Part shown: piece by piece, positions 1 through 41,346 of the stretch
How positions within the stretch are numbered: the stretch's first letter is position 1
How the letters are laid out: every line of letters begins with the position of its first letter
Virus genome (UHGV): UHGV-0007810
DNA length: 41,346 nt
DNA from: a virus
Reading direction: 5' to 3' (one strand)
The notes under the pieces: model-generated
The model's input: only the letters and a program-made list of their open reading frames with translations
What the model was told of the DNA's origin: nothing
The model's database searches: none
Made by a program: the position numbers and the translations under genes

Positions 1-48
1 TTAACAGCTAACTCATAGCAAGTCATTCCTATTCAGATGCCAACTCAA

Positions 49-79
49 CCCTCTGTTTTTGCAGAGGGTTTTTGTTTTT
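49..79 (+). terminator. Rho-independent terminator-like hairpin upstream of integrase
   Basis: CCCTCTG / CAGAGGG stem (49-55, 62-68) followed by a T-rich run; a related hairpin occurs at 39537-39562. Confidence 0.5.
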
Positions 80-135
80 ATGTATTCATTTCTATTCACT
101 CTACACCATATTTTTCGGCGGTACAGGTGACGGTA

Positions 136-150
136 TTACCTTAAAGGTAT
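136..150. promoter_or_regulatory. Operator-like palindrome (one mismatch) upstream of integrase
   Basis: TTACCTTAAAGGTAT, matches the TTACC-N5-GGTAA family in 9 of 10 fixed positions; lies inside a longer inverted repeat GACGGTA...TACCGTC. Confidence 0.45.
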
Positions 151-192
151 ACTCTCATACCGTCATGAAAATGGTTTCTATACGGGTGAATT

Positions 193-1443
193 GTGCTTAC
201 CGATACAAAATTAAAAAACCTCAAGCCGCAGGACAAACTGTACAAGGTCTCCGATCGTGACGGGCTGTATGTAGCTGTGCTTACGTCAGGCACGGTCTCG
301 TTTCGCTATGACTACCGTATCAACGGTCGCCGCGAAACACTGGTAATCGGGCAGTATGGGCGTGACGGTATCAGCCTGGCAGAAGCGCGAGAAGAACTGA
401 TTGCTGCAAAGAAGCTGCTTAAAGCAGGCCAGTCACCGGCTGCGGCTAAACGTGACGGTATCAAAAAGATTCGTGGTGCCGAGACGTTTGCGGTACATAC
501 CGACAGTTATATGAAACACGTCATCCTGGCTGACAGTACCCGCGCAATGAAACAGGCGGTGATCGACCGTGACATACTTCCGGTTCTTGGCAATAAAATG
601 ATGGCTGAAATTACCACATCGATGGTTCGTGATTTGTGTGACCGGATTGTCGAACGCGGTGGCCGGGCAACAGCAGTGCAGGCCAGGGAGATCATCAGTA
701 GCGTATACCGTCACGCCAATGACCGTGGTCATGGTTTGTTTAATCCTGCGGCTGACATTAAACCTTCGTCTATCGCCATATTTAAACCACGAGAGCGAAC
801 ACTGACACCAGAAGAAATTGGCCTGTTCTTCCGCACGCTGGATGCCATTGGTGCTATGGGCACTATGAAAATGGCTTTAAAACTGGTGCTTATCACTATG
901 GTTCGTAAGGGCGAATTCACCAATGCAACGTGGGATGAAATAGATTTTAAAAAATGGACATGGACAATTCCTCCAGACCGCATGAAGGGAAGCCGGGCGC
1001 ACGTTATTTACCTGCCTAAACAGGCACAGGATATATTGGTCGGGTTGCAGATGTGCGCTGGTGGAAGTGAATATCTGGTTCCTGGTCGTTACAATTTCCG
1101 AAAGCCATTATCTAATGCCGCGCTGAACTCTCTGATCGACAGAACGGTGAAAATAATAAATGAAGATGGTGAGCATATTCAGGACTTCACTGTACATGAT
1201 ATGCGCCGTACAGCCAGTACGTTGTTGCATGAGGCTGGTTATCCTTCAGACTGGATTGAAAAGGCTCTGGCACATGAGCAGAAAGGTGTGCGCGCCGTAT
1301 ATAACAAAGCGGAATACGCCAGACAGCGCGCCTACATGTTGCAGCAGTGGGCCGATATGATTGATTCATGGATTGACGGGGAGCATACGGATCTGATTCC
1401 GTTCTCCCCGTCGAAGTTTGAGAAGTGGATGGCGGGGGAATAA
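193..1443 (+). CDS. Tyrosine recombinase / integrase, P4-type (GTG start in ORF track)
   Basis: 416 aa; N-terminal arm-binding-like region typical of P4-family integrases; C-terminal HDMRRT...HEAGY...VYNKAEY matches the tyrosine recombinase catalytic region. Confidence 0.85.
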   Translation: MLTDTKLKNLKPQDKLYKVSDRDGLYVAVLTSGTVSFRYDYRINGRRETLVIGQYGRDGISLAEAREELIAAKKLLKAGQSPAAAKRDGIKKIRGAETFAVHTDSYMKHVILADSTRAMKQAVIDRDILPVLGNKMMAEITTSMVRDLCDRIVERGGRATAVQAREIISSVYRHANDRGHGLFNPAADIKPSSIAIFKPRERTLTPEEIGLFFRTLDAIGAMGTMKMALKLVLITMVRKGEFTNATWDEIDFKKWTWTIPPDRMKGSRAHVIYLPKQAQDILVGLQMCAGGSEYLVPGRYNFRKPLSNAALNSLIDRTVKIINEDGEHIQDFTVHDMRRTASTLLHEAGYPSDWIEKALAHEQKGVRAVYNKAEYARQRAYMLQQWADMIDSWIDGEHTDLIPFSPSKFEKWMAGE

Positions 1444-1446
1444 CGT

Positions 1447-1641
1447 TTAATAGTTCTGCTGATTTTCTTCCATCTCGGCTTCTGCTGCCAGTGATTCAAT
1501 TTTATCTGCGAATATTGCTGACAGTGTTGCAAATTCAGCATCAGTGACAGCGGGAATTGGAACAAACCTGATCCCGCTGTGTGCAAGCATGTTTGCAGTT
1601 TCAAGGCATTTCCTTAAATCTGCTGGTGATGCCCGGTTCAT
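1447..1641 (-). CDS. Hypothetical small acidic protein (64 aa)
   Basis: Internal ATG at 1641 overlaps the stop of the upstream methyltransferase gene (ATGA), suggesting translational coupling; the longer ORF-track version overlaps that gene. Confidence 0.4.
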   Translation of the reverse strand: MNRASPADLRKCLETANMLAHSGIRFVPIPAVTDAEFATLSAIFADKIESLAAEAEMEENQQNY

Positions 1642-2288
1642 GCTGCACGCTCCCGCCCCTGGTTGTCTGTTGGTGACAGCGGAGCATTGCTGAATGCATT
1701 TGTTAATCTGGCAATATCCAATGCGTATCCAGGGTGTAGTTGCACTGCCGGGTCTTCGCACTGATTACCCCAAACATCGAAGCCATGAGACGACTGGCGG
1801 GCGAACAGTTCAATGCGAGAAACATCGCCTAACAATTGCACAAGTTTTTCACGAACGACATCTGGTTTTCTTGAATGCTCAAGCCGCGGTGCGGTAAATG
1901 ACTGAACGATCCCTGCATTAATGCGCGGAGGTAGTTTTCCCTTTACTGCAAACAGGCAATCTTCACTATTGGCGCGAGTCATGTGTCCCATACCCATAAC
2001 CAGTTTATCTGGTTGTCGACTACCACATTTTATCCATGTGAAGCCCTTCATGGTCATCAGACGGAATCCCCAGGCTTCAACAACTTTTAGAGCTTCGAGT
2101 GGTTGTGTTGGCACCCACCACATGGCCAACAGACAGTTTTCATCGGCCAAATCCCACACAGGAAGGCGGCAGATATCCATCACACTCATAACCGGATATT
2201 TAAAACCGGCACCGCGATTACCATCTGCGGCTTTGTCCCGGTATACCCAGGGTGGATCTGCATAGATTAGTGTGTATTTCTTAGTCAT
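1638..2288 (-). CDS. DNA N6-adenine methyltransferase, MT-A70-like
   Basis: 216 aa with the catalytic DPPW motif (LIYADPPWVY) near the N-terminus; GGGGTGG Shine-Dalgarno upstream. Confidence 0.75.
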   Translation of the reverse strand: MTKKYTLIYADPPWVYRDKAADGNRGAGFKYPVMSVMDICRLPVWDLADENCLLAMWWVPTQPLEALKVVEAWGFRLMTMKGFTWIKCGSRQPDKLVMGMGHMTRANSEDCLFAVKGKLPPRINAGIVQSFTAPRLEHSRKPDVVREKLVQLLGDVSRIELFARQSSHGFDVWGNQCEDPAVQLHPGYALDIARLTNAFSNAPLSPTDNQGRERAA

Positions 2289-2580
2289 AAACCACCCCGC
2301 AACATCCTATACCGCTATAGTCGCCACGGCGAAGGCCGTTACCTTTTGTGATACATTGGTCCCTGCGAACCGCGATCCTTGCACGCTCAACATCACCAGA
2401 AGCAACATCCATACACTGAAGCCAAAGGTGAGCGGCAATGCGGAACTGTCCTTTTTTCTCTCTTTCAATTGCGCGTTTTTCGATCTCTATCGCCGCAGGA
2501 GTAACGGCGACAATCTTTGACGGACTGCGCATTGAAACCTTGTTCATGTGATATTTTTCAAGTCGGCTTAACTTTCTCAC
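2281..2580 (-). CDS. Hypothetical protein
   Basis: 99-aa ORF ending with an overlap onto the methyltransferase start; start codon uncertain (GTG at 2580 or internal ATGs). Confidence 0.35.
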   Translation of the reverse strand: MRKLSRLEKYHMNKVSMRSPSKIVAVTPAAIEIEKRAIEREKKGQFRIAAHLWLQCMDVASGDVERARIAVRRDQCITKGNGLRRGDYSGIGCCGVVYD

Positions 2581-2689
2581 TTAATCCAACCCTCTCTGAA
2601 AATTAATGCCAGCAGATAAAGCCATGCTGAAACAGAGGCCAGGAATAAGTACCATCCTGACCATTTGCTCCAGTGCCTTAGCAGCACAC

Positions 2690-2938
2690 TCATGCAGCGT
2701 TGCTCACAGGACGATATACACGTTGCTGAACAGGAGGTTTTTTACCCTGGAACTCTGCCGGGCTTGCTGCCTGACGTTCATCAAGCCAACGCTCAACTTC
2801 ATCACGGTTCCATGCGCAGCGTTTATCGGTGATATACCAGCGTTTAGGAAATTCCCCTGCGCGCTCCATACGATCGATAGTGCTCCATGACAGTGGCACC
2901 ACCGCCAGGAGTTCCTTCTTACCTAATGCACCTTTCAT
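2690..2938 (-). CDS. AlpA-family excisionase / transcriptional regulator
   Basis: 82 aa; LLAVVPLSWSTIDRMERAGEFPKRWYIT resembles the AlpA/Xis helix-turn-helix; GAGAGG Shine-Dalgarno. Confidence 0.65.
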   Translation of the reverse strand: MKGALGKKELLAVVPLSWSTIDRMERAGEFPKRWYITDKRCAWNRDEVERWLDERQAASPAEFQGKKPPVQQRVYRPVSNAA

Positions 2939-2987
2939 AAATACCTCTCTTGGTTGCAGTGCGGCGCGCGTGGCGCCGCGGTGGTGG

Positions 2988-3869
2988 TTACATAGATGTT
3001 TCGTTTAATTCTTCCCGACGAACGCTGTAAACGTCGGTGGCTTTTGCCAGCAGTTCGTCATCATCTGAAAGTTTTTGTGCAATATATTTGTAAGCCTTAT
3101 CCAGTTCGGAGACAGTGCTGTAATTCATCGCTGCGCTGGTAAAGGCCATCAGCATTTCTTCTGGCTCACGGCTATCCGCTTTACGCGTTTGCTCATCAGG
3201 CTTTTTCACTGATTTAGCGTTGATCAGACTGTTCATTCCCGCAGCCGTAGTTGTTTGCGGAGTAATGTCTCGCTCAACGCGCGGTGCCGTTTCCTGTAAT
3301 TCGTCAGGGGTGTAAACACCAAGAAGTACATCAGGAGCGTGCAGGCGAGCCCATCGTTTCGTGCAAAGATAGGCAAGTTGCTGGCGCGGATCCTGTTCCC
3401 ACAATGGAGAGTTACGCACTCCGGCTTGCGCCATACTGATGGTAAGCTCACGTGGTTCTGCTTCTCCTTTAAGGACTGCTGACACAGTTACCGTCAGATT
3501 CGGTGATTTATCTGTTTTGCCGTTAACATTCGACCAGTCACCGCTCCAGCGATAATTAAGGCGTGTCGCCAGCAGGCTGGAAGAGGATACGACCGCGTTT
3601 ACCAACTGTGCTTCGTAGCCTAACGTTCCGTTTACCACATGCGTTTTCTGCGCCACGGCGAAAGGGTTCATTCCCCACTGTGCCGCCTGCATGGTCACCG
3701 CCAGACAATCGGCAGGTTTGCCTTCAAGATGTTTCGGTACAGTCGCTTTGCTTTGTGACATCAACTCCGCGAAACGCACCAGTTGATTCATGCCCTCCGG
3801 GCTGAAGATTGCCGCAGCAGTACCTACAGTTGCGCCTGGTTGTGATGTGATTGCGATATCATTGCTCAT
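2988..3869 (-). CDS. RecT-family single-strand annealing recombinase
   Basis: 293 aa; the central region (KPADCLAVTMQAAQWGMNPF...GTLGYEAQL) resembles RecT/Bet-like proteins; start overlaps the stop of the upstream exonuclease gene. Confidence 0.65.
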   Translation of the reverse strand: MSNDIAITSQPGATVGTAAAIFSPEGMNQLVRFAELMSQSKATVPKHLEGKPADCLAVTMQAAQWGMNPFAVAQKTHVVNGTLGYEAQLVNAVVSSSSLLATRLNYRWSGDWSNVNGKTDKSPNLTVTVSAVLKGEAEPRELTISMAQAGVRNSPLWEQDPRQQLAYLCTKRWARLHAPDVLLGVYTPDELQETAPRVERDITPQTTTAAGMNSLINAKSVKKPDEQTRKADSREPEEMLMAFTSAAMNYSTVSELDKAYKYIAQKLSDDDELLAKATDVYSVRREELNETSM

Positions 3870-4687
3870 ACGTACATATCCTGTTTACGTGCCCAGTCAG
3901 GGCGTTTAATAATTTCCACTCCGCCCCACTCATCGTTGATGCGGCATTCGTGATAGGTATTCAGATCCCGGCGGAACAGAGCGTGCCCGGCATCGACATC
4001 CGGCGCATCCAGCTCGAACACGCGTACCGGATATCGACCACAATCAATGCTTTCGCTCACGGCAAGAAAGAAAAAACCATGCGGCTGACCAGTAACCCTC
4101 ATTGCGCCTTCGCGGTACATTGCGTCCTGCACGTGGTAGCGGAATTCCTCGATGTGGCGTGCAAAACGGTCCATATCTGCAACCTTTTTCACGTCGACGA
4201 TCACGTTGTGCTCGTTCAGCCATTTGTCTGGACGAATGCGGCACAACTCACCAGTATCTTCATCGTTCCAGTACATTGATGCTTCGCAGTAACCAGGTGC
4301 TTCCAGCATCCAGCGTGCCGCCGGGTGAGCCATTGCGCTATCACGCATCAGCTCCAGTTTCCGCCACTGCTCGGCATCAAGTACCGTAATCCCCATATCC
4401 GCCACATCACGAAGAAATGCCTCTTCGTCAGCTTTACCTTGTTTCGTCCGACGATCGAATTTCGGTGAAACAATGAAGCGTTTGTCGAACTCTCCAGGCT
4501 CCAGAAGCAGACAGTGCAATGCGGTTCCCATATCCAGTGCAGACTTTTTCTCTTCGTCTTCTGGTGCTGCCTGAACCCATTTAAGAAGCGCCGGATTCTT
4601 GGCAACCATGTCCAGTTGCGACTTACTCACGCCGTCACCGGCGTGGTAGTCTTCGTTGCTGATGTCGAAATAAATTCCCGGTTTCAT
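3866..4687 (-). CDS. RecE-like exonuclease (PD-(D/E)XK nuclease domain)
   Basis: 273 aa; N-terminal YFDISNEDYHA motif and overall pattern resemble the exonuclease VIII / YqaJ-type nuclease domain; paired with RecT. Confidence 0.65.
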   Translation of the reverse strand: MKPGIYFDISNEDYHAGDGVSKSQLDMVAKNPALLKWVQAAPEDEEKKSALDMGTALHCLLLEPGEFDKRFIVSPKFDRRTKQGKADEEAFLRDVADMGITVLDAEQWRKLELMRDSAMAHPAARWMLEAPGYCEASMYWNDEDTGELCRIRPDKWLNEHNVIVDVKKVADMDRFARHIEEFRYHVQDAMYREGAMRVTGQPHGFFFLAVSESIDCGRYPVRVFELDAPDVDAGHALFRRDLNTYHECRINDEWGGVEIIKRPDWARKQDMYV

Positions 4688-4983
4688 GCCGCGTCCCTCT
4701 GTCCATCAAGCTGATCCGCCAGATCCCAGCGCGCTATAATTGCCATTGCCTCTCGCCGATAGGCATCCATCAGTTCTTCGAACTCAGGGCTGTCTTTAGC
4801 AGCCTCCAGCACTTCCTGACGAACGCCTTTGCCTGTTACAACGTCGAAAGTTGAGGACAGTTGATGAAGTCGGATGCTCTCAATCAGTTCAACTTGTCGG
4901 TCATATAGCTGTTCTGACAGGCGGTAGTCCTTGTCGAATGCCAGCATGATTTTTTGAAGATTTTTCTGCTGATTAACGTTCAT
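4684..4983 (-). CDS. Hypothetical protein (about 99 aa from the second ATG)
   Basis: ORF-track ORF 4684..4998; the second ATG at 4983 is preceded by GGAGGG and is the likelier start. Confidence 0.5.
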   Translation of the reverse strand: MNVNQQKNLQKIMLAFDKDYRLSEQLYDRQVELIESIRLHQLSSTFDVVTGKGVRQEVLEAAKDSPEFEELMDAYRREAMAIIARWDLADQLDGQRDAA

Positions 4984-4985
4984 TA

Positions 4986-5138
4986 TCAGCCCTCCCATAT
5001 CTCGTTATCGTTGGCTACATCGCGAGCTTCTTTGCTGACGAAAGCCCACTTAATGCCTTCCTGTAAGGTGCGGAACTTCCAGCTCATGAATCCGCATGCA
5101 GTAACGCAGTACCAACCTTTGATGATTTTCCACTGCAT
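4986..5138 (-). CDS. Hypothetical small protein (50 aa), first gene of the leftward early operon
   Basis: Not in the ORF track (<60 aa); hand translation MQWKIIKGWYCVTACGFMSW...; GAGGT Shine-Dalgarno 8 nt upstream; stop lies 2 nt before the next start. Confidence 0.35.
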   Translation of the reverse strand: MQWKIIKGWYCVTACGFMSWKFRTLQEGIKWAFVSKEARDVANDNEIWEG

Positions 5139-5157
5139 AACTTGTTACCTCGGTCTG

Positions 5158-5172
5158 TTACCGTTGAGGTAA
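5158..5172. promoter_or_regulatory. Operator-like palindrome TTACCGTTGAGGTAA
   Basis: Exact TTACC-N5-GGTAA, 20 nt upstream of the first gene of the leftward early operon. Confidence 0.55.
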
Positions 5173-5219
5173 TAATTATGCGTATTTGGTTTGATGTCAA
5201 TAGATATGAGTTAAAAAAA

Positions 5220-5234
5220 TTACCCATTAGGTAA
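5220..5234. promoter_or_regulatory. Operator-like palindrome TTACCCATTAGGTAA
   Basis: Exact TTACC-N5-GGTAA in the promoter region of the leftward early operon. Confidence 0.55.
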
Positions 5235-5244
5235 TAGTATAGGC

Positions 5245-5269
5245 AATAAAAAAGCCGCCAGAAGGCGGC
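5245..5269 (-). terminator. Rho-independent terminator after the repressor gene
   Basis: GCCGCC-AGAA-GGCGGC hairpin with an A-run on the + strand (T-run on the - strand). Confidence 0.6.
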
Positions 5270-5291
5270 TTACTTACTGAAAAGTATGATT

Positions 5292-5876
5292 TTATTGTTT
5301 GTTTTTTTCGTTCTGGTTGATGACAAATTCAATGTAACTTTCGATCTTTGCTTTCTCGGTTTCGGGTAACAATGCGTAGCGCGAGCGGTCATAGTTGATG
5401 GTCGCAGGGTCGTGCGGGTGAATCAGTAATTCATAGCCGTGACGCCCGAATGCGGATGCAACATTCTCCAGGGTGGAAATGGAAACGCTGACCTCATTGT
5501 TTAACAGGCGACTGATTGTCACCTGGGCGACGCCGGATGCGCGGTGAAGTTTTCCCTGCGTTGAAAGGTCGCGGCTTTCGCTCATCCAGCGTTCCAGGTT
5601 GTGAGCCGCCAGCTGACCAATGTCGCTTGGGCCGACAGGCTGAAAACCTTCCTGAGAAAGCGAGCGATCGATATCAAGCCAGTTACGGGGTTTATTGGCG
5701 GCAGCTTCAATTTTTCGTGCAACCTGGTCGCCGATAACCTTCTTGCCAAGAGCCCAGCGGTTTACCAGATTTGCCTGAGTTCCAAGTTTTTCTGCCATCC
5801 GCGTCTGAACACCATTGAATTCACGGTCGATCAAGTCGTTGAGATTTTGCCTGCGGACGTCCTGGATACTTTTCAT
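5292..5876 (-). CDS. CI-like phage repressor with two helix-turn-helix regions, no LexA-like peptidase domain
   Basis: 194 aa; HTH-like segments near the N-terminus (QTRMAEKLGTQANLVNRW) and the middle (ASGVAQVTISRLLNNE); divergent from the cro-like gene; no G-D-S-M / Ser-Lys cleavage-domain signature seen. Confidence 0.7.
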   Translation of the reverse strand: MKSIQDVRRQNLNDLIDREFNGVQTRMAEKLGTQANLVNRWALGKKVIGDQVARKIEAAANKPRNWLDIDRSLSQEGFQPVGPSDIGQLAAHNLERWMSESRDLSTQGKLHRASGVAQVTISRLLNNEVSVSISTLENVASAFGRHGYELLIHPHDPATINYDRSRYALLPETEKAKIESYIEFVINQNEKNKQ

Positions 5877-5931
5877 TTTCTGGAAAATCGCCTCATATAT
5901 GAATCAGTAGATGATTCAATTTAAAGCAATA

Positions 5932-5946
5932 TTACCCAACAGGTAA
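5932..5946. promoter_or_regulatory. Operator O1 in the repressor/cro intergenic region
   Basis: TTACCCAACAGGTAA, exact. Confidence 0.6.
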
Positions 5947-5948
5947 AT

Positions 5949-5963
5949 GCACCTCATAGGTAA
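5949..5963. promoter_or_regulatory. Operator O2 (variant) in the repressor/cro intergenic region
   Basis: GCACCTCATAGGTAA, one half-site mismatch; centre 17 bp from O1. Confidence 0.5.
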
Positions 5964-5979
5964 CTATCCTTGATTTTTG

Positions 5980-5994
5980 TTACCTTATGGGTGA
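5980..5994. promoter_or_regulatory. Operator O3 (variant) in the repressor/cro intergenic region
   Basis: TTACCTTATGGGTGA, one half-site mismatch; about 40 nt upstream of the cro-like start. Confidence 0.5.
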
Positions 5995-6030
5995 ATATTT
6001 ATTATCTGAAATAAATATCAGGCAATAGCT

Positions 6031-6261
6031 ATGAGCGATAACGGACATTTCGATTTCAAAAAGCACTGGCTTGCACTTACTCCGGATGAGCGTGAAGCCT
6101 TCGCACAGGAAGCCGGAACGACGAGTCACTATATCCAGACTCACTTAACAGGTAAGCGCAAAATGCCAGGTAAGGTATTGATGAATGGGCTTTTTAAAGC
6201 CTGTAAAACAAGACAATGGCTGCGCTCAAAAGCAGAACTGGCATACTTCTTCTACTCATGA
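6031..6261 (+). CDS. Cro-like HTH regulator
   Basis: 76 aa; HTH-like LTPDEREAFAQEAGTTSHYIQTHLTGKRK; divergent from the repressor across the triple-operator region. Confidence 0.6.
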   Translation: MSDNGHFDFKKHWLALTPDEREAFAQEAGTTSHYIQTHLTGKRKMPGKVLMNGLFKACKTRQWLRSKAELAYFFYS

Positions 6262-6283
6262 TATCCAGCCACAACCCTCTGTA

Positions 6284-6308
6284 GACCGCCATCCGGCGGT
6301 CTTTTCAT
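6284..6308 (+). terminator. Rho-independent terminator after the cro-like gene
   Basis: GACCGCC-ATCC-GGCGGTC followed by TTTTCAT. Confidence 0.6.
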
Positions 6309-6316
6309 ATCTATTC

Positions 6317-6331
6317 GTACCTCAAAGGTAA
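6317..6331. promoter_or_regulatory. Operator-like palindrome (variant) GTACCTCAAAGGTAA
   Basis: Just downstream of the post-cro terminator and upstream of the replication operon. Confidence 0.45.
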
Positions 6332-6411
6332 TAAAAAACCAAATCTGGTTGATCTTTTTTTTGTGTCAGCACAAAATGACCGTAATCCCAATACTAATAA
6401 CAGGGCTTACC

Positions 6412-6612
6412 ATGGAAATCATTACACGTATTGATGCCGCAAAGCGCGGACTTAAACGCTACTACACCGGAAAACCATGTAAGCATGGACATGACAGTGA
6501 ACGCTGGGTTTACAACGGACACTGTGTTGAGTGCACCATGGAATCAAACCGTCGCATCAGGGCAGAGATTAAGCAGATCATGATTAATTCCTCCCCACAA
6601 CACTCAAGCTGA
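6412..6612 (+). CDS. Hypothetical Cys/His-rich small protein (cII position)
   Basis: About 66 aa from the ATG at 6412; C-x4-H ... C-x2-C arrangement (KPCKHGH...GHCVEC); start uncertain (ORF track starts at 6349 with TTG). Confidence 0.45.
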   Translation: MEIITRIDAAKRGLKRYYTGKPCKHGHDSERWVYNGHCVECTMESNRRIRAEIKQIMINSSPQHSS

Positions 6613-6627
6613 TAGCGGAGATTAATC

Positions 6628-7443
6628 ATGAGCAGACATGCAACAGATTGGGCCTGGGAGACAGATCCAGGTAGCTCATCATTAAAGCTCATACTGCTCT
6701 CGATGGCTGACAGAGCCGATGAATATAACCTCTGCTACCCCAGCATAGAACGCCTCGTTAAAGACACTTGCCTGAATAAAAAAACCGTGCAGGCCGGGCT
6801 TATATCGCTCATGAAAATGGGGCTTATTTCAGATACCGGAGAGAGAAAGGGAGCGACAAAAAGAGTGCGGGTTTTCTCTCTTAATATAACCAAAAACGGG
6901 AACATTAAAGGCAACCGGGAGGGGGGCAATGAACCCGAAAACGGTAATGTTACCGAAAACGGGAATATACCCAAAAACGGGATGTTGAATGATCCCAAAA
7001 ACGGGATGTTGAATGATCCCAAAAACGGGATCCAGAACCAGTCATATAACCAGTCATTTAACCAAGAGAGGGAGAGCAGGACAAAAACCGGGGATTCTGT
7101 TCCTCATGACCCCGGCGCAAACAACGCCGTGATGAATAACTTTGTTCCTCCTGGTGGGCCAGGGCAATTAGGCAAATTTGTCATGCATGAACAATGGCAG
7201 CCATCAGATGACTTTCTTCGGAAAAGCTCATTGCAGGGAATCTACCTGGACAGTCTGCCAACGGCACAGGAACTTGCAGAGTTCAGAATTTACTGGATGG
7301 CTGAGGGTAAGGCATACCATCAGGCACAGTGGGAGCAGAAGCTGGCAAGGCGGCTGCAGATTAGCAGACAGAAGCAATCAACATTACCTGATAACAACGT
7401 TCCGCACTGGAACAGCCCTGAAGCATGGGAGGATTTCTTGTGA
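6628..7443 (+). CDS. Replication initiator (O-like, N-terminal DNA-binding domain)
   Basis: 271 aa; GGAG Shine-Dalgarno; position before the P-like gene; internal KNG-rich repeat region encoded by direct DNA repeats. Confidence 0.6.
   Translation: MSRHATDWAWETDPGSSSLKLILLSMADRADEYNLCYPSIERLVKDTCLNKKTVQAGLISLMKMGLISDTGERKGATKRVRVFSLNITKNGNIKGNREGGNEPENGNVTENGNIPKNGMLNDPKNGMLNDPKNGIQNQSYNQSFNQERESRTKTGDSVPHDPGANNAVMNNFVPPGGPGQLGKFVMHEQWQPSDDFLRKSSLQGIYLDSLPTAQELAEFRIYWMAEGKAYHQAQWEQKLARRLQISRQKQSTLPDNNVPHWNSPEAWEDFL
6889..7035. repeat. Iteron-like direct repeats inside the O-like gene (candidate replication origin)
   Basis: Six copies of CC(A/G)AAAACGG(G/T) at 6889, 6934, 6954, 6971, 6994, 7018 (spacing 17-45 bp); two are full 24-bp repeats CCCAAAAACGGGATGTTGAATGAT; AACCAGTCAT x2 follows at 7047-7067. 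Confidence 0.6.
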
Positions 7444-8225
7444 ACAACGTTTTTACCGCGATACAAAACCGTGACGGAGAAGCCCTTTCTCGCATGTCAG
7501 GTTATGAGCATCAGTACACCAACAATGACAACGTGGTGAACATGTCAGCAGAGAGGCTTGTTGATGCCCTTTTCAAACAGCTGAAACAACTGTTTCCGGC
7601 GGCAGTGGTAACCAACCTGAAGACGCCAGAGCAGGAAGTTGCTGCAAAACAGCAGTGGATTGCTGCGTTTGCCGAAGGGGGGATCCGAACCCGTGAACAG
7701 GTTTCTGCTGGTATGCGCCACGCCCGCGCCAGTGAATCTCCGTTCTGGCCGTCGCCAGGGCAATTCATCAAGTGGTGTAAAGACAGCAAGATGGTTCTTG
7801 GCGTCACCATTGACGATGTGATGGCGGAGTTTCACCGGTACAGCAAGGAAAAAAGTTTATATCCTGGTGGTCCCGAAAGATTCCCGTGGCGACATCCGGT
7901 TATGTACTGGGTCGTATGTGATACCCGCCGTGCAATGTATCAGCGCCAGCTTAGCGAGATTGAGGTTGAGAAACACGCGCGCAGGCTGCTCGATGATTGG
8001 GCGAAAAAGGTGGCTTCCGGACAGCAGATACCCGATCCGGTGATCAGCATACAGGCAAAGCCAGAACCCATGAGTACGCCTCCGGACACAGGGAGAGACG
8101 TTTACCATCCACCAGGGCGAAGTTTCGGGTGCATGCCTAACGCCGCCACCCTTGGGGGAATAACACCGGCGCAGTGGCTGATGGAGGAATACAGGCGGGG
8201 AAAGGCGTCAGGATTTATCAAGTAA
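7440..8225 (+). CDS. Replication protein P-like (helicase loader)
   Basis: The segment GGIRTREQVSAGMRHARASESPFWPSPGQFIKWCK resembles lambda P as recalled; likely start is GTG 7440 (GGGAGG upstream, overlapping the O stop) rather than the ORF-track start 7425. Confidence 0.7.
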   Translation: MNNVFTAIQNRDGEALSRMSGYEHQYTNNDNVVNMSAERLVDALFKQLKQLFPAAVVTNLKTPEQEVAAKQQWIAAFAEGGIRTREQVSAGMRHARASESPFWPSPGQFIKWCKDSKMVLGVTIDDVMAEFHRYSKEKSLYPGGPERFPWRHPVMYWVVCDTRRAMYQRQLSEIEVEKHARRLLDDWAKKVASGQQIPDPVISIQAKPEPMSTPPDTGRDVYHPPGRSFGCMPNAATLGGITPAQWLMEEYRRGKASGFIK

Positions 8226-8230
8226 TACCA

Positions 8231-8250
8231 GCGCGATAGCGCATTTTTTT
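8231..8250 (+). terminator. Weak terminator-like element after the P-like gene
   Basis: Short GCGC-GATA-GCGC stem followed by a run of eight T. Confidence 0.35.
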
Positions 8251-8262
8251 ACGTCTCGATAA

Positions 8263-8277
8263 TTACCTTCGAGGTAA
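8263..8277. promoter_or_regulatory. Operator-like palindrome TTACCTTCGAGGTAA
   Basis: Exact; upstream of a sigma70-like promoter (TTGATT-17-TTTAAT at about 8297-8325). Confidence 0.55.
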
Positions 8278-8324
8278 TAAAATATTCTAAAATCTATTGA
8301 TTTCGTGTCTTATGTGGTTTTTAA

Positions 8325-8339
8325 TTACCTAAGGGGTAA
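8325..8339. promoter_or_regulatory. Operator-like palindrome TTACCTAAGGGGTAA
   Basis: Exact; overlaps the putative -10 and ribosome-binding region 4 nt before the ATG at 8343. Confidence 0.55.
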
Positions 8340-8342
8340 ATC

Positions 8343-8687
8343 ATGAGAAAACAGATACAGGCTCTTGGTCGACTCAAAACAGGCCAGATGAACAAAACAG
8401 AATCTGCGTATTGCCAGCACCTTGAGCTGCGTAAACGTGCAGGAGAAATCGTCTGGTATCGATTTGAGGGTATCAAGTTGCGGTTAGCTGACAACACGTT
8501 CTATACGCCAGATTTTGCTGTGATGCTCGCCACCGGTGAGATGGAACTGCACGAAGTGAAAGGTTTCTGGACCGACGACGCCAGGGTGAAAACCAAAGTC
8601 ACCGCAGATCAGTATCCGTTCCGAATCATCGGGGTAACGGTTAAACCAAAGAAAGCAGGTGGTGGCTGGAACATCGAAGAGTTCTGA
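8343..8687 (+). CDS. DUF1064-like phage protein (possible nuclease/resolvase)
   Basis: 114 aa; YTPDF ... ELHEVKG ... YP signature as recalled for that family. Confidence 0.5.
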   Translation: MRKQIQALGRLKTGQMNKTESAYCQHLELRKRAGEIVWYRFEGIKLRLADNTFYTPDFAVMLATGEMELHEVKGFWTDDARVKTKVTADQYPFRIIGVTVKPKKAGGGWNIEEF

Positions 8688-8748
8688 ATCGACGATCTTT
8701 TTAGTTATCAATGTAATCAATAAGTTATGTGGATAAGCGAGGGTAAAT

Positions 8749-9249
8749 ATGGACGGTAATATCAAGGGGTTAGTTTCCGCCGGGCATGAGATGGCTTCGG
8801 AACTGAAAGCAGAATGTGGTGCCGTTGATATGCGCAGTGTGGCAAAGCTGATCAGCGATTTGGCAACGCAACTGGAAGTGCAATTGGTGCGTGCTAATGC
8901 GCTGGCAGCGGAGAATGCGGGGCTGAAGGCTGCGCACCCTCAACCATTCGGACATGAGATGATGAAGGCTCTTGATGCGTATGAGAAGCATCAGGATGAA
9001 GTGCCAGAGACTGGAATGCTCAATGCATTTTTCATCTTGCGCGACAGCATCCGTGTTGACACCCCAGCCACCGATGCTTTTCTGGCTGAAGTACGGGCGC
9101 AGGGCGTGGAGATGTACGCAGATAACCTCGACAACGCAGCAGACGACGCAGAACGAGGTGGTTTTGATTATGCCGTTAAGTTTCTACGCAGTGAAGCGTC
9201 TAGTGTACGTTTGTTCGCCGGCCAGCTTCGCAAAGGAGGCAAACAGTGA
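8749..9249 (+). CDS. Hypothetical protein
   Basis: 166 aa; GAGGG Shine-Dalgarno; coiled-coil-like composition. Confidence 0.55.
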   Translation: MDGNIKGLVSAGHEMASELKAECGAVDMRSVAKLISDLATQLEVQLVRANALAAENAGLKAAHPQPFGHEMMKALDAYEKHQDEVPETGMLNAFFILRDSIRVDTPATDAFLAEVRAQGVEMYADNLDNAADDAERGGFDYAVKFLRSEASSVRLFAGQLRKGGKQ

Positions 9250-9731
9250 GCGAAATTGACTATCAGGCACTGCGTGAGGCGGCGGAACGTGCAATTCCAG
9301 CAATGGAACGCCTGTTAATGTTGCCAGCTGATGATGATTTGTTAAGTGAACAGGAACTTAAAGATTACGGTGTGGATATTGATGCGCTCAACGCCTTCAA
9401 ATTTCTGGCCGGACCAGAAACCGTGCTGGCACTACTGGATGAACGGGAAAGGAACCAGCAATACATCAAACGCCGCGATCAGGAGAACGAGGATATTGCG
9501 CTAACGGTAGGGAAGCTGCGCGTTGAGCTTGAAGCAGAAAAACAGCGGGCAAAGGTTCTATTTATGGAAAATGCTCGGCTTAAGTCAGGCATAGCCGGTC
9601 TGATACACCTCGGTATTCGATATGCAGATGTTGAGGTCATGAAAATTGCTGGAGATGCCCAGCTTTCTACCCCATGCACTGACAGCATCATAAACAGCAT
9701 TGCAACAGGCATTCGCATCAAAGGAGAGTGA
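9246..9731 (+). CDS. Ead/Ea22-like protein
   Basis: 161 aa; GTG start overlapping the upstream stop, AAGGAGG Shine-Dalgarno; N-terminal MSEIDYQALREAAE and coiled coil are typical of Ea22-like proteins (recollection). Confidence 0.5.
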   Translation: MSEIDYQALREAAERAIPAMERLLMLPADDDLLSEQELKDYGVDIDALNAFKFLAGPETVLALLDERERNQQYIKRRDQENEDIALTVGKLRVELEAEKQRAKVLFMENARLKSGIAGLIHLGIRYADVEVMKIAGDAQLSTPCTDSIINSIATGIRIKGE

Positions 9732-9732
9732 T

Positions 9733-10548
9733 ATGACCACTATTACCAAAGAGCGACTACTGACAATCAAGGAGTGGCGCGAAACATACGGACCTGGTAG
9801 CAACGTTGTACTGCCAGCAGAAGAAGCGGAAGAGCTGGCACGGATTGCGCTGGCATCACTGGAAGCAGAACCAGTTGCTTATATTTTCAAACATCCGGCC
9901 GGGAAATTATTCTGGGCTTTAACGGATGAAAGCAATAAAGAGCAAGCTGACGTTATTCCTGTTTATGCTGCCGCGCCTGCGTCGGTTGTGCCGGATAATG
10001 CATCAGAGCCTCTTGCTTATGCTTACAAAGAGCTTACGCCTGAGATTATGCGCAACCATTTAGCTGTATTCGAGCGATATGGAATAGCCCCAAACGATAG
10101 CTCTACCACAATTCAGGCACTGCGAATCGCGCTGGATGGCATAGAGCGGAGCGGCGCCATGCTTCATGGTGCCGAACCTGTAAGCCAAACTTACAAGTTG
10201 CCTCCCCTGTCATCCAACGAAGTAAACGACGCGGCATGGAAATTACGCAACATGCTTACTGAACACGGTCCTCTTAATGGGCGTCAGTTCAACAATCTGA
10301 AAGGTTGCTTCTATGAGGCATTAAAGGTCGCAATGCGCAACTCTCCGGTAACTCCGGATGGTTGGATAAGCTGTAGTGAGCGAATGCCCCCTCAAGATGA
10401 TTGGATTTTAATTTATTCAAAGCACGGCGAGTATATGGCAGGACAGGTACAAGGGGAATACGTGGAGTTGAGCGACGGCACTTTATCGTGGTTAGGGAAC
10501 GCCTTGTTCTGGATGCCGCTACCCGAACCGCTGCAGGAGGTGAAGTGA
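9733..10548 (+). CDS. Hypothetical protein with C-terminal DUF551-like domain
   Basis: ATG 9733 preceded by AAGGAGAG; C-terminus WISCSERMPPQDDWILIY...ALFWMPLPEP matches the DUF551 pattern (recollection). Confidence 0.55.
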   Translation: MTTITKERLLTIKEWRETYGPGSNVVLPAEEAEELARIALASLEAEPVAYIFKHPAGKLFWALTDESNKEQADVIPVYAAAPASVVPDNASEPLAYAYKELTPEIMRNHLAVFERYGIAPNDSSTTIQALRIALDGIERSGAMLHGAEPVSQTYKLPPLSSNEVNDAAWKLRNMLTEHGPLNGRQFNNLKGCFYEALKVAMRNSPVTPDGWISCSERMPPQDDWILIYSKHGEYMAGQVQGEYVELSDGTLSWLGNALFWMPLPEPLQEVK

Positions 10549-10898
10549 TGGACTATTCACAGTTAAGTGATTTTGAAATTAACAGAATGGTAGGAGACAT
10601 AATTTTTAAAGGCCTTTGGGCGTGTAAACCGGAAACATCAGGGAATAACACCAACAAATGGTATTACGGAAATACTGATACAACTTTTGAGCCATTAAAC
10701 CCTTTACCTGACTACTGCAATAATCCATCGGATGCATGGCCTATTATTGTTGATAATAAAATCAGTCTAACCTGCCACCAATCTCGCGGTGAGTGGTCAG
10801 CTGTTTTTAATACCGAGAACATTTGCTTTCATGCGAATAATCCACTCCGAGCCGCCATGATTGTATTTCTCATGATGCAGGAAAATCAGAATGGCTAA
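10548..10898 (+). CDS. Hypothetical protein
   Basis: Internal ATG 10548 overlapping the upstream stop (TGATG) with GGAGG upstream; the ORF-track N-terminal extension overlaps the previous gene. Confidence 0.5.
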   Translation: MDYSQLSDFEINRMVGDIIFKGLWACKPETSGNNTNKWYYGNTDTTFEPLNPLPDYCNNPSDAWPIIVDNKISLTCHQSRGEWSAVFNTENICFHANNPLRAAMIVFLMMQENQNG

Positions 10899-11229
10899 AT
10901 CAGCAGCAGAGCGCAAAGCCGCTCAGAGAGCCAGACAAGCTGCATCTGGTGTGCGTAAGCTGGAGATTGTGCTTGATGCTCAGGAAATTGAAATGCTTGA
11001 GCGTAACTGTGCCGCGCGTCGCCCCGGGCGTGCGCCTTACGAATTTGGTGAGTATATAGCGTTACTGATCCGCCAGGATGATGTACGCGTGCGCGGGCGT
11101 ATAAAATCGATCAGCAGAAAACGTTGCGGTAAGTGCGGCGAGAGAGTTCCAGTTAATTCATGCCCGTGCAATGGTGACTCGCAATGTTGGGTGACCAAAG
11201 GCTGGCATGAAACGAAATTAATAGTGTGA
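10891..11229 (+). CDS. Hypothetical basic protein with Cys-rich C-terminus
   Basis: 112 aa; AGGAAA Shine-Dalgarno; C-x2-C ... C-x-C cluster; its stop codon lies inside the 12-bp palindrome at 11226. Confidence 0.5.
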   Translation: MAKSAAERKAAQRARQAASGVRKLEIVLDAQEIEMLERNCAARRPGRAPYEFGEYIALLIRQDDVRVRGRIKSISRKRCGKCGERVPVNSCPCNGDSQCWVTKGWHETKLIV

Positions 11230-11237
11230 CATGTCAC
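11226..11237. repeat. Perfect 12-bp palindrome GTGACATGTCAC (copy 1 of 3)
   Basis: Exact; 41 bp upstream of a terminator hairpin. Confidence 0.8.
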
Positions 11238-11278
11238 GAGTAGATTATGCATGATGAATTTGATGTGTTTTGAATACT

Positions 11279-11305
11279 GCCGCCAACTATGGCGGCTTTA
11301 TTTTG
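11279..11305 (+). terminator. Rho-independent terminator before the packaging operon
   Basis: GCCGCC-AACTAT-GGCGGC followed by TTTATTTTG. Confidence 0.6.
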
Positions 11306-11315
11306 CATGGTACTA

Positions 11316-11330
11316 TTACCACAACGGTAA
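11316..11330. promoter_or_regulatory. Operator-like palindrome TTACCACAACGGTAA
   Basis: Exact; 20 nt upstream of the small terminase start, within an 11-bp direct repeat ACTATTACCAC x2. Confidence 0.55.
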
Positions 11331-11350
11331 CTATTACCACGGTGGTTACG

Positions 11351-11944
11351 ATGCCTGCTGAACCTAAAACCTATAAACGTAAATCAACGCAATTTAAGCC
11401 ACTAACAGCAATGCAGGAGGCTTATTGCCAGTCATACATCAAAACGCCTGAAAACCAGACTCAGGCAGCGATTAACGCAGGATTCTCCCCAAATACAGCG
11501 GCAGTTAAAGCCAGTGTCATGATGCGCGATGAACGCATTCAAAAACGGATTGCCGAGCTGATGGAAGAGCGCAACAAACGAATGCGTGTCAGTGCTGATT
11601 ACGTTCTCATGCGCCTGGTGGAGATCGACCAGATGGACGTGATTGATATCCTCAACGATGATGGGGGCCTTAAGCCAATCCGCGAGTGGCCGAAAATCTG
11701 GCGCACTACGCTTAGCGGCTTTGATCTGTCATCGACCATCATGAACATGAACGAGGATTCGATAGAGACAATCCTCAAAAAAATTAAATGGCCTGACAAG
11801 GTGAAGAACCTTGAGCTGATTGGTAAGCACGTCGATGTCAATGCATTCAAAGAACGCCTGGATGTTAATGTGAATGTGACAATTGCTGATCGCATAGCGG
11901 CAGCCAGGAAGAGACTGAAAGAACGTCAGGATGGCAATCAGTGA
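11351..11944 (+). CDS. Terminase small subunit
   Basis: About 197 aa from ATG 11351 (the ORF-track extension covers a terminator and operator); HTH-containing N-terminus (TAMQEAYCQSYIKTPENQTQAAINAGFS) typical of small terminases; precedes the large subunit. Confidence 0.7.
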   Translation: MPAEPKTYKRKSTQFKPLTAMQEAYCQSYIKTPENQTQAAINAGFSPNTAAVKASVMMRDERIQKRIAELMEERNKRMRVSADYVLMRLVEIDQMDVIDILNDDGGLKPIREWPKIWRTTLSGFDLSSTIMNMNEDSIETILKKIKWPDKVKNLELIGKHVDVNAFKERLDVNVNVTIADRIAAARKRLKERQDGNQ

Positions 11945-13416
11945 CAGATGCAGCGTTATCTCCTGAAGAGCAGTTGATCGAGGATATTGCAGGGTTCACT
12001 CACGATCCGCTTGGCTATGCCCTCTATGCGTTCCCGTGGGGGGAAGATGGGACTGAACTGGCACATGCCACCGGTCCACGTCAGTGGCAGGCTGATGCGT
12101 TCCGAGAGATACGTGATCACCTGCAGAATCCAGAGACTCGCTATCAGCCGCTTATGCTGGCACGTGCTTCGGGTCACGGTATTGGTAAATCCGCATTCAT
12201 CTCAATGCTGATCAACTGGGGCATGTCCACTTGCGAGGATTGTAAGGTTGTGGTGACCGCCAACACCGACAACCAGCTTCGAACGAAGACCTGGCCGGAA
12301 ATTATCAAGTGGTCGAACCTTGCTATCACGAAAGACTGGTTTACCTGTACCGCTACCGCGATGTACAGCAATGATCCTGGACACGACAAGCGGTGGCGAG
12401 CTGACGCAATCCCCTGGTCTGAGCACAACACTGAGGCATTCGCCGGACTACACAACGAGCGCAAACGCATCATTGTGGTATTCGATGAAGCGTCGAACAT
12501 TGCGGATCTGGTGTGGGAAGTTGCCGAGGGTGCGCTAACGGACGAAGACACTGAGATTATCTGGGTGGCGTTCGGAAACCCTACACGTAATACCGGGCGT
12601 TTTCGCGAATGTTTCCGCAAATACAAACACCGCTGGAAAACTGCGCAGATTGACAGCCGGACGGTGGAAGGTACTAACAAACAGCAGTTGCAGAAATGGG
12701 TTGATGACTACGGGGAAGACAGCGACTTCGTTAAAATCCGTGTGCGCGGCATATTTCCTGATGCATCTGAATTGCAGTTTATCCCTACCGGCCTTACTGA
12801 CGAGGCAATGAAACGGGTGGTAACCGCTGCGCAGGTTGCACATGCTCCGGTGATAATCGGCGTTGACCCGGCATACTCCGGCGTTGATGACGCTGTGATA
12901 TACCTGCGGCAGGGGCTGCACAGTAAGGTGCTGTGGACTGGCAACAAGACCACTGACGATCTGATTATGGCGAAGCGTATCGCTGACTTTGAAGACCAGT
13001 ACCAGGCTGACGCAGTGTTCATCGACTTCGGTTACGGAACTGGTCTGAAGTCAATCGGTGATGGCTGGGGTCGTACATGGCAACTTGTTCCGTTCGGTGG
13101 CGCGTCTACTGACCCGCAGATGCTCAACAAGCGTGGGGAGATGTTCAACTCATGCAAGACATGGCTGAGGCTGGGCGGCATGCTGGATGACCAGGAAACA
13201 GCGGACGACCTGTCTGCGGCAGAGTACAAAGTTCGAGTGGACGGTAAAATCGTTATCGAACCGAAGGAAGATATCAAGGAGCGGCTTGGGCGTTCTCCTG
13301 GTAAAGGCGATGCGCTACTGCTGACGTTTGCGTTCCCTGTGTCGAAGCGTCTGCGAATTCTAGGTCAGCAGAACCAGCAAGGAAAGGCCATTACAGATTA
13401 CGATCCCTATGCTTAA
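11941..13416 (+). CDS. Terminase large subunit
   Basis: 491 aa; P-loop ARASGHGIGKS, Walker B-like VVFDEAS, C-terminal nuclease-like region; GTG start overlapping the small-subunit stop. Confidence 0.85.
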   Translation: MTDAALSPEEQLIEDIAGFTHDPLGYALYAFPWGEDGTELAHATGPRQWQADAFREIRDHLQNPETRYQPLMLARASGHGIGKSAFISMLINWGMSTCEDCKVVVTANTDNQLRTKTWPEIIKWSNLAITKDWFTCTATAMYSNDPGHDKRWRADAIPWSEHNTEAFAGLHNERKRIIVVFDEASNIADLVWEVAEGALTDEDTEIIWVAFGNPTRNTGRFRECFRKYKHRWKTAQIDSRTVEGTNKQQLQKWVDDYGEDSDFVKIRVRGIFPDASELQFIPTGLTDEAMKRVVTAAQVAHAPVIIGVDPAYSGVDDAVIYLRQGLHSKVLWTGNKTTDDLIMAKRIADFEDQYQADAVFIDFGYGTGLKSIGDGWGRTWQLVPFGGASTDPQMLNKRGEMFNSCKTWLRLGGMLDDQETADDLSAAEYKVRVDGKIVIEPKEDIKERLGRSPGKGDALLLTFAFPVSKRLRILGQQNQQGKAITDYDPYA

Positions 13417-13466
13417 TCCGCTGGTGGGGATAATGTCGTTGATATCCTCTGGTGAGGATAAAACAA

Positions 13467-13486
13467 AGCCAGCTCATAGGCTGGCT
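13467..13486. terminator. Bidirectional terminator-like hairpin after the large terminase
   Basis: AGCCAGC-TCATAG-GCTGGCT with an A-run upstream and T-rich downstream. Confidence 0.5.
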
Positions 13487-13490
13487 GTTT

Positions 13491-13502
13491 GTGACATGTC
13501 AC
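13491..13502. repeat. Perfect 12-bp palindrome GTGACATGTCAC (copy 2 of 3)
   Basis: Exact; directly abuts the hairpin at 13467-13486. Confidence 0.8.
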
Positions 13503-13506
13503 GGTG

Positions 13507-13878
13507 TTATTGCTCGCTTAACTTCTGCTTCAGCAAGTAACCTTCAAGCATCCAGATTTTGTTTACAGCATTCTGCCGGGCAATCTTCCGACCAATTTCT
13601 GCATCAAAGTTTTCCGGGCTTGCACAGGCGCTCTCTCCGGTGACGGTGAAGCCGTTGCGCAGCACCAGGACGCAGAACGTCAGCAGAGAAAGTGATTCGT
13701 GCGGCTGGTAGTTTACATATCCGCCAGTATGTTTCGCTTTTATGGCTTTGCCAAAGGCACCATCCTCTGCTGTGAAATATGCCTCCTGAGCAATAATGCT
13801 TTCGATATGGTCTGGCGTAACGCGCGGAGCAGTTTTGCCTTTCTCAACGATTTCTTTTTCGATTTGCTGGTCGTTCAT
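13507..13878 (-). CDS. Hypothetical phage protein (possibly Sf6 gp66 / N4 gp49-like family)
   Basis: 123 aa; AAGGTGA Shine-Dalgarno; central GFTVTGESACASPENFDAEIGRKIA resembles that family as recalled. Confidence 0.55.
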   Translation of the reverse strand: MNDQQIEKEIVEKGKTAPRVTPDHIESIIAQEAYFTAEDGAFGKAIKAKHTGGYVNYQPHESLSLLTFCVLVLRNGFTVTGESACASPENFDAEIGRKIARQNAVNKIWMLEGYLLKQKLSEQ

Positions 13879-13889
13879 AATCTCACCTT

Positions 13890-13913
13890 AAAAAAATGCC
13901 CGGCGAACCGGGC
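13890..13913 (-). terminator. Rho-independent terminator downstream of the tRNA, abutting the next ribosome-binding site
   Basis: GCCCGG-CGAA-CCGGGC with a 7-nt A-run on the + strand (T-run on the - strand). Confidence 0.6.
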
Positions 13914-14076
13914 GAACTGGAAGCAATGAGTTATGCCTTCCGTGGCTGTACTGGTTTACAGCATGAAGTCATCGTAATGGCGTCCTGCTGTAAAAAGGGC
14001 GGTGATAGTCCTTCAAGGGAAACCATCACCGCCAAGCACCTGGAACTTCTGGCATCACGGTCCTTAAGCGTGATTC

Positions 14077-14153
14077 TGGCGTGGCATGCAGGATTCGAAC
14101 CTGCGACCAACCGCTTAGAAGGCGGTTGCTCTGTCCAACTGAGCTAATGCCAC
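14077..14153 (-). tRNA. tRNA-Arg (anticodon UCU)
   Basis: Reverse complement folds as a cloverleaf: acceptor GTGGCAT/ATGCCAC, D-stem GCTC/GAGC, anticodon stem ACCGC/GCGGT with loop CTTCTAA (anticodon TCT), T-arm GCAGG-TTCGAAT-CCTGC, discriminator G and CCA. Confidence 0.9.
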
Positions 14154-14475
14154 AACGCTGAGAGCACTTAGCCTGTTAAGTCGCCACACTTTGTCGCGGC
14201 TCCATAAATGCTCTCAGCGTTGTACCCTCGTCTCTTCCGAGGCGTCACACCGAATCGCCGGGATGGTGAATTCCCGTGCGCGGAATAAAACCGCTCGACT
14301 TGCACATTCCGGCTACCTGGTTCGTTTGCCCGAGCAAGGGAGGGTGCCCCTTAAACGTATCCAGACCGCTATCGGCGCATGTGCCATACGCCGTACTGCT
14401 CAAAATAAAAGCTCACTCCACCTGTTCAATTTAACGACAAGCCAGTCAGGTTAGTAACCGGAATGAACTCTTTGG

Positions 14476-14490
14476 TTACCTGAAAGGTAA
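14476..14490. promoter_or_regulatory. Operator-like palindrome TTACCTGAAAGGTAA
   Basis: Exact; about 90 nt upstream of the small ORF that precedes the portal gene. Confidence 0.55.
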
Positions 14491-14580
14491 TAATTCGCGC
14501 GTTAAATGTCAACTGTCTACGATAAATAAATCATATGTGGTTAAATTGGTAATAATTTAATTGCGTACGGAGTCATTGAT

Positions 14581-14787
14581 ATGTGCATGGGTAGCTCACC
14601 ATCAGTGCCTGCAACACCAGAAGTTCAGGCAGCACCACAGGAGCAGGATGCCGCCGTTGTTGATGCCCGCGACGAAGAAACTCGTCGCCGTCGCGCTGCT
14701 GCTGGTCGTAGTTCTACGCTGCTTACCGGTTCTCAGGGCGACACATCAACTGCTAATACCAGCGGTAAAACGCTACTTGGTCAGTAA
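14581..14787 (+). CDS. Hypothetical small protein (68 aa), low complexity
   Basis: Shares the initiation context CGGAGTCATTGA-(A/T)-ATG with the portal gene 220 bp downstream; coding status uncertain. Confidence 0.35.
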   Translation: MCMGSSPSVPATPEVQAAPQEQDAAVVDARDEETRRRRAAAGRSSTLLTGSQGDTSTANTSGKTLLGQ

Positions 14788-14801
14788 CCGGAGTCATTGA
14801 A

Positions 14802-16481
14802 ATGGCGGAAACAACTAAAGAGCGATTGAACAAACAGTTCGCACAACTTGAAAGCGAGCGTCAGTCGTTCGAGCCGCACTGGCGCGAGTTGAGTGATTAC
14901 ATCAACCCGCGTGGTTCCCGCTTTCTGACTTCTGAGGTCAACCGTAACGATCGACGCAATACACGCATTATTGATTCGACCGGGACTATGGCGGCGCGCA
15001 CTCTCGCCAGCGGCATGATGTCAGGCATCACAAGCCCCGCGCGTCCGTGGTTTCGCCTGGCTACGCCAGATCCTGAAATGATGGATTATGGCCCTGTTAA
15101 GTTGTGGCTTGAGGCGGTGCAGAACCGCATGAACGATATGTTCAATAAGTCGAATCTCTATCAGTCGCTGCCGCAGTTATACGGAAGCCTCGGCACATAC
15201 AGCACTGGTGCAATGGCAGTGCTGGAGGATGACGAGGACATCATTCGCACAATGCCATTCCCGATAGGCAGTTACTACCTGGCTAACTCACCTCGTGGCA
15301 GTGTGGACACCTGTTTTCGCAAGTTCTCTATGACTGTTCGTCAGCTTGTTCAGGAGTTCGGGCTAAATAACGTCAGCGAATCCGTAAAAAGCATGTGGGA
15401 AAGCGGCACCTACGAGAAGTGGATTGAAGTGATGCATTCGGTTTACCCGAACATTGACCGCGATACATCGAAGCTGGATAGCAAGAACAAGCCATTCAAA
15501 TCGGTTTATTACGAGGTTGGTGGCGATAACGACAAGTTGTTGCGTGAGTCCGGATTCGATGAGTTTCCAATTATGGCCCCGCGCTGGGAAGTTAACGGCG
15601 AAGATGTTTATGGATCATCATGCCCGGGTATGCTGGCGCTTGGACCTGTTAAGGCATTGCAGCTTCTCCAGAAGCGCAAGTCGCAGTTGATTGATAAAGC
15701 CACCAATCCGCCGATGGTTGCTCCGACTTCCCTCAAGAATCAGCGTGCCTCCCTTCTTCCTGGCGACATCACGTATATCGATCAGATTACTGGTCAGGAT
15801 GGTTTCAGGCCTGCTTATCTGGTTAACCCCAGTACAGCAGATTTGGTGGCAGACATTCAGGACACTCGTCAAATCATTAACAGCGCCTACTTTGTCGATC
15901 TGTTCATGATGTTGCAGAACATCAATACCCGCTCGATGCCTGTGGAAGCGGTGATCGAAATGAAAGAAGAAAAACTTCTGATGTTGGGGCCGGTTCTGGA
16001 GCGCCTGAACGACGAATGTCTTAATCCTCTCATTGATCGCTCTTTCTCGATGATGGTGCGTAAAAACATGCTGCCGCCACCGCCTGACGCGATGGAAGGC
16101 ATGCCCCTGAAGGTCGAATACATTTCCGTCATGGCTCAGGCGCAGAAGTCTATCGGCCTGTCCAGTCTGGCGTCCACGGTTAACTTCATTGGTCAACTTG
16201 CGCAAGCGAAACCAGAAGCTCTCGACAAACTCAACGTTGATCAGGCGATCGATGCATTCGCTGATATGTCCGGAGTGTCTCCAACCGTCATTGTTCCGCA
16301 GGAACAGGTTGAGCAGGCTCGCCAGCAACGGGCACAGCAACAACAGCAGCAACAAATGATGGCGATGGGGATGGCGGCGGCACAGGGTGCCAAGACGCTA
16401 AGTGAAGCTAAAACTTCGGATCCGAGTGTTTTGTCAGCTATGGCGAATGTAGTTAGTGGTCAGGGTGGGCAATCACAATGA
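14802..16481 (+). CDS. Portal protein (podovirus head-tail connector type)
   Basis: 559 aa; position after the terminases; Q/A/M-rich flexible C-terminus (QQQQQQQMMAMGMAAAQGA) like T7 gp8 as recalled. Confidence 0.8.
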   Translation: MAETTKERLNKQFAQLESERQSFEPHWRELSDYINPRGSRFLTSEVNRNDRRNTRIIDSTGTMAARTLASGMMSGITSPARPWFRLATPDPEMMDYGPVKLWLEAVQNRMNDMFNKSNLYQSLPQLYGSLGTYSTGAMAVLEDDEDIIRTMPFPIGSYYLANSPRGSVDTCFRKFSMTVRQLVQEFGLNNVSESVKSMWESGTYEKWIEVMHSVYPNIDRDTSKLDSKNKPFKSVYYEVGGDNDKLLRESGFDEFPIMAPRWEVNGEDVYGSSCPGMLALGPVKALQLLQKRKSQLIDKATNPPMVAPTSLKNQRASLLPGDITYIDQITGQDGFRPAYLVNPSTADLVADIQDTRQIINSAYFVDLFMMLQNINTRSMPVEAVIEMKEEKLLMLGPVLERLNDECLNPLIDRSFSMMVRKNMLPPPPDAMEGMPLKVEYISVMAQAQKSIGLSSLASTVNFIGQLAQAKPEALDKLNVDQAIDAFADMSGVSPTVIVPQEQVEQARQQRAQQQQQQQMMAMGMAAAQGAKTLSEAKTSDPSVLSAMANVVSGQGGQSQ

Positions 16482-16774
16482 CAGATTACGAAGACGATCA
16501 ACTGAAAGAAGAAAACGCCCGTAAGCAACGTGACATGGCGCAGCGTGAAATTGATGACATTCGCTTTGTCATGAGCAGTGAACAGGGGCGTCGCGTTGTC
16601 TGGTCGGTGCTGGAGAAAGGCCGTGTGTTTTCCGCTATCTCACCGATGGACGCTATGGCAATGGCATTTAATGAGGGGCAACGCAATCTGGCGCTGGAAC
16701 TGTTTCAGCGCGTTATGGCGCATTGCCCTGAACAGTATTTGAAGATGGCCAAAGAGGCCAGTGAACAGGAGTGA
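16478..16774 (+). CDS. Hypothetical head-associated protein
   Basis: 98 aa; ATGA overlap with the portal stop. Confidence 0.55.
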   Translation: MTDYEDDQLKEENARKQRDMAQREIDDIRFVMSSEQGRRVVWSVLEKGRVFSAISPMDAMAMAFNEGQRNLALELFQRVMAHCPEQYLKMAKEASEQE

Positions 16775-16776
16775 TC

Positions 16777-17472
16777 ATGAATTTATTTGAGCGTTTGCTG
16801 TATCGCCGTCTTTGCAATGAGCAACCAGTCGATGGTGGAGCAGCTCCGGCTGCGTCAGAACCGTCAGCGCCTACAGGTGATAACCCTGCTCCAGTTGGTG
16901 ATCCATCACAACAGGAAGGTGATAAGCCACAACCTGTTGCTGATGTCGATAAACCTGATGATGAAAAAAAATCTGAAAACGATAAGCAGGGTGAAAAAAA
17001 AGACGGCGATAAACCAGAGGGTGCGCCGGAGAAGTACGAATTTCAGGCTGCCGAAGGCGTAGAGCTGGATACAGAAGCGTTGAAGGAATTCGAGCCGGTG
17101 GCGCGAGAACTTAACCTGACCAACGAGCAAGCGCAAAAGCTGGTTGATGCTTATCCGAAGATTCTGGCAGGTGTTCAGCAGCGCCAGGCAGAAGCCTGGC
17201 AGAAAACAACCGAGCAGTGGGCTGCGGATGTAAAAGCTGACAAAGAAATCGGTGGCGACAAGTTGATTTCTAACCTTAGCGCCGCACAGCGTGCGCTTGA
17301 CCAGTTCGGGACACCTGAACTCAAAGAATATCTGAACACCACCGGGCTGGGTAATCACCCTGATCTGGTCAAAACGTTCGTGAAAATCGGAAAGGCGATG
17401 TCTGAAGATGGCATGGTCACCGGTGGTAATGAAGGCCAGCGTAGTGCGGCCGAAGTGCTCTATGGCAAATAA
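16777..17472 (+). CDS. Scaffolding protein (putative)
   Basis: About 231 aa, acidic and helical with a D/E/K-rich N-terminal third; between portal and major capsid; AGGAG Shine-Dalgarno. Confidence 0.55.
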   Translation: MNLFERLLYRRLCNEQPVDGGAAPAASEPSAPTGDNPAPVGDPSQQEGDKPQPVADVDKPDDEKKSENDKQGEKKDGDKPEGAPEKYEFQAAEGVELDTEALKEFEPVARELNLTNEQAQKLVDAYPKILAGVQQRQAEAWQKTTEQWAADVKADKEIGGDKLISNLSAAQRALDQFGTPELKEYLNTTGLGNHPDLVKTFVKIGKAMSEDGMVTGGNEGQRSAAEVLYGK

Positions 17473-17486
17473 GAGAGGAAATGACA

Positions 17487-18473
17487 ATGGCTGTTAAAGG
17501 CTTAACTGCGCTAACGCTGGCTGACTGGGGTAAGCGCGTCGATCCAAACGGGAAAGTCGATAAGATTATCGAGCTTCTCGGTCAAACTAACCCGATCCTT
17601 CAGGATATGCCTTTTGTCGAAGGGAACCTTCCTACCGGACACCGAACCACCATTCGTTCTGGTTTACCTTCAGCTACCTGGCGTTTGCTGAACTATGGCG
17701 TACAGCCAAGCAAATCAACCACAGTGCAGGTAACCGATTCCGTGGGCATGCTGGAAACCTATGCTGAAGTCGATAAGTCACTGGCTGATCTGAACGGCAA
17801 TACCGCCGAATTCCGCCTGTCTGAAGACCGCGCATTTATTGAAGCGATGAATCAGCAGATGGCGCAGACGCTGTTTTATGGTGATTCCAGCGTTAACCCT
17901 CAGCAGTTTATGGGACTGTCCTCCCGCTATTCCAGCCTGTCTGCGGGTAATGCTCAGAACATCATTGATGCTGGTGGCACGGGTACAGATAACACCTCAA
18001 TCTGGTTAGTGGTGTGGGGCGAAAACACCGTGCATGGCATCTTCCCGAAAGGACAGAAGGCTGGCATCCAGATGGAAGATAAAGGCCAGGTGACACTGGA
18101 AGATGCTAATGGCGGCAAGTACGAAGGCTATCGCACCCATTATAAATGGGATAACGGACTTGCTCTGCGTGACTGGCGTTATGTTGTTCGCATTGCAAAC
18201 ATCGATGTCAGCAATCTTTCAGAACCTTCCTCTGCCGCAAATATTGCGAAGTTGATGGTTAAAGCACTGCATCGCATTCCAAACCGTGGCATGGGCCGCC
18301 CGGTGTTCTACATGAACCGCACTGTAGGCCAGGCTCTTGATCTGCAATCTCTGGAGAAAACATCTCTGGCGATCAGCGTAAAAGAGACAGAAGGCGAGTG
18401 GTGGACTTCATTCCGTGGTGTACCAATCCGTGAAACTGATGCGCTTCTGGAAACAGAAGCCCGCGTGGTGTAA
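17487..18473 (+). CDS. Major capsid protein
   Basis: About 328 aa immediately after the scaffold; GAGAGGAA Shine-Dalgarno; followed by a hairpin and small head genes. Confidence 0.7.
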   Translation: MAVKGLTALTLADWGKRVDPNGKVDKIIELLGQTNPILQDMPFVEGNLPTGHRTTIRSGLPSATWRLLNYGVQPSKSTTVQVTDSVGMLETYAEVDKSLADLNGNTAEFRLSEDRAFIEAMNQQMAQTLFYGDSSVNPQQFMGLSSRYSSLSAGNAQNIIDAGGTGTDNTSIWLVVWGENTVHGIFPKGQKAGIQMEDKGQVTLEDANGGKYEGYRTHYKWDNGLALRDWRYVVRIANIDVSNLSEPSSAANIAKLMVKALHRIPNRGMGRPVFYMNRTVGQALDLQSLEKTSLAISVKETEGEWWTSFRGVPIRETDALLETEARVV

Positions 18474-18489
18474 CGCCTGTTATTAACCT

Positions 18490-18509
18490 GTGGGTCGTAA
18501 CAGACCCAC
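18490..18509 (+). other. Stem-loop between the capsid gene and the next gene (no T-run)
   Basis: GTGGGTC-GTAACA-GACCCAC; possible RNA stability or processing element. Confidence 0.3.
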
Positions 18510-18524
18510 TAATGGAGAAAGAAG

Positions 18525-18962
18525 ATGATCACCGACAAACTGTTGATGTTCTCCGAAGCTCAGGCGGTTACGAATACCGCGGCTTCTACTGACGTAATCG
18601 ATCTCGGTCCAATTGACGGAAAACGTCGTGATATCGGCGTGGGTTACCCGCTTGAGTTTTGGGCGCTGGTTAACACAGCCGCCGCGGCAAGCGGTGATGC
18701 AACTGTAAACATCCAGTTGCAGACGAGTGAGAATAACAGCTCATGGACCACTATTTATGATAGTGGCGCACTGGCAAAGACCGCCCTGACAGCAGGTAAA
18801 CGAGTTGTTTCTGCAAAGGTGCCTGCCGGTGTTCAGCGATATCTGCGTGTTAACTACTCCGTCGCAACTGGCCCACTAACGGCTGGCGAATTCACTGCTG
18901 GTATCAGTCTTGATGTTGATGCCAATACGCCGTATCCGATCCGCTCAAAAGTAACTGGTTAA
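18525..18962 (+). CDS. Head protein (possible capsid decoration protein)
   Basis: 145 aa, Ala/Thr/Gly-rich; position directly after the major capsid. Confidence 0.45.
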   Translation: MITDKLLMFSEAQAVTNTAASTDVIDLGPIDGKRRDIGVGYPLEFWALVNTAAAASGDATVNIQLQTSENNSSWTTIYDSGALAKTALTAGKRVVSAKVPAGVQRYLRVNYSVATGPLTAGEFTAGISLDVDANTPYPIRSKVTG

Positions 18963-18972
18963 GGTGATATCG

Positions 18973-19308
18973 ATGTCAGGTGAGAAACCAAGATACCGCG
19001 TTCTGCGCCTCTCTCATATCCATAACACTCTGTGGCCGGAGGGGGCAGAAATCGAATACGAAGGTGAGCCTGGTAGCGCACTGGAACCTGTTAACGATGC
19101 AGCCAGACAGGCAAAAGCAAAGGTAGCAGGAAAGGTGTCTATGGCAGCAACCAGCACCAAAATCATCAACGATGTGTCAGATGATGGTGAACTGGATAAG
19201 CTCCGTGAAGAGTACGAATTGCTCTTTAACGAGAAGCCACACCATAACGCTAAAGCCGAAACGCTCCGCGAGAAGATCGCAGATAAGCGTAAAGAACTGG
19301 GCGTGTAA
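18973..19308 (+). CDS. Hypothetical virion-module protein
   Basis: About 111 aa from ATG 18973 (AAGGTGA upstream). Confidence 0.5.
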   Translation: MSGEKPRYRVLRLSHIHNTLWPEGAEIEYEGEPGSALEPVNDAARQAKAKVAGKVSMAATSTKIINDVSDDGELDKLREEYELLFNEKPHHNAKAETLREKIADKRKELGV

Positions 19309-19326
19309 GCCTCGCGAATCCGACAA

Positions 19327-19346
19327 GGGGCTTCGGCCCCTTTATT
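19327..19346 (+). terminator. Rho-independent terminator after the head gene block
   Basis: GGGGC-TTCG-GCCCC followed by TTTATT. Confidence 0.65.
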
Positions 19347-19358
19347 GCAGGAGTGTAT

Positions 19359-19682
19359 ATGGAACTCGTAAACCTCAAAACCGGCACTGACAGCTACCAG
19401 GATGAGAGCGGAGAAACCAGAACTCGCGATGAATACCCGTGGGGGCTGTGCATCACTCTTAATAACGACACATTGAATAAGCTGAAGGCGCAACCTCAGG
19501 GCGTCGGAACAGAAGTGATGATAACTGCAAAGGCTGTTATTCGAGGCCTATCTGCCAGAGAAACTGACGATGGTGTTAATCGCAGCGCCGATCTGCAGAT
19601 CACTGATATGGCGATCGCTCCTGTTTCCGGGGATGTAGAAAAATCAGCGGCTGAAACCCTGTACGGCAATGGGGGTGAGTAA
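19359..19682 (+). CDS. Hypothetical virion-module protein
   Basis: About 107 aa; AGGAG Shine-Dalgarno 6 nt upstream of ATG 19359. Confidence 0.5.
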   Translation: MELVNLKTGTDSYQDESGETRTRDEYPWGLCITLNNDTLNKLKAQPQGVGTEVMITAKAVIRGLSARETDDGVNRSADLQITDMAIAPVSGDVEKSAAETLYGNGGE

Positions 19683-20287
19683 TGGCCTCTGTAGTAGAGA
19701 TCTGCAATCGTGCGCTGTCCAATATTGGCAATAGCCGCAGCATTAACAGCCTGACGGAAGCCAGTAAGGAAGCGGGGGAATGTTCGCTGCACTTTGAGGC
19801 CTGCCGTGATGCTGTGCTTTCTGATTTTGACTGGAACTTTGCTACCAAACGCGTGGCGCTTGCAGATACGAGCAATCCACCGCCTGACTGGGAATATGCG
19901 TATCAGTACCCGTCAGATTGTCTGCGCATTACTGAAATTATGCTTCCTGGTGTACGCAATCCAACAGCAGCAATGCGCGTTCAGTACGAAGTTGGTGCAG
20001 ACACCAACGGAACAGGAAAGTTGATCTACACAGACCAGCCTCAGGCATGGCTCAAGTATGTCTCTCGCGTTACAGATGTAAACATGTTTGATGCCATTTT
20101 TATGGAGGCGCTGGCCTGGCGTCTTGCGGCAGCCATTAACATGGCGCTGACTGGGAATGCGGATCTCGGTACATTTGCTCTCAATATGTACAATCGCGTG
20201 ATTCTTAGTGCTGGCTCGCATAGCCAGAATGAATCACAGGAACCACAGCCACCGGTTGATGAGTTTACCATTGCGAGGTTGTCCTGA
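19682..20287 (+). CDS. Tail tube / adaptor protein (T7 gp11-position)
   Basis: 201 aa; ATG overlaps the upstream stop; assignment by position and size only. Confidence 0.45.
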   Translation: MASVVEICNRALSNIGNSRSINSLTEASKEAGECSLHFEACRDAVLSDFDWNFATKRVALADTSNPPPDWEYAYQYPSDCLRITEIMLPGVRNPTAAMRVQYEVGADTNGTGKLIYTDQPQAWLKYVSRVTDVNMFDAIFMEALAWRLAAAINMALTGNADLGTFALNMYNRVILSAGSHSQNESQEPQPPVDEFTIARLS

Positions 20288-22758
20288 TGGCTATCAGTTG
20301 GATCCAGCCCAGCTTTGCCGGTGGTGAGATTGGACCGTCGTTGTACGGGCGTATTGACATGGCGAAGTACCAGGTGGCATTGCGCAAGTGCGATAACTTT
20401 ATCGTGCGGCAGTATGGCGGCGTTGAGAATCGACCTGGTACGCGTTTTGTCGGTGCCGCCAAATACCCAAATCGGAAATGCCGTCTGATCCCGTTCCAGT
20501 TCTCGACGGTTCAGACCTATGCTCTGGAGTTCGGACACCTGTACATGCGCGTTATCAAAGATGGTGCGTTGGTGCTGAACAGCAGCAATGTTATTTATGA
20601 AATTGCCACGCCATATACTGAAGCCGATCTGTTCCGAATTAAATTCACGCAAAGCGCCGACGTGCTTACGCTGGTTCATCCGGCATACCCGCCGAAAGAG
20701 TTGCGTCGCTATGCGCATGACAACTGGCAACTGGTTGATGTGGTAACGAAGAACGGGCCATTTGAAGATATCAATATTGACGAGTCAGTGACGGTTTATG
20801 CCAGCGCCAGCACCGGGACAATTACGTTAACGGCAAGCGCCTCTATTTTTGGCGCGGAGCAGGTAGGCAAATTGTTCTATCTGGAACAGCCTGCAGTGGA
20901 TTCTGTGCCGGTATGGGAAACCAGTAAGAGTACGTCGATTGGCGATATTCGCCGTGCAGACAGTAACTACTATCGCGCCGTTACAGCAGGCAAAACAGGT
21001 ACTTTGCGCCCTTCGCATACAGAAGGCACATCATGGGATGGCTGGGGCGGATCCGGTGATGATGATACCGGCATTGAGTGGGAGTATCTGCACAGTGGTT
21101 TTGGCATTGCCCGTATCTCTGCTGCAAATGGAACTACTGCAACTGCCGAGGTGATTTCCTATATCCCTTCGCAGGTAGTTGGCGAGGATAATGCCAGCTA
21201 TAAATGGGCTAAATATGCCTGGAACAGTATTAACGGTTATCCTGGCACTGTTGTTTATTATCAACAACGCCTTTACTTCGCCGCATCGACTGCGTTCCCT
21301 CAGACTATCTGGGCCAGCCGTACCGGGGATTATAAGGATTTTGGCAAAAGCAATCCTACGCAGGATGACGACAGAATTATCTACACCTATGCCGGGCGTC
21401 AGGTTAATGAGATCCGTCACCTGATTGATGTTGGTTCGCTGGTGGCGCTGACTTCCGGAGGTGAGTACGTCATCACTGGCGACCAGAACAAAGTGCTTAC
21501 CCCATCATCATTTGCATTCAGCTCTCAGGGATCAAATGGCTCGAGCAATGTCCCACCAATTGCCGTGGCGAATATTGCTCTGTTCGTCCAGGAGAAAGGC
21601 AGTGTTGTCCGTGATCTGGCCTACTCATTCGATGTTGACGGCTATCAGGGGAACGACCTGACCATCCTTGCCAATCATCTTTTTCAGAAGCACAGCATTG
21701 TTGACTGGTGCTTCTCGATTGTCCCTTACTCCAGCGCCTTCTGCATTCGTGATGACGGTAAATTACTGGTGATGACCTATTTGCGTGATCAGCAGGTTTT
21801 TGCATGGGCACCACAATCCAGTACCGGAAAATATGAAAGTACATGCAGTATCAGCGAAGGCAATGAAGATGCGGTGTATTTCGTCGTTAACCGAACCGTT
21901 AACGGGCAAACAGTGAGATACATCGAGCGACTGTCCAGCCGTTTATTTACCAGCGATGAAGATGCTTTCTTTGTTGATTCTGGCCTTAGCTATGATGGAA
22001 GAAATACGTCTGACAGAACGATGATCATCACTGGTGGTTCTGGCGAATGGGATTACCGCGCGGAATATACAATCAGTGTTTCTGGTGGTGCGTACTTCAC
22101 CAGTAGTGATGTCGGTGCTCAACTACAGTTCCCTTATACCGGAACTGTTCCTGATACTGGCGATGAAGTGTCAAAAGAATTACGTTGCGACATCATTTCT
22201 GTAACCAGCAATACCGCTGTAGTGGTTCGTGCTAACAGGAACGTCCCGCCATCCCTCAGGAATGTGGCCACCACGAACTGGCAGATGGCGCGCCGGACAT
22301 TTGGAGGCCTGTCTCATCTTGAAGGCCAGACCGTAAACATTCTCTCTGATGCGAACGTGGAACCACAGAAAGTAGTTTCCGGAGGTGCCGTCACGCTGGA
22401 ATCTCCGGGGGCTGTAGTGCACATCGGCCTGCCAATAACTGCTGAATTCGAAACACTGGATATCAACATTCACGGACAGGAAACGCTGCTGGACAAAAAA
22501 CAGGTGATCCCATCCGTTACTCTGGTTGTGAATGCCAGTCGCGGCATCTGGGCGACTACGCCTGGCGGTAAATGGTACGAATATCCACAGCGTGAATTCG
22601 AGTTCTACGATGATCCTGTTGATGATGCTACCGGAAAAGTAGAAGTGAAACTGGACAGTAACTGGGGCAAAAACGGACGTGTAAGAATCCGTCAGCTTGA
22701 CCCGTTGCCGCTGTCTGTTCTTGCCGTTATTCCTCGCCTTACTGTTGGGGGATTCTGA
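20287..22758 (+). CDS. Large tail tube / nozzle-like structural protein (T7 gp12-position)
   Basis: 823 aa; translationally coupled to flanking genes; assignment by position and size only. Confidence 0.5.
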   Translation: MAISWIQPSFAGGEIGPSLYGRIDMAKYQVALRKCDNFIVRQYGGVENRPGTRFVGAAKYPNRKCRLIPFQFSTVQTYALEFGHLYMRVIKDGALVLNSSNVIYEIATPYTEADLFRIKFTQSADVLTLVHPAYPPKELRRYAHDNWQLVDVVTKNGPFEDINIDESVTVYASASTGTITLTASASIFGAEQVGKLFYLEQPAVDSVPVWETSKSTSIGDIRRADSNYYRAVTAGKTGTLRPSHTEGTSWDGWGGSGDDDTGIEWEYLHSGFGIARISAANGTTATAEVISYIPSQVVGEDNASYKWAKYAWNSINGYPGTVVYYQQRLYFAASTAFPQTIWASRTGDYKDFGKSNPTQDDDRIIYTYAGRQVNEIRHLIDVGSLVALTSGGEYVITGDQNKVLTPSSFAFSSQGSNGSSNVPPIAVANIALFVQEKGSVVRDLAYSFDVDGYQGNDLTILANHLFQKHSIVDWCFSIVPYSSAFCIRDDGKLLVMTYLRDQQVFAWAPQSSTGKYESTCSISEGNEDAVYFVVNRTVNGQTVRYIERLSSRLFTSDEDAFFVDSGLSYDGRNTSDRTMIITGGSGEWDYRAEYTISVSGGAYFTSSDVGAQLQFPYTGTVPDTGDEVSKELRCDIISVTSNTAVVVRANRNVPPSLRNVATTNWQMARRTFGGLSHLEGQTVNILSDANVEPQKVVSGGAVTLESPGAVVHIGLPITAEFETLDINIHGQETLLDKKQVIPSVTLVVNASRGIWATTPGGKWYEYPQREFEFYDDPVDDATGKVEVKLDSNWGKNGRVRIRQLDPLPLSVLAVIPRLTVGGF

Positions 22759-23222
22759 TGATCGACGTTCAAATTATTCCCGCTACAGAAGAGCATCTTC
22801 AGATGATTTTGCCGGATGTTCGTCAGGCTGATATTGACGAACTGTATGCGGTATCGCTGATGACTACCGAAGATGCGCTGCGTGTTGGTCTTCGCACTGC
22901 GACTATGGCCTGGTCAGGATTTGCGAACGGAGAACTGGTAACCATGTTTGGCGTATCTCCGGCGTCAATGATCGGTGGCAATGGTACGCCCTGGCTGGTA
23001 GGAACCAGCCGTATTGAAAAATATCAGAAGACATTTCTTCGCCACTGCCGCCCTGTATTGCAGCAGATGCTGGCAGTTTATCCGCGCCTGGAAAACTACG
23101 TCGACGAGCGAAATCATGTTGCCAAAGCATGGCTGCACTGGCTTGGATTCAGGCTTGAAGAAGCCGCGCCTTATGGTGCTCTTGGTCTTAATTTCCACAG
23201 ATTTCACATGGAGAGAAAATAA
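22758..23222 (+). CDS. Hypothetical virion protein
   Basis: 154 aa; overlapping start/stop with its neighbours. Confidence 0.5.
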   Translation: MIDVQIIPATEEHLQMILPDVRQADIDELYAVSLMTTEDALRVGLRTATMAWSGFANGELVTMFGVSPASMIGGNGTPWLVGTSRIEKYQKTFLRHCRPVLQQMLAVYPRLENYVDERNHVAKAWLHWLGFRLEEAAPYGALGLNFHRFHMERK

Positions 23223-23767
23223 TGTGCGATCCGGTTATTGCTGGTGGCGCAATGCTCGCCATGAGTGGCATTCAGGCATACACCCAGTACCAACAGGGAA
23301 AGTATGCCTCGAAGGTTGCAGAAGCGAACGCAGATATAGCCACTGCTCAGGCAAATGATGCAATAAACAGAGGTAACGCTGAAGCTGAGCAACGGCGCAG
23401 AGAGACCCGACAGCGGCTTGGTACACAGGCGGCGACAATGGGGGCTACCGGCGCTGATTTATCTACAGGTAACGCGCTGGATATATTTGACGACACTGCC
23501 CAGTTTGGCGCTCTTGATTCGCTGACGACGGTGAATAACGCGCAACGCGAGGCTTACGGTTATCAGGTTCAGGCTGCCAACTATAAAGCAGAAGCCAGTT
23601 CAGCCCGTAAACAGGGGAATGTGGGAGCAGCAACAACATTGCTCACTGCGCCTCTGAAGGCATACGGTGCGTACCAGATGTTTGGTGGGACGTGGAGTCC
23701 GTTTACTCAAAGCACTCCTGCGCCAATCGGGGCAGCAGCAGGAACCAGATTACCCGGAGGATTATAA
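23222..23767 (+). CDS. Internal virion / ejection protein (T7 gp14-like)
   Basis: 181 aa; N-terminus MCDPVIAGGAMLAMSGIQAY resembles the T7 gp14 N-terminus as recalled; Ala/Gln-rich. Confidence 0.55.
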   Translation: MCDPVIAGGAMLAMSGIQAYTQYQQGKYASKVAEANADIATAQANDAINRGNAEAEQRRRETRQRLGTQAATMGATGADLSTGNALDIFDDTAQFGALDSLTTVNNAQREAYGYQVQAANYKAEASSARKQGNVGAATTLLTAPLKAYGAYQMFGGTWSPFTQSTPAPIGAAAGTRLPGGL

Positions 23768-26280
23768 TGCCAGTCGTACCAACAGTATCCGGACGTCAGG
23801 TTGAGAGCCGTGGAGTTCAGTCAGCAGGCTTGCAGACGTTTTCTCAGCCAGGTATTGGTGATGCTTTTGTTCTGGCAGGGGCAGAGACTATTGATGTTTT
23901 TGGTCAGGCAAAACAGCGTGCCAATATCGCTCTGGCTCAGGAGGCATCTCTTAACCTCAGTCAGATAAGCAGCGATCTGCTGAATAACCCTGAAACAGGG
24001 TTGCTTAACCTGAAAGGGAAAAATGCTATTGGAAAAGGCCATGAGTATACGCAGCAGTTTGATGCTCAGGTCGAACAACTGGCTATGTCGCTGCCGGATG
24101 AACAGGCTCGTAATACTTTCATGCAGCAGGCGCAGCAGCAGCGCATTCAGTTCACTACGCAGGCCGGGCGGCACGAGATAGGGCAAATAAACGCCTACGA
24201 AGAAGGCCAGTTTCAGGCTACGCTGCTGAACAATGGTAAAAATGCCGCAGCATTGTATGGCGACAACGCCGCATACGTATTGGCTAATAAGCAAACTTTC
24301 CAGCAAATTGAGGATTACGGCATTGCGCATGGCTGGAGCGACGAGCAAATCCAGGCCAAGAAAGTCGAGTTTAAAGAGAAGGTTGCTGATGCCGCATTGT
24401 CCCAGTGGTCGGCAAACAATGCGACCGCATTCATCCAAAGTAATGGCGAGTTAAGTGATACTGCTGCTGGAGCTCGCCGTGCTGTAGCAGATAGTGACTC
24501 TTCCGAGCGTGCCCGTGGCATACGCAACAATAACCCAGGAAATCTCGAATACAGCAAAACTAATCCGTGGGTAGGCCAGACCGGTGATGATGGTCGATTT
24601 GCTAAATTCGAAACACCTGAACACGGGATTCGTGCATTAGGGCGAAACCTGATGTCGTATCAGAGGCAGGGTATTGATACCGTCAGCGAGATAATTAATC
24701 GCTGGGCACCGCCTACTGATAAAAATGACACTATGTCGTATATCAAAGCAGTGTGCGAACAACTTGGCGTTTCTGCTGATGAGCCTCTCGATGCATCTAA
24801 TCCTGATACCCTGAAGGCGCTTTGTGCAGCCATTATCCATCATGAGAACGGTAGCCAGCCATACAGTGATCAGCAGTTAACTGCTGGTGTCAGTGCAGCA
24901 CTTGGTTTATCAACAATTCCAACCAACACCAAACGCTATACCGGTAATGCAGCATTCGATGCGGCATCTCCTGAGGCGCAGGCAAGTTTTATGCGACAGG
25001 CGGATCAACTGCGTCGGCAGCAGCAGGCTGAATATAAAACGATGATTGACAGCCAGGTTCGCGATGCGACAGCTGCGTATATGCGTGGCGTTGAATTTCC
25101 TAACCCACCTGGTGAGGCTGATTTTATTGCAGCTTATGGAGTCAGAGAAGGAAACCTGCGATATACCGAGTTCAGAAATACGCAAATCGCCGGACAGTAT
25201 ATAGGCTCTTTCCGCAACATGCCGACAAGCAGCATTACAGCATATGTTGAGCAATTACGCCCGGATACTGGTGAGACAGGGGAGGGTTATGCGGCACGAG
25301 CCGCTCTTTATGACAACGTTGTGTCGGCTGCAAGTCAGGTGATAAAGCAGCGACAGGCTGATCCTGTACAGTTCTCTCTTGCCGCCGGACAGGCAAAGCC
25401 TATCGACATGAGCAATAAGGATAACTTTGGACAGAGCGTTGCCTTGCGTGCTGCTCAGGTCAGTGACCTTGCTAAGTCATATGGCACTCCACTGACGTTC
25501 TTTTCCAAAGACGAGGCCAATCAGATCGGTGTTTTCTTTCGTGATGCGCCCGTTTCCCAACAGGCAGCATATCTCGATACCATCAGGCAGAGCACTGGTG
25601 GTGGGCAGGTGTATATGTCAGCACTACAGCAGATCAGTGCCAACGCTCCATCTGCTGCCGTTGCCGGGATACTGATGGATAAGCCAGGTGGTATTTTGGC
25701 AGAAAAAAACTGGTTTAATCCGGATGTTTCCGTGTCTCCTGAAACCGCTGCGCAGACAATTCTTGCTGGCGCGGCGGCTCGTAAAGGTACTGATGACGCG
25801 AAAGGTATTCCGATGCCTAAAGATGCTGATCTCCGCCTTGAGTTTTCTGACATGGTGAAGGATGCATTTGCTGGTGATGCTCAGGGGGCATCAATGGCAT
25901 ACGAGATCGCAAAGGACTATTACGCAGGTGTGATGGCGAAAAAAGGCGTGGTATCAGGCGAAATTGACAATGATATCTGGAAACAGGCTGTTAACGTAGC
26001 TACAGGTGGCGTGCATGACTATAACGGAATGGGGAATGTTCTTTTGCCGTGGGGAATGTCTGCAGAGCAATTCGATAAGCAGGTTAATCAGGCTTGGAAT
26101 GAACAAGTTGTTGGCACAGGGATAAAAACACCGCCTGGTCAGTATGGTTTGCAAAGTTACGGCGATAGTCAGTACCTGGTGAAACTTGGTACTGGTTATC
26201 TGCTAAAAGATGATGGTTCTCCCGTTGTTCTTGATCTGACACAGAAGCGTCAGAGATTCTCCGGAGATATTCCGCAATGA
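23767..26280 (+). CDS. Internal virion / ejection protein with a conserved-looking central block
   Basis: About 837 aa from ATG 23767 (TAATG overlap; the ORF-track start 23692 overlaps the previous gene); central motif RGIRNNNPGNLEY...WVGQTGDDGRFAKF. Confidence 0.6.
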   Translation: MPVVPTVSGRQVESRGVQSAGLQTFSQPGIGDAFVLAGAETIDVFGQAKQRANIALAQEASLNLSQISSDLLNNPETGLLNLKGKNAIGKGHEYTQQFDAQVEQLAMSLPDEQARNTFMQQAQQQRIQFTTQAGRHEIGQINAYEEGQFQATLLNNGKNAAALYGDNAAYVLANKQTFQQIEDYGIAHGWSDEQIQAKKVEFKEKVADAALSQWSANNATAFIQSNGELSDTAAGARRAVADSDSSERARGIRNNNPGNLEYSKTNPWVGQTGDDGRFAKFETPEHGIRALGRNLMSYQRQGIDTVSEIINRWAPPTDKNDTMSYIKAVCEQLGVSADEPLDASNPDTLKALCAAIIHHENGSQPYSDQQLTAGVSAALGLSTIPTNTKRYTGNAAFDAASPEAQASFMRQADQLRRQQQAEYKTMIDSQVRDATAAYMRGVEFPNPPGEADFIAAYGVREGNLRYTEFRNTQIAGQYIGSFRNMPTSSITAYVEQLRPDTGETGEGYAARAALYDNVVSAASQVIKQRQADPVQFSLAAGQAKPIDMSNKDNFGQSVALRAAQVSDLAKSYGTPLTFFSKDEANQIGVFFRDAPVSQQAAYLDTIRQSTGGGQVYMSALQQISANAPSAAVAGILMDKPGGILAEKNWFNPDVSVSPETAAQTILAGAAARKGTDDAKGIPMPKDADLRLEFSDMVKDAFAGDAQGASMAYEIAKDYYAGVMAKKGVVSGEIDNDIWKQAVNVATGGVHDYNGMGNVLLPWGMSAEQFDKQVNQAWNEQVVGTGIKTPPGQYGLQSYGDSQYLVKLGTGYLLKDDGSPVVLDLTQKRQRFSGDIPQ

Positions 26281-28079
26281 GTTACTTTGGCCTTAATCCA
26301 GTAAACCAGAATCAGCAGCTTGACGAAGCAGCATCAAATCCAGCGGGCTTTAACAGCGATGTTGGTTTTTTCGACAATGCTGTAGGAGCGGCATTGTCTG
26401 GTTTGTACTCCGGGCTGGTGGCAAAGCCAGACCAGTTGCTATGGGCAGGAATGGATAAAATCGTATCCCCGATTGCTCAGTTTGTTAACGAAAACACCTC
26501 GTTCAATGATACTTCAGTTTCATACATTGCCGAGCAGAGAAAACTAGCAGAGCAGCAGGTTAAGCGGCTGACGCCTGATGCGGCGACAACCGGAACCGCC
26601 GGGCAGGTCCTTTATGGGTTGTTCGATATGGGCGGGCAGGCTGTTGTCGGTACAACGCTCGGTGGTCCGGTCGGAGGTGCTGCGGCGGTAACTTCGCTAC
26701 AGGGTTTTTCTGAGTTTGAACGGCTGACAGCACAGGGTGTTGATTTCAGGACGGCGCAGGAAGCGGGATTAGTGCAGGGTATTACTGCTGGTGCCGGAAC
26801 ACTGATCCCTATGAGCCTCGGGTTACGTGCTGGTGGTGCGCTGGCGGAAGGTGTGGCGGCTCAGCTTGCGCGGACGGGTGAAAGTTCAGTGCGACGCGCC
26901 GCAGCAACAGCAGTACGTGCAACGCCAGATATTGCCTATGCCGCAGGTACAAATATTGCGTTCGGTATGGCACAGCGTGGGCTTACTGCAAAAACGCTTC
27001 GTGATGGTGGCTATAGCGAAATGGCTAACCAGTATGATGTGTTGGATCGACAGGCAATTGCTATTGATGCTGTTCTTGGGGTGGCGTTTGGTGGTGTCGG
27101 CAGATTTATTAACTCTCGCGGCGAGTCTACAAACGCACCAAATTTTTCACCAGTTGATGTCGATGCTGCACTGGCGGCGAATGCCGCTCATCATGCTGAA
27201 ATTGATATTGCGCCCGGCGTGCCGATCAACGTGCTTTCGCGCAATTCTCACATTCAGGCTCTGCGAAAAGCTATGTCTGATGTTAGCCAGGGGAGACCTG
27301 TAGACGTTGCCAGCATTGTTGAGTCTGCATCTTTCAGTGAAATTCCTGGGCGCAAGAGTCTGCTGTCTCAGGCAGTTAATGAGGCTCTGTCATCTGTAGA
27401 TGATGGAGTAACGGCGCGCGCTATAGAAAATCGGTTGCTTGAAGAACAGGCCGCGCAGCTTTTGCCGCGTGGAGATAGACAGGTTTACCAGTCTGAAATC
27501 GCTAATAGCCAACGAATTATTGAAAATCTCACTAAACAGCGTGCACAAATTCTTGCAGAAGAGCCAACCGGTAGCGGTAAAGCTTTGTCTCGTGCTCGAT
27601 CAGATAAACAGGCCAGACTTCGCGATATTGACCAACGAATCCGGCAGGCACAAGAACGCCTGGAATTTTCCCGTAACGCGTTGGCACCGCATGAGCCTGG
27701 CGGTCAGTTTTTTGAAGCTCGAGCAGAACTGGCACGGAGACAGCAGGCTGAAAGTGAACTTAATGCTCAGGCTGTTTCATTCTATAAAACAGCAGAGGTC
27801 AGGACGCCAGACGAAGTAGCTCCTTTTGAGCCTGATAAAATATTGCAACAGGCAGAACAAAAAATGATGGCGGATCAGGCAGGAGATATTGATCTGCGCA
27901 TAGCTGAAGACTCGCTGCTTGAATCACCTGACATGATAATCACCGTGCTGGATGATGATGGTAATCCACAATCGCGCAGCGCGCGTGAAGTACTGGATGA
28001 AGCGAACAGGGAAAGTGAGCAGGCAATACAGGATTCCAGCCTGTTTGATGTCGCTGTGGCGTGTTTCTTGAGAGGTTAA
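26277..28079 (+). CDS. Internal virion / ejection protein
   Basis: 600 aa; ATGA overlap with the upstream gene; Ala/Gly-rich N-terminal half, coiled-coil C-terminal half. Confidence 0.55.
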   Translation: MSYFGLNPVNQNQQLDEAASNPAGFNSDVGFFDNAVGAALSGLYSGLVAKPDQLLWAGMDKIVSPIAQFVNENTSFNDTSVSYIAEQRKLAEQQVKRLTPDAATTGTAGQVLYGLFDMGGQAVVGTTLGGPVGGAAAVTSLQGFSEFERLTAQGVDFRTAQEAGLVQGITAGAGTLIPMSLGLRAGGALAEGVAAQLARTGESSVRRAAATAVRATPDIAYAAGTNIAFGMAQRGLTAKTLRDGGYSEMANQYDVLDRQAIAIDAVLGVAFGGVGRFINSRGESTNAPNFSPVDVDAALAANAAHHAEIDIAPGVPINVLSRNSHIQALRKAMSDVSQGRPVDVASIVESASFSEIPGRKSLLSQAVNEALSSVDDGVTARAIENRLLEEQAAQLLPRGDRQVYQSEIANSQRIIENLTKQRAQILAEEPTGSGKALSRARSDKQARLRDIDQRIRQAQERLEFSRNALAPHEPGGQFFEARAELARRQQAESELNAQAVSFYKTAEVRTPDEVAPFEPDKILQQAEQKMMADQAGDIDLRIAEDSLLESPDMIITVLDDDGNPQSRSAREVLDEANRESEQAIQDSSLFDVAVACFLRG

Positions 28080-28084
28080 ATTAA

Positions 28085-30559
28085 ATGAGACAGGAATGTA
28101 TACAAGCGGTCCAGCAGGCGGCGCAGCGCACGTTAACGGCGCGAGAAATACAGAACATTGAAGACCGCATTTATCGAAATATGCGCTCCATTGCTCGTGA
28201 TGACCCGATGTCGTGGCGACAACTTTCCGAATCAGAACGGTTGTATCGTGCAGCACAATTGGCATCTGAAGAATTACAGCGAGAAGCGGCATTAAAGAAA
28301 CGTCGTGTGGCTCTCACTATAGCCGCACGTCAGAGATTGGATAAATTTATCAATAGCTATCAAGGGGCTGATGGGAAACTTGGCGCTCTTAACCGTACTA
28401 TTGCTTTTAATGCAGACGGTAAATCGAATTTCCTCTCTGTTGAGTCCAGAACAAAAGCCACTCGTGATTATGCATTGAGTCAATTGCAGGAGGCATTCGA
28501 AGCAGTTGATCCTCGCTTTTTTGGCCTGTTTGAAGATGAAGCGGGCGTGCGTGACCTGGTATATGAAATGCGAGGGCAAAATACTGGCAATGCTAAAGCA
28601 AGAAAAGGTGCTAAGGCGTGGAGAGAAGTGACAGATCTACTCCGCCGCCGGTTTAATGATGCTGGTGGGGACATTGGCTATCTCGAAAACTGGGGGATCC
28701 CTCAACATCATTCTATGGAAAAGGTTGGGGCGGTATCAAAAGATAAATGGGTTAGCGATGTTATAGGTAAGCTGGATCGCAAATATTATACCCGAGCCGA
28801 TGGACAACTGATGAACGATGCCGAGTTGTCTGCATTTCTTGGAGAGGCTTATAACACGATCGCTACTGGTGGGCTGAATAAGCTTACTGATACCGGAATG
28901 CGAATTTCCGGCGCACGTGCTAACCGTGGTAATGCATCACGACAGATACATTTCAAAGATGCAGATTCCTATCTGCAATATCAGCAACTTTATGGCGATC
29001 GCTCTCTATGGGAAATCATGGTCGGTCACCTGGAAGGTATCAGTAAAGATATTGCTCTGGTGGAAACATATGGTCCAAACCCCGATCATGTTTTCCGCTC
29101 CCTTCTTGATCAGGTTAAGGCAGAAACGGCAACAGCTAACCCGAGTAAAACCGGTAGCGTCGAGCGTCTGGCGAACAAAACAGAGAACTTGTACAACTTT
29201 ATTTCCGGAAAAACACAGCCTGTAGCGAATCCCCACATCGCGCGATGGTCTGACAATATCCGCAACTGGCTGGTTGCCAGCAGACTCGGATCCGCGTTGC
29301 TGTCATCGTTCTCTGATCTTGGAACCATGTATCTGTCTGCGAAGGTTACCAACCTTCCAATGAACCAGTTATTTCGCAACCAGCTTGAAGCTATGGACCC
29401 AACGAACCGTACTGAGCTTGCGCGGGCGCGCCGCGCTGGCCTGGCGATGGAATCTCTACTTGGCAGCGTTAACCGCTGGGCGATGGATAATATGGGGCCG
29501 TCTGTGTCTCGTTGGGCGGCAACGGCGGTAATGCGTGCCAGTGGGCTTACAGCATGGTCAGATGCGCACAAGCGCGCCTATGGCGTAACCATGATGGGAA
29601 GCCTGGGAGAAGTAGTGTCACGGACACCAGACCTTCGTAGCCTCGATGACTCTGATTTTCGTATCCTGAAAAGTAAAGGGATTACTGACACAGACTGGAG
29701 CGTATGGAAGCTGGCGCAACAGGAGGACTGGGGGAACGGTAATAATACGATGCTGACACCGGAAAGCATTATGCGTATCCCTGATTCAGCAGTTAAACAT
29801 CTTGGTGAGCCTGAACGCGTGAAATTTGAGGCAATGCGTAAACTGCTCGGTGCCGTAACTGAAGAAGTTGATATGGCTGTTATTACACCGGGCGCACGTG
29901 AGCAGATGTTCGTAGGGTCTGGTCTTCAGCGTGGAACATGGAAAGGTGAATTAACGAGAAGTGTTTTCCTGTTTAAATCGTTCCCTATCTCGGTTGTTAT
30001 GCGTCACTGGTCACGCGCTATGGGTATGCCGTCTGCTGGTGGGCGTGCAGCATATATAGCAACGTTTTTAGCAAGCACAACCATGCTTGGTGCTCTTTCC
30101 ATGCAGATTACTGATCTTATTAATGGGAGAAATCCAAAGGAAATGACCGGTGACCACATGGTTAAATTCTGGATAAATGCATTTTTAAAAGGTGGCGGGG
30201 CTGGGTTGTACGGTGATTTTCTTTTCTCTGACCACACTAGGTACGGGAGCGGCGCGCTGGCGTCGATGCTTGGCCCGGTAGCTGGTCTGGTTGATGATGT
30301 AGTGAAGATTACTCAGGGCATACCGTTAAATGCTGTGGAAGGGAAGAGTGAGCAGACTGGTGGTGATCTGGTGAAGCTGGGGAAAGGTTTGATGCCTGGT
30401 GCGAATCTCTGGTACTTGAAGGCGGCTCTCGATCACATGATCTTTAACCAGATGCAGGAGTATTTTTCACCAGGTTATTTGCGTAAAATGGAGCAACGTT
30501 CGAAGAAAGAGTTTAACCAGACATACTGGTGGCGACCACAGGATGTCACTCCGCAATAA
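28085..30559 (+). CDS. Internal virion / ejection protein (T7 gp16-position)
   Basis: 824 aa; last and largest of the ejection-protein block; hydrophobic stretch near residues 640-680. Confidence 0.55.
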   Translation: MRQECIQAVQQAAQRTLTAREIQNIEDRIYRNMRSIARDDPMSWRQLSESERLYRAAQLASEELQREAALKKRRVALTIAARQRLDKFINSYQGADGKLGALNRTIAFNADGKSNFLSVESRTKATRDYALSQLQEAFEAVDPRFFGLFEDEAGVRDLVYEMRGQNTGNAKARKGAKAWREVTDLLRRRFNDAGGDIGYLENWGIPQHHSMEKVGAVSKDKWVSDVIGKLDRKYYTRADGQLMNDAELSAFLGEAYNTIATGGLNKLTDTGMRISGARANRGNASRQIHFKDADSYLQYQQLYGDRSLWEIMVGHLEGISKDIALVETYGPNPDHVFRSLLDQVKAETATANPSKTGSVERLANKTENLYNFISGKTQPVANPHIARWSDNIRNWLVASRLGSALLSSFSDLGTMYLSAKVTNLPMNQLFRNQLEAMDPTNRTELARARRAGLAMESLLGSVNRWAMDNMGPSVSRWAATAVMRASGLTAWSDAHKRAYGVTMMGSLGEVVSRTPDLRSLDDSDFRILKSKGITDTDWSVWKLAQQEDWGNGNNTMLTPESIMRIPDSAVKHLGEPERVKFEAMRKLLGAVTEEVDMAVITPGAREQMFVGSGLQRGTWKGELTRSVFLFKSFPISVVMRHWSRAMGMPSAGGRAAYIATFLASTTMLGALSMQITDLINGRNPKEMTGDHMVKFWINAFLKGGGAGLYGDFLFSDHTRYGSGALASMLGPVAGLVDDVVKITQGIPLNAVEGKSEQTGGDLVKLGKGLMPGANLWYLKAALDHMIFNQMQEYFSPGYLRKMEQRSKKEFNQTYWWRPQDVTPQ

Positions 30560-30568
30560 GGAAGTGTT

Positions 30569-30742
30569 GTGTTTTTAATTATTTTGAGTGTGATAATTTC
30601 TGGTGGATTGTTATTTATTGACCGCTACAAATATTTTCTTAACCCTCAGACTCAAGCTATTTGCTGGTTCATCTTTGTTGTGCAGGGAGTAGTTCTTGTT
30701 GCAAGCCTTATTGAGGGGAGGCCTCTTATTTTTACTGGGTAA
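30569..30742 (+). CDS. Small membrane protein (57 aa, two predicted TM helices)
   Basis: Not in the ORF track; hand-translated from GTG 30569 (AAGGAAG 5 nt upstream): MFLIILSVIISGGLLFIDRY...AICWFIFVVQGVVLVASLI.... Confidence 0.35.
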   Translation: MFLIILSVIISGGLLFIDRYKYFLNPQTQAICWFIFVVQGVVLVASLIEGRPLIFTG

Positions 30743-30755
30743 ATTAGGTGACTAC

Positions 30756-31052
30756 ATGCAAGCTATAGGATTCATTGTTTATATCGTCGTTGGTCTTTTT
30801 CAGTTGGCAGCAATTATGGCTGGGCTTGAATCATGGTGGGGATTGCACTGGATAATTGCAGCCCCCATTGCTTTCATCGTGAGCTATATTCCATTTGTTG
30901 GAGCGATTGTTGGTATGGTTGGCGCTGTGGATGTATGGCGGTGGGAGTGGTGGCAGGCTGGCCTTCTCTTCTTTGGTGGGATCATCTTTGCTATTGTCTG
31001 CGGTGGAATGTCATCATTTTTCGAACGGCTATCATTCAGAAAAGGAACGTGA
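30756..31052 (+). CDS. Membrane protein (about 98 aa, three predicted TM helices)
   Basis: ATG 30756 with AGGTGA upstream; hydrophobic throughout; stop codon lies inside the 12-bp palindrome at 31049. Confidence 0.5.
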   Translation: MQAIGFIVYIVVGLFQLAAIMAGLESWWGLHWIIAAPIAFIVSYIPFVGAIVGMVGAVDVWRWEWWQAGLLFFGGIIFAIVCGGMSSFFERLSFRKGT

Positions 31053-31060
31053 CATGTCAC
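31049..31060. repeat. Perfect 12-bp palindrome GTGACATGTCAC (copy 3 of 3)
   Basis: Exact; directly abuts the terminator hairpin at 31061-31085. Confidence 0.8.
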
Positions 31061-31085
31061 AGGCCGCTTTCGCGGCCTTGTTTTT
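31061..31085 (+). terminator. Rho-independent terminator after the membrane-protein gene
   Basis: AGGCCGC-TTTC-GCGGCCT followed by TGTTTTT. Confidence 0.65.
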
Positions 31086-31245
31086 AACGAATGCCACCGC
31101 CACCCGGGCGGGAATCCGCAGAACGCCCACCGCAGCGGGAGCCGTCAGCGGCAGTATCGCTGTCGTGCTGACAACGACCGGCAAAGGCCTGAGTTGAAGC
31201 TACCAGAGACAACAAAACGAACAGTGCAGCAAATGCTTTTTTCAT
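31084..31245 (-). CDS. Possible small secreted peptide (53 aa with signal-peptide-like N-terminus)
   Basis: MKKAFAALFVLLSLVASTQAFA followed by a 31-aa Cys-containing tail; GC-rich segment, and the opposite strand also has an ORF, so coding status is uncertain. Confidence 0.3.
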   Translation of the reverse strand: MKKAFAALFVLLSLVASTQAFAGRCQHDSDTAADGSRCGGRSADSRPGGGGIR

Positions 31246-31313
31246 TGTGAAATTTCCATCTATAATCCACCTCAATGTGGCGTCAATGAGTGTAGCACTG
31301 ACTTTTGTTTCGT

Positions 31314-31338
31314 CCACAAAAAAGCCCGCGGCGCGGGC
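31314..31338 (-). terminator. Rho-independent terminator after the AT-rich gene
   Basis: GCCCGCG / CGCGGGC stem with an 8-nt A-run on the + strand (T-run on the - strand). Confidence 0.6.
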
Positions 31339-31884
31339 TTATTCCTTCCATTTATCAGAAAAAAGATCTTCTTCTAAAGGCATTGGTTCTGTTTTTGTTT
31401 TCTCAAAGAATTGATAACTGATAGTGATTGCTGCCTCTTTAAACTCTTCTTGCTCAGTTATGTTGTGGGCATCTGCGTCAACAAAAAACATAACCAGCGC
31501 ATCACGATTGTGATTTACCGAATAAACTAAAAAGCAATTACTTGTTGGTATGCATTTTACTTGCACAGACGCTATTTTTTTCCATGCATCCCAAGATGAT
31601 TTTTTACCAGTGTGTTTTTTATCACTATCTTCTGGAATATAGTCTTGGTTATCGACATGAGTATGCCTGACATTTAGTTTAAGCATTTCTGTCGGACGAG
31701 CAAATGCAGCATCTTTACCAAGAGATGGATGGTATCCCGTTTTCCAATACTGGGTAAAGGCATCAGATACTTTCTTCAGCTCAAGATCAGATGCACAAAG
31801 GGCCGAGAAATTTTGCGTATGCAATACTCGACCCTTATATCTGACAATTTGATTTTTATCATTCTGCGACGCAGACGAACTCAT
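31339..31884 (-). CDS. Hypothetical protein with possible YafO-like toxin domain (AT-rich moron)
   Basis: About 181 aa from ATG 31884 (AAGGAAA 5 nt upstream); visibly AT-rich relative to the surrounding DNA; GYHPSLGKDAAF...VRHTHV...FLVYSV resembles YafO-family toxins as recalled (unverified). Confidence 0.55.
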   Translation of the reverse strand: MSSSASQNDKNQIVRYKGRVLHTQNFSALCASDLELKKVSDAFTQYWKTGYHPSLGKDAAFARPTEMLKLNVRHTHVDNQDYIPEDSDKKHTGKKSSWDAWKKIASVQVKCIPTSNCFLVYSVNHNRDALVMFFVDADAHNITEQEEFKEAAITISYQFFEKTKTEPMPLEEDLFSDKWKE

Positions 31885-32038
31885 AATTTTCCTTATTGTT
31901 ACGAGAATCAAAGAAAGCGCGGGATACGCGACTTGCGTGATCTTTTGTCATAGTAACTTTTACGCACTCTACGCTTCCATTGAAAGAACGTCTTGCGGCA
32001 GCTTGCGCTCTACGCATCTGCAATTTTTCGTTTCGCAT
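31859..32038 (-). CDS. Hypothetical small basic protein (59 aa) upstream of the YafO-like gene
   Basis: Not in the ORF track; hand-translated MRNEKLQMRRAQAAARRSFNGSVECVKVTMTKDHASRVSRAFFDSRNNKENYEFVCVAE; GAGGT Shine-Dalgarno 7 nt upstream; overlaps the downstream gene by 26 nt. Confidence 0.3.
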   Translation of the reverse strand: MRNEKLQMRRAQAAARRSFNGSVECVKVTMTKDHASRVSRAFFDSRNNKENYEFVCVAE

Positions 32039-32098
32039 GACATTACCTCATATCTCATAAGTTCATTACACGGATTAATAAAAATGAAACCAATCCGT

Positions 32099-32113
32099 TT
32101 ACCCTTGAGGTAA
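32099..32113. promoter_or_regulatory. Operator-like palindrome TTACCCTTGAGGTAA
   Basis: Exact; in the promoter region of the leftward small-ORF / YafO-like unit. Confidence 0.55.
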
Positions 32114-32161
32114 TAGTACGCTATTCACCCACAGTCTGCAATCTGTACAGAATTATTTAAA

Positions 32162-32177
32162 GGCACATCCCTGTGCC
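32162..32177 (-). terminator. Terminator-like hairpin after the Bro-N gene
   Basis: GGCACA-TCCC-TGTGCC 9 nt beyond the stop, followed on the - strand by a T/A-rich stretch. Confidence 0.35.
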
Positions 32178-32185
32178 GCCGCCCG

Positions 32186-32881
32186 TCAGAAGAACCCTGC
32201 CTTGTCGTTGATGTACTCCGCGTGCGTCTGGATATCACGCAGGCATTTGCTCACACCGACGATGTAGCAGAACATGGTGGTCAGCTCCGCCGCCGCGCCC
32301 GATACGTCGTGCCCGTCGTCCTGTAACTGGTTCAGCAGATTCATCAGCAGTGAGTTCTCCGTCAGGCCGAGAACACCAGACGGCGAATGAATCAGGCTGC
32401 GGTAGCCGGGCTTCAGTGGGGCACTGTAGGTTTTGTTCTCTATCTTCATCGCCTGCATCACTGCTGATGCTGTGGCGTTGGCTACCTGGTCGGCAACCAT
32501 CTTTATGCGCTCTTCCTGCGGGAGCGAGTTTTTAATGTAACTTCCGGTGCGGCGGATCTGAGGAAGAACCTCACCTGTAACCCATTTACGAAAGCGGTAT
32601 GGGATAGTGCCTGGTGTCACTGCGTCGCGGCAGCGGAGGATCAGTGTGTAGAGGCCTGACTCGGAGATGATGATCGATTCTTGCTCACCGCCAGGGGTGT
32701 CGGTTGAAGCGACGCCCTTCTCATCATCATCAAGTTTTCGAACAGCATCTCGATGGTTTGCTATGCCTATAGCCCGACAAACATCTGAAGCGATAAACCA
32801 TGGCTCACCATTAATGACGATTACTCGTATATCGGCTTGGGATTCGAAAGAAAAAATGGACGTGCTTTTTGTAGCTGTCAT
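32186..32881 (-). CDS. Bro-N domain protein (antirepressor-like), C-terminal domain paralogous to 34029..34286
   Basis: 231 aa; N-terminal FESQADIRVIVINGEPWFIASDVCRAIGIANHRDAVRKL is a classic Bro-N signature; C-terminal ~70 aa align with the small LexA-box gene product. Confidence 0.75.
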   Translation of the reverse strand: MTATKSTSIFSFESQADIRVIVINGEPWFIASDVCRAIGIANHRDAVRKLDDDEKGVASTDTPGGEQESIIISESGLYTLILRCRDAVTPGTIPYRFRKWVTGEVLPQIRRTGSYIKNSLPQEERIKMVADQVANATASAVMQAMKIENKTYSAPLKPGYRSLIHSPSGVLGLTENSLLMNLLNQLQDDGHDVSGAAAELTTMFCYIVGVSKCLRDIQTHAEYINDKAGFF

Positions 32882-33150
32882 AGTGGTTACCTTTTAGTCA
32901 GGTTAATCACCACTACCGACGCCAATCGGTTGGTGGTGAACTGTGCAGGGTTGGCGTAACCGGCTAAAAGGACCCGGCGCACCTTTCGGTGCCCCCACAC
33001 AGCCCACCATAATACGAATGTGGCCGTGCTATACGCATAAAAAAACCGCTTGCGCGGTGAATGCGCCTTTTAGTAATCCGGGACGCCAATCCCGGCACTG
33101 GATTTTGCCAGTGCCCGATTACTATGGCACAAGAGGAGTGCAATGTAAAT

Positions 33151-33165
33151 TTACCGCAAAGGTAA
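33151..33165. promoter_or_regulatory. Operator-like palindrome TTACCGCAAAGGTAA
   Basis: Exact; in the divergent region between the Bro-N gene and the zinc-ribbon gene. Confidence 0.55.
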
Positions 33166-33243
33166 TGATAAACGCGGAGAAATATTAAAATCAACCGCAT
33201 TTGGTTGATTGCGTTTAACGCTTGATCACCTGAAAGCAAGATA

Positions 33244-33258
33244 TTACCTTTAAGGTAA
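33244..33258. promoter_or_regulatory. Operator-like palindrome TTACCTTTAAGGTAA
   Basis: Exact; 20 nt upstream of the ATG at 33279. Confidence 0.55.
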
Positions 33259-33278
33259 TGTTATTGTGAGGAAAAGCA

Positions 33279-34007
33279 ATGGAAGTTTTCTGGATAGTTG
33301 TTGGTGTTGTTACGGTGATTATTTACGTTATCAACCAGAACAGGACTAAGGTCTCTGATCGCACAGTCGTTAATCATCGCAAAACGATAAAGACCGAAGA
33401 TGGAGAAATAACGATTAATCGTACACAGGTGATAGACCACACCTCCACTCAGTTTCAAAAAACTGGAGGTAATGCGCCTAATATTTCCGCACCTCCTGCT
33501 TATGATAGTGCGGTAATCCAGACATATTATAAACAGCAGGAGTTAGCAAAAGAGAGGCAACTGATTCAGCCAAAGCCATTTACAGCAGAGCTTCCACCTG
33601 GAGTGTCAACGCGTCCGGCATATCATGGAAGATTCCCTGGTGATGACATATCGTCTCAGTCATCTAAAAAAGCACCTCAGGCAGTATCAGAGCCAGCAAG
33701 AATACCTTCTGTATCGCCGCCAAAAGAAGAATCAGCTAACAGAGTTTCAAGTGGTAGCAAGCAGTGCTTGCGATGCAGAATAAACCTTCCATATGAAAAA
33801 TTCAGGAAATCGTCAAAAAATCCAGATGGATTGACTAAGTGGTGTGCAAGGTGTCTCGATGGTCCAAAGAATACACGCCATATGAAGTGGTGCCCAATTT
33901 GTAATGTCCGCAGAAAACGAACCAGCTTTTACCCTAATAATCAAAATGCGGATGGCTTAATGGCATGGTGCAAAACGTGCTGGGACGAGCACAAAGCGAA
34001 ACGATAG
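33279..34007 (+). CDS. Membrane-anchored protein with tandem C-x2-C ... WC-x2-C zinc-ribbon-like repeats
   Basis: 242 aa; N-terminal TM helix (FWIVVGVVTVIIYVI), Pro/Ser-rich linker, two repeats CLRCR...DGLTKWCARC and CPICN...DGLMAWCKTC. Confidence 0.6.
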   Translation: MEVFWIVVGVVTVIIYVINQNRTKVSDRTVVNHRKTIKTEDGEITINRTQVIDHTSTQFQKTGGNAPNISAPPAYDSAVIQTYYKQQELAKERQLIQPKPFTAELPPGVSTRPAYHGRFPGDDISSQSSKKAPQAVSEPARIPSVSPPKEESANRVSSGSKQCLRCRINLPYEKFRKSSKNPDGLTKWCARCLDGPKNTRHMKWCPICNVRRKRTSFYPNNQNADGLMAWCKTCWDEHKAKR

Positions 34008-34030
34008 GCCGCTCTAGCGGCCTTTTCTTT
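34006..34030. terminator. Bidirectional terminator-like hairpin between convergent genes
   Basis: AGGCCGC-TCTA-GCGGCCT followed by TTTCTTT. Confidence 0.55.
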
Positions 34031-34286
34031 ATGTGGTTTGTTTTCGTAATTGTTCGGCACAATAGTCGAGATGTGTTTGCAAATCCTGCATAGACATCTG
34101 TGAGCTGGTGACGTAGTTAATCAGTGCAGTCAGTTCGGCAAGTGGGCCATCGACATTAAATCCATCCTTATCGAGATCCCGGAGTAATTTCATCAAGTGC
34201 GATCCCTCCACCAGTGACCTGACGCCTCCCGGCGTGTGAATCCTTTCGGTAAATCCGTCTTCCAGTGGATAGTGATACTGCTGCAT
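34029..34286 (-). CDS. Small protein behind a LexA box (candidate SOS-induced antirepressor)
   Basis: About 85 aa from ATG 34286 (GGAG 8 nt upstream); homologous to the Bro-N protein C-terminus; consensus LexA box 22-37 nt upstream of the start. Confidence 0.6.
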   Translation of the reverse strand: MQQYHYPLEDGFTERIHTPGGVRSLVEGSHLMKLLRDLDKDGFNVDGPLAELTALINYVTSSQMSMQDLQTHLDYCAEQLRKQTT

Positions 34287-34307
34287 CTTATCTTCTCCAT
34301 GCAATAA

Positions 34308-34323
34308 CTGTATATTTATACAG
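34308..34323. promoter_or_regulatory. LexA (SOS) box
   Basis: CTGTATATTTATACAG with flanks AA...TA; matches CTGT-N8-ACAG and the consensus TACTGTATATATATACAGTA at 18 of 20 positions. Confidence 0.7.
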
Positions 34324-34362
34324 TATCAAATAATTTGTTTGCTATCCAGCACGTTTTGCAAA

Positions 34363-34377
34363 TTACCCGAAAGGTAA
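34363..34377. promoter_or_regulatory. Operator-like palindrome TTACCCGAAAGGTAA
   Basis: Exact; between the LexA-box promoter and the tail-fibre gene. Confidence 0.55.
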
Positions 34378-34481
34378 TATCTGTTCATATTCACAGTCTT
34401 TCTATCCATATGTGGTTTTTCAGGTAATAGAATAACCAGATATGCGGCGCAACGGGTGCTGCGACTATCTGGAGATTTAAC

Positions 34482-37109
34482 ATGACGGTCTCAACCGAAG
34501 TTGACCACAACGAATACACAGGTAACGGCGTTACGACATCATTTCCGTATACCTTCCGTATTTTCAAAAAATCCGACCTGGTTGTTCAGGTGTCTGACCT
34601 TAACGGTAACGTAACAGAACTAGTGCTGGATGCTGGTTATACAGTAACAGGGGCGGGAACTTATAGTGGCGGTGCAGTGGTTCTTCCGTCGCCGCTTGCT
34701 GCTGGCTGGCGAATCACGATAGAGCGTGTGCTTGATGTGGTGCAGGAGACTGATCTTCGCAATCAGGGAAAATTTTTCCCCGAAGTTCATGAAGATGCAT
34801 TTGACTACCTGACGATGCTGATCCAGCGATGTTTTGGGTGGTTCAGACGTGCATTGATGAAACCATCTTTGCTTGCAAAATATTACGATGCAAAGCAAAA
34901 CAGAATTTCCAATTTGGCCGATCCGAAGAACTCTCAGGATGCTGTAACAAAAAAATATGTGCAAGACTTATATAGTGGGGTAGTTAGGCCTGATAACATC
35001 GACAACGCAATGTATGTTACAGATCTCGCTAATGGCAAATATGACAGCTCTCGCTTGGACATGTCTGTCGGGTATGAGATAAAAACCATTTCAAACTTTG
35101 TCAGGATTAATGGGGCTGTTTATCGTGTTACTCCTGCTGCAGTCGGCATAGTGACAGAAATAACCTCGCGTTACATTTTGGCCGGAGGGAAAAAAAGCTA
35201 CCTGTCTCATATTTCCAGGCATGTCAGTGGTACGCGTAGGCCGCTGAACTGGAAATTAGAATTCAGCATCATAGACGATGAGATTACCGCAGATCTTAAA
35301 GATCAGTATGGTTACACGACCATGGGATTTCAGGGGATTTACATAGACAGCAATGATGGAATGGTATACATCGGCTGGCAGACGCTAGACCCCGCATCGG
35401 TATGGGTTACGGTGCATGACTGGGTAACAGGAGCATTGGTAACACGTCTTCATTTTCCGAATAACGTTGGTGCACCAGAAGGCATCCACGTTTACCGAGT
35501 GGCAGGACAGCGTTACATCCTGCTGCCGTACAGCCCATCTCGCACTATCAGAATTTACCCTATCGAAGATCCGCGTACGCTGGTTGATAAAACGCAGATT
35601 ACAAACTTCACTGAATCAACACGCCTTGGAGTGCGATATCAGTTTAGTGGCTTTGGTAATACCCTGATATACGAAAATGCGGATATGGGTTGGCCGAAAA
35701 TTTTTGATGTTGAGACAGGTGTATCCAATATCTTTAACACACTGGATATTAACAGCCTTATAGAAGGATCTTACAGTCCAATGGGGACTATTACGGTTGA
35801 TGCAAATGTTGGAGGTCGCGGAGCCGGTAAACCAAAACGGCAGGGTGTCGCTCTTGGTTCTCAACGGATATTTGCTGGTATTGGTGCATCTACCACGGCG
35901 GGATCTGGAAATACTTTCGCAGGGTTGCAGGGTTATATTGAGTACAGCCTTAATGGTTCAGAATTAGGTCAGTACCTGCTGTCACCTGCAGATTTCAAAA
36001 CATACTGGGATAGTTATTCAGGGAAGAGTGTTTACTCCACTGAAAATGAGGGGGTGCAGTCTTGTGATATTTCTGGCTCTGAGGAATTGTATCTTCTACA
36101 GTCTATTCGCTATGACAATGGGGGCGGATCAAATTATAGGACTTTAAACATCATTCGCGCTAACTGTCCATCTAATGAACCTGGAACAGTAGACATGACT
36201 CCGCTATCCAATGCCTCATCACAGTTATTTAACCCTCGCGGAAGGGTGATTAACGCTGGCCGTCACCCTGTAAACCCGGCTGATGGTATTGCGCTATTTA
36301 CATCGGCACAGGCTATTTGTGACTATTTGCGGAATACAGATGCAGGTAGATATGTGACATATCTTGAACAGGATATGCCACTGTTTGAAGGTGGGCCATC
36401 TGCGCCAGGACAGATGACGCTGCCAGCATTCTGCCTATTGCAGATCGACTTCATCAACGGCGATACCTGGGAAATTACAGTTAATGGAACTAACAGGGCT
36501 AATAATTATACAGGAAGGATTTCCAAAAACGGCGGGTACAACTCTTTTACTAAGGTGTCCTCCCGCAGCATGTCGATTCTCGGATCCCCTGGTCTGGTTG
36601 ATGTATCAATTCGCTCACCTAACTCACTAAATCTTCCAGAATTTGCTGGAGACTGGTCTACTGGTGTAAGTATAGGAGCTGCAGGTGGGGTGACAAACTG
36701 GCAGCCAGAAGGAACAGGTAACGGAGCATTATGGGAGTCAGGATATGCAAAAAACCGTGTGTTGCAGATATTCATGTCCACAACATCAAAGCTGTTCTTC
36801 CGCTACGCAGACGATGCTATTCGCGCAGGTAACACAGGCTGGGCTGAGGCATGGTCGTCGCTGAACACGACCGTCGATTCAAGTGGTTTCATCAAAAAAG
36901 CCTCTCCGGTTGTGAAGATTTTCTCAGACGGTAGTAGTGAAACAAATCGCGAATCAGATGGGGTAACCGTCACACGGCTGGCATTGGGTGAATATCTGAT
37001 TGAGGGTTGCGTAGGTCTGAATGCAGATGCTTCATGGGGGGGGATTGATGGTGGATTTGAAATACCGCAGGACCGAAACAAGCAGCCGCTCATCGGATTA
37101 TGTTGTTAA
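34482..37109 (+). CDS. Tail fibre / tailspike protein
   Basis: 875 aa; GGAG Shine-Dalgarno; N-terminal ~150 aa resemble the T7 gp17 virion-attachment domain as recalled (YTGNGVTTSFPYTF..., ISNLADPKNSQDAVTKKYVQ). Confidence 0.75.
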   Translation: MTVSTEVDHNEYTGNGVTTSFPYTFRIFKKSDLVVQVSDLNGNVTELVLDAGYTVTGAGTYSGGAVVLPSPLAAGWRITIERVLDVVQETDLRNQGKFFPEVHEDAFDYLTMLIQRCFGWFRRALMKPSLLAKYYDAKQNRISNLADPKNSQDAVTKKYVQDLYSGVVRPDNIDNAMYVTDLANGKYDSSRLDMSVGYEIKTISNFVRINGAVYRVTPAAVGIVTEITSRYILAGGKKSYLSHISRHVSGTRRPLNWKLEFSIIDDEITADLKDQYGYTTMGFQGIYIDSNDGMVYIGWQTLDPASVWVTVHDWVTGALVTRLHFPNNVGAPEGIHVYRVAGQRYILLPYSPSRTIRIYPIEDPRTLVDKTQITNFTESTRLGVRYQFSGFGNTLIYENADMGWPKIFDVETGVSNIFNTLDINSLIEGSYSPMGTITVDANVGGRGAGKPKRQGVALGSQRIFAGIGASTTAGSGNTFAGLQGYIEYSLNGSELGQYLLSPADFKTYWDSYSGKSVYSTENEGVQSCDISGSEELYLLQSIRYDNGGGSNYRTLNIIRANCPSNEPGTVDMTPLSNASSQLFNPRGRVINAGRHPVNPADGIALFTSAQAICDYLRNTDAGRYVTYLEQDMPLFEGGPSAPGQMTLPAFCLLQIDFINGDTWEITVNGTNRANNYTGRISKNGGYNSFTKVSSRSMSILGSPGLVDVSIRSPNSLNLPEFAGDWSTGVSIGAAGGVTNWQPEGTGNGALWESGYAKNRVLQIFMSTTSKLFFRYADDAIRAGNTGWAEAWSSLNTTVDSSGFIKKASPVVKIFSDGSSETNRESDGVTVTRLALGEYLIEGCVGLNADASWGGIDGGFEIPQDRNKQPLIGLCC
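37036..37043. repeat. G8 homopolymer near the tail-fibre 3' end
   Basis: Eight consecutive G, 66 nt before the tail-fibre stop, where a +1-frame ORF begins. Confidence 0.9.
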
Positions 37110-37326
37110 CCAAGATGGATCTGTGTTGGTGAAAACGTTTCACCGCACTCATGATAACTCGCCCGTTTTTGCACGTAACGACATCCCTGGTGTTTCGAAC
37201 GGTGACCCGATCGACATTCCTGCTAATCAATTCGTTTCTGTGCGAGTACAGATGCCTGAGGATTCTGCATGGAATAAGCTTAAGGAACAACTCAATAAGG
37301 CTGAACCAATGGAAAAAAATAAGTAA
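37048..37326 (+). CDS. Hypothetical ORF in the +1 frame overlapping the tail-fibre 3' end (separate gene or frameshifted continuation)
   Basis: About 92 aa; begins right after the G8 tract and overlaps the tail-fibre gene by 62 nt. Confidence 0.3.
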   Translation: MVDLKYRRTETSSRSSDYVVNQDGSVLVKTFHRTHDNSPVFARNDIPGVSNGDPIDIPANQFVSVRVQMPEDSAWNKLKEQLNKAEPMEKNK

Positions 37327-37483
37327 TTATTTTCCATATCAGGCATGGCGGAGAAATCATAAGTTTAGTAATTACCACGGCAAGGACGCCACTTATCAAC
37401 AATGTAATTATCATTTAATTCTCTTGACATCCTCTACGCCAAGAAGAACTAGTTTTTACGGCGCACCGGATAAATACGAATAA

Positions 37484-37536
37484 TCAAGAATAATATTGAG
37501 TAATAATTATTCTTATATGGTTTGTTGTGTATAATT
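37484..37536 (+). promoter_or_regulatory. AT-rich inverted repeat and candidate sigma70-like promoter for the lysis cassette
   Basis: AAGAATAATATT...AATTATTCTT inverted repeat; TATAAT at 37530-37535 with a weak -35 (TTATTC) 17 bp upstream. Confidence 0.3.
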
Positions 37537-37571
37537 AGCTGACAGTTTAAGTGGATCTGTATATACAAAAT

Positions 37572-37988
37572 ATGGTGCACATTATGTCAGCTCAACTAAC
37601 TAGTGAATCTTTAAATCAATGGCTTAGCATGAGTTCTCTTGCTGCGGTTATAGCAGGAGTTCCTCCTGAGGTTGCTTTAGGGTCTTTGGCTGGTGCGGTA
37701 ATTTTTGTTACCTCTGCGGTAGAGTACCCAATTCATCGTCGCGTACTCTTATCGATGCTTAGCTTTCTCTGCGGCCTTCTTTTTTATAAACCAGCAGCAT
37801 CAATTCTTATCGGCATAGCCAGCCTGATCCCTACTATCACGCAGGACTCTTTTGAAAAAGGGATTGTTTTCTCTGCTGGCGCATTCGTGTCAGCAATTGT
37901 TGCTGTGCGTATTGGTATATGGCTCTACCACCGTTCCGATAATCCACGCGAGTTAATTCCGGGGAGAAAAGACGATGGTAACGCATGA
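37572..37988 (+). CDS. Holin (putative, multi-TM), possible dual start
   Basis: 3-4 hydrophobic helices; two in-frame ATGs separated by three codons (M-V-H-I-M), reminiscent of holin/antiholin dual-start motifs; start uncertain (ORF track gives GTG 37551). Confidence 0.5.
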   Translation: MVHIMSAQLTSESLNQWLSMSSLAAVIAGVPPEVALGSLAGAVIFVTSAVEYPIHRRVLLSMLSFLCGLLFYKPAASILIGIASLIPTITQDSFEKGIVFSAGAFVSAIVAVRIGIWLYHRSDNPRELIPGRKDDGNA

Positions 37989-38283
37989 GTTTTTTTTGCT
38001 TATCACCAATGCAGTTATTTGTACTGGCATAGCAATTCGCGTTGTCACATTCCGGCGTAACGGATCTCAACATCGAAGATGGGGGGGGTGGCTTGCTTAT
38101 TTCCTGATTGTTGCTGCGGCCAGTATTCCGGTTCGTGTTGCCTATGCAATCTGGTTCCGCACGCCAATGGCTGTGGATTTATCTGAGGTCATTATCAACG
38201 CTGTCATGCTCGCTGCGGTTATTAAAACGCGCGGTAACGTCGTTCAAATTTTCAAAGTATCGAGGTCTAAACATGGAGATTAA
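37975..38283 (+). CDS. Second small membrane protein of the lysis cassette (holin/antiholin-like)
   Basis: 102 aa with 2-3 TM segments; GGAG Shine-Dalgarno; its end overlaps the endolysin start; contains a G8 tract. Confidence 0.45.
38081..38088. repeat. G8 homopolymer inside the lysis-cassette membrane-protein gene
   Basis: Eight consecutive G, in frame. Confidence 0.9.
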
Positions 38284-38902
38284 ACAATTCCAGCGAGCTG
38301 CTGGTATCAGCGAGGCGCTGGCTGCACGCTGGTTCTCGTATATAACTTCTGCGATGAGAGAGTTTGGTATCAGCAAACCAGAAGATCAGGCTATGTTTAT
38401 TGCTCAGGTCGGGCATGAGTCTGGAGGCTTCACCAGGTTGCAGGAGAATTTCAATTACAGCGTCACCGGACTGGCTAACTTCGTTCGTGCCGGTCGTCTC
38501 ACTCAGGGACAGGCCAACGCACTGGGTCGCCGTGCTGGTGAACCGCCATTACCACTCGAGCGCCAGCGTGCGATCGCAAATCTGGTGTACAGCAAACGCA
38601 TGGGGAACAATGCCCCCGGCGATGGCTGGAATTACCGAGGTCGCGGACTTATCCAGATTACCGGTTTGAATAACTATCGTGATTGCGGAAACGGCCTGAA
38701 AGTGGACCTGCTGGAGAATCCTGAACTGTTGGCGCAGGACGAATACGCGGCTCGTAGCGCGGCGTGGTTCTTCTCCAGCAAAGGCTGCATGAAGTATACC
38801 GGAGATATTGCACGTGTAACTCTGCTTATCAATGGTGGCCGGAACGGCATTGATGACCGGCGCGCGCGATACATCACTGCCAGTAAGGTGCTGGCGGTAT
38901 GA
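38273..38902 (+). CDS. Endolysin, glycoside hydrolase family 19 (chitinase-like)
   Basis: About 209 aa; motifs [13 protein letters not shown] and [11 protein letters not shown] are characteristic of phage GH19 endolysins; no N-terminal signal-anchor. Confidence 0.8.
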
Positions 38903-39381
38903 TCTGGGCATTCGCAAAAGCATACTGGAAACAGTTGGTTATCATGGCGATGTTTGCTGTTCTGGTCATATCAGGAGTTGTAGCCTGGAATGCACACGGC
39001 AGTCGTCAGTACGATGCCGGGTATGCACAGGCGAAAGAAGACCGCAAAACCGAAGATGAGAGAATTCGTCAGCACTACGAACAGGAGAAATCGATCAATG
39101 AACGTGAAGCGCAGCAGAGGATCGACCAGGCGCGCAATGATGCTCTTGATGCTGCCGCTCGCGCTGGCCGGTTGCAGCAACAGCTCGTTGCCATCCGTGA
39201 GCAGCTCAGGCACTATAACGCCATTGTCGGCGCTGGGTCGTCAGCCGCAGACACCGGAGTTTTGCTTGCCGACGTGTTCAGCAAATCTCTCGAGAGAAAT
39301 AGACAACTGGCAGAGTATGCTGACCGGGCAGCCGAAGCCGGAAGAGTCTGCGAAAAACAGTACGACACCCTGACCAGATAG
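38899..39381 (+). CDS. i-spanin (Rz-like)
   Basis: 160 aa; N-terminal TM helix then a charged coiled-coil domain; ATGA overlap with the endolysin stop. Confidence 0.7.
39098..39373 (+). CDS. o-spanin (Rz1-like lipoprotein) embedded in the i-spanin gene in the +1 frame
   Basis: ATG 39098 with AGGAGA upstream; signal peptide with lipobox LALAGC; Pro/Ser-rich mature part; wholly nested. Confidence 0.6.
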   Translation: MNVKRSRGSTRRAMMLLMLPLALAGCSNSSLPSVSSSGTITPLSALGRQPQTPEFCLPTCSANLSREIDNWQSMLTGQPKPEESAKNSTTP

Positions 39382-39536
39382 CATGGCATTTTTCATGGTA
39401 CTTATTTCCGGTGACGGTATATAAAACGGTACGAGAAAAATTCATCTTTGGAAAAATGTTATCACTCAATTGGTTATGGTATCCGTAAATAATTGAGTGG
39501 GAATGATTTTGATCCCTGCACTATGAATGAACAAAA

Positions 39537-39562
39537 CCCTCTGTTACTACAGAGGGTTTTTT
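39537..39562. terminator. Rho-independent terminator after the lysis cassette
   Basis: CCCTCTG-TTACTA-CAGAGGG followed by TTTTTT; same stem as the hairpin at 49-68. Confidence 0.65.
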
Positions 39563-39600
39563 ATCTTCAAGAATTATAGGCTTGAAGTTACTTACATCGA

Positions 39601-40140
39601 TTAATTAAACCAGCTGTCCGATTTGTTCTCTTCTGCTTTGCCCACGCTTTTCATCAGATCGCGACCGCCCTCAGTCATATTCCTGTTTGCGTCAGCTTCA
39701 GATTGCACCACATCGGTTTGCGCAGCTTTGTGCTTCAGTTCCTGATCGATAAATTCGTTTTCTCGCTTAACGCGGGCTTCTTCTTTCGCCAGCGCCAGTT
39801 TTTGTTTCTGAATCTCTAAGCTGCGTAGCTCATCTTCATAACTTTGATCGCGTTTTTTGTCCGCAGTGGCTTCGGCGTCCAGTTTATCCTGACGAGCTTT
39901 CTTATTTGCCGCTGCCGTTGCCGCTCTTTTGTTAGCGGCGGCCTGGGCGTTTGCGCGACGTTGCTTCTCTTGCTGGATTTCCCTGTTGCGCTCCGCGACC
40001 CATTCGTCATGCTGCCTTTGCTCTTCATTTTTACCTTGCTGTTCCGCTTCTGCGACAGCAGAGAGTTGATCCTGCAATGATGAGGCGATAGCCGGATAGC
40101 TTAAGGAGGTTAAGATGGCGCAAAGAAAAACTTTCTTCAT
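39601..40140 (-). CDS. Secreted coiled-coil protein (signal peptide)
   Basis: 179 aa; strong Shine-Dalgarno (AGGAGGAG); N-terminal signal peptide; K/E/Q/A-rich mature part. Confidence 0.6.
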   Translation of the reverse strand: MKKVFLCAILTSLSYPAIASSLQDQLSAVAEAEQQGKNEEQRQHDEWVAERNREIQQEKQRRANAQAAANKRAATAAANKKARQDKLDAEATADKKRDQSYEDELRSLEIQKQKLALAKEEARVKRENEFIDQELKHKAAQTDVVQSEADANRNMTEGGRDLMKSVGKAEENKSDSWFN

Positions 40141-40155
40141 GACTCCTCCTGATCA

Positions 40156-40674
40156 TTAGCTCTTTTCAGGACATTTCGTATTTGGCTGAATACGCGTTTC
40201 GTTATACGTCGTGGTAATAACAACGGCTAAACCTGTCGTAAACTGGCACTCTTTACCCACCTGGGTAGAGGTATACACTTTGGTGCCTTCCTTATACGTT
40301 AGAGAAACACCTTCCACTAAGGTTTTATCATTCACCATAGAACCCGCTGCCGCGCCAACAGCTCCGCCGCCAACTGCACCTGCCGTCGTTCCGGAATTGC
40401 TGCCAGACCCCACGTTGTGGCCGATTACACCGCCAGCGACTGCACCAATAAGCGCGCCGAAGGCTTGTGCGTTCCGTTTATTTTGGGAGTTGTCTACGGC
40501 AACTTTTGCGGGAAGAATGGAAATAATATTAACGGTTTTAGTTTCTTGTTTGGTATTCAGTTGATCGGTTTGATAAACATCGGCGGCATGATCATCAGCA
40601 TTTGACTGGCATCCTGCCAGAGTGAATGACGCTAACATTGCCACAGGCAGAAGACATTTTTTAAATTTCATCAC
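40156..40674 (-). CDS. Outer-membrane lipoprotein with glycine-zipper domain (YcfJ/SlyB-like)
   Basis: 172 aa; lipobox LAGC; GALIGAVAGGVIGHNVG glycine-zipper motif; AT-rich promoter region upstream (40680-40860). Confidence 0.65.
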   Translation of the reverse strand: MMKFKKCLLPVAMLASFTLAGCQSNADDHAADVYQTDQLNTKQETKTVNIISILPAKVAVDNSQNKRNAQAFGALIGAVAGGVIGHNVGSGSNSGTTAGAVGGGAVGAAAGSMVNDKTLVEGVSLTYKEGTKVYTSTQVGKECQFTTGLAVVITTTYNETRIQPNTKCPEKS

Positions 40675-41346
40675 TATTCCTTGTTATACACATTACTAAA
40701 AATAAGACATTTAAGATCATCAAAAGAAGAAAGTAAATGTATTGCGTATAAAGGAATAGATTAAATTTATTAAAATTCATGTGGGAAATAATTTATAAAA
40801 ATACATCATTAAAATATATGTATTAATTTTATATTTATTTCGCAGCCAAACAGGATAAACATCTGTCAGGACAAAGACGTAAAATTTAAGATGAAAGAAT
40901 ATCTGCCGCTTTGATAATCCCAAAGAGCAAAAGCATCCGACAGCGAGGTGCCGTTATGTTCTGTGAAAGTGGAGAAGGTAACCGCTAACGTTGTACCGGT
41001 GATTCGACGGAGAGTGTGGATTGCTGAGCTTCTTTTTTGCTCTGATGGTGCTGCCATGCACCGACGGACGAGTAGATAAAACGGCCAAAGAAGAAGATAA
41101 AGCTGATGAGCAGTACGATACGGGTCATGCGACTGTTAAATCGGTGTCGTTTTCGCATACTGGTTGCCTGACTCACAAAAGGTTCCTTGAAGTATGTCCC
41201 ACGCTGTGGACGGTACTTACATTAAGGCACAACAGGACAAAATGGTCAATTCTTCGTTATGTAAAAAAGCGTCAGTGGATACATATTTTAATGTTATGGA
41301 AGTTAATTTAATTATTTACAATGATGATGTAATAATGATGAATTAA

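Follow-up and report, generated by a model that had tools for sequence, protein, structure and literature searches.

A phiV10/epsilon15-type prophage at the 3' end of Escherichia coli guaA, carrying a small regulator gene and a conserved palindrome

The window, i.e., the whole stretch of 41,346 nt analysed (UHGV-0007810), contains a prophage followed on its right by 1.8 kb of host flank (yfgI-yfgH-yfgG). Its ends and integration functions are:

1-192, +: phage arm beside attL; bases 1-2 are the final two bases of the 17-bp att core
42-73: phage-borne surrogate guaA terminator, within the phage arm
136-150: operator-like site with one mismatch, within the phage arm
193-1443, +: P4-type tyrosine integrase
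39492-39508, +: attR core ATTGAGTGGGAATGATT (alignment with K-12 guaA), equal to the last guaA codons (IEWE-stop)

The true right end is the attR core and not position 39562, where the preliminary description had placed it; the host guaA/yfgI terminator is found at 39530-39561. The same 17-mer is given as attP/attB in ZX5, phiV10 and epsilon15 (PMC9782041). The window begins one base past the guaA stop codon and the attL core lies almost wholly to the left of it, hence, the left junction was confirmed in related lysogens only: in lysogen XJ55, guaA ends with ...ATTGAGTGGGAATGA, and the adjoining TTAACAGC corresponds to the start of the window (position 1). The integrase is 98.8% identical to phiV10 p31, and its assignment to the P4 type was upheld by three Pfam domains (Arm-DNA-bind_3, Phage_int_M and Phage_integrase). 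It recombines the 17-bp core such that the guaA stop codon is restored. This step, the virion type and the lack of a phage RNA polymerase rest on the present analysis or on literature about near-identical phages.

The early region comprises the following features:

1447-1641, -: DUF1382 protein (Pfam), distal part of the leftward early operon
1638-2288, -: MT-A70 DNA methyltransferase (Pfam), leftward early operon
2281-2547, -: PerC-like activator (Pfam), leftward early operon
2577-2693, -: small membrane protein, leftward early operon
2690-2938, -: AlpA-family regulator or excisionase (Pfam), leftward early operon
2988-3869, -: RecT
3866-4687, -: RecE-like PDDEXK exonuclease
4684-4983 and 4986-5138, -: two small proteins, recombination module
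5292-5876, -: prophage repressor (Pfam HTH_3 and a weaker second HTH-like match)
6031-6261, +: cro-like protein, 100% identical to phiV10 p41
6412-6612, +: small protein, 98.5% identical to phiV10 p42
6628-7443, +: O-like initiator (HTH_36 and DnaT domains)
6882-7034: four iterons of 24 nt, inside the O-like initiator gene
7440-8225, +: lambda P-type helicase loader, a lambda P homologue
8343-8687, +: DUF1064 protein (Pfam), accessory region
8749-9249, +: eae-like, accessory region
9246-9731, +: Ead/Ea22 (Pfam), accessory region
within 9700-10548, +: DUF551 protein (Pfam), accessory region
within 10401-10898, +: NinX-like protein (Pfam), accessory region

The gene products of 1447-2938 (-) are 97-100% identical to phiV10 p32-p36. 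A RecT/RecE-like pair had been proposed and was recovered by Pfam (RecT and DUF3799 at 2988-4687, -); the two genes are separate here, in epsilon15 and in Tyrion, whereas phiV10 is annotated with a single fused ORF. The proposed repressor/cro/O/P arrangement is likewise present, with divergent repressor and cro-like genes followed by the O-like and lambda P genes. A terminator and an operator-like site (6317-6331) lie between the cro-like gene and the gene at 6412-6612. Judging from the sequence, replication would be started by the O-like initiator, with iterons within its own gene, and the lambda P homologue.

The 'nin/ea22-like' accessory region (8263-10898) is the truly mosaic part of the prophage. 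It holds the Ea22-type genes expected from the first inspection (Ead/Ea22, DUF551 and NinX in 9246-10898), and its match to phiV10 p46-p54 is weak or absent. No phage record covering at least 80% of 8700-10900 was found; pieces of this stretch recur at 95-97% in Stx-converting and P1-like phages.

The late genes up to the internal virion proteins are:

11308-11316, +: putative late promoter, extended -10 TGgTACTAT (our reading of the sequence)
11316-11330 (perfect) and 11334-11348 (one mismatch): operators overlapping the putative late promoter
from 11351, +: terminase small subunit (Pfam Terminase_2)
11941-13416, +: terminase large subunit (TerL), 99% identical to phiV10 p02
13507-13878, -: N4 gp49 / Sf6 gp66-family protein (Pfam PF13876), minus-strand insert
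14080-14153, -: tRNA-Arg(UCU) (ARAGORN; Rfam tRNA, 73.3 bits)
14581-14787, +: small protein, portal operon
14802-16481, +: T7-type portal (Pfam PF12236, E=3e-187; PDB 8ck0_A portal, E=1e-178)
16478-16774, +: Bbp19-like head gene
16771-17472, +: protease/scaffold (phrog_458 protease)
17481-18473, +: major capsid protein, epsilon15 gp7 family (Pfam)
18525-18962, +: Bbp16 cement protein (Pfam)
18964-19308, +: head-region gene, function not assigned
19353-19682, +: gp10-like capsid staple (Pfam)
19682-20287, +: adaptor/connector (PDB 8ck1_E 'Connector Protein', E=4e-26)
20287-22758, +: tail nozzle, 823 aa (PDB 8ck1_A 'Tail Nozzle', E=1e-215)
22758-23222, +: internal protein, 154 aa
23222-23767, +: T7_gp14-family protein, 181 aa
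23767-26280, +: internal protein, 837 aa, lysozyme-like domain at residues 249-398
26277-28079, +: internal protein, 600 aa
28085-30559, +: internal protein, 824 aa

The epsilon15 annotation also places an operator at this late-promoter position (12-27). A TTG at 11270 was rejected as start of the terminase small subunit; ATG 11351 (MPAEPK...) agrees with the start annotated in epsilon15 and in Tyrion. The tRNA-Arg(UCU) is overlapped by an annotated plus-strand ORF (13896-14147), and ZX5 is likewise reported with one tRNA (PMC9782041). TerL and the large virion proteins had no Pfam match at all and owe their identification to PHROGs, PDB and phiV10. The portal had been described with a Q/M/A-rich tail, and the final 61 residues indeed contain 16 Q, 10 A and 5 M. 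The head genes (16478-19682; Pfam PF25181, PF20911, PF21190 and PF21628) are 96-100% identical to phiV10. Adaptor and nozzle match phrog_394 and phrog_376 'tail protein'.

Four large internal proteins had been counted before; three of these stand (837, 600 and 824 aa), but the 823-aa protein is the tail nozzle according to its PDB 8ck1_A match. The gp14-like ejection protein was verified by Pfam T7_gp14. The block matches PHROGs 308 and 418 'internal virion protein' as well as 992, 1145 and 684, and 22758-30559 encodes homologs of epsilon15 gp13-gp17. Endolysin-like PDB matches were obtained for the 837-aa protein and none for the 600-aa and 824-aa proteins. The epsilon15 core leaves the capsid during infection (PMC12391199); by homology, the five internal proteins, one of them with a lysozyme-like domain, would form such a core, which exits the capsid and bridges the periplasm. 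The virion is a T7-like short-tailed particle with portal, gp7 capsid, gp10 staple, Bbp16-like cement, adaptor and nozzle; its tail spikes are attached by way of a conserved N-terminal domain.

The right part of the prophage contains inserted genes, the tail fibre gene and the lysis cassette:

30756-31052, +: small membrane-type protein (phrog_3075)
31084-31245, -: 53-aa protein, candidate secreted (our reading of the N-terminus)
31339-31884, -: YafO-like protein (Pfam YafO_toxin, 23.2 bits, just under the cut-off of 25)
33279-34007, +: 242-aa Cys-rich protein (phrog_6762, unknown function), absent from phiV10
34482-37326, +: disrupted tail fibre/spike gene (ORF 34482-37109, 875 aa)
37584-37988, +: holin-like protein 1, lysis cassette
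37975-38283, +: holin-like protein 2, lysis cassette
38273-38902, +: GH19 endolysin (Pfam Glyco_hydro_19)
38899-39381, +: Rz-like spanin (Pfam DUF2514)
39098-39373, +: embedded Rz1-like lipoprotein, lysis cassette

The stretch 30562-32175 is not common to phiV10. In strain TO6, the YafO-like protein is named YafO family toxin in RefSeq; the 242-aa protein has weak similarity to endonuclease VII / Lar-like zinc fingers. The holin-like proteins match Pfam Phage_holin_8 and Phage_holin_3_7.

The tail-fibre ORF stops early because of a 5-nt deletion (TGGCT) after 37094, and Pfam Phage_tail_C_2 matches profile positions 1-77 of 133 only. The intact form has 949 aa, running to 37326, and three complete genomes encode an identical protein in intact form (WP_094284520.1). 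Since the gene is frameshifted as sequenced, this copy may be unable to yield infectious particles, and the functional state of the prophage is uncertain. Similarity to phiV10 p25 is confined to the N-terminal 160 aa (71%). This N-terminus had been described as T7 gp17-like; a Pfam match exists below threshold (19.7 bits, cut-off 25.2), but residues 1 to 160-193 are the adaptor domain common to epsilon15-type tailspikes.

Regulation involves the following elements:

5158-5172 and 5220-5234: left operator pair, TTACC-N5-GGTAA
5932-5946 (perfect) and 5980-5994 (one mismatch): right operators, repressor/cro-like interval
8263-8277 and 8325-8339: accessory-region operators
14476-14490: operator ahead of the portal operon
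32099-32113: operator upstream of the inserted accessory genes
32186-32881, -: Bro-N antirepressor (Pfam Bro-N, PHROG Ant families)
32929-33014, -: C4 antisense RNA
33039-33114, -: isrK-like RNA
33151-33165 and 33244-33258: antirepressor-module operators
34029-34286, -: small protein resembling the C-terminal domain of the Bro-N antirepressor (42% identity)
34308-34323: consensus LexA box, upstream of the 34029-34286 gene
34363-34377: repressor operator, upstream of the same gene
34381-34396: second LexA-like box, upstream of the same gene

The repressor is 100% identical to phiV10 p40 and no Peptidase_S24 domain was found in it by Pfam. The ZX5 protein, whose sequence is reported identical to phiV10 ORF40, was shown to act as repressor, and its over-expression lowered holin and endolysin transcripts by >99.9% (PMC9782041). 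The motif TTACC-N5-GGTAA has 17 matches in the window (11 perfect) versus 0.77 expected, and the RefSeq record of epsilon15 marks this motif as repressor binding sites. Operators precede nearly every operon, including the late ones (terS, portal operon, tail fibre gene). Silencing would be exerted at these operators by a repressor without S24 cleavage domain, and induction may proceed via two antirepressors. One would be the small protein under LexA-box control; the box position is kept in all four genomes (window, phiV10, epsilon15 and Tyrion). The other would be the Bro-N protein, gated by the C4-type antisense RNA; the two RNAs of this module (RF01394, 77.9 bits; RF01695, 77.7 bits) score above the Rfam gathering score, and antirepressor activity has been demonstrated for ZX5 ORF4 (PMC9782041).

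A further regulator and three palindromes are located at operon junctions:

10891-11229, +: small regulator, 112 aa (phrog_536 'transcriptional regulator')
11225-11238: palindrome copy 1, TGTGACATGTCACG, overlapping the regulator stop codon
13490-13503: palindrome copy 2, after the two-way terminator 13467-13486
31048-31061: palindrome copy 3, CGTGACATGTCACA, directly followed by terminator hairpin 31062-31085

The N-terminus of the regulator is basic and its C-terminus Cys-rich, and three helices are predicted. No Pfam family matched the protein; weak similarity exists to PRK11675 (LexA-regulated protein family), and homologs are phiV10 p55, epsilon15 gp49, ZF40 gp22 and N15 gp46. Its structure was predicted with low confidence (pLDDT 63), and no fold match to this prediction was found. 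The palindrome GTGACATGTCAC has three perfect copies in the window versus none in shuffles. Copy 1 sits 40 nt upstream of terminator 11279-11304 and has a syntenic counterpart in epsilon15 (39612); copies 2 and 3 are syntenic in phiV10 (2262; 19493), epsilon15 (2142; 19517) and Tyrion (2702; 20377). The palindrome lies within 40 nt of the regulator stop codon in 42 of 56 diverse prophage loci and occurs also in ZF40, N15 and one Vibrio phage. A terminator adjoins 21 of 57 copies versus 13% of random positions, an enrichment which is not universal. The palindrome is real and epsilon15 conserves it; both the palindrome and its link with the regulator gene are strongly supported.

We infer that the regulator may bind the GTGAC-N2-GTCAC palindromes beside terminators at the three junctions and modulate how transcription enters and traverses the late genes, i.e., act as a palindrome-binding late regulator. 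ZF40 and N15 have the same regulator and palindrome, yet also carry Q-like antiterminators; therefore, the module need not be the late switch. Repressor operators stand before late operons too, alongside this candidate control. In agreement with the preliminary description, no Pfam match to a phage RNA polymerase was obtained for any scanned ORF of at least 250 aa; without its own polymerase, all transcription must use the host enzyme.

The preliminary guess was thus right: this is a Uetakevirus prophage, a temperate podovirus of the phiV10/epsilon15 type, and it occupies the standard site of its kind, the 3' end of E. coli guaA; no result contradicts this identification. The circularly permuted phiV10 genome aligns to 1-39508 with ~97% identity. 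Among 55 tested phiV10 proteins, 47 have a counterpart here, with 96-100% identity for the structural ones, and the genes follow the same order as in phiV10, epsilon15 and Tyrion; the nucleotide match to epsilon15 is ~77% identical over about one third of the query. Phage ZX5 is 98% identical, integrates at the same 17-bp core and is a podovirus whose short tail is visible in electron microscopy (PMC9782041). Pfam, PHROG and PDB searches yielded no tail tube, tape measure or sheath and no structural protein of siphovirus or myovirus type; several of these had been named beforehand as evidence against a podovirus. All gene classes listed beforehand are present, roughly where they had been placed.

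The label 'mosaic' applies to the patchwork in the accessory region, but not to the combination of integrase, lambda-like early genes and podovirus virion. This backbone is fixed throughout the genus, epsilon15 included; the prophage is not a new chimera, and real exchange with lambdoid and Stx phages is restricted to the ea22/nin-like region 8700-10900. Of 5426 complete E. coli genomes, 418 contain 80% or more of the left 25 kb. Identity, virion, integration and regulation as outlined form the best overall explanation, which we hold with very high confidence. The prophage represents an ordinary group of temperate, short-tailed E. coli phages that is already well described; its backbone is known, and its sole mildly novel part is the uncharacterised regulator and palindrome module.

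Both halves of the window were compared with phage genomes by megablast, and the best phage matches were phiV10, the O157 typing phages 9 and 10, phiv142-3, PAS61, ZX5, HEMP4 and TL-2011b, with 96-98% identity; in the left 25 kb they cover 83-92%, in the right 21 kb 50-70%. Next in rank (~77% identity) were phages of Salmonella, namely epsilon15, PAT1 and 65FD/66FD, and the Enterobacter phage Tyrion matched with 80-82% identity in the same search. For phiV10 (NC_007804.2), identity was 97.4% over 92% of window 1-25000 and 95.8% over 67% of 20000-41346; for epsilon15 (NC_004775.2), it was ~77% at the nucleotide level over 34-37% of the query. In a direct alignment, phiV10 (39,104 bp) aligned to window 1-39508 in circularly permuted form, window 1 corresponding to phiV10 26735 and window 39508 to phiV10 26736. 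All phiV10 proteins were searched with tblastn and are colinear on the window, and the annotated maps of phiV10, epsilon15 and Tyrion agree in the following order:

First half: integrase, leftward recombination genes, repressor/cro, replication genes, regulator
Second half: terminase, portal, capsid, tail hub, internal proteins, tail spike, lysis genes

By nucleotide identity, synteny, signature virion proteins and attachment site, the element belongs to the genus Uetakevirus. The preliminary description had guessed at an epsilon15-like temperate podovirus, and this was right, given the ~97% match to phiV10, the colinear genes, the podovirus virion proteins and the att site in guaA. The features which it had listed were confirmed as well, apart from four details (right end, number of large internal proteins, fibre N-terminus, state of the fibre gene) that are corrected below. 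The phage type is already known, and the element is an ordinary phiV10-type prophage; at least 80% of its left 25 kb was found in 418 of 5426 complete E. coli genomes. As a phage identification the result matters little, since phiV10-type guaA prophages are common, and phages of this type have already served as reporters, besides being sequenced and imaged.

The element shares with phiV10 ~97% nucleotide identity over most of the genome, gene order, att core and guaA site; the repressor is identical and the structural proteins are 96-100% identical. It differs in the tail fibre, which is another one past residue ~160 and frameshifted in the window copy, in the ea22/nin-like accessory genes (window 8930-10891) and in two added inserts, namely 30562-32175 (a YafO-like protein and others) and 33155-34029 (a Cys-rich protein of 242 aa). 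In practical terms, the window copy is of the phiV10 immunity type, whereas its receptor-binding tail fibre is not that of phiV10 and is frameshifted, and it carries extra accessory genes (YafO-like, Cys-rich protein) but no O-antigen acetylase. ZX5 (vB_EcoP_ZX5, MW722083), whose host is O87:H52:K1 (PMC9782041), is 98% identical over 88% of the left 25 kb but covers only 50% of window 20000-41346; its match ends near window 31185, so that high identity does not extend to the remainder with the tail-fibre and accessory regions. With epsilon15, the element shares the layout of the genome, the att site and the ATTACC-N5-GGTAAT operators (repressor sites in the epsilon15 annotation), as well as the portal (gp4), the capsid protein (gp7), the staple (gp10) and the proteins of tail and core (gp11-gp17). 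Epsilon15 differs in that its tailspike is an endorhamnosidase, in its genes for O-antigen conversion (polymerase, inhibitor), for a cytosine methyltransferase and for RuvC, and in the lack of a lambda P homologue.

The right end of the phage, formerly placed at 39562, lies at 39508. The 17-mer ATTGAGTGGGAATGATT at 39492-39508 consists of the last codons of guaA (ATT GAG TGG GAA TGA) plus two bases, beyond which the sequence is that of the host; for ZX5, phiV10 and epsilon15, PMC9782041 gives the same 17-mer as attP/attB core. Integration at the guaA 3' end via the core attgagtgggaatgatt, as is characteristic of Uetakevirus, was found here as well, the attR core 39492-39508 being equal to the guaA end; for ZX5, integration at this place through attgagtgggaatgatt was determined experimentally (PMC9782041). 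In XJ55, an E. coli lysogen showing the attL junction, guaA finishes with the core, directly followed by TTAACAGC..., which is window position 1. Thus, the window starts one base past the guaA stop codon, and the attL core is almost wholly outside.

Position 39562 marks the end of the native guaA/yfgI terminator (39530-39561), which a phage-borne hairpin at 42-73 resembles (84% alike). After integration, this hairpin takes the former place of guaA's own terminator right behind guaA; the native terminator is displaced by 39.5 kb to the attR side. The direct repeat 42-73 / 39530-39561 was considered as a pair of att sites and rejected, since both copies are terminator hairpins and the true core is the 17-mer with its last base at 39508. 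The sequence 39509-41346 (1.8 kb) is E. coli chromosome with yfgI, yfgH and yfgG, which adjoin guaA in K-12, and is present in all 5426 complete genomes. The integrase is of the P4 type, with an arm-type N-terminal domain (PF13356), a central domain (PF22022) and a tyrosine recombinase catalytic domain (PF00589). A tRNA gene is the usual but not the obligatory target of P4-type integrases; here, the phage has integrated at the 3' end of guaA, a protein-coding gene.

For gene content, all phiV10 proteins were mapped onto the window, together with sequence searches against Pfam, PHROGs, NCBIfam and PDB. The ORFs of ≥ 250 aa without any Pfam match (TerL, nozzle, three large internal proteins) were identified via PHROGs, PDB and phiV10. 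The late genes are:

Packaging and portal: TerS, TerL, then a T7-type portal (PF12236, E=3e-187; PDB 8ck0 portal, E=1e-178)
Head: Bbp19-like protein, protease, capsid of the epsilon15 gp7 family (PF20911, E=2e-149), Bbp16 cement, gp10 staple (PF21628, E=1e-51)
Tail hub: adaptor (PDB 8ck1 'Connector Protein') and tail nozzle of 823 aa (8ck1_A, E=1e-215)
Five internal proteins: 154 aa; 181 aa, T7 gp14 family (PF24072); 837 aa, with a lysozyme-like domain; 600 aa; 824 aa
Lysis: two holin-type proteins, GH19 endolysin, Rz/Rz1-like spanins

The conserved start of terS is ATG 11351 (MPAEPK...), as annotated in epsilon15 and Tyrion; the TTG start of phiV10 (window 11270) would cross one terminator and two operators. 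The gp7 capsid, gp10 staple, T7-type portal, adaptor and nozzle are the signature virion proteins of Uetakevirus. One of the proteins formerly counted as four large internal proteins, namely that of 823 aa, is the nozzle. A literature search on PDB entry 8CK1 matched no paper.

Homology to proteins of solved structure, together with electron micrographs of close relatives, identifies the virion as that of a short-tailed podovirus. A virion module of siphovirus or myovirus type is next to impossible: the sole point in its favour is a partial match of residues 186-422 of the 837-aa protein to the PHROG 'tail length tape measure protein', and these residues form a lysozyme/transglycosylase-like domain (PDB endolysin 7q47_A and Gp29). 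Tail tube, sheath, tape-measure or baseplate families matched none of the ORFs (Pfam, PHROG), and a solved podovirus tail contains matches to the portal, the nozzle and the connector. Electron microscopy of ZX5, 98% identical over the left 25 kb, gave a short tail, with a head of 60 nm and a tail of 15 nm, and its spontaneous induction has been published (PMC9782041). Judged by homology, the five internal proteins would correspond to the epsilon15 core; as PMC12391199 summarises from the literature, this core exits the capsid and bridges the periplasm.

T7-like podoviruses share with the element the portal family PF12236, the internal protein of the gp14 family, the adaptor-nozzle tail, large internal proteins (one of them with a domain for wall degradation) and, at the N-terminus of the fibre, a weak motif like that of gp17. 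In contrast to them, the element is temperate with integrase and repressor, has a capsid protein of the epsilon15 gp7 family with staple and cement proteins, and carries no single-subunit RNA polymerase, as the preliminary description had stated: the scanned ORFs of ≥ 250 aa have no Pfam RNA-polymerase match. Despite the shared parts, it is not a T7-like phage (Autographiviridae).

The preliminary description had also called the phage a mosaic. The early genes are:

Integrase end: P4-type integrase, DUF1382, MT-A70 methylase, PerC-like protein, AlpA-family protein
Recombination and repressor: RecT, RecE-like PDDEXK nuclease, HTH repressor without S24 domain
Next: cro-like protein, initiator (HTH_36 and DnaT), lambda P homologue, DUF1064
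Variable set after DUF1064: eae-like, Ead/Ea22, DUF551 and NinX-like genes

As in lambda, P22 and the Stx phages, repressor (5292-5876, minus strand) and cro-like gene (6031-6261, plus strand) are divergent, with operators between them at 5932 and 5980, and replication is of the O/P type, with a P-type helicase loader (Phage_lambda_P, E=1.5e-56) and an initiator which combines HTH_36 and DnaT and is not lambda O. Four 24-nt iterons with the core CCCAAAAACGGGA are located at 6882-7034 inside the O-like initiator gene and are probably the replication origin. Iterons within the initiator gene, RecET-type recombination, Ea22/NinX/DUF551 accessory genes and patches of 95-97% nucleotide identity are shared as well. 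RecT and the RecE-like nuclease are separate ORFs (2988-4687, minus strand), as in epsilon15 and Tyrion; phiV10 is annotated with one fused RecET, and the RecT part is just 74% identical to phiV10. On the other hand, the operators are spread genome-wide, and the virion is short-tailed with internal ejection proteins. In the Pfam and PHROG searches, none of the ORFs of the left operon or of the stretch from P to terS matched an N or Q antiterminator family, and the repressor has only HTH-type DNA-binding domains in Pfam, with no Peptidase_S24 match. Lacking N, Q and an S24 repressor, the element does not have the defining lambda-type circuit, though parts are shared.

If mosaic is taken literally, a P4-like integrase and lambdoid early genes would recently have been joined to a podovirus virion as a novel chimera. 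The lambda P, NinX and Ead/Ea22 Pfam families are typical lambdoid ones, and region 8700-10900 is a true patchwork, whose pieces are 95-97% shared with Stx-converting and P1-like phages while no record covers ≥ 80% of it. However, the order integrase, early genes, virion genes is the same in phiV10, Tyrion and epsilon15, the last being only ~77% identical over about a third of the query, so that these junctions are ancestral to the genus; moreover, the same backbone occurs in 418 complete E. coli genomes. A recent chimera is therefore refuted by the synteny with epsilon15 and is highly improbable. The term mosaic applies to region 8700-10900 with its Stx- and P1-like patches and not to the backbone, whose gene order is conserved genus-wide.

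The tail-fibre gene (34482-37326) lacks 5 nt (TGGCT) after 37094 in comparison with its intact homologue, an identical 949-aa protein (WP_094284520.1) in the three complete E. coli genomes TO6, XJ55 and 2017.18.02CC; this fibre type is accordingly found in at least three complete genomes of the species. Due to the deletion, the ORF stops at 37109, while the rest of the frame continues to 37326; the last ~74 of 949 residues are removed, and the C-terminal Pfam domain is matched over 77 of 133 positions. Either the gene is a pseudogene or the deletion is a sequencing error. The proposed T7 gp17-like N-terminus of the fibre holds as a weak similarity but does not reach the Pfam threshold, and the N-terminal ~160-190 residues are an epsilon15-type spike attachment domain.

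It is quite possible, if rather less than probable, that the element is a defective (cryptic) prophage, complete-looking in its genome but with tail spikes that do not function, such that no infectious phage would appear on induction. The frameshift, opposed to an identical intact protein in three other complete genomes, and the partially matched C-terminal domain point to this. Against it, the remaining phiV10 core genes are full length without split matches in the tblastn search, a single small deletion may be a sequencing or assembly error, and a fibre with a shortened C-terminal domain might still assemble. Between fibre and holin (37327-37583), no O-antigen acetyltransferase or other serotype-conversion gene was found, whereas phiV10 (oac), Tyrion and epsilon15 do carry a serotype-conversion gene at this place.

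Further accessory features were observed. A tRNA-Arg(UCU) gene (14080-14153, minus strand) is located between the terminase and portal genes and overlaps the 3' end of ORF 13896-14147 (phiV10 p04), hence, p04 may not be a real gene; ZX5 also carries a tRNA (PMC9782041). The YafO-like protein (31339-31884, minus strand), whose gene is absent from phiV10, scored 23.2 bits in Pfam, just below the cut-off, and bears the RefSeq name 'YafO family toxin'; no antitoxin gene was found near it, and a repressor operator at 32099 is ~190 nt upstream. The 242-aa Cys-rich protein (33279-34007, plus strand; phrog_6762) has weak similarity to endonuclease VII and Lar-like zinc fingers, and its gene, inserted in comparison with phiV10, is preceded by operators at 33151 and 33244.

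The window repressor is 100% identical to phiV10 ORF40, and the ZX5 repressor is reported to have the same sequence as ORF40; the activities of the ZX5 repressor and of its Bro-N antirepressor were demonstrated experimentally (PMC9782041). The motif TTACC-N5-GGTAA, annotated as repressor binding site in the epsilon15 RefSeq record, has 17 matches with ≤ 1 mismatch, 11 of them perfect, compared to 0.77 expected in the window. These matches are:

136, 5158, 5220, 5932, 5980, 6317, 8263, 8325, 11316, 11334, 14476, 32099, 33151, 33244, 34363: 15 putative operators ahead of operons
34595, 37708: two matches inside genes, probably due to chance

They are found before both early operons, before the operons of the portal and the antirepressor, and before the genes for the integrase, DUF1064, TerS, the YafO-like protein and the tail fibre. 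Being ahead of nearly all operons, they suggest that the repressor holds almost every transcription unit directly via these scattered sites. Similar scattered-operator control of many units is exerted by the C1 repressor of P1.

As the repressor has no self-cleavage domain, induction should run through antirepressors. A consensus LexA box, CTGTATATTTATACAG, is present at 34308-34323 just upstream of a small gene within 34029-34396; the product of this gene and the C-terminal domain of the Bro-N antirepressor share 42% identity, and the box is conserved in phiV10, epsilon15 (upstream of gp19) and Tyrion. The small gene is likely an SOS-controlled antirepressor. The Bro-N antirepressor gene itself (32186-32881, minus strand) has C4-family and isrK-family RNAs just upstream on the same strand. 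The C4-family antisense RNA (RF01695; 32929-33014, minus strand) scored 77.7 bits (gathering score 45), and the Hfq-binding isrK (RF01394) is in tandem with it, the pair occupying 32929-33114 (minus strand) and both being above the Rfam gathering scores. With C4 and isrK RNAs before a same-strand antirepressor and after repressor operators, the arrangement appears akin to P1 immI (c4-icd-ant) and Gifsy-1 isrK, except that the antirepressor is a Bro-N protein and not Ant1/2 of P1.

A second repeated sequence, the palindrome GTGACATGTCAC (GTGAC-N2-GTCAC), occurs in three perfect copies in the window, 0 in 100 shuffles and not at all in 29.7 kb host DNA. The copies are located as follows:

11226: overlaps the stop codon of the regulator gene (10891-11229, plus strand; 112 aa), 40 nt upstream of a terminator (11279), followed by two operators and the terS ATG 11351
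13491: 3 nt past a terminator (13467) after terL
31049: directly before a terminator (31062) after the last internal-protein gene

All three positions are syntenic in phiV10, epsilon15 and Tyrion despite diverged flanks, one copy being split by the record ends in phiV10 and Tyrion.

The regulator belongs to phrog_536 'transcriptional regulator'. Homologues were found in the myovirus ZF40 (gp22; 63% in the alignment, 67% by tblastn) and, by tblastn, in the telomere phages N15 (gp46, 35%) and phiKO2 (35-37% for the two), in P2-like Yersinia phages and in Vibrio phages (31%); in a regulator-only scan of viral contigs, all matches had ≥ 96% identity. The palindrome accompanies these homologues. 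In ZF40 (locus L090; 5125, 7622, 14944), TGTGACATGTCACA follows two bases past the regulator stop codon, and in N15 (L091; 28550, 33237, 39269), CGTGACTGGTCACG overlaps the gene 46 stop codon; each genome has two further copies, such that both resemble the window with a palindrome abutting the stop codon. In Vibrio phage K233 (L089; 3505, 6220), one copy of CGTGACACGTCACA lies 226 nt past the regulator gene, and another precedes terS by 20 nt. The central dinucleotide varies by lineage (AT, TG/CA, AC), N15 having TG/CA.

A search built on a four-sequence alignment gave 56 loci from different bacterial species with regulators of 47-81% identity, and GTGAC-NN-GTCAC was present ≤ 40 nt from the regulator gene end in 42 of them. 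Some loci have paired palindromes, 27-32 nt apart. In at least 38 of the 56, no epsilon15-type terminase was found within 3 kb downstream, as checked with a TerL query. Terminator-like hairpins were located ≤ 60 nt from 21 of 57 palindromes compared to 375 of 2800 random positions; this enrichment is mainly that of the epsilon15-like subset and is not universal. The association between regulator gene and palindrome is thereby very strong. At three Pectobacterium loci (L114, L117, L120), ~100-130 nt after the regulator gene, and also at a Providencia locus (L126), one or more palindromes are followed by a sigma-70-like promoter overlapped by the LexA box TACTGTATACGTATACAGTA.

The regulator has no Pfam family. 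All 120 listed of 749 cluster representatives are named 'hypothetical', and no published function was found in the literature for any member of the N15 gp46 / ZF40 gp22 family; a literature search for the palindrome string likewise matched nothing. The AlphaFold2 model (pLDDT 63) has three helices and a Cys-rich tail, and Foldseek of this low-confidence model against the PDB gave no match with E<4. The NCBIfam family 'LexA regulated protein' matches weakly (E=0.045 and 0.004, far below cut-off), which is a hint on the fold only.

Other roles of the palindrome were considered and rejected. As an RNA hairpin, the 14-mer folds with just -2.7 kcal/mol, thus a site at the DNA level is more likely. 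A CRP site has half-sites TGTGA/TCACA spaced 6 nt; here, they are 4 nt apart, and by this consensus the palindrome was discarded as a CRP site. The three copies in N15 raised the suspicion of a SopB centromere site, which was ruled out since the inverted repeats bound by N15 SopB are GTGCGACC-NN-GGTCGCAC, unlike GTGAC-NN-GTCAC (PMC7205306 Table 4), and since ParA/ParB families were found nowhere in the window (Pfam, PHROG).

From these sequence comparisons we infer that the regulator may bind the palindrome and affect transcription. Our tentative reading, which we regard as somewhat doubtful as it stands, is that regulator and GTGAC-N2-GTCAC form a portable, uncharacterised two-part control device, common to epsilon15-like podoviruses, ZF40, N15, Vibrio phages and many Enterobacterales prophages, and act as the late switch in those epsilon15-like phages, which lack Q. 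The regulator, produced from the end of the early-right operon, would bind the sites beside the terminators 11279, 13467 and 31062 and would decide whether host RNA polymerase passes from the early genes to the terminase genes and on to the virion, tail-fibre and lysis genes. The siphovirus N15 and the myovirus ZF40 have Q-like antiterminators, in contrast to the window without a Q family match, and the module, hence, need not be a late switch everywhere.

Alternatively, the late genes could be under the prophage repressor alone, the palindromes being terminator or insulator parts or recombination joints without a dedicated binding protein. Perfect operators before terS (11316), the portal operon (14476) and the tail fibre (34363) argue for this, as does the loss of lysis-gene transcripts upon over-expression of the ZX5 repressor (PMC9782041), and all three palindromes adjoin terminators at the edges of variable inserts. 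Yet the 12-nt palindrome is perfectly kept between diverged flanks, its RNA folds weakly, and 42 of 56 loci have it behind the regulator gene; for at least 38 of these 56, no epsilon15-type terminase was found in the 3 kb downstream. Moreover, its pairing at 27-32 nt in several loci is as often seen for operators. Control by the repressor alone is a possible reading, though we consider it less likely than not.

The regulator-palindrome module is the single item in the window which deserves specialist attention. That it is conserved in temperate phages of very different kinds suggests a common control step, which is seemingly uncharacterised. If the two-part control device is real, it could explain the timing of late-gene expression in epsilon15-like phages, which have no Q-type antiterminator.

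Follow-up and report, generated by a model that had tools for sequence, protein, structure and literature searches.

Terminator-type hairpins of phage and host origin at the two ends of a Uetakevirus prophage inserted in Escherichia coli guaA

Phage 21 and e14, which use icd, and the P4-family elements, which use tRNA genes, integrate within a gene whose 3′ end they replace by one of their own, so that the target stays intact. A hairpin adjoining att, as is found at the left end of the element described here, is also known from phage lambda: sib changes its position relative to int between phage and prophage, lies downstream of int and acts via RNase III on read-through int mRNA. Closest to the present locus are the phages vB_EcoP_ZX5, phiV10 and epsilon15, for which the core ATTGAGTGGGAATGATT has been experimentally reported; in ZX5 this 17-bp core was demonstrated by PCR and Sanger sequencing of attB, attL and attR, and the same 17-bp core is stated as proven for phiV10 and epsilon15 (PMC9782041). 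A distance of 190 bp from core to int is stated in the same work (PMC9782041). GIsul2 targets the same conserved guaA end, using GAGTGGGA (PMC9376610).

We analysed a stretch of 41,346 nucleotides from the virus genome UHGV-0007810, hereafter the window, in which a phiV10/epsilon15-like Uetakevirus prophage of E. coli occupies the 3′ end of guaA (Table 1). Its attachment module is the one described for phiV10, epsilon15 and ZX5, with the same core, the same 190 bp between core and int start and the same order of lysis genes, P arm, core, hairpin and int, the latter being transcribed away from the core. In contrast to phage 21, e14 and the P4-family elements, only 15 coding bases are duplicated here, and a second block of identity with the host, the stem of the downstream terminator, lies beyond unrelated spacers. 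A second guaA-targeting island, with an integrase 53% identical to that of the window, is arranged in the same way, from the core through spacer, hairpin and arm repeats to int. It differs by its hairpin (AAGCCCGCGTAACTGCGGGCTT) and its arm repeats (GTCTGGCA) and is not a phage; it is related to GIsul2, which does not imply identity with it. We consider it highly probable that the window holds a prophage integrated at the guaA core, with a phage terminator as its left hairpin and the displaced terminator of the host as its right hairpin. The attachment site is already published and the finding of hairpins beside it is in itself essentially ordinary. The boundaries of the prophage are fixed by the 17-bp core and not by the hairpins, which matters little beyond correct annotation.

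The crossover core was derived by comparing attL, attR and attB. As judged from this sequence comparison, the insertion target consists of the 15 terminal bases of guaA and the two bases that follow; the P4-type tyrosine integrase encoded next to it is most likely the enzyme responsible. Strain XJ55 has the end of guaA exactly one base to the left of window position 1. All but two bases of the attL core thereby fall outside the window, which is why this core had escaped notice; the other 15, the last four codons of guaA with the stop codon, are found immediately to the left. The attB core is present at the guaA end of K-12 MG1655, where the site is empty, and the guaA reading frame is rebuilt by the core copy of the phage. 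A reconstructed attP of 700 nt gave a single contiguous match with 100% coverage in each of phiV10, ZX5, EC.W1-9, epsilon15 and SPN1S. Identity was 96–99% for the first three, whose att region shows nothing of substance different, and about 86% for epsilon15 and SPN1S. The circular junction is predicted to read ...CGTAAATA-ATTGAGTGGGAATGATT-AACAGCTAAC....

Table 1. Features of the guaA-integrated prophage and its flanks (window coordinates)
Feature	Position	Strand	Details
attL core copy ATTGAGTGGGAATGATT	−14 to +2		in-window part TT, 1..2
Phage-derived spacer, core to left hairpin, P′ arm	3..46	+	contiguous with P arm and core in free phage genomes, among them phiV10, ZX5, EC.W1-9 and epsilon15
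Phage-borne intrinsic terminator (left hairpin)	47..79	+	stem 47–56/61–70, loop 57–60, T-run 71–79
GTGACGGTAT, candidate arm-type integrase-binding site, P′ arm	127..136	+	
Further GTGACGGTAT copy	157..166	−	1 mismatch
P4-type tyrosine integrase (int)	193..1443	+	Pfam Arm-DNA-bind_3, Phage_int_M, Phage_integrase; annotated as integrase in E. coli genomes and phages
Further GTGACGGTAT copy	362..371		
Further GTGACGGTAT copy	452..461		
Further GTGACGGTAT copy	705..714	−	
Rz-like spanin	38899..39381	+	Pfam DUF2514; closes the lysis cassette, with no other phage gene between it and the P arm
GTGACGGTAT, candidate arm-type integrase site, P arm	39411..39420	+	annotated in the epsilon15 record
attR core copy ATTGAGTGGGAATGATT	39492..39508	+	identical to the guaA end; duplicated guaA 3′ end, codes IEWE and stop
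Native E. coli spacer after guaA (B′ side)	39509..39532	+	matches K-12 except for a small length polymorphism
Native terminator between convergent guaA and yfgI (right hairpin)	39533..39566	.	stem 39533–39544/39549–39560, loop TACT, then T-run
yfgI (DUF5384), host gene convergent with guaA	39601..40140	−	

Prophages of this type are carried by 554 of 5426 complete E. coli genomes (about 10%), and the site is unoccupied, with guaA adjacent to yfgI, in 4463 of them. For other species, we collected native guaA–yfgI spacers from the contigs that encode YfgI homologues. Species-representative genomes were also scanned for the guaA end with ATTGAGTGGGAATGA; all phyla were among the matches listed, because IEWE followed by a stop is a near-universal end of GuaA, and these matches included almost no enterobacterial empty sites.

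Both hairpins are G+C-rich stem-loops placed directly before a U-run, the form of an intrinsic terminator. Given the contiguity of spacer, core and P arm in free phages, the left one is phage DNA; it belongs to the P′ arm of attP and follows the core at a distance of 44 nt. Its stem comprises 10 pairs including one U·G, is closed by a TTTT loop and is followed by TTTGTTTTT. The RNA folds with −16.5 kcal/mol (z −4.3), the hairpin was also called by the terminator scan, and the phiV10 and epsilon15 records carry a rho-independent terminator annotation for it. The window copy carries G for A at position 61, which places the U·G pair atop the stem, and this variant was also observed in other prophages. 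The epsilon15 record further predicts an IHF site overlapping the left hairpin, on account of which a role at the DNA level retains a low probability.

The stem of the phage hairpin, AACCCTCTGT/ACAGAGGGTT, was found conserved in 87 relatives whose hosts belong to several genera. In the covariation set of 32 distinct sequences obtained from these 87 elements, 97.5% of cells were paired, and the value fell to 27–69% in a register control. All one-sided stem changes (17/17) were from U-A to U·G and retain pairing only in the + strand RNA, and one compensatory change, from U-A to A-U, was found. The 5′ arm AACCCTCTGT varies in a single element out of 87, in which the change is compensated, while the 10 nt just 5′ of the stem are hypervariable. 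This pattern is supportive, rather than strong, evidence that the structure has been kept by selection among the relatives, the variation being small. A search of Rfam 15 with both hairpins gave nothing reaching the gathering score, the sub-threshold matches being terminator-containing leaders with E-values of 0.1–0.7.

Comparison with an empty site, which the earlier note had proposed as a check on the attachment-site reading, assigns the right hairpin to the host: prophage-free K-12 MG1655 has an exact copy of it between guaA and yfgI. Its stem of 12 pairs is followed by TT and then by TTATCTT. It folds with −20.1 and −20.5 kcal/mol on its two strands, and the terminator scan was positive on the + strand. 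On the − strand the T-run is interrupted and no terminator was called by the scan; the role of the native hairpin as a terminator of yfgI is less certain.

The pair of hairpins described in the earlier note is real and lies at the coordinates given there. Positions 42–73 and 39530–39561 agree at 27 of 32 bases (84% identity, repeat finder), and AACCCTCTG occurs 5 times on the two strands together against 0.23 expected, a count reached by none of 100 shuffles. The stem of 7 bp given in that note is too short in both cases. The partial similarity that it reported for some 12 bp upstream amounts to a few bases only, and alignment of the phage spacer (44 nt) with the host spacer (26 nt) between core and hairpin was not significant (shuffle p about 0.8). 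The shorter sequence AACCCTCT does recur, at 2588 and 6273 instead of the 2586 and 6275 first given. Neither copy has an inverted partner; that at 2588 is unfolded (z −0.3) and that at 6273 merely adjoins an unrelated terminator (6283–6302). With about 0.8 expected, these two additional 8-mers are compatible with chance. The 12-mer AACCCTCTGTAG at 6273–6284, which corresponds to the − strand reading of the native hairpin, was also considered and dropped, about 0.2 chance matches being expected by our own estimate. Of the two readings initially offered, attachment-site remnants or merely similar terminators, that of terminators stands and that of attachment sites falls, and 'merely similar' understates the likeness.

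Attachment sites, or old or secondary att remnants, could be suspected in the two hairpins, as they bracket the element beside int and the lysis genes and as a 9–10-bp inverted repeat with a 4–6-nt centre resembles the general core layout of tyrosine recombinases; the inverted repeats would then be core-type integrase sites, with crossover in the loop. An attachment core is identical at the two junctions and is not duplicated in the empty site, and the hairpins do not have this character: the overlap of attL and attR must be identical, yet the loops read TTTT and TACT, and empty sites already possess the right hairpin. Moreover, the 44 nt that precede the left hairpin belong to the phage and run on unbroken from the P arm in free phage genomes, and the junctions determined by experiment map to the 17-mer (PMC9782041). 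A deletion between the hairpins would leave guaA, phage spacer, hairpin and yfgI in a row; we found this scar in 0 of 5426 E. coli genomes, where the full-length matches were ordinary empty sites at 91% identity. We therefore regard the attachment-site reading as scarcely credible. A role of the left hairpin as double-stranded DNA in the attP intasome, besides or instead of termination, for instance as a site for IHF or another accessory protein, fits its situation between the core and the arm-type sites, the predicted IHF site overlapping the stem-loop and the near invariance of the 5′ arm. This invariance is nevertheless expected on energetic grounds, as a change from C-G to U·G is costly and one from U-A to U·G nearly neutral. 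One-sided changes that keep only the + strand RNA paired, together with the compensatory one, are the signature of an RNA hairpin, the bases that would complete an IHF consensus upstream of the stem are hypervariable, and the sister island has a different hairpin in the same place. Such a DNA-level function appears quite improbable to us.

Two further explanations concern the resemblance itself. Both hairpins are ordinary G+C-rich stems with T-runs, they have different loops and their spacers to the core are unrelated, as would be expected if the terminators arose independently and became alike by chance or by convergence from a shared general form. We give this little chance, however, as the 10-bp stems are identical, phiV10 and the host agree at 25/27 positions, AACCCTCTG is hardly found elsewhere in the window, sister genera have diverged native hairpins at this locus and the sister guaA island has a quite different stem. 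The descent could also be reversed, the E. coli terminator being the leftover of an ancient guaA element or having been overwritten by gene conversion from resident prophages. Carriage by about 10% of E. coli genomes offers ample opportunity for conversion, and Tatumella terrea still has the other guaA island's spacer and hairpin although an integrase is lacking within 3.5 kb, which indicates that terminators of such elements can apparently be left behind. Against this, the E. coli spacer differs from that of the phage and the scar genomes are absent from the 5426 searched. Besides, Citrobacter, E. albertii and S. bongori share related hairpins of the CCCTC/CCTCTG type on the yfgI side, which fits vertical descent; reversed descent is, in our estimation, improbable.

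How the phage and host terminators came to resemble each other is best approached through these native hairpins. Those of Citrobacter (AAAAGCCCTCT), E. albertii (AAAACCCTCC) and S. bongori (AAACCTCTG) all differ from the phage stem, whereas the 10-bp phage stem is identical to the native stem of E. coli, and this E. coli form occurs in all Uetakevirus phages, including those of Salmonella, Klebsiella and Enterobacter. As the native hairpins of sister genera differ, the resemblance points to homology rather than coincidence. Shared descent is the most likely source of the identical stems: the phage arm and an Escherichia-type guaA–yfgI spacer would have been linked by capture or by gene conversion. 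A contiguous E. coli guaA 3′ region simply taken up in one piece cannot explain all of this, since the spacers between core and hairpin are unrelated. A more specific proposal, which we hold to be rather unlikely but worth stating, is that the Uetakevirus attP and the E. coli guaA 3′ region share two separate blocks, the core and the terminator stem, the terminator having been captured from or exchanged with an Escherichia-type host, and that its exact sequence might matter beyond generic termination. If so, the stem sequence might serve a native-like 3′-end formation of guaA or provide a DNA site for the intasome. Mimicry adapted host by host was rejected, as the E. coli-type stem is kept in phages of other genera. 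We found no discussion of the resemblance of the two terminators in the open-access literature.

Integration has shifted the native terminator about 39.5 kb away from guaA. In the lysogen, the left hairpin most likely stops guaBA transcripts just past the rebuilt stop codon, in substitution for the displaced terminator, and would at the same time shield int from host read-through. In the circular phage the last lysis gene lies about 170 nt upstream of this hairpin, at which the late transcript would terminate ahead of int. Unlike lambda sib, the left hairpin is located upstream of int, on the same strand, in both the prophage and the phage arrangements, and can thus only block incoming transcription. 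A retroregulator of the sib type, which was considered and rejected, would in the phage state be part of the int transcript and follow the gene. A scan for consensus promoters between the left hairpin and the start codon gave none for int. The one point of wider interest is a design rule to which elements using the guaA end may conform: each supplies a terminator of its own just past the rebuilt stop codon, and that of Uetakevirus is a near-copy of the E. coli one. The locus would offer a small testable example of an integrating element that preserves expression of its target gene and guards its integrase gene from host read-through.

Finally, we examined the repeats expected of an integrase arm region. 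The motif GTGACGGTAT gave 10 matches against 1.84 expected. The copy at 39411 is kept in 8/8 aligned attP regions, and the spacing of those at 39411, 127, 362 and 452 agrees with that of the four features entered as protein_bind 'integrase' in the epsilon15 record.

The two related hairpins that an earlier note had placed at 47-79 and 39533-39562 were both found there, with 27 of 32 bases identical between 42-73 and 39530-39561 as aligned by a repeat finder. Counting both strands of the window, AACCCTCTG occurs five times (0.23 expected). The stems are longer than the 7 bp first given, with 10 pairs on the left and 12 on the right, and each hairpin is directly followed by a T-run. Folding energies (-16.5 kcal/mol for the left hairpin; for the right one, -20.1 kcal/mol on one strand and -20.5 kcal/mol on the other) indicated structures far more stable than shuffled sequence. 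A shorter AACCCTCT core does recur, but at 2588 and 6273 instead of 2586 and 6275; neither copy has an inverted partner, one is without a fold while the other merely adjoins a different terminator, and we treat both as chance. Also judged to be chance is AACCCTCTGTAG, a 12-base match to the native hairpin read on the minus strand, which abuts an unrelated terminator; by our reckoning, chance alone would give about 0.2 matches of this kind.

The right hairpin is the host's own terminator, since the guaA-yfgI spacer of K-12 MG1655 (TGA-TTTGACCCTGCACTATGAATGAAC-AAAACCCTCTGTTACTACAGAGGGTTTTTT), a strain that is prophage-free here and in which guaA and yfgI are convergent neighbours, carries the same hairpin. 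The earlier note had proposed either attachment-site remnants or merely similar terminators: the presence of the right hairpin in a prophage-free strain is the outcome it had itself set against the former, and the latter reading was correct. The genes yfgI, yfgH and yfgG, in the right 1.8 kb of the window, were present in 5426/5426 complete E. coli genomes versus 554/5426 for the integrase end. The guaA gene of strain XJ55 stops exactly one base short of window position 1. At 39507-39516 and other attR loci, the host bases right after the attachment core vary in E. coli (TTTGACCC in K-12, TTTTGATCCC in this window, and TTTTAATCCC); the remainder of the host-side spacer and the native hairpin are constant among the E. 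coli attR loci compared.

One block is common to the guaA end with window 1-2 (attL), window 39480-39515 (attR) and K-12 (attB): the 17-bp core ATTGAGTGGGAATGATT, comprising the last four codons of guaA, its stop codon and two further bases. Most of the attL copy lies left of the window edge and hence is invisible from the window alone. Joined at this core, the prophage ends (attP) gave a single full-length contiguous match in free phage genomes, with 96-99% identity for phiV10, vB_EcoP_ZX5, EC.W1-9 and O157 typing phages and ~86% for epsilon15 and SPN1S. The site is already described for this phage genus, Uetakevirus: the ZX5 attP/attB core is reported to be the same 17-mer, confirmed on attB, attL and attR by PCR and Sanger sequencing, and it is called proven for phiV10 and epsilon15 too (PMC9782041). 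The integrase shows P4-type tyrosine recombinase domains, and 190 bp separate its start codon from the core, the distance also given in the ZX5 paper (PMC9782041). Repeats of GTGACGGTAT (10 matches against 1.84 expected) flank the core and also occur within int, towards its 5′ end. Those at 39411, 127, 362 and 452 match by spacing the four integrase-binding features annotated in the epsilon15 record, and the repeats are likely arm-type sites.

Coordinates of the features in the window (strand given where noted)
Feature	Position	Details
Left hairpin stem	47-56 with 61-70	one U.G pair; loop TTTT
Right hairpin stem	39533-39544 with 39549-39560	loop TACT
attL core copy	14 bases left of the window to 2	
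attR core copy	39492-39508	
Integrase	193-1443	
Last lysis gene	38899-39381	Rz-like
GTGACGGTAT, candidate arm-type integrase sites	39411-39420, 127-136, 157-166 (-), 362-371, 452-461, 705-714 (-)	
AACCCTCTGTAG	6273-6284	
Terminator abutting AACCCTCTGTAG	6283-6302	
ATTACC-N5-GGTAAT	135-149, 5157-5173, 5219-5235, 5931-5947, 6318-6332, 8262-8278, 8324-8340, 11315-11331, 14475-14491, 32098-32114, 33150-33166, 33243-33259, 34362-34378	
C4 antisense RNA	32929-33014 (-)	Rfam
isrK	33039-33114 (-)	Rfam
tRNA-Arg	14077-14153 (-)	anticodon TCT
CCNAAAACGGGA repeats	6882-7034	
ORF with CCNAAAACGGGA repeats	6628-7443	annotated as DnaT-like ssDNA-binding protein

The left hairpin comes from the phage: it lies in the P′ arm of attP (window 3-192), 44 nt past the core. 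This terminator too is already described for Uetakevirus, a rho-independent terminator being annotated on it in the phiV10 and epsilon15 GenBank records. We examined its conservation in 87 P′ arms taken from phage genomes and prophages, aligning the 32 distinct sequences. The 5′ arm of the stem, AACCCTCTGT, was invariant in all but one of the 87, and the sole variant (T to A) was compensated by A to T in the 3′ arm. Every other stem change replaced an A of the 3′ arm with G, converting U-A to U.G and preserving pairing solely in plus-strand RNA. Among the distinct sequences 97.5% of cells were paired, the unpaired ones belonging to two sequences whose register is shifted by one base, and the ten bases immediately 5′ of the stem were hypervariable. 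Judged from these alignments, the variation is the pattern expected of a selected RNA hairpin read from guaA to int. Invariance of the 5′ arm requires no additional function, because C-G to U.G changes are costly and U-A to U.G changes nearly neutral.

Integration displaces the native terminator ~39.5 kb from guaA. In the lysogen, the phage hairpin most likely ends guaBA transcripts 46-79 nt past the rebuilt stop codon, keeping them out of int. In the circular phage the hairpin lies ~170 nt past the last lysis gene and would terminate the late transcript ahead of int. An action similar to that of lambda sib was rejected as impossible, because the hairpin is upstream of int in both phage and prophage states.

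The 15-mer at the guaA end, ATTGAGTGGGAATGA, which covers the GuaA C-terminus IEWE and the stop codon, was unchanged in many bacterial phyla and some archaea among the matches listed (loci L011-L130), making it an attractive integration target; that of GIsul2, GAGTGGGA, lies within it (PMC9376610). A second family of guaA 3′-end islands was found in Citrobacter sp. (L102), to the right of some Uetakevirus prophages, sometimes in tandem (L152, L172, L220 and L236), and in Tatumella terrea (L048), which has kept the island spacer and hairpin but lacks an integrase within 3.5 kb. The integrase of this family shares 53% identity with that of the window, and the family follows the same order of core, spacer, hairpin, arm repeats and int, though with its own hairpin AAGCCCGCGTAACTGCGGGCTT and arm repeats GTCTGGCA. 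Given this common layout, bringing along a terminator immediately after the restored stop codon appears to be a design that this integrase group shares.

Between core and hairpin, the 44-nt phage spacer and the 26-nt host spacer are unrelated, and the resemblance is therefore restricted to stem and T-run, where phiV10 and E. coli match at 25 of 27 positions. Native guaA-yfgI spacers of relatives were retrieved via YfgI homologues. They carry AAAAGCCCTCT-ATATGAC-AGAGGGCTTTT in Citrobacter portucalensis, AAAACCCTCC...GGAGGGTTTT in E. albertii and yet another stem in Pseudocitrobacter; in S. bongori, guaA has a terminator of its own, AACCCGCT...AGCGGGTT, and AAACCTCTG...CAGAGGTTT lies beside yfgI; in the S. 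enterica contig examined the two genes are not adjacent. The host hairpin thus drifts between genera. Salmonella, Klebsiella and Enterobacter phages also keep the exact E. coli stem form, so that host-by-host mimicry is disfavoured. Together, the drifting host stem and the fixed phage form argue against chance and favour shared descent of the two stems, presumably by capture in an ancestral phage or by gene conversion in lysogens, in either direction. No deletion scar from hairpin-hairpin recombination was detected in 5426 E. coli genomes. The literature searched contained no description of this stem identity, which we regard as a modest evolutionary footnote.

Several other features of the window were recorded. 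The palindrome ATTACC-N5-GGTAAT gave 27 strand-matches (1.44 expected). Many of its sites are apparently intergenic by position, and one copy is placed downstream of the left hairpin and upstream of the int start codon. The palindrome probably serves as operator for a phage regulator. Rfam matches to C4 antisense RNA and isrK scored above gathering score; the arrangement resembles that by which small RNAs control an antirepressor in immunity systems of the P1/P7 type. A tRNA-Arg is also phage-borne. Finally, a 24-nt repeat (core CCNAAAACGGGA, spacing 18-24 nt) occurs four to five times within an ORF beside replication protein P, and the copies look like origin iterons.

Follow-up and report, generated by a model that had tools for sequence, protein, structure and literature searches.

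Intergenic palindromes in a phiV10-like prophage as probable operators of the repressor Rep at about ten transcription units

The virus genome UHGV-0007810, analyzed here as one window of 41,346 nucleotides, carries a palindrome that recurs between its genes, and the question that it raises is which factor, if any, reads these sites. The window is a phiV10-like (Uetakevirus) prophage of Escherichia coli, and most of it is 97-98% identical to phiV10; it is an epsilon15-like podovirus and not the lambdoid phage envisaged in a preliminary description of this DNA. It also includes 1.8 kb of host DNA. We consider it very likely that the palindromes are operators of the prophage master repressor, Rep, and that they serve about ten transcription units.

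Pattern searching recovered all 11 exact copies of TTACC-N5-GGTAA listed in the preliminary description, where 0.03 are expected, in keeping with its estimate of fewer than 0.1 by chance. None of 100 shuffles reached 11 copies, and a first-order Markov model of the non-coding DNA alone predicts 0.008. All 11 lie in non-coding DNA, as described, although such DNA makes up only 4,308 bases (10.4%) of the window (chance probability, 1.6e-11). In full, the consensus spans 17 bp and reads A-TTACC-N5-GGTAA-T, its center being rich in A/T. When the window was scanned with a symmetrised weight matrix, as the same description had suggested, the best 14 matches were all intergenic and were followed by a sharp drop in score, and 16 of the top 17 were intergenic. 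Numerous good copies within genes, which would have spoken against a dedicated operator system, were not seen: there are two one-mismatch matches inside genes, at 34595 (tailspike gene) and 37708 (membrane-protein gene), which is chance level (0.77 one-mismatch matches expected). Five degenerate copies occupy positions that are conserved in related phages. Three of the four variants previously listed as one-mismatch copies (136, 5980, and 6317) are so, but the fourth (5949) has two mismatches, and a further one-mismatch copy (11334) had been missed; it counts as intergenic because we place the small-terminase start at ATG 11351, as in epsilon15. The earlier statement that nearly every operon carries a site holds for most operons but not for the lysis cassette, in which no site was found in the window (best weight-matrix score, 4.7).

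Table 1. Predicted operators, promoters, and regulatory genes in the window
Feature	Position	Strand	Details
Candidate weak operator upstream of int	136..150		GGTAT in right half; inside longer inverted repeat
O_L proximal operator	5158..5172		Exact; adjoins -10 of leftward promoter
Leftward promoter, recombination operon	5200-5195 and 5177-5172		TTGACA, 17 bp, AATTAT
O_L distal operator	5220..5234		Exact; 62 bp from O_L proximal
rep	5292..5876	-	SPC32H-type repressor, 194 aa; matches PDB 5D50
Operator O_R-1	5932..5946		Exact; nearest rep; kept in 6/6 genomes
Operator O_R-2	5949..5963		Two mismatches (GCACC...GGTAA); 17 bp from O_R-1
Operator O_R-3	5980..5994		One mismatch; within rightward promoter spacer
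Rightward promoter at O_R-3	5977-5982 and 6000-6005		TTGTTA, 17 bp, TATTAT
Cro-like small regulator	6031..6261	+	76 aa; divergent from rep; PHROG 35, transcriptional repressor
Operator upstream of replication genes	6317..6331		One mismatch (GTACC)
Second 62-bp cassette, distal operator	8263..8277		Exact; directly past terminator of replication genes
Second-cassette promoter	8297-8302 and 8320-8325		TTGATT, 17 bp, TTTAAT
Second 62-bp cassette, proximal operator	8325..8339		Exact; promoter ends on first base
gp55	10891..11229		Immediately upstream of terminase operator
Operator upstream of small terminase gene	11316..11330		Exact
Degenerate second site	11334..11348		One mismatch; overlaps small-terminase ribosome-binding site
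Operator at portal region	14476..14490		Exact
Operator by leftward 190-aa accessory gene (31339..31911)	32099..32113		Exact; upstream of gene
Second antirepressor	32186..32881	-	Bro-N fused to SPC32H-Ant-like C-terminal domain
Operator, second-antirepressor operon	33151..33165		Exact; adjoins leftward promoter's -10
Leftward promoter at 33151 site	33194-33189 and 33170-33165		TTGATT, 18 bp, TATCAT
Operator by 242-aa accessory gene (33279..34007)	33244..33258		Exact; 20 bp upstream
ant	34029..34286	-	Small SPC32H-type antirepressor, ~85 aa; position homologous to SPC32H ant
LexA box	34308..34323		CTGTATATTTATACAG; directly upstream of ant
Operator in ant/tailspike divergent region	34363..34377		Exact; LexA boxes on its flanks

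Several sites lie, relative to their promoters, where repressor operators would be expected. Promoter overlap is seen at operators 5158, 5980, 8325, 11316, and 33151, and at the best-defined promoters the operator either begins on the last base of the -10 element, covering the transcription start, or fills the spacer between the -35 and -10 elements, so that bound Rep would exclude RNA polymerase; at these several sites the arrangement points to direct repression. In front of the gene for the small terminase, an extended -10 element (TG-n-TACTAT, 11308-11316) ends on the first base of the operator, and a terminator (11279-11296) lies directly upstream; the degenerate second site at this locus may be only the ribosome-binding site. 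The DUF1064 gene (ATG 8343) has its ribosome-binding site in the center of the operator at 8325. A TACTAT hexamer adjoins operator 32099 on its leftward side, O_R-1 is probably at the rep promoter, and the leftward promoter at 33151 would drive an isrK-like RNA, a C4 RNA, and the Bro-N antirepressor. Operators 33151 and 33244 are 93 bp apart. The O_L distal operator lies 18 bp past the rep terminator (5271-5252), and site 6317 lies 15 bp past the cro terminator (6283-6302). Site 14476 separates the leftward tRNA-Arg and Sf6-gp66-like genes from the rightward portal (structural) operon, and a possible leftward promoter, TAGACA-18-AATTAT, adjoins it. No promoter could be placed confidently at the portal, tailspike, int, and 6317 sites; the conserved block that resembles a late promoter is found 47-59 bp past the operator on its downstream side, so these operators may instead serve the leftward genes of the divergent pairs or work by looping alone.

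Comparison of six genomes (the window, phiV10, epsilon15, SPC32H, Tyrion, and BUCT711) showed that the array is a property of the genus. Each of the other five carries 8-11 exact copies of ATTACC-N5-GGTAAT at equivalent positions, and in intergenic DNA that has otherwise diverged, the columns without variation are those of the half-sites and the -35 element. The degenerate sites are conserved in their own ways: the position of O_R-2 is occupied by exact copies in epsilon15, SPC32H, and BUCT711, and phiV10, Tyrion, and BUCT711 have a weakened left half-site where the window has it, at 6317. At 136 the same mismatch is kept in all six genomes, and this site is possibly a weak operator of int; the epsilon15 annotation gives the corresponding spot as an integrase / RNase III site and not as a repressor site. 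Seven equivalent sites in the epsilon15 RefSeq record are annotated "protein_bind, repressor, lysogeny", among them the counterparts of 11316 (at 12-27), 14476 (2931-2947), and 34363 (19895-19911). The array of operators at many promoters is therefore a known feature and no discovery; the arrangement differs from that of lambda, as the preliminary description remarked, but it is already on record for Uetakevirus.

Rep is homologous over its full length to the SPC32H repressor (PDB 5D50; residues 1-190, E=4e-42), and the repressors of phiV10 and ZX5 are 100% identical to it. [quoted passage not shown] A Pfam scan of Rep returned helix-turn-helix families only, with no S24 peptidase, and a self-cleaving repressor of the lambda CI type, implied by the earlier label "CI-like", was rejected: the relatives of Rep are tetramers that are inactivated by an antirepressor. 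The Rep of SPC32H is a tetramer when it binds its palindromic sites, and the DNA-binding domains that pair there are drawn from different dimers (PMC9638917, summarizing Kim et al. 2016). Across the genus, the sequence of the DNA-recognition helix (NLVNRW) does not vary, whereas identity over the whole protein falls to 43%; outside the helix Rep is 42-43% identical to the Salmonella-phage Reps. Overexpression of the ZX5 repressor lowered endolysin transcripts by 99.99% and holin transcripts by 99.97% (PMC9782041).

Covariation inside the genus cannot separate Rep from the Cro-like protein or gp55, because both are as conserved as Rep's DNA-binding domain. The unrelated phages PseuP_224, CharmingMan, pOW20-A, H-19B, and Mcat9 have only the N-terminal domain in common with Rep, and their sites take the form ATTACC-N4-GGTAAT, ATACC-N5-GGTAT, or TTTACC-N5-GATAAA, confined to the flanks of cI. 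In H-19B, CharmingMan, PseuP_224, and pOW20-A, the N-terminal domains of CI are 33-39% identical to that of Rep and the operators are likewise built from (T)TACC/GGTA(A) half-sites, but the C-terminal regions are different and longer (two records carry the label cI), there are 4-5 sites per genome, all on the two cI flanks, and the spacing is N4 in two. By sequence comparison, then, the Rep-type DNA-binding domain family is linked to (T)TACC half-sites. Together with the homology of Rep, the epsilon15 annotation, and the invariant helix, these outgroup operators indicate that the earlier proposal of one regulator, the product of rep, was essentially right.

It is unlikely that the Cro-like protein, as a regulator of the lytic phase, is the main occupant of the dispersed sites, with Rep acting only at the rep/cro sites. 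In lambda-type switches Cro and CI have operators in common, and the Cro-like protein is conserved (58-84% identical) in the genomes that carry the motif, with an invariant putative helix-turn-helix segment (AGTTSHYIQ.HLT). However, a regulator active in the lytic phase would block the phage's own growth if it occluded the terminase, recombination, and early-late core promoters, the dispersed sites of epsilon15 are annotated as repressor sites, and outgroup phages that lack a Cro-like homolog keep (T)TACC operators beside a repressor with a Rep-type N-terminal domain; in the 31.7 kb of PseuP_224 that was examined, no Cro-like, gp55, or Ant homolog was found. We regard as very improbable the idea that the motif marks co-activated promoters and is recognized by a phage activator, whether gp55, which is conserved at 72-80% and encoded directly upstream of the terminase operator, or the PerC-like protein. 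Several late promoters do lack a good -35 element, but it is the -10/+1 region or the spacer that the sites overlap, and not position -41 or -61, where activators typically bind, three of them lie between rep and cro, and the motif accompanies the Rep N-terminal domain into phages without gp55. We find it just as improbable that the palindromes are RNA hairpins, terminators, or recombination or module-boundary sequences and not protein operators. They do occur at module junctions, often 12-20 bp past a terminator, and short conserved junction sequences could favor mosaic exchange, but as RNA they would form hairpins of only 5-9 base pairs (-3.3 to -7.2 kcal/mol) with no U-tract, their loop sequence varies, and several precede the point where transcription likely starts; recombination would be a by-product and leaves the three sites of the rep/cro switch unexplained. 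Recruitment of a host transcription factor, for which host LexA boxes serving ant in the same region offer a precedent, is most improbable of all, since no E. coli factor is known to us to have such a consensus, no copy of the motif was found in the host DNA within the window, and it follows a phage-encoded DNA-binding domain across hosts as far apart as Pseudomonas and Psychrobacter.

Regulation by Rep resembles several known systems. The closest is the Rep-operator-Ant-LexA immunity system of epsilon15 and SPC32H, which belongs to the same genus and shares Rep, the positions of the 17-bp motif, and a small ant gene with a LexA box. This box is kept in phiV10, epsilon15, SPC32H, and Tyrion, the BUCT711 equivalent being only degenerate, and the ant product matches PHROG 450 and 1760. 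The window differs from that system in the extra operators of a different accessory island (32099, 33151, and 33244), in the absence of an operator at the lysis cassette, and in a second antirepressor (Pfam Bro-N, E=2e-21; residues 148-229 match PHROG 450) accompanied by C4 and isrK RNAs. An antirepressor operon starting with a C4 antisense RNA is also found in the immI c4-ant locus of phages P1 and P7, in which one master repressor, C1, likewise has operators at many separate transcription units. P1/P7 are among the phages whose repressors bind multiple operators, and P1 operators are asymmetric (PMC1934351), in contrast to the palindromic ones here. Pfam and PHROG scans gave no sign that Rep and C1 are related.

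Lambda, too, has three operators in the interval from which its repressor and cro genes diverge, another operator cluster where leftward early transcription begins, and 17-bp palindromes bound by a helix-turn-helix domain. Its operators lie only beside the repressor gene, whereas those described here are not confined to O_R and O_L; Rep differs from CI in lacking the S24 domain and in being inactivated by an antirepressor, and no N or Q antiterminator homolog was noted in the window. The resemblance to lambda half-sites noted previously is superficial, the spacing being ACC-N5-GGT here and ACC-N3-GGT in lambda. Stoperators work in one orientation inside transcribed regions, whereas the sites in the window are symmetric and lie at promoters or 5' leaders. 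Those bound by gp71 of mycobacteriophages L5 and L1 are 13-bp, asymmetric sites present by the dozen genome-wide, and some block transcript elongation as well as initiation (PMC1934351). By analogy, a roadblock role would suit the several operators that lie 12-20 bp past terminators.

The helix-turn-helix domains of Rep would bind in pairs to each palindrome, and we infer that Rep physically occupies each site in this way. The units placed under its control would be the rep/cro divergent promoters, the leftward recombination operon, the replication genes, the DUF1064/early-late region, the small terminase, the portal region, the ant/tailspike region, the second antirepressor operon, two accessory genes, and possibly int, so that repression would extend to late operons. 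Across the six genomes, 11 of the 12 operator pairs in the two cassettes have a spacing of exactly 62 bp, as would suit looping by a tetramer of Rep: with two DNA-binding units, one tetramer could hold both operators and loop the enclosed promoter. The tetramerization domain of SPC32H Rep is similar to known DNA-looping domains (PMC9986798). Induction would proceed as in SPC32H, with DNA damage taking LexA off the ant promoter; Ant would then dismantle the Rep tetramer, and all of these units would be released together.

The 15-bp palindrome TTACC-N5-GGTAA is present in 11 exact copies in the window, where 0.03 would be expected, and none of 100 shuffled sequences reached 11. According to a provisional gene map (an ORF list combined with the phiV10 annotation), non-coding DNA amounts to 4,308 bases, or 10.4% of the window, and contains all 11 exact copies, for which the probability is 1.6e-11; under a first-order Markov model built on the non-coding bases only, 0.008 copies would be expected. 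These copies had been located in a preliminary description and were reproduced by our pattern count. The accompanying list of one-mismatch variants needed revision: 5949 does not belong there, having two mismatches, and a one-mismatch site at 11334 had been overlooked. A symmetrized weight matrix that included the flanks gave the consensus A-TTACC-N5-GGTAA-T with an A/T-rich center, and its 14 top-ranking matches are all intergenic and are followed by a clear gap in score. Overall, there are 16 candidate sites (named here by their start coordinates) in 10 intergenic regions over 34 kb, and the motif of these putative operators is a perfect 5+5 palindrome whose flanks are symmetric as well. One-mismatch matches within genes (34595 and 37708) are at chance level (0.77 expected), and the exact copies being all non-coding, there is no abundance of equally good copies in coding sequence of the kind that would argue against a dedicated operator system. 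The weight-matrix scan found no site in the lysis cassette of the window; phiV10 and epsilon15 each have one there.

phiV10 and its relatives are 97-98% identical to the window across ~90% of its first 25 kb, which identifies it, at the level of sequence, as a prophage of the genus Uetakevirus, the epsilon15-like podoviruses, and not, as had been assumed, a lambdoid phage. The att core of the phiV10-like group, ATTGAGTGGGAATGATT (PMC9782041), occurs once, at 39492, with host DNA beyond it; the attL core has apparently been lost beyond the left edge of the window. Similar terminator hairpins (AACCCTCTG...CAGAGGGTT) lie near both prophage ends (47-70 and 39533-39560), consistent with a phage-borne copy of the 3' end and terminator of the integration target, which in this group is guaA (PMC9782041). 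Exact copies of the motif number 8 in phiV10, 11 in epsilon15, 10 in SPC32H, 9 in Tyrion (Enterobacter), and 9 in BUCT711 (Klebsiella). Single sites are conserved before the small terminase gene, before the portal operon, and between ant and the tailspike gene, multiple sites at the leftward early promoter (a pair), between rep and cro (three), and past the replication genes (a pair), and weakened sites past the cro terminator and upstream of int (one each). The RefSeq entry of epsilon15, the type phage of the genus, carries seven features labeled "protein_bind, repressor, lysogeny," and the sequence extracted from them is ATTACC-N5-GGTAAT. Thus the dispersed operators were already documented: the arrangement, rightly described as unlike that of lambda in that operators are dispersed, had nevertheless been annotated in the genus's reference genome. 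Text searches of the accessible literature on the motif and on epsilon15 repressor binding returned nothing useful.

The repressor gene in the rep-cro region, 5292..5876 (-), encodes a protein (Rep) of 194 aa that is 100% identical to the repressors of phiV10 and vB_EcoP_ZX5. Residues 1-190 are homologous to the crystallized Rep of Salmonella phage SPC32H (PDB 5D50_A, E=4e-42), which has an N-terminal HTH and a C-terminal oligomerization/Ant-binding domain, and the C-terminal half aligns with the SPC32H Rep C-terminal domain (5D4Z). A Pfam scan of Rep returned HTH families only, the Peptidase_S24 self-cleavage domain being absent, and with a C-terminal half of the SPC32H type, Rep is not the CI-like, lambda-type repressor that had been proposed. 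Papers that summarize Kim et al. (2016) describe SPC32H Rep on palindromic DNA sites as a tetramer in which each DNA-binding pair comes from the N-terminal domains of different dimers, and as being dismantled by a tetrameric antirepressor, Ant (PMC9638917), and liken its tetramerization domain to DNA-looping domains (PMC9986798). In ZX5, overexpression of the identical repressor abolished free phage and lowered endolysin transcripts by 99.99% and holin transcripts by 99.97% (PMC9782041).

The Rep N-terminal helix NLVNRW is invariant in the genus, at a whole-protein identity of 43%, and the Rep N-terminal domain, the Cro-like protein (6031..6261), and gp55 (10891..11229) are all conserved genus-wide together with the motif. 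Covariation within the genus thus fails to discriminate among the three proteins, and we turned instead to outgroup phages in which the N-terminal domain is the only shared part of Rep; these favor Rep. ATTACC-N4-GGTAAT sites occur in Pseudomonas phage PseuP_224 and E. coli phage CharmingMan, ATACC-N5-GGTAT sites in Psychrobacter phage pOW20-A, TTTACC-N5-GATAAA-like sites in H-19B, and degenerate versions in Moraxella phage Mcat9, and in all five phages the sites are in the cI-cro intergenic region or directly downstream of cI. Homologs of the Cro-like protein, gp55, and Ant were all absent from the 31.7 kb of PseuP_224 that was searched, which links the (T)TACC half-site to the Rep N-terminal domain family. 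Since the outgroup phages keep their four to five operators at the two cI flanks (whole genomes of CharmingMan and pOW20-A; 31.7 kb of PseuP_224), genome-wide dispersal is a trait of the genus Uetakevirus and not of the DNA-binding domain. Together with the epsilon15 annotation and the homology of Rep, the outgroups strongly suggest that the idea of one repressor, the product of 5292..5876, with operators at many operons was essentially correct. The Cro-like protein, conserved alongside the motif, probably binds the rep/cro sites, at least, along with Rep; that it is the sole binder at the core promoters of lytic genes is unlikely. A host factor is an unlikely binder as well, given that the motif accompanies a phage-encoded domain in phages of distant hosts.

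Several of the proposed Rep operators lie on predicted core promoters (see the table). The three operators between the divergent rep and cro genes (5932, 5949, and 5980) would overlap both promoters, and epsilon15, SPC32H, and Tyrion share the extended -10/operator arrangement at the small terminase. Sites that cover a -10 element, a start, or a spacer are in positions expected of a repressor, with which the suggestion that gp55 or a PerC-like protein acts through them as an activator conflicts. The palindrome is unlikely to act as an RNA hairpin or terminator, since its stems would be weak (-3.3 to -7.2 kcal/mol) and lack a U-tract.

Coordinates and elements of prophage genes and predicted promoters
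Feature	Position	Strand	Elements	Remarks
Integrase gene	193..1443			
Leftward early promoter	5158-5172 (operator)		TTGACA-17 bp-AATTAT	-10 ends on first base of operator
Rightward promoter beside cro	5980 (operator)			Spacer holds operator
8.3-kb promoter	8325 (operator)		TTGATT-17 bp-TTTAAT	Abuts operator; register as at 5158
Small-terminase promoter	11316 (operator)		Extended -10 TG-n-TACTAT	Abuts operator
tRNA-Arg(TCT)	14077-14153	-		Between terminase genes and portal operon; annotated in SPC32H too
Candidate leftward promoters	14476, 32099 (operators)			Register as at 5158
Leftward promoter	33151 (operator)		TTGATT-18 bp-TATCAT	
Accessory gene	31339..31911	-		190 aa; weak YafO-toxin-like match below Pfam cut-off; own Rep operator
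Accessory gene	33279..34007	+		242 aa; PHROG 6762; endonuclease VII/Lar-like zinc-finger matches; own Rep operator

A single promoter register, with the -10 element ending on the first base of the operator, does not account for all sites: it fits 5158, 8325, 11316, 14476, 32099, and 33151 and fails at 136, 6317, 33244, and 34363. No confident promoter was found for the latter four or for the rightward portal operon at 14476. Several operators are followed, 47-59 bp downstream, by a conserved block that includes a second motif, and those at 136, 6317, 14476, 33244, and 34363 may therefore act on divergent leftward genes or through looping only. This second motif, (C)ATATGTGGTT(T/A), is found on the + strand at 8312, 14535, 34410, and 37515 (and also at 34031), upstream of the rightward DUF1064-region, portal, tailspike, and lysis operons, and occupies the same places in phiV10, epsilon15, SPC32H, Tyrion, and BUCT711. 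We consider it a possible late-promoter element or activator site; a fixed distance from this motif, as ATGTGGTT, to a -10 element was sought, and the spacing was not consistent. One copy in epsilon15 is annotated within an RNase III site. The weak site at 136 is inside a longer inverted repeat, GACGGTAT ... ATACCGTC (129-163), upstream of int, and the int-upstream region of epsilon15 is annotated as integrase-binding/RNase III; the site may serve int regulation by another route.

In four places a Rep operator follows an intrinsic terminator by 12-20 bp (5252-5234, 6302-6317, 8231-8263, and 11296-11316). Bound repressor may also block read-through at such junctions. The operator pairs 5158/5220 and 8263/8325 form mirror-image cassettes of proximal operator, -10, -35, and distal operator, and in an alignment of three genomes the invariant columns of the cassette coincide exactly with its operators and -35 element. 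In six genomes (the window and its five relatives), the two operators of a cassette are 62 bp apart, center to center, in 11 of 12 cases. The second and third rep/cro operators are separated by 30-31 bp, 33151 and 33244 by 93 bp, and adjacent operator pairs by 17-18 bp. Spacings of 31, 62, and 93 bp are close to 3, 6, and 9 helical turns, and we infer that a Rep tetramer with two DNA-binding units would fit the paired sites.

The homolog of the small antirepressor Ant (34029..34286, -; PHROG 450/1760 match) occupies the position of SPC32H ant, with the structural operon on one side and the tailspike gene on the other. Searching for CTGT-N8-ACAG revealed a near-consensus LexA box preceding ant (34308-34323), which is kept in phiV10, epsilon15, SPC32H, and Tyrion and degenerate in BUCT711, and a second box (34381-34396) that is specific to the window and degenerate in phiV10; operator 34363 lies between the two boxes, in the stretch that separates ant from the tailspike gene. 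SPC32H ant is reportedly repressed by LexA, with Rep not cleaved (work attributed to Kim and Ryu, 2013), and the arrangement in the window matches this control. A further protein, with a Bro-N domain (32186..32881, -; 231 aa), has a C-terminal domain (aa 148-229) that belongs, like small Ant, to PHROG 450. Directly upstream of its gene are a C4 antisense RNA (32929-33014, -; 77.7 bits in Rfam) and an isrK-like sRNA (33039-33114, -; 77.9 bits), an organization similar to the c4-ant operon of P1 immI. The likely operon promoter abuts operator 33151. Given the shared PHROG 450 domain, the prophage is predicted to have two antirepressor paralogs under separate controls, C4 RNA for the Bro-N protein and LexA for small Ant. 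PADLOC detected no defense families among the accessory genes, and if Rep represses 31339..31911 and 33279..34007, these would not be lysogen-expressed "morons."

Every feature compared places the window in the epsilon15/SPC32H Rep-operator-Ant-LexA system, as judged from sequence: a full-length SPC32H Rep homolog without a self-cleavage domain, 17-bp ATTACC-N5-GGTAAT sites at the positions annotated for the epsilon15 repressor, and a small ant gene with a LexA box between the structural operon and the tailspike gene. Lambda CI/Cro is similar in having three operators between divergent repressor and cro genes, but Rep lacks the self-cleaving S24 C-terminal domain, the operators are not limited to O_R and O_L, and half-sites are separated by N5 in the window versus N3 in lambda, so that the proposed resemblance of the half-sites to lambda operators does not hold. 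The C1 sites of P1/P7 and the gp71 stoperators of mycobacteriophage L5 are likewise many dispersed repressor sites at separate transcription units (PMC1934351); those of P1 and L5 are asymmetric (PMC1934351), whereas the operators here are symmetric and not of the orientation-dependent type. The Pfam and PHROG matches of Rep are to generic HTH/repressor families.

A more far-reaching proposal, which we put forward tentatively and regard as rather doubtful, is that Rep is a whole-genome silencer. Every transcription unit would have its own operator, a flat network would replace the lambdoid antitermination/activator cascade, and Ant would release all units simultaneously. Two core promoters would each lie inside a conserved 62-bp micro-loop formed by one Rep tetramer, and operators 12-20 bp past terminators would be roadblocks to read-through, a palindromic counterpart of the mycobacteriophage stoperators.

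The main import of these results is the transfer of known epsilon15/SPC32H annotation to this prophage; the 62-bp cassette, the 31-bp periodicity of spacing, the terminator-operator adjacency, and the link between the domain and (T)TACC in unrelated phages may be new. The operators help promoter and gene-start annotation in phiV10-like prophages. Positions 41-120 of phiV10 (NC_007804.2) correspond to window 11270-11351, and a gene begun at the RefSeq small-terminase start, TTG at window 11270, would span both operators and an intrinsic terminator (11279-11296). ATG 11351, which is the annotated start in epsilon15, is probably the true one. A symmetric-operator repressor with predicted direct control of many operons stands in clear contrast to the lambda model. 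The rep-cro immunity region (5139-6420) is present at an identity of at least 95% in 541 of 5,426 complete E. coli genomes, and this regulatory logic thus bears on the silencing and induction of a very common prophage type.

Follow-up and report, generated by a model that had tools for sequence, protein, structure and literature searches.

We propose that positions 5292–6261 of UHGV virus genome UHGV-0007810 (41,346 nucleotides, hereafter the window) hold the immunity switch of a phiV10/epsilon15-type prophage, and it is very probable that this switch acts by repression through a tetramer of the repressor Rep at the palindrome TTACC-N5-GGTAA and by release through the SOS/LexA-controlled antirepressor Ant, without proteolysis of Rep. 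Judged from its sequence, the window is a complete prophage of this type (Uetakevirus) from E. coli. The 2.9 kb around 5292–6261 is 98.3% identical to phage phiV10 and 98–99% identical to several other E. coli phages, an att core (ATTGAGTGGGAATGATT) is present at position 39492, and the gene order of the window agrees with that of phiV10, epsilon15 and SPC32H. The preliminary description of this stretch as an immunity region is supported in every element, while it was incomplete on the antirepressor, on the role of the second helix-turn-helix (HTH) and on the wider set of operators.

The repressor, its role and the inactivation route of its family are all already published, and the immunity region is already known. 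Only two aspects may be undescribed, the frozen code of the operators and their phased pairing throughout the genus; no published analysis of the operator layout was found in a search that fell short of the key SPC32H and epsilon15 papers. The analysis adds little to basic knowledge, and its practical value lies in the annotation of phiV10-type prophages. Such prophages are very common in E. coli. In a scan of viral contigs, the identical repressor was present on at least 80 contigs, and only identical repressors were returned when diverse Rep relatives were sought in this way.

Computed here were the homologies, the statistics of the motif and where its copies lie, the LexA box and both terminators. 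The non-cleavage of Rep, the action of Ant, the binding as a tetramer and the repressor phenotype rest on published studies of SPC32H and ZX5; for SPC32H, the sequence of the operator and the DNA-bound stoichiometry come from secondary descriptions. The promoters assigned here, DNA looping, autoregulation and the part played by a second antirepressor are inferred.

The repressor Rep

Rep is encoded on the minus strand (5292..5876) as an open reading frame of 194 aa. phiV10 gp40 and ORF21 of phage vB_EcoP_ZX5 have the same sequence (100% identity), which is also that of the repressor in at least a dozen E. coli phages with sequenced genomes, ZX5 among them. In ZX5, the protein was shown to block lytic growth: overexpression of ORF21 abolished free phage and lowered endolysin and holin transcripts by 99.97–99.99% (PMC9782041).

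Two HTH-like segments had been noted in this repressor, and profile searches agree with that observation. Pfam HTH_3 matched Rep in two stretches, the best at residues 106–147 (E=1.2e-9), where HTH_26 and LacI-type HTH profiles also match, and a Cro/YdaS-type HTH was found at residues 21–61. In the AF2 model (pLDDT 82), an HTH domain at the N-terminus (helices at 4–59) is followed by a disordered linker in which residues 74–78 fall below pLDDT 50, a second five-helix domain of HTH fold (86–151) and a long C-terminal helix (172–193). The top PDB folds for this model are 5D50 and 5D4Z, with no peptidase among the matches; 5D50 is the Rep-Ant complex of SPC32H and 5D4Z holds residues 92–198 of its Rep. 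Residues 1–190 of Rep align with residues 2–197 of SPC32H Rep (PDB 5D50_A; E=4e-42, 42% identity).

The SPC32H repressor has been described as a DNA-binding domain (DBD), a middle dimerisation domain (MDD) and a C-terminal domain (CAD) that tetramerises and binds Ant (PMC9986798). It binds palindromic sites as a tetramer, which tetrameric Ant splits into dimers (PMC9638917). By homology, Rep of the window would consist of an N-terminal HTH DNA-binding domain (residues ~1–70, recognition helix 35–43, ANLVNRWAL), a flexible linker (~71–88), a second HTH-fold domain (~89–155) that serves as a dimerisation module rather than as a second reader of DNA, and a C-terminal segment (~156–194) whose helix is predicted to mediate tetramerisation and Ant binding. 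Since the identity to SPC32H Rep is only 42%, and 33% in the region of the dimerisation domain, which is the least conserved domain between the two proteins, the oligomeric state and the recognition of Ant are extrapolated. A tetramer of this kind would carry two pairs of DNA-binding domains and could thus hold two operators.

The repressor had also been said to lack a peptidase cleavage domain, and the profile search bears this out. Peptidase_S24 was absent from Rep in Pfam even at E<=1, in PHROGs, in NCBIfam and in the PDB fold search. Besides, cysteine is absent from the 194-aa sequence, and neither Ala-Gly nor Cys-Gly occurs in it. By these searches, Rep is a repressor without an autocleavage module, i.e., without the S24 Ser-Lys domain and the scissile Ala-Gly or Cys-Gly of the LexA/lambda CI type. 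The Rep of SPC32H is reportedly left uncleaved in the SOS response, and SPC32H ant is said to be under LexA repression.

The divergent region and the cro-like gene

The open reading frames of Rep and of the 76-aa Cro-like protein are 154 bp apart, and the three operators placed in this divergent region, with centre spacings of 17 and 31 bp, were confirmed. O1 (5932–5946, centre 5939; TTACCCAACAGGTAA) has exact palindrome arms, O2 (5949–5963, centre 5956; GCACCTCATAGGTAA) has two mismatches and O3 (5980–5994, centre 5987; TTACCTTATGGGTGA) has one. In an alignment of five genomes, all three sites correspond in every column, and the GCACC/GGTGC half-site of O2 is the weak one in all relatives.

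A consensus scan for the rep promoter found none. We only propose a weak leftward rep promoter made of the candidate -35 TTTACC (5947–5942) and the candidate -10 TAAATT (5923–5918) because these columns are conserved among relatives. O1 would overlap this -35 element and O2 would be centred near -44, just upstream of the promoter, an arrangement that suggests autoregulation by Rep. The candidate elements of the cro promoter are a -35 TTGATT at 5970–5975 (invariant in relatives), or TTGTTA at 5977–5982, with a -10 TATTAT at 6000–6005, and O3 sits within the promoter core under either pairing. Rep bound to O3 would be expected to occlude the cro promoter.

Counting against the proposed switch, the only perfect operator of the three (O1) overlaps the weak and ambiguous rep promoter and not the cro promoter, contrary to a simple lambda-like hierarchy.

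The Cro-like HTH protein (6031..6261, plus strand, 76 aa) is a homologue of epsilon15 gp39 and phiV10 p41. Its earlier label as Cro-like is fair, given a match to phrog_35 'transcriptional repressor' (PHROG 35; E=5.6e-13) and a lambda-repressor-like model; no Pfam or NCBIfam family was found for it. Five helices form a bundle in this model (pLDDT 87), and its PDB matches are all HTH domains of the lambda-repressor/434/P22 C2/YdaS type, at TM 0.5–0.62 (about 0.6 for the N-terminal domain of YdaS and for the DNA-binding domains of P22 C2 and 434) with non-significant E-values (0.6 or higher). As a single-domain HTH protein within the 60–80 aa of the Cro type it fits that type, with weak support from the fold. 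The family is confined to enterobacterial prophages and its HTH is almost invariant (AGTT.-YI-TH-T). As in lambda, the Cro-like protein would likely share the Rep operators, or it may compete for them.

Each of the two genes had been proposed to be a single-gene transcription unit followed by a terminator. Both intrinsic terminators were found, that of rep at 5252..5271 (minus strand) and that of the cro-like gene at 6283..6302 (plus strand), each with an 8-bp stem of which six pairs are G-C, followed by a T run. An equivalent of the rep terminator is annotated in phiV10, as is that of the cro-like gene, and each gene is bounded by its terminator, in agreement with the proposal. These terminators would separate the rep and cro transcripts from the lytic operons downstream, whose starts are each guarded by an operator, and the rep terminator would insulate the leftward early operon from rep transcription.

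Operators beyond the divergent region

At least 15 further operator copies lie at the starts of other transcription units, beyond the 154-bp region, and with near-matches counted most units begin with an operator. An equivalent of lambda OL/PL (5158..5234) is located beyond the rep terminator, with operators at 5158–5172 and 5220–5234 whose centres are 62 bp apart. This pair brackets the leftward promoter of the p39-p38-exo-recT operon (-35 TTGACA at 5200–5195, -10 AATTAT at 5177–5172; 10/12 to sigma-70). The DUF1064 module (8263..8339) has the same build, its operators at 8263–8277 and 8325–8339 again being 62 bp apart and bracketing TTGATT (8297–8302) and TTTAAT (8320–8325) ahead of the DUF1064 gene (8343–8687). 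In both modules an operator is followed by ~19 bp, a TTGAyw -35 element, 17 bp and a -10 element that abuts the second operator.

On the other side of the switch, an operator past the cro terminator (6317..6331; GTACCTCAAAGGTAA), with the same site in phiV10, Tyrion and BUCT711, lies 17 bp upstream of a candidate promoter of the replication operon (TTGATC 6349–6354, CAAAAT 6372–6377). Tandem operators (11316..11348; starts at 11316 and 11334, 18 bp apart) follow a terminator and precede the ATG of the small-terminase gene (11351), and the equivalent site of epsilon15 is annotated as repressor-binding. Equivalents are also annotated in epsilon15 for the operator upstream of the gp3/portal operon (14476..14490) and for the operator in the divergent region between ant and the tailspike gene (34363..34377). 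No recognisable sigma-70 promoter was found at the terminase and portal operators, which counts against the proposal. The remaining sites are one before the integrase gene (136) and those at accessory genes (32099, 33151 and 33244).

Considering this distribution, Rep may use the 62-bp operator pairs to clamp two promoters, that of the leftward early operon and that of DUF1064, while the single or tandem operators would mark the units for replication, terminase, portal, tailspike and integrase as well as the accessory ones, so that Rep would directly silence most of the prophage. The 62-bp spacing corresponds to six helical turns and the 31-bp spacing of O2 and O3 to three, and in both cases the paired sites would point to one side of the double helix, which bridging by a tetramer needs. 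The operator map provides candidate targets for footprinting and for cross-immunity tests among Uetakeviruses.

Conservation of the operator motif

Exact TTACC-N5-GGTAA occurs in 11 copies in the window, versus 0.03 expected. When all 5-N-5 palindromes were counted, it ranked first in the window (the next best had five copies) and in eight related genomes. The nine genomes comprise the window, phiV10, epsilon15, SPC32H, Enterobacter phage Tyrion, Klebsiella phage BUCT711 and three prophages (Cronobacter, Serratia and Enterobacter asburiae) that were fetched through distant Rep homologues; Rep identities among them go down to 41%. All 11 exact sites, and several conserved sites with one mismatch, fall outside real genes. 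Two matches with one mismatch within coding sequence (34595 and 37708) are not matched by any site in the relatives and were taken as chance occurrences.

The layout of the sites recurs in all related genomes, with spacings of 17 and 30–31 bp in the switch, and in eight of the nine genomes both bracketed promoters have an operator pair with a spacing of 61–63 bp, which is 61–62 bp at the DUF1064 position. In the GenBank record of epsilon15 (AY150271.2), seven such sites are labelled as repressor-binding; these are the only annotated ones, in one GenBank record.

The recognition helix of Rep (NLVNRW, residues 36–41) does not vary among the five phage repressors that were aligned, is nearly invariant in 120 homologues from the database, and reads NL[VI][NS]RW across the family, which fits the invariant operator. 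We checked for covariation by seeking family members with a changed recognition helix and a changed operator; with the helix nearly invariant, this check gives constant co-occurrence only. Even the most deviant helices, those of the prophages of Cronobacter (NLVSRW), Serratia (NLISRW) and E. asburiae (TLVNRW), go together with TTACC-N5-GGTAA in the same layout. In our proposal, the N-terminal HTH of Rep would read the 15-bp palindrome through the helix NLVNRW, the second HTH-fold domain would dimerise Rep and the C-terminal helix would join dimers into tetramers.

We tentatively put forward, as a possibility on the doubtful side, that Rep silences the phage genome as a whole through an operator code frozen family-wide, i.e., across the nine genomes and thereby across Escherichia, Salmonella, Enterobacter, Klebsiella, Cronobacter and Serratia. 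If so, these phages would be cross-immune at the level of DNA and would have diversified only in the parts for oligomerisation and Ant binding, and the 62-bp pairs would be promoter micro-loops, each closed by a single Rep tetramer.

Two antirepressors under different controls

Ant is encoded on the minus strand (34029..34286, 85 aa), divergent from the tailspike gene as is ant of SPC32H, in the same prophage as rep and 28 kb from it. It is 88% identical to SPC32H Ant and matches chain E of PDB 5D50 (E=1.3e-47). A LexA box (34306..34325; AACTGTATATTTATACAGTA) agrees with the consensus at 18 of 20 positions and lies 20 bp upstream of the ant start codon. The window has no other match of this kind, and the box is conserved in all of the six genomes aligned. 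A second LexA-like box at 34381–34396 is present only in this window and not conserved in relatives, and was not counted as part of the system.

DNA damage would lift LexA off the box at the ant promoter and permit Ant to be made. Ant is then predicted to bind the C-terminal domain of Rep and to break up the tetramer, so that Rep would leave the DNA without being proteolysed. Rep would need no cleavage domain because induction would proceed through the LexA-controlled antirepressor. The SOS inducibility of phiV10-type prophages should be predicted from this Ant/LexA-box module and not from a cleavable repressor.

The prophage also encodes a second antirepressor (32186..32881, minus strand, 231 aa), which combines a Bro-N domain with an Ant-like C-terminal domain. 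Its C-terminus is 40% identical to SPC32H Ant (E=8e-20), and the protein as such is 99.6% identical to ORF4 of ZX5, the overexpression of which lowered lysogeny about 1000-fold (PMC9782041). The control region of this gene (32929..33165, minus strand) contains a C4 antisense RNA (33014–32929, minus strand; Rfam 77.7 bits at a threshold of 45), 48 nt before the start of the Bro-N/Ant gene, and an IsrK sRNA (33114–33039, minus strand; Rfam 77.9 bits). A candidate promoter (TTTACA 33149–33144, CATAGT 33126–33121) abuts a Rep operator at 33151–33165. As in immI of P1/P7, the C4 RNA lies directly upstream of an antirepressor gene and on the same strand. Placed behind the IsrK/C4 leader and a Rep operator, the second antirepressor would offer a further, probably feed-forward, route to induction.

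Alternative readings

Three other readings were weighed. Rep could be of the LexA/lambda-CI type and undergo RecA-stimulated self-cleavage through a divergent peptidase domain missed by profiles. Related phages do respond to the SOS system, and Rep has a flexible linker at about residues 71–88, but no S24 match was obtained in Pfam, PHROGs, NCBIfam or the fold search, neither dipeptide is present, and the two HTH-fold domains together with the 35-residue helix fill the 194 residues and so leave no room for a peptidase of ~120 residues. The homologous Rep of SPC32H is, moreover, described as inactivated by Ant and not by cleavage (PMC9638917 and PMC9986798), and self-cleavage can hardly be credited. 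A reading in which both HTH domains contact DNA, the second at a different and unnoticed site, draws on the canonical five-helix HTH fold of the second domain and on the HTH_3, HTH_26 and LacI-type matches of residues 106–147. We find such a bipartite binder quite improbable: a single palindrome stands out in the nine genomes, the second domain is the part least conserved with respect to SPC32H Rep (33%) while the operator is invariant, and the corresponding region of SPC32H Rep is described as a dimerisation domain (PMC9986798).

TTACC-N5-GGTAA might mainly be the target of the Cro-like protein or of another phage or host factor, with Rep acting in the divergent region only. The HTH of the Cro-like protein is, like the motif, almost invariant across the family, many sites are found at late and accessory genes where a regulator of the lytic phase could act, and some of them have no evident sigma-70 promoter. 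The recognition helix of Rep, however, is equally invariant, and Rep is reported to bind palindromic sites (PMC9638917). Besides, the annotation of epsilon15 gives these sites to the repressor, and the sites bracket strong early promoters as repression needs. We regard this third reading as unlikely and prefer tetrameric Rep as the protein that binds the operators and Ant as the agent that removes it.

Comparison with known systems

The closest system is the Rep-Ant switch of Salmonella phage SPC32H, with which the window shares gene order, full-length Rep homology, the place of Ant, a LexA box at ant, and both the palindrome of the operator and the way its copies are laid out. Of the features that define the SPC32H type, the window has a full-length Rep homologue, no autocleavage module, a small divergent Ant and a (predicted) LexA site at ant. 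In contrast, the SPC32H record annotates no Bro-N/Ant-like fusion, while the prophage of the window has one preceded by the genes of the IsrK and C4 RNAs. Two open reading frames make up the Bro-N antirepressor of phiV10, which is split, whereas it is intact (231 aa) in the window. The accessible part of the ZX5 paper (PMC9782041) makes no mention of the small LexA-controlled Ant and does not map the operators. The repressor gp38 of Salmonella phage epsilon15 is 42% identical to Rep, and ATTACC-N5-GGTAAT sites occur at the same syntenic positions; the epsilon15 record leaves unannotated three sites between the repressor gene and gp39 (33341, 33358 and 33388), which are the counterparts of O1–O3.

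The arrangement is similar to lambda CI/Cro in having a divergent repressor and cro over three operators, with a second set past the repressor terminator at the leftward early promoter, and cooperative binding to several sites is likely common to both. Unlike lambda CI, Rep of the window has no S24 domain, would not be cleaved and would form its tetramer via a C-terminal helix; the operators of the window are also found at late and accessory units, and the perfect site lies over the candidate rep promoter instead of the cro promoter.

The use of a LexA-controlled antirepressor in place of repressor cleavage resembles coliphage 186 CI-Tum, Gifsy GfoR/GfoA, P22 and P1 immI c4-ant, and in P1/P7 immI a C4 antisense RNA precedes the ant gene as it does in the window. 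Tum of 186 has no sequence relation to Ant, and the window differs in having two antirepressors under different controls that share one Ant-like domain. The combination of one repressor with many operators dispersed over the genome is also seen in C1 of phage P1 and gp71 of mycobacteriophage L5. In contrast to the sites of these repressors, those of the window are symmetric palindromes at promoters, often in phased pairs, and not asymmetric stoperators within transcription units.

The second antirepressor of the prophage, a Bro-N/Ant-like fusion of 231 aa (32186-32881, minus strand), is immediately preceded by the genes of the IsrK RNA and the C4 antisense RNA, both detected with Rfam on the minus strand within 32929-33165. 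A candidate promoter in the same interval and on the same strand is adjoined by an operator (TTACC-N5-GGTAA) of the prophage repressor, Rep. The IsrK/C4 and Bro-N/Ant-like region is a P1/P7 immI-like module within a Uetakevirus prophage. While the fusion is a single ORF here, the Bro-N antirepressor of phiV10 is broken into two ORFs.

On the plus strand, 33279-34007 encodes a 242-aa protein of phrog_6762 with repeated CxxC motifs and weak endonuclease VII/Lar-like matches. This gene has its own Rep operator (33244-33258) and its own terminator. Since the phiV10 annotation has no counterpart at the equivalent position, the gene appears to be an accessory insertion controlled by the repressor.

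The antirepressor Ant (34029-34286) is 88% identical to that of SPC32H, whereas Rep (5292-5876) is only 42% identical to its SPC32H homologue. Split by domain, the DNA-binding part of Rep reaches 53% identity, the dimerisation part 33%, and the Ant-binding C-terminus 51%. The difference between the two proteins suggests that Ant may work on differing repressor types. A second LexA-like box (CTGT-N8-ACAG, 34381-34396) is located between a Rep operator and the tailspike gene, and is absent from phiV10, epsilon15, SPC32H, Tyrion, and BUCT711.

Rep may also control the integrase gene, because a near-operator (TTACCTTAAAGGTAT, 136-150) that precedes the integrase start by ~45 bp is also conserved in phiV10, SPC32H, epsilon15, and Tyrion, each time with an identical single mismatch.

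The element TATGTGGTT occurs in four exact copies in the window (at 8311, 14534, 34030, and 34409), with a further copy at 37514 carrying one mismatch, and may represent a phage-specific promoter element. Three of the exact copies are found immediately 5' of a GGTAA half-site or operator, before the genes for DUF1064, the portal, and the tailspike. The tailspike-gene copy is contained in a block, CATATnnGGTT...GGTAATAGAAT, kept in six genomes.

Between the terminase and portal operons, a tRNA gene was detected on the minus strand (14080-14153; Rfam, 73 bits), at a place where SPC32H has a tRNA-Arg. A phiV10-style annotation of the small terminase adds 81 nt (11270-11350) upstream of the ATG at 11351, spanning both Rep operators at that site. 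In epsilon15, by contrast, the annotated start lies downstream of the equivalent operator, which suggests that the phiV10 start has been placed too far upstream.

Follow-up and report, generated by a model that had tools for sequence, protein, structure and literature searches.

Why does the replication initiator gene of a temperate phage carry an array of near-identical direct repeats in the middle of its coding sequence, and is that array maintained as DNA or as the linker peptide that it encodes? We address this question in UHGV virus genome UHGV-0007810, whose whole 41,346-nucleotide stretch is hereafter called the window and which represents a phiV10-like temperate podovirus of the genus Uetakevirus. 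Across positions 6000-8300 the DNA is 98% identical to phiV10, phiv142-3, PAS61 and others, and the initiator gene itself shares 98% of its DNA sequence with phiV10 p43, annotated as 'replication initiation protein'. The RefSeq record of phiV10 marks no origin or repeats at the orthologous gene, our literature search found neither a description of this origin nor experimental data for the phage or its family, and the vB_EcoP_ZX5 paper does not discuss the origin. A phiV10-type replication region of 98% identity was also encountered, unexpectedly, in PP488543.1 (BP9, a 138 kb Vequintavirus) and PP350014.1 (PH444, 115 kb), which suggests chimeric assemblies or prophage contamination. Elsewhere in the window, the minus strand carries a tRNA-Arg gene (anticodon TCT) at 14077-14153, and at 32929-33114 C4 antisense RNA (RF01695) and isrK (RF01394) were matched side by side in Rfam, both with scores that exceed the gathering score.

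Pfam analysis of the initiator identified an HTH_36 winged helix (aa 18-67, E 1.8e-10) and a DnaT domain (aa 184-252, E 1.1e-15), and solved DnaT C-terminal domain chains in the PDB matched aa 180-265 at E ~1e-20 (Table 1). The C-terminal domain is presumed to contact single-stranded DNA and/or the P-DnaB complex. An AlphaFold2 model of the N-terminal 91 aa (pLDDT 91.4) comprises four helices and a beta-hairpin wing that ends just where the repeats begin. Foldseek comparison of this domain with the PDB returned generic winged-helix regulators only and no initiator-specific match, the best hits being dimeric winged helices of the MarR/Fur/BlaI type (TM 0.55-0.60, E at least 4e-3). The preliminary description had called the protein O-like, and this stands in the functional sense, with a P homologue encoded next to it, but not as a statement of family, given the HTH_36 and DnaT C-terminal domains: the initiator has no match to Phage_rep_O (PF04492) even at E<=10, where lambda O itself scores 5.7e-36, BLASTP of the N-terminal domain against lambda O found no match, and hhalign against lambda O gave a probability of 3% from profiles too shallow to settle homology. 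A published study states that HTH_36 is detected in lambda O by HHpred (PMC5509034). Judged by its sequence and neighbourhood, the initiator is a predicted functional analogue of lambda O and not, by sequence, a member of the PF04492 family.

For the lambda P-like gene, GTG 7440 is the probable start, and it overlaps the initiator stop codon (GTGA); the phiV10 annotation shows an identical 4-bp overlap of the two genes, and GGGAGGA lies ahead of this GTG at 7427-7433. The list of open reading frames places the start at ATG 7425 instead. On the other side, directly upstream of the initiator gene, a small open reading frame (6412-6612, plus strand) encodes a Cys/His-rich peptide (..CKHGHDSERWVYNGHCVEC..) that has no Pfam match and whose phiV10 counterpart is annotated as hypothetical.

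Table 1. Positions in the window of the initiator gene, its neighbour and the repeat elements
Feature	Position	Strand	Details
Replication initiator gene	6628..7443	+	271 aa; HTH_36 winged helix, repeat-encoded linker, DnaT-type C-terminal domain
Winged-helix DNA-binding domain coding region	6628..6888	+	aa 1-87; presumed iteron reader
Iteron 1	6882..6905	+	TAATATAA-CCAAAAACGG-GAACAT; core 6890-6900; 45 bp before iteron 2
Iteron 2	6927..6950	+	core CCGAAAACGGT, 6935-6945
Iteron 3	6945..6968	+	core CCGAAAACGGG, 6953-6963; 18 bp after iteron 2
Iteron 4	6963..6986	+	GAATATAC-CCAAAAACGG-GATGTT; core 6971-6981; 18 bp after iteron 3
Iteron 5	6987..7010	+	GAATGATC-CCAAAAACGG-GATGTT; dyad ATCCC-AAAAAC-GGGAT; 24 bp after iteron 4
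Iteron 6	7011..7034	+	GAATGATC-CCAAAAACGG-GATCCA; perfect 6+6 dyad GATCCC-AAAAAC-GGGATC, 7014-7031
Three 12-bp units	7035..7070	+	GAACCAGTCATA / TAACCAGTCATT / TAACCAAGAGAG; TRF 12-bp period
Purine-rich tract	7059..7095	+	~80% A+G on top strand; ends in CAAAAACCGGGGAT
DnaT-type C-terminal domain coding region	7177..7383	+	aa 184-252; Pfam and PDB chain matches
Lambda P-family helicase-loader gene	7440..8225	+	Pfam Phage_lambda_P (PF06992), E 1.5e-56

The motif CCRAAAACGGK has six exact matches, all on the plus strand (6890, 6935, 6953, 6971, 6995 and 7019), which span 6890-7029 at spacings of 45, 18, 18, 24 and 24 bp, whilst the remaining 41 kb holds only two matches, each with one mismatch; none of 100 dinucleotide-preserving shuffles matched the observed total. 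In register, the full iteron reads GAAY-N4-CCRAAAACGG. TRF reported a 24-bp period at 6970-7031 (2.6 copies, 100% matches, corresponding to two perfect 24-mers and a partial third), together with periods of 18 bp at 6933-6982 and 12 bp at 7036-7064, and a separate repeat search recovered the same six 24-nt units. All repeats, cores and 12-mers alike, fall within codons 88-148 of the 271-codon reading frame, and the six iterons (6882-7034) occupy codons 88-135, between the HTH_36 and DnaT domains, where the encoded peptide runs TKNG..PENG..TENG..PKNG..PKNG..PKNG..QNQSYNQSFNQ. The preliminary description is thus borne out in its six direct repeats with a CC(A/G)AAAACGG(G/T) core, its two perfect 24-bp copies, their position in the middle of the gene, the paired AACCAGTCAT that follows the cores and the KNG-rich linker (TKNG, PENG, TENG and three PKNG) that the repeats encode.

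Inverted arms flank the cores, perfect over 5 and 6 bp in iterons 5 and 6 and reduced to CC/GG or CCG/CGG in iterons 1-3. On the minus strand, at 7021-7002 and 6997-6978, the arms of neighbouring iterons pair into a 6-bp hairpin with TTTTT behind it, which resembles an intrinsic terminator. These terminator-like matches in the 24-mers probably arise from the dyad arms in combination with the A5 tract, and the overall count of the promoter and terminator scan was at chance level. DnaA-box matches were likewise at chance level, with none in 6600-7430. The minimum of the cumulative GC skew, at ~5-6 kb, was rejected as an origin marker because it coincides with the switch in gene orientation and is not discriminating.

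The distinction between DNA and peptide was drawn by comparison across homologues. Scanning one genome per species with an alignment of the N-terminal domain yielded 80 loci with 44-87% identity to the domain of the window, from hosts including Superficieibacter, Marinobacterium, Vibrio, Providencia, Proteus, Pseudoalteromonas, Acinetobacter, Marinomonas, Desulfovibrio and others, and in nearly all of them a repeat linker follows directly after the winged helix. Peptide units were picked on protein sequence alone, as [PSTAD][KE]NG, giving 104 units from 76 distinct open reading frames, in which the units are encoded xCC-RAA-AAC-GGK. Within units, proline was always CCC (81/81, compared with 15% outside the linker in the same genes), serine TCC (8/8; 9%), threonine ACC (15/15; 25%), lysine AAA (79/79; 68%) and glutamate GAA (25/25; 61%), with asparagine AAC in 90 of 104 (49%); neither the units of one locus nor the loci of one clade are independent of each other, so that these codon statistics, like the permutation figures below, overstate significance, although the signal still spans many genera. 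In those genera synonymous sites are otherwise saturated.

The same DNA is also used regardless of how it is translated. The core CCNAAAA[CG][GT]G is read in three frames in the homologous genes, as PKNG (n = 92), xQKR (n = 22) and PKTE or PKSG (n = 13), and is all but missing elsewhere in each 4-kb locus and on the minus strand. Searching proteins with the 89-aa domain gave mainly truncated sequences, and these revealed the QKR-frame repeats. In several loci (L104, L092 and L087) units are spaced 17 bp apart, placing successive units in different frames, and units 17 or 22 bp apart shift frame at every unit. The plan of the array is nevertheless preserved to nearly the base pair, from 45, 18, 18, 24 and 24 bp here to 45, 17, 17, 24 and 24 or 46, 17, 17, 22 and 22 bp in more distant Acinetobacter clades, which carry the variant core CCAACAAYGG (for example GAACAGTNCCAACAAYGG); across clades, the core takes the forms CCAAAAACGG, CCAACAAYGG and CCAAAAGTGG. 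Sequences flanking the core vary by taxon yet stay complementary (ACCC/GGGT, CACCC/GGGTG, ACCCCC/GGGGGT and ACCCG/CGGGT). At the two outer arm positions, 6 and 7, complementarity was 0.51 and 0.54, against 0.38 and 0.29 when permuted (reached in 0 of 1000 permutations, with the non-independence noted above); it also exceeded slid controls, and several pair types were present.

A second element, CAGAAYCnnnCAnn(G/T)AAYCnnnCA.., follows the array in 50 distinct loci with a period of 11-12 bp and 2-3 copies, the version in the window being the AACCAGTCAT pair. Its reading frame is 0 in 45 loci and 1 in the other 5, and the distance from the last core to the start of GAAYCnnnCA is 14 bp in 34 of 51 distinct loci and 15 bp in another 5. 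Taken together, the fixed synonymous codons, the use of three frames, the conserved spacing, the dyad in the flanks and this second element indicate that selection acts on the DNA motif and the geometry of the array, not on the encoded peptide.

Downstream of the iterons in the window, the 12-mers begin exactly where the GAAT of a next iteron would fall and resemble the left halves of iterons, such as that of iteron 1 (TAACCAAAAACGG), making 7035-7070 a candidate unwinding or second recognition element. The preliminary description had also pointed to an A/T-richer stretch here, which holds in part. The AACCAGTCAT repeat at 7036-7065 is the AT-richest part downstream, with 67% AT over 30 bp against 52% for the gene, but this is unremarkable, since 7.8% of all 30-bp windows in the 41 kb are at least as AT-rich and iteron 1 itself sits in a stretch that is more so; the remainder is purine-rich and not AT-rich (81% purine on the top strand at 7059-7094, in the top 0.08% of 36-bp windows). 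A classical AT-rich unwinding element is therefore not clearly present in this phage. Averaged over the family, the 40 bp after the second element are modestly AT-richer (0.65-0.67 against 0.57), and in Vibrio and Pseudoalteromonas loci the stretch is very A-rich or AT-rich. At the far side of the 12-mers, CAAAAACCGGGGAT (7081-7095) looks like a degenerate right-half iteron and is a possible site of that kind; phiV10, BP9 and typing phage 9 have CAAAAAACGGGGAT at this place, indicating a substitution in the window.

The reading that we favour, and consider likely, is that 6882-7095 constitutes a replication origin on the lambda plan, embedded in the gene for its own initiator; as part of the same reading, the KNG-rich linker would in all likelihood be a passive translation of the origin. 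The N-terminal winged helix would bind the six GAAY-N4-CCRAAAACGG iterons, probably as dimers, the best sites being those that form the dyad (GA)TCCC-AAAAAC-GGGA(TC). Fixed spacing and an A5 tract in every site could then support an O-some-like nucleoprotein complex, strands might open in the 12-bp repeats and purine-rich tract at 7035-7095, which is the weakest step, and the DnaT-type C-terminal domain together with the lambda P-like protein would, from their domain families, bring in host DnaB. That lambda-like origin iterons lie within an initiator gene, as first proposed for this locus, held up in every computational test applied and is strongly supported by the placement of the domains, the conservation of motif, frame use, spacing and second element across homologues, and the dyads. 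The arrangement is of an expected, textbook kind; its documentation is new for this protein family.

Conservation at the DNA level points to binding sites and does not by itself say what they do, and the sites might be mainly regulatory, serving autoregulation, a transcriptional roadblock in the early-right operon, handcuffing to control copy number, or the titration and exclusion of phages related to this one, with the true origin elsewhere. Such a role would sit well with the lack of a strong AT-rich unwinding element beside the array and with the known interference of ectopic lambda ori copies with phage growth (PMC3349717, PMC4488673). The window, however, has no other cluster of the motif, the equivalent sites of lambda serve initiation, and the conserved polarity, the fixed offset of the 12-mers and the adjoining A- or purine-rich tract match the layout of an origin. 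We therefore regard a mainly regulatory function as improbable.

Comparison with ori-lambda, which in lambda itself and in lambdoid and Stx phages comprises 4-6 iterons and an AT-rich region and works through the O-some and the loading of DnaB by P, brings out the extent of the likeness to the proposed origin. Both sit inside the initiator gene, in the stretch that separates its DNA-binding N-terminal domain from its C-terminal domain, and both are direct-repeat arrays of 4-9 repeats at roughly 18-24 bp, followed by an A- or purine-rich, strand-asymmetric tract and then by a P-family gene. The annotated lambda iterons (ATCCCTCAAAACGAGGGA, ATCCCCTAAAACGAGGGA and so on) are spaced 20, 24 and 23 bp apart within O codons 117-145, with an A-rich tract next to them. 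Each system has a C-rich/G-rich dyad around an A-tract, ATCCCTC-AAAAC-GAGGGA in lambda and GATCCC-AAAAAC-GGGATC here, and in each the number of iterons varies between relatives, with four reported for lambda and six for Stx phages (PMC7466680). Unlike lambda, the phage described here has a DnaT-type C-terminal domain, and its AT-rich region is weak, with 12-bp repeats resembling half-iterons in its place.

Two further systems share parts of this organization. DopC and DopE, a domesticated bacterial pair of an HTH_36 plus DnaT_C protein and a P-like protein (Brezellec et al. 2017, PMC5509034), have the same two-gene architecture with an adjacent P-like partner. Homology between DopC and lambda O was reported to be confined to the N-terminus, and its authors found no iteron-like sequences in dopC (PMC5509034). 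The phage gene differs in carrying a full iteron array, as would be expected of a mobile, ancestor-type version. Iteron origins of theta plasmids (RepA/pi/TrfA, Rep_3) likewise combine direct repeats with a winged-helix initiator, here the predicted reader; there, in contrast, the iterons are normally found beyond the rep gene, next to DnaA boxes, whereas the present array is intragenic with no DnaA box nearby. In RK2, repeats of the unwinding element are bound as single-stranded DNA by the Rep protein (PMC4081077), which offers a possible analogy for the 12-mers.

The N-terminal domain and its iterons behave as a module, joined to different C-terminal domains and always adjoining replication genes. 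Next to it lies a lambda P-like gene in the window and in L090, an IstB/DnaC-like ATPase in L087 and L096, a DnaB helicase in L099 and a Toprim primase-helicase in L089. Swapping of this kind would follow if repeat recognition falls to the N-terminal domain and contact with the helicase-loading partner to the C-terminal domain. The reverse exchange, which fits the same expectation, is seen in TL-2011b-type phages, which keep the DnaT_C domain (46% identity) and P (82%) and have an unrelated N-terminal domain; this allele has none of the CCAAAAACGG iterons. Within the gene of TL-2011b (NC_019445; 1252-1279 and 1461-1488 of the extracted locus, L004) a 28-bp sequence with the palindrome GTAACGC-N4-GCGTTAC occurs twice, the copies lying 209 bp apart, and these may be binding sites of that initiator allele. 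Both the switch to other C-terminal domains and other downstream partners right behind the conserved QNQS.. (GAACCAGTCA) element and the mosaic breakpoints that flank the gene in TL-2011b-type phages could also be taken to mean that the conserved DNA is a recombination junction, persisting because it promotes the exchange of initiator domains between phages. We consider this very improbable, as it leaves unexplained the six dyad-symmetric sites, their near-base-pair spacing, the covarying arms and the conservation across genera in which the surrounding DNA has fully diverged; the junction is more likely a by-product of the origin.

A still broader claim, which we put forward tentatively, is that the GAAY-N4-CCAAAAACGG array and the 11-12-bp GAAYCnnnCA repeats could form a portable and previously undescribed origin module common to phages and prophages across Gammaproteobacteria and beyond. 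The 12-mers would then be a sequence-specific element for unwinding or single-stranded DNA recognition, analogous to DnaA-trios or the RK2 13-mers and read by the HTH_36 initiator whatever its partner, be it a P-like loader, a DnaC-like loader, a DnaB helicase or a primase-helicase.

Near-identical phages and E. coli prophages differ in copy number within the array, always by changes that keep the reading frame. The repeat state of the window was the commonest among 80 near-identical IMG/VR loci (n = 52), the others having 4-9 cores and 1-3 12-mers; phiV10 carries AACCAGTCATAT three times, BP9 lacks one of the 24-mers, and the proteins of E. coli prophages are 271, 279, 287, 291 or 311 aa long. 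Such variation is how a neutral tandem repeat behaves, and with the perfect 24-bp copies and the low-complexity peptide it might suggest a slippage-prone repeat that encodes a flexible K/N/G/P-rich linker from functionless DNA, but a meaningless linker repeat has next to no likelihood, being contradicted by the synonymous positions fixed across many genera, the use of the motif in all three frames and the spacings of 17 and 22 bp, which are not multiples of three. An apparent recombination breakpoint inside the array of O157 typing phages 9 and 10 proved to be an assembly gap filled with a run of N; in these 'partial genome' records (typing phage 9, KP869107, at ~1900-2000 of the extracted locus L003) the N run or the end of the record falls exactly at the array, and short-read assembly evidently fails at the repeats. 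Gene prediction across the iterons is unreliable as well: many database proteins of the family, for example P0009, P0025 and P0031, are truncated or frameshifted at or near the array, and several Vibrio phage records (H28-H38) have the gene annotated as two open reading frames.

Overall, the analysis provides a concrete origin candidate of ~210 bp for phiV10-like O157 phages, which include reporter and typing phages, and extends such a candidate to a broad family of HTH_36 initiators listed in databases simply as 'primosomal protein', 'DnaT' or 'helix-turn-helix protein'. The array accounts for the polymorphism in gene length and for the breaks in assemblies and gene calls at this site, and it contrasts with the domesticated DopC gene, reported to be iteron-free. 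Above all, the locus presents a clean case in which selection at the level of DNA appears to override the reading frame inside a gene.

Follow-up and report, generated by a model that had tools for sequence, protein, structure and literature searches.

A conserved 14-bp palindromic site linked to a small Cys4 protein family in Uetakevirus and unrelated temperate phages

Three copies of a palindrome in the window

The stretch of DNA analyzed here (UHGV-0007810; 41,346 nucleotides, hereafter designated the window) belongs to an epsilon15/phiV10-like (Uetakevirus) temperate phage. As the preliminary description had reported, a perfect 12-bp palindrome, GTGACATGTCAC, has three exact matches in the window, at 11226–11237, 13491–13502, and 31049–31060 (hereafter designated copies A, B, and C, respectively); when up to two mismatches were allowed over the whole window, only one further match was found, at 16530. 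Copy A, contained in the 14-bp unit tGTGACATGTCACg at 11225–11238, overlaps the TGA stop codon (11227–11229) of a plus-strand gene (10891–11229), which encodes a 112-residue protein of the epsilon15 gp49/phiV10 gp55/N15 gp46 family. A plus-strand intrinsic terminator (11279–11296) follows 41 nt beyond this copy, at the end of the early-right operon and before terS. Copy B is located between the terminator downstream of terL (13467–13486, minus strand), from which it is separated by 4 nt, and a minus-strand gene of the N4 gp49/Sf6 gp66 family (13507–13878), lying 4 nt beyond the stop codon (13507–13509) of the latter; this terminator has a good T-run on the minus strand and a weaker one on the plus strand. 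Copy C overlaps the TGA stop codon (31050–31052) of the plus-strand gene at 30696–31052, with which the virion operon ends, and directly abuts a bidirectional intrinsic terminator (31061–31078, plus strand), with a convergent antirepressor operon on its far side. The order of stop codon, palindrome, and terminator is therefore the same at all three copies, each of which ends a transcription unit, and the two internal stop codons and the three nearby terminators agree with those pointed out previously.

The number of copies far exceeds that expected by chance, as had also been claimed. In 200 dinucleotide-preserving shuffles of the window, the sequence GTGAC-NN-GTCAC occurred 0.035 times on average and twice at maximum, and three of the nine perfect 12-bp palindromes in the window are GTGACATGTCAC. 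Together with the motif counts in prophages described below, the shuffle counts ruled out a chance origin of the copies. Only one other family of 12-mers reaches at least three copies in the window, namely an iteron array at 6890–7031. Because the bases flanking the palindrome are always a pyrimidine on one side and a purine on the other, the unit is defined as 14 bp, Y-GTGAC-NN-GTCAC-R, in which the flank preference stretches the dyad symmetry of the conserved half-sites to the full 14 bp.

Conservation of the site and its linkage to a protein family

The preliminary description had proposed a search of related phages at equivalent positions, and the exact 12-mer was indeed found in all three places in both epsilon15 and SPN1S, where the neighboring terminator, gene, and flank sequences have diverged. 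The position of copy A is kept in epsilon15, SPN1S, TL-2011b, and about 75 of 80 close relatives, and copy C is conserved in epsilon15, SPN1S, phiV10, and TL-2011b with differing left flanks. Copy B is present in epsilon15, SPN1S, and phiV10; its absence or point mutation in about a third of the close relatives (~25 of 80, TL-2011b among them) indicates that this copy is dispensable. Moreover, the palindrome holds its place where the adjoining stop codon has shifted to a distance of 5–25 nt.

Homologues of the 112-residue protein, with identities down to ~30%, occur in unrelated temperate phages of Enterobacterales, Vibrio, and Aeromonas, including N15/phiKO2, Pectobacterium phage ZF40, P2-like phages, and Vibrio phages, and GTGAC-NN-GTCAC is nearly always found at, or shortly past, the stop codon of the homologue. 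Complete genomes usually contain three copies of the motif against 0.04 expected. Three copies each were found in N15 and phiKO2 (35% identity), ZF40, and Vibrio phage K233 (31%), one of them being located at the stop codon of the homologue in N15, phiKO2, and ZF40. The motif was still seen at the stop codon of very distant family members (profile E values of ~1e-10 to 1e-14), and a scan with the N15-type 14-mer returned mostly unrelated environmental contigs, the site lying at the end of the homologue in every stretch that contained one.

The linkage was further analyzed quantitatively in 80 prophage loci from different species (779 kb), picked solely by homology to the protein (47–85% identity). 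The site was found within 60 nt of the stop codon of the homologue in 52 of these loci, and 12 had no site within 10 kb. The motif occurred 80 times in this DNA compared with 0.74 expected, with each of 60 permuted half-sites occurring at most 6 times and other spacers at most 5 times. The site-to-stop offsets vary among the loci (−3, +3, +5, +7, +12, and +24), and some loci contain tandem pairs of sites 27–33 bp apart. Since the sites persist at varying offsets, some as tandem pairs, coding constraint cannot explain them; this conclusion, also reached in the preliminary description, is borne out by the divergence of the flanks and by the fixation of the motif at synonymous positions within cII-like genes. 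Collectively, these data show that the site is real and nonrandom, that its nucleotide sequence is conserved, and that it is in genetic linkage with the protein family. The pairing of site and protein is widely conserved and undescribed so far: no paper presenting the 12-mer, or the variant of it in N15, in connection with phages was found in the literature, and the Uetakevirus papers are silent on the motif.

In the ~96 distinct contexts compared, the half-sites never vary and the two central bases do, with non-symmetric centers among them, a pattern that would be expected of a dimer reading two half-sites on DNA. We also considered that the palindrome, transcribed within a 3′ untranslated region, might function as a hairpin or protein-binding RNA element in termination, processing, or stability. 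All three copies in the window are transcribed directly before a terminator hairpin, and the RNA reads identically from either strand because the sequence is a palindrome. However, the predicted RNA hairpin comprises only 4 bp with −1.2 kcal/mol, no better than those of shuffled sequences; the half-sites are invariant rather than covarying around a freely variable center; other phages have copies within genes and in front of promoters; and an Rfam search gave no match. An RNA element is thus highly improbable, and the RNA processing site suggested earlier finds no favor in these data. A role as part of an intrinsic terminator was likewise rejected, in view of the low stability of the palindrome alone and of the actual terminator hairpins, which are separate and adjacent. 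Terminators are not nearby in N15/phiKO2, ZF40, lambdoid prophages, or P2-like phages, whose copies fall within genes (repA, a cII-like gene) or precede a promoter. Hence, of the earlier proposal of a protein-binding site tied to termination, the first part appears to hold, as the site behaves like one bound by a protein, whereas the tie to terminators is confined to this Uetakevirus lineage.

The 112-residue protein and its putative binding sites

The 112-residue protein encoded at 10891–11229 was assigned to PHROG 536 (E = 5e-54), whereas searches of Pfam, NCBIfam, and PDB gave no match. It has a basic N-terminus and four invariant cysteines (Cys79, Cys82, Cys91, and Cys99), together with a weak CopG/MatP-like ribbon-helix-helix register; the similarity to MatP was not significant (hhalign probability <1%). 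The family comprises ~210 clusters at 50% identity. Domain fusions were dismissed as a hint to function, the few long members resembling gene-call artefacts, and no conserved neighbor of the family gene was found, the neighbors including terS, an integrase module, NinB, and others. That this gene encodes the likely partner of the palindromes had escaped the preliminary description.

The gene of this small zinc-cysteine protein ends in one copy of the conserved paired site, and the palindromes are therefore probably its binding sites. Specifically, the three palindromes would represent, in this phage, a conserved site of 14 bp, most likely cognate to a dimer of the Cys4 protein and acting as an operator or roadblock at operon ends, a reading that we favor tentatively, its truth seeming to us almost evenly balanced. 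We infer from the sequence patterns the binding by the protein, its dimeric state on DNA, and the effect of binding as follows. A symmetric dimer would bind double-stranded Y-GTGAC-NN-GTCAC-R, occupying the 3′ end of its own gene plus one or two others; the three sites of this lineage are each situated where a transcription unit ends, between stop codon and intrinsic terminator, and two of them separate convergent units. We propose that the protein is supplied from the early-right (nin-like) operon after induction. Presumably, the bound site would serve as an operator or roadblock that reinforces operon boundaries, so that the early, terminase, and virion operons and the reverse-oriented accessory islands would be kept from reading into one another. 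Against this reading, linkage between site and gene is no proof of binding by the gene product, and a position upstream of the terminator is odd for a roadblock. The dispensability of copy B and the 12 prophage loci lacking a site within 10 kb also weigh against it. Moreover, the positions of the sites beyond the protein's own gene differ by phage lineage, and a role as operon-end insulator may therefore not be general.

The gene and its site together behave as a discrete cassette of 350 bp, with 79 breakpoints at 10875–10899, and the homology breakpoints with relatives cluster exactly at the edges of the palindromes (11239/11253, 13502–13512, and 31048). The cargo to the right of copy A differs among relatives (a terminator, a LexA-controlled umuD-like gene, or other genes), as do the genes to the left of copy C, and the variable cargo region beside the portal gene of P2-like prophages is bracketed by a pair of palindromes and the protein gene. 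These observations are consistent with palindromes that punctuate module junctions for recombination, cargo being exchanged through site-directed breakage or annealing with the small protein targeting or protecting the sites. We nevertheless regard such a role as unlikely: within the nin-like region, breakpoints are just as strong at many ordinary gene boundaries; a length of 12–14 bp does not suffice for homologous exchange; domain searches revealed no nuclease or recombinase features in the protein; and the sites within conserved genes (cII-like and repA) are not cargo junctions.

Two further possibilities were considered. In one of them, the same protein at the palindrome would board RNA polymerase, like lambda Q or RfaH at ops, and cause read-through of the next terminator, allowing expression of the late genes from the early operon. 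Indeed, the order of a small regulator gene, a DNA site, a terminator 41 nt further on, and the late genes beginning with terS mimics that of lambda Q, PR′, tR′, and the late genes; a recognizable Q is absent from Uetakeviruses; copies A and C are located upstream of a terminator on the late-gene strand; and a promoter-like sequence, GTGACA-18-CATGAT, overlaps copy A. This sequence is, however, not conserved in relatives, copy B is located beyond the terL terminator on the late-gene strand and is dispensable, and additional copies are remote from every late promoter. Promoters of their own, under repressor control through TTACC-N5-GGTAA operators at 11316, 14476, and 34363, serve the late units. 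Furthermore, the protein has no Q-family homology in Pfam or PHROG, and in N15 and ZF40 it coexists with a separate Q-like gene, the sites not being beside terminators. Antitermination loading is accordingly judged improbable.

The other possibility, that the palindromes are recognition or accessory sites of terminase in a pac/cos region, draws some support from the location of copy A ~35 nt before the annotated start of terS. One copy in Vibrio phage K233 similarly lies 31 nt before terS, which is the next gene in several prophages as well, and the palindrome pair in P2-like prophages is ~140 nt from the end of the portal gene, by which the cos of P2 is located; the P2 cos sequence was not found near this pair. 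On the other hand, the three copies are spread across 20 kb, with two of those in the window being 2 and 20 kb from terS; the copies of ZF40 are 9–19 kb away from its terminase; and in many cases an integrase module or NinB, instead of terS, adjoins the site. In N15, the known cohesive ends map at the ends of the record, far from its three internal copies at 28.5, 33.2, and 39.3 kb, which argues against the packaging signal put forward previously. Taken together, a packaging function is very unlikely.

Comparison with known systems and implications

The half-sites GTGAC/GTCAC are identical to those of E. coli matS, a 13-bp sequence (GTGAC-RNY-GTCAC) present at ~23 dispersed sites through which MatP organizes the Ter macrodomain, and in both systems a replicon has a few perfect dyads at dispersed places. 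The ribbon-helix-helix module by which MatP reads DNA has a register that the phage protein weakly matches. The two differ in that the phage protein has a Cys4 C-terminus instead of a helix bundle and coiled coil, and its sites are located on the phage instead of in the chromosome terminus. The SlmA site GTGAGTACTCAC is also a perfect palindrome of 12 bp with the same outer four bases (GTGA…TCAC); the center at positions 5–8 is, however, CATG in the phage site and GTAC in the SlmA site, so that the symmetric positions 5 and 8 are swapped. Both MatP and SlmA occur in the group of Enterobacterales, Vibrio, and Aeromonas, the same group that the phages with the protein infect. These similarities raise the possibility that a MatP- or SlmA-type host protein, or another regulator of the host, binds the palindromes and ties the phage DNA to the nucleoid or cell-cycle machinery, the phage gene being merely adjacent. 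We consider this quite unlikely. The spacer is always 2 bp and never the 3 bp of matS, with no spacer-3 sites in the window or in the 779 kb of related prophage DNA; the central four bases depart from the SlmA consensus at symmetric positions; and a host factor would not account for the close association of the sites with a single phage gene at variable offsets. Identity with matS, despite the real resemblance, and identity with the site of SlmA, a TetR-family host protein that nothing ties to the phage gene, were therefore rejected.

Among phage-encoded systems, the operators of epsilon15/SPC32H Rep (ATTACC-N5-GGTAAT) and P1 C1 are similarly short palindromes located at several operon boundaries and read by a phage protein. 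The palindrome differs in sequence from the Uetakevirus Rep operator, ruling out their identity, and also differs in its setting: Rep-type operators number 17 in the window, whereas the palindrome has only about three copies, one of which lies at the 3′ end of its presumed regulator's own gene rather than at promoters, and the family is uncharacterized. The SopB centromere sites of N15/phiKO2 resemble the palindromes in being scattered in several copies within the same homologue-bearing temperate phage genomes. Nevertheless, the annotated partition sites of phiKO2, GTGCGACCACGGTCGCAC, are a different motif in different places from GTGAC-NN-GTCAC, and the phage of the window integrates and has no partition genes, including near its sites; a plasmid-type (ParB/SopB) centromere was thus discarded.

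Beyond the operator or roadblock role favored above, it is possible, although doubtful, that the site and protein constitute a widespread punctuation system of gamma-proteobacterial temperate phages, in which a Cys4 protein of ~110 residues and some three 14-bp sites in each genome would mark the edges of operons and accessory cargo by a mechanism not known for phage regulators. One site would always be at the end of the protein's own gene. Candidate mechanisms are the bridging of distant sites as by MatP, which would arrange the replicating genome in insulated domains, and the directing of cargo-module exchange; cross-talk with the host matS/SlmA systems may also occur. If the pairing is confirmed, it would provide a function for a family currently annotated as 'hypothetical' or, unspecifically, 'transcriptional regulator', which is represented in P2-like and Vibrio phages, in Uetakeviruses that are employed to detect O157 and Salmonella, and in the N15-like phage-plasmids common in Klebsiella. 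It would also, if true, account for a sequence conserved at the boundaries at which such phages have cargo of the antirepressor, SOS-controlled, and defence types. That the half-sites are nearly identical to those of host matS raises the question of interplay with chromosome-organizing proteins. The small size of the system, one 112-residue protein and a 14-bp site, makes direct testing possible, and the pair could serve as an orthogonal DNA-binding part.

Three palindromes and their conservation in Uetakevirus

Exact matches to the palindrome GTGACATGTCAC occur in the window at three positions only, 11226–11237 (copy A), 13491–13502 (copy B), and 31049–31060 (copy C), and the preliminary description, which had placed stop codons and terminators beside them, was confirmed in every detail. 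Thus, copy A contains the TGA stop codon of the ORF 10891–11229 (plus strand) and is followed after 41 nt by a terminator-like plus-strand hairpin (terminator A, 11279–11296); copy B lies 4 nt past the stop codon of the minus-strand gene 13507–13878 and 4 nt from a hairpin scored on the minus strand (terminator B, 13486–13467); and copy C contains the TGA stop codon of the ORF 30696–31052 and directly precedes a hairpin at 31061–31078 (terminator C). Read along the nearest gene, the order at all three sites is stop codon, palindrome, and intrinsic terminator. Chance, which had also been discounted from the copy number at the outset, is excluded as the origin, because GTGAC-NN-GTCAC averaged 0.035 occurrences in shuffled windows and three of the nine perfect 12-bp palindromes in the window are GTGACATGTCAC.

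The window can be assigned to the temperate podophages of the epsilon15/phiV10 group, genus Uetakevirus, sharing 92–98% identity over long stretches with phiV10, TL-2011b, ZX5, and related phages. Its gene order is phiV10-like: the integrase and early-left genes, the repressor (5292–5876, minus strand), an early-right operon of replication and nin-like genes, terS and terL (11270–13416), a small reverse-oriented island before the portal operon, the virion operon (14561–31052), a reverse-oriented antirepressor island 3' of it, the tailspike gene, and lastly the lysis genes. The convergent island after terL holds an Sf6 gp66-like gene and a tRNA-Arg (anticodon tct, 14077–14153, minus strand). 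In the antirepressor island, isrK and C4 antisense RNA (Rfam; 32929–33114, minus strand) lie upstream of a Bro-N antirepressor gene (32186–32881), the unit being a P1/N15-type anti-immunity operon with copy C at its 3' end. Within the replication initiator gene (6628–7443), CCCAAAAACGGGA occurs four times at 6890–7031, three copies with 24-bp spacing, probably as origin iterons.

A search of equivalent positions in related phages, which had been proposed as a check, found GTGACATGTCAC at all three in Salmonella phages epsilon15 and SPN1S, and exact copies at two each in phiV10 and TL-2011b. Copy A of phiV10 is the one-base variant GTGACATGTTAC, also present in two further loci (L074 and L076); the GenBank phiV10 record NC_007804.2 (L003/L001) is linearised within it (positions 1 and 39104), ending ...GTGTGA and starting CATGTTAC.... 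Terminator stems and gene ends diverge among the relatives with the 12-mer unchanged. In IMG/VR contigs L104, L094, and L119, copy A is retained 7 nt downstream of the stop codon, and among such contigs it stands before wholly different sequences, namely, the terminator, the ribosome site of the next gene, or an insertion before terS that comprises a LexA-box promoter (TACTGT-N8-ACAGTA) and a umuD-like gene (L088 6283–6350; L089 1250–1320; L207 and L208, about 5350–5420). Of 80 close relatives, about 75 have copy A and about 52 have copy B; the latter, lost by point mutation or with another module after terL, is therefore dispensable. SPN1S (L005) also has a one-mismatch copy, GTGACATGTCAT, at 26722–26733 over the stop codon of an Rz-like spanin gene ending the lysis operon, which has no counterpart in the window.

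Linkage of the palindrome to a small gene across lineages

The ORF ending in copy A encodes a 112-residue protein homologous to epsilon15 gp49, phiV10 gp55, and N15 gp46. With this protein alone as the query, 80 loci (47–85% identity) were gathered from genomes of different species, including Xenorhabdus, Providencia, Pantoea, Pectobacterium, Serratia, and Klebsiella. In 52 of them, GTGAC-NN-GTCAC lay no more than 60 nt from the stop codon of the homologue, at offsets of –3 (32 cases), +3, +5 (10 cases), +7, +12, +24, and others, and three loci carried tandem pairs 27–33 bp apart. Altogether, the 779 kb of these loci contained 80 copies against 0.74 expected, whereas sixty permuted half-sites gave at most 6 and other spacers at most 5. 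Even distant family members detectable by profile only (L292–L296 and L320) have the motif on the stop codon. Moreover, complete genomes of unrelated homologue-bearing phages contain three copies each: N15 at 28550, 33237 (within repA), and 39269 (at the stop codon of gene 46); phiKO2 at three matching positions; Pectobacterium phage ZF40 at 5125, 7622 (inside a cII-like gene), and 14944 (3 nt after gp22); and Vibrio phage K233 at 21342, 33227, and 35942 (31 nt before terS). In a Yersinia phage of the P2-like type, one perfect palindrome is accompanied by an imperfect neighbour. The palindrome is thus a real, non-random element occurring well beyond the window.

Across the contexts compared, the half-sites GTGAC/GTCAC are invariant and the central two bases vary (mostly AT, also CT, AC, GT, TG, and CG), with a flanking pyrimidine...purine preference that extends the dyad to 14 bp. 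In lambdoid prophages of Xenorhabdus, Providencia, Pectobacterium, and Rouxiella, at cII-like gene loci chosen without regard to the motif, the embedded palindrome is read as xGT-GAC-ATG-TCA-Cxx (residues R/C-D-M-S-H/R/Q) and stays invariant while neighbouring codons vary synonymously (L288, the ZF40 copy; L243, L255, L259, L260, L262, L265, L267, L272, and L283). Because the half-sites are invariant, the centre is free, and copies occur on either strand, in and outside genes, and occasionally in tandem, these features are those expected of a DNA site for a symmetric dimeric protein. The half-sites, fixed at varying offsets from stop codons, likewise bear out the original view of a protein-binding type of signal rather than a coding artefact. 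The features are not those expected of an RNA structure; the hairpin amounts to only –1.2 kcal/mol and the half-sites lack covariation. The suggested tie to terminators holds for all three copies in the window's lineage but not elsewhere, where copies lie inside repA and cII-like genes.

A candidate binding protein and its proposed role

Since the linkage to one small gene is tight, ancient, and kept at varying offsets, the 112-residue protein is the obvious candidate for binding the palindrome. Its sequence matches PHROG 536 (E = 5e-54; label 'transcriptional regulator') but no Pfam family, NCBIfam family over threshold, or solved structure. The N-terminus is basic, and the C-terminus is conserved, with Cys79, Cys82, Cys91, and Cys99 invariant. 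For residues 22–62, a weak match to NCBIfam PRK11675 (E = 0.045) and an hhalign alignment with CopG (E = 0.006 but probability 6%), in a register shared with the MatP alignment, only weakly suggest a ribbon-helix-helix fold, which is unproven. Members are nearly always stand-alone, and the family is a small one, with 210 clusters at 50% identity from 1.8 billion representatives; the few long members appear to be gene-call artefacts.

Two known sites were considered and rejected. Escherichia coli matS (GTGAC-RNY-GTCAC) has identical half-sites, but the phage spacer is always 2 bp and no relationship of the protein to MatP could be detected; the SlmA site GTGAGTACTCAC shares the length and outer four bases, but the phage centre departs from its consensus at symmetric positions. 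Among known systems, phage regulators that act at a few dispersed operators come closest; the present case is unusual in that the protein family is uncharacterised, one site lies at the 3' end of the gene that encodes the protein, and the sites stand at unit ends instead of promoters. Full-text literature searches found the motif in a phage in no paper, and the epsilon15 GenBank record, annotated with many predicted binding sites, has none at the palindrome positions; what is new here is the candidate partner protein, together with conservation of the site across lineages.

The epsilon15-type repressor operator TTACC-N5-GGTAA occurs 17 times with at most one mismatch between 136 and 37722 of the window (0.77 expected), for example, at 5158, 5220, 5932, 8263, 8325, and 32099, just past terminator A (11316 and 11334), ahead of the portal operon (14476) and the tailspike gene (34363), and at the antirepressor promoter (33151 and 33244). 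Because such operators stand in front of almost all transcription units, those of terS, the portal and antirepressor operons, and the tailspike gene among them, the late genes appear to form separate repressor-controlled units, so that terminators A, B, and C would be true unit ends. Terminator A would close the early-right operon, terminator B would separate terS-terL from the convergent island, and terminator C would stand between the virion operon and the convergent isrK-C4-antirepressor operon. We propose, with moderate confidence short of even odds, that the 112-residue protein, made from the early-right operon, occupies the three palindromes as an operator or roadblock, reinforcing the unit boundaries and limiting read-through and antisense transcription between units. 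Alternatively, the palindrome-binding protein might load onto RNA polymerase and suppress neighbouring terminators; such antitermination fits the order at copy A but agrees poorly with copy B, with separate late promoters, and with the presence of Q-like genes beside this protein family in N15 and ZF40.

Sites outside the protein's own gene

Away from the gene for the protein itself, sites keep their positions within a lineage but not between lineages; N15, besides its repA copy, has a site whose centre is about 66 nt upstream of where the isrK/C4 antirepressor operon starts. In P2-like prophages, the protein gene and a palindrome pair lie at the near and far edges, respectively, of a variable cargo region by the portal gene. 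The pair belongs to a conserved element of about 130 bp, in which imperfect GTGACATGGCAC is followed after 21 nt by perfect GTGACATGTCAC (L301 5835–5879; L289 11675–11719; similar in L304, L307, and L313). This arrangement, the lineage-dependent positions, and homology breakpoints falling exactly at palindrome edges in the window and its relatives would suit a role in bridging sites or exchanging cargo, which the palindromes may have, but equally strong breakpoints occur at ordinary gene boundaries within the nin-like region. The P2-like element sits roughly at the position of cos in P2, and no P2-type cos sequence was found there. A packaging signal, one option raised in the preliminary description, is unlikely, since the N15 copies lie far from the cohesive ends mapped for that phage and a site is frequently followed by a gene other than terS. 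Apart from these sites, a G+C-rich viral contig (L394), whose examined stretch showed no homologue of the 112-residue protein, carries six GTGAC-NN-GTCAC palindromes within 120 bp (10585–10703) of a replication-initiator-like ORF, all inside that ORF, an iteron-like use of the same half-sites.
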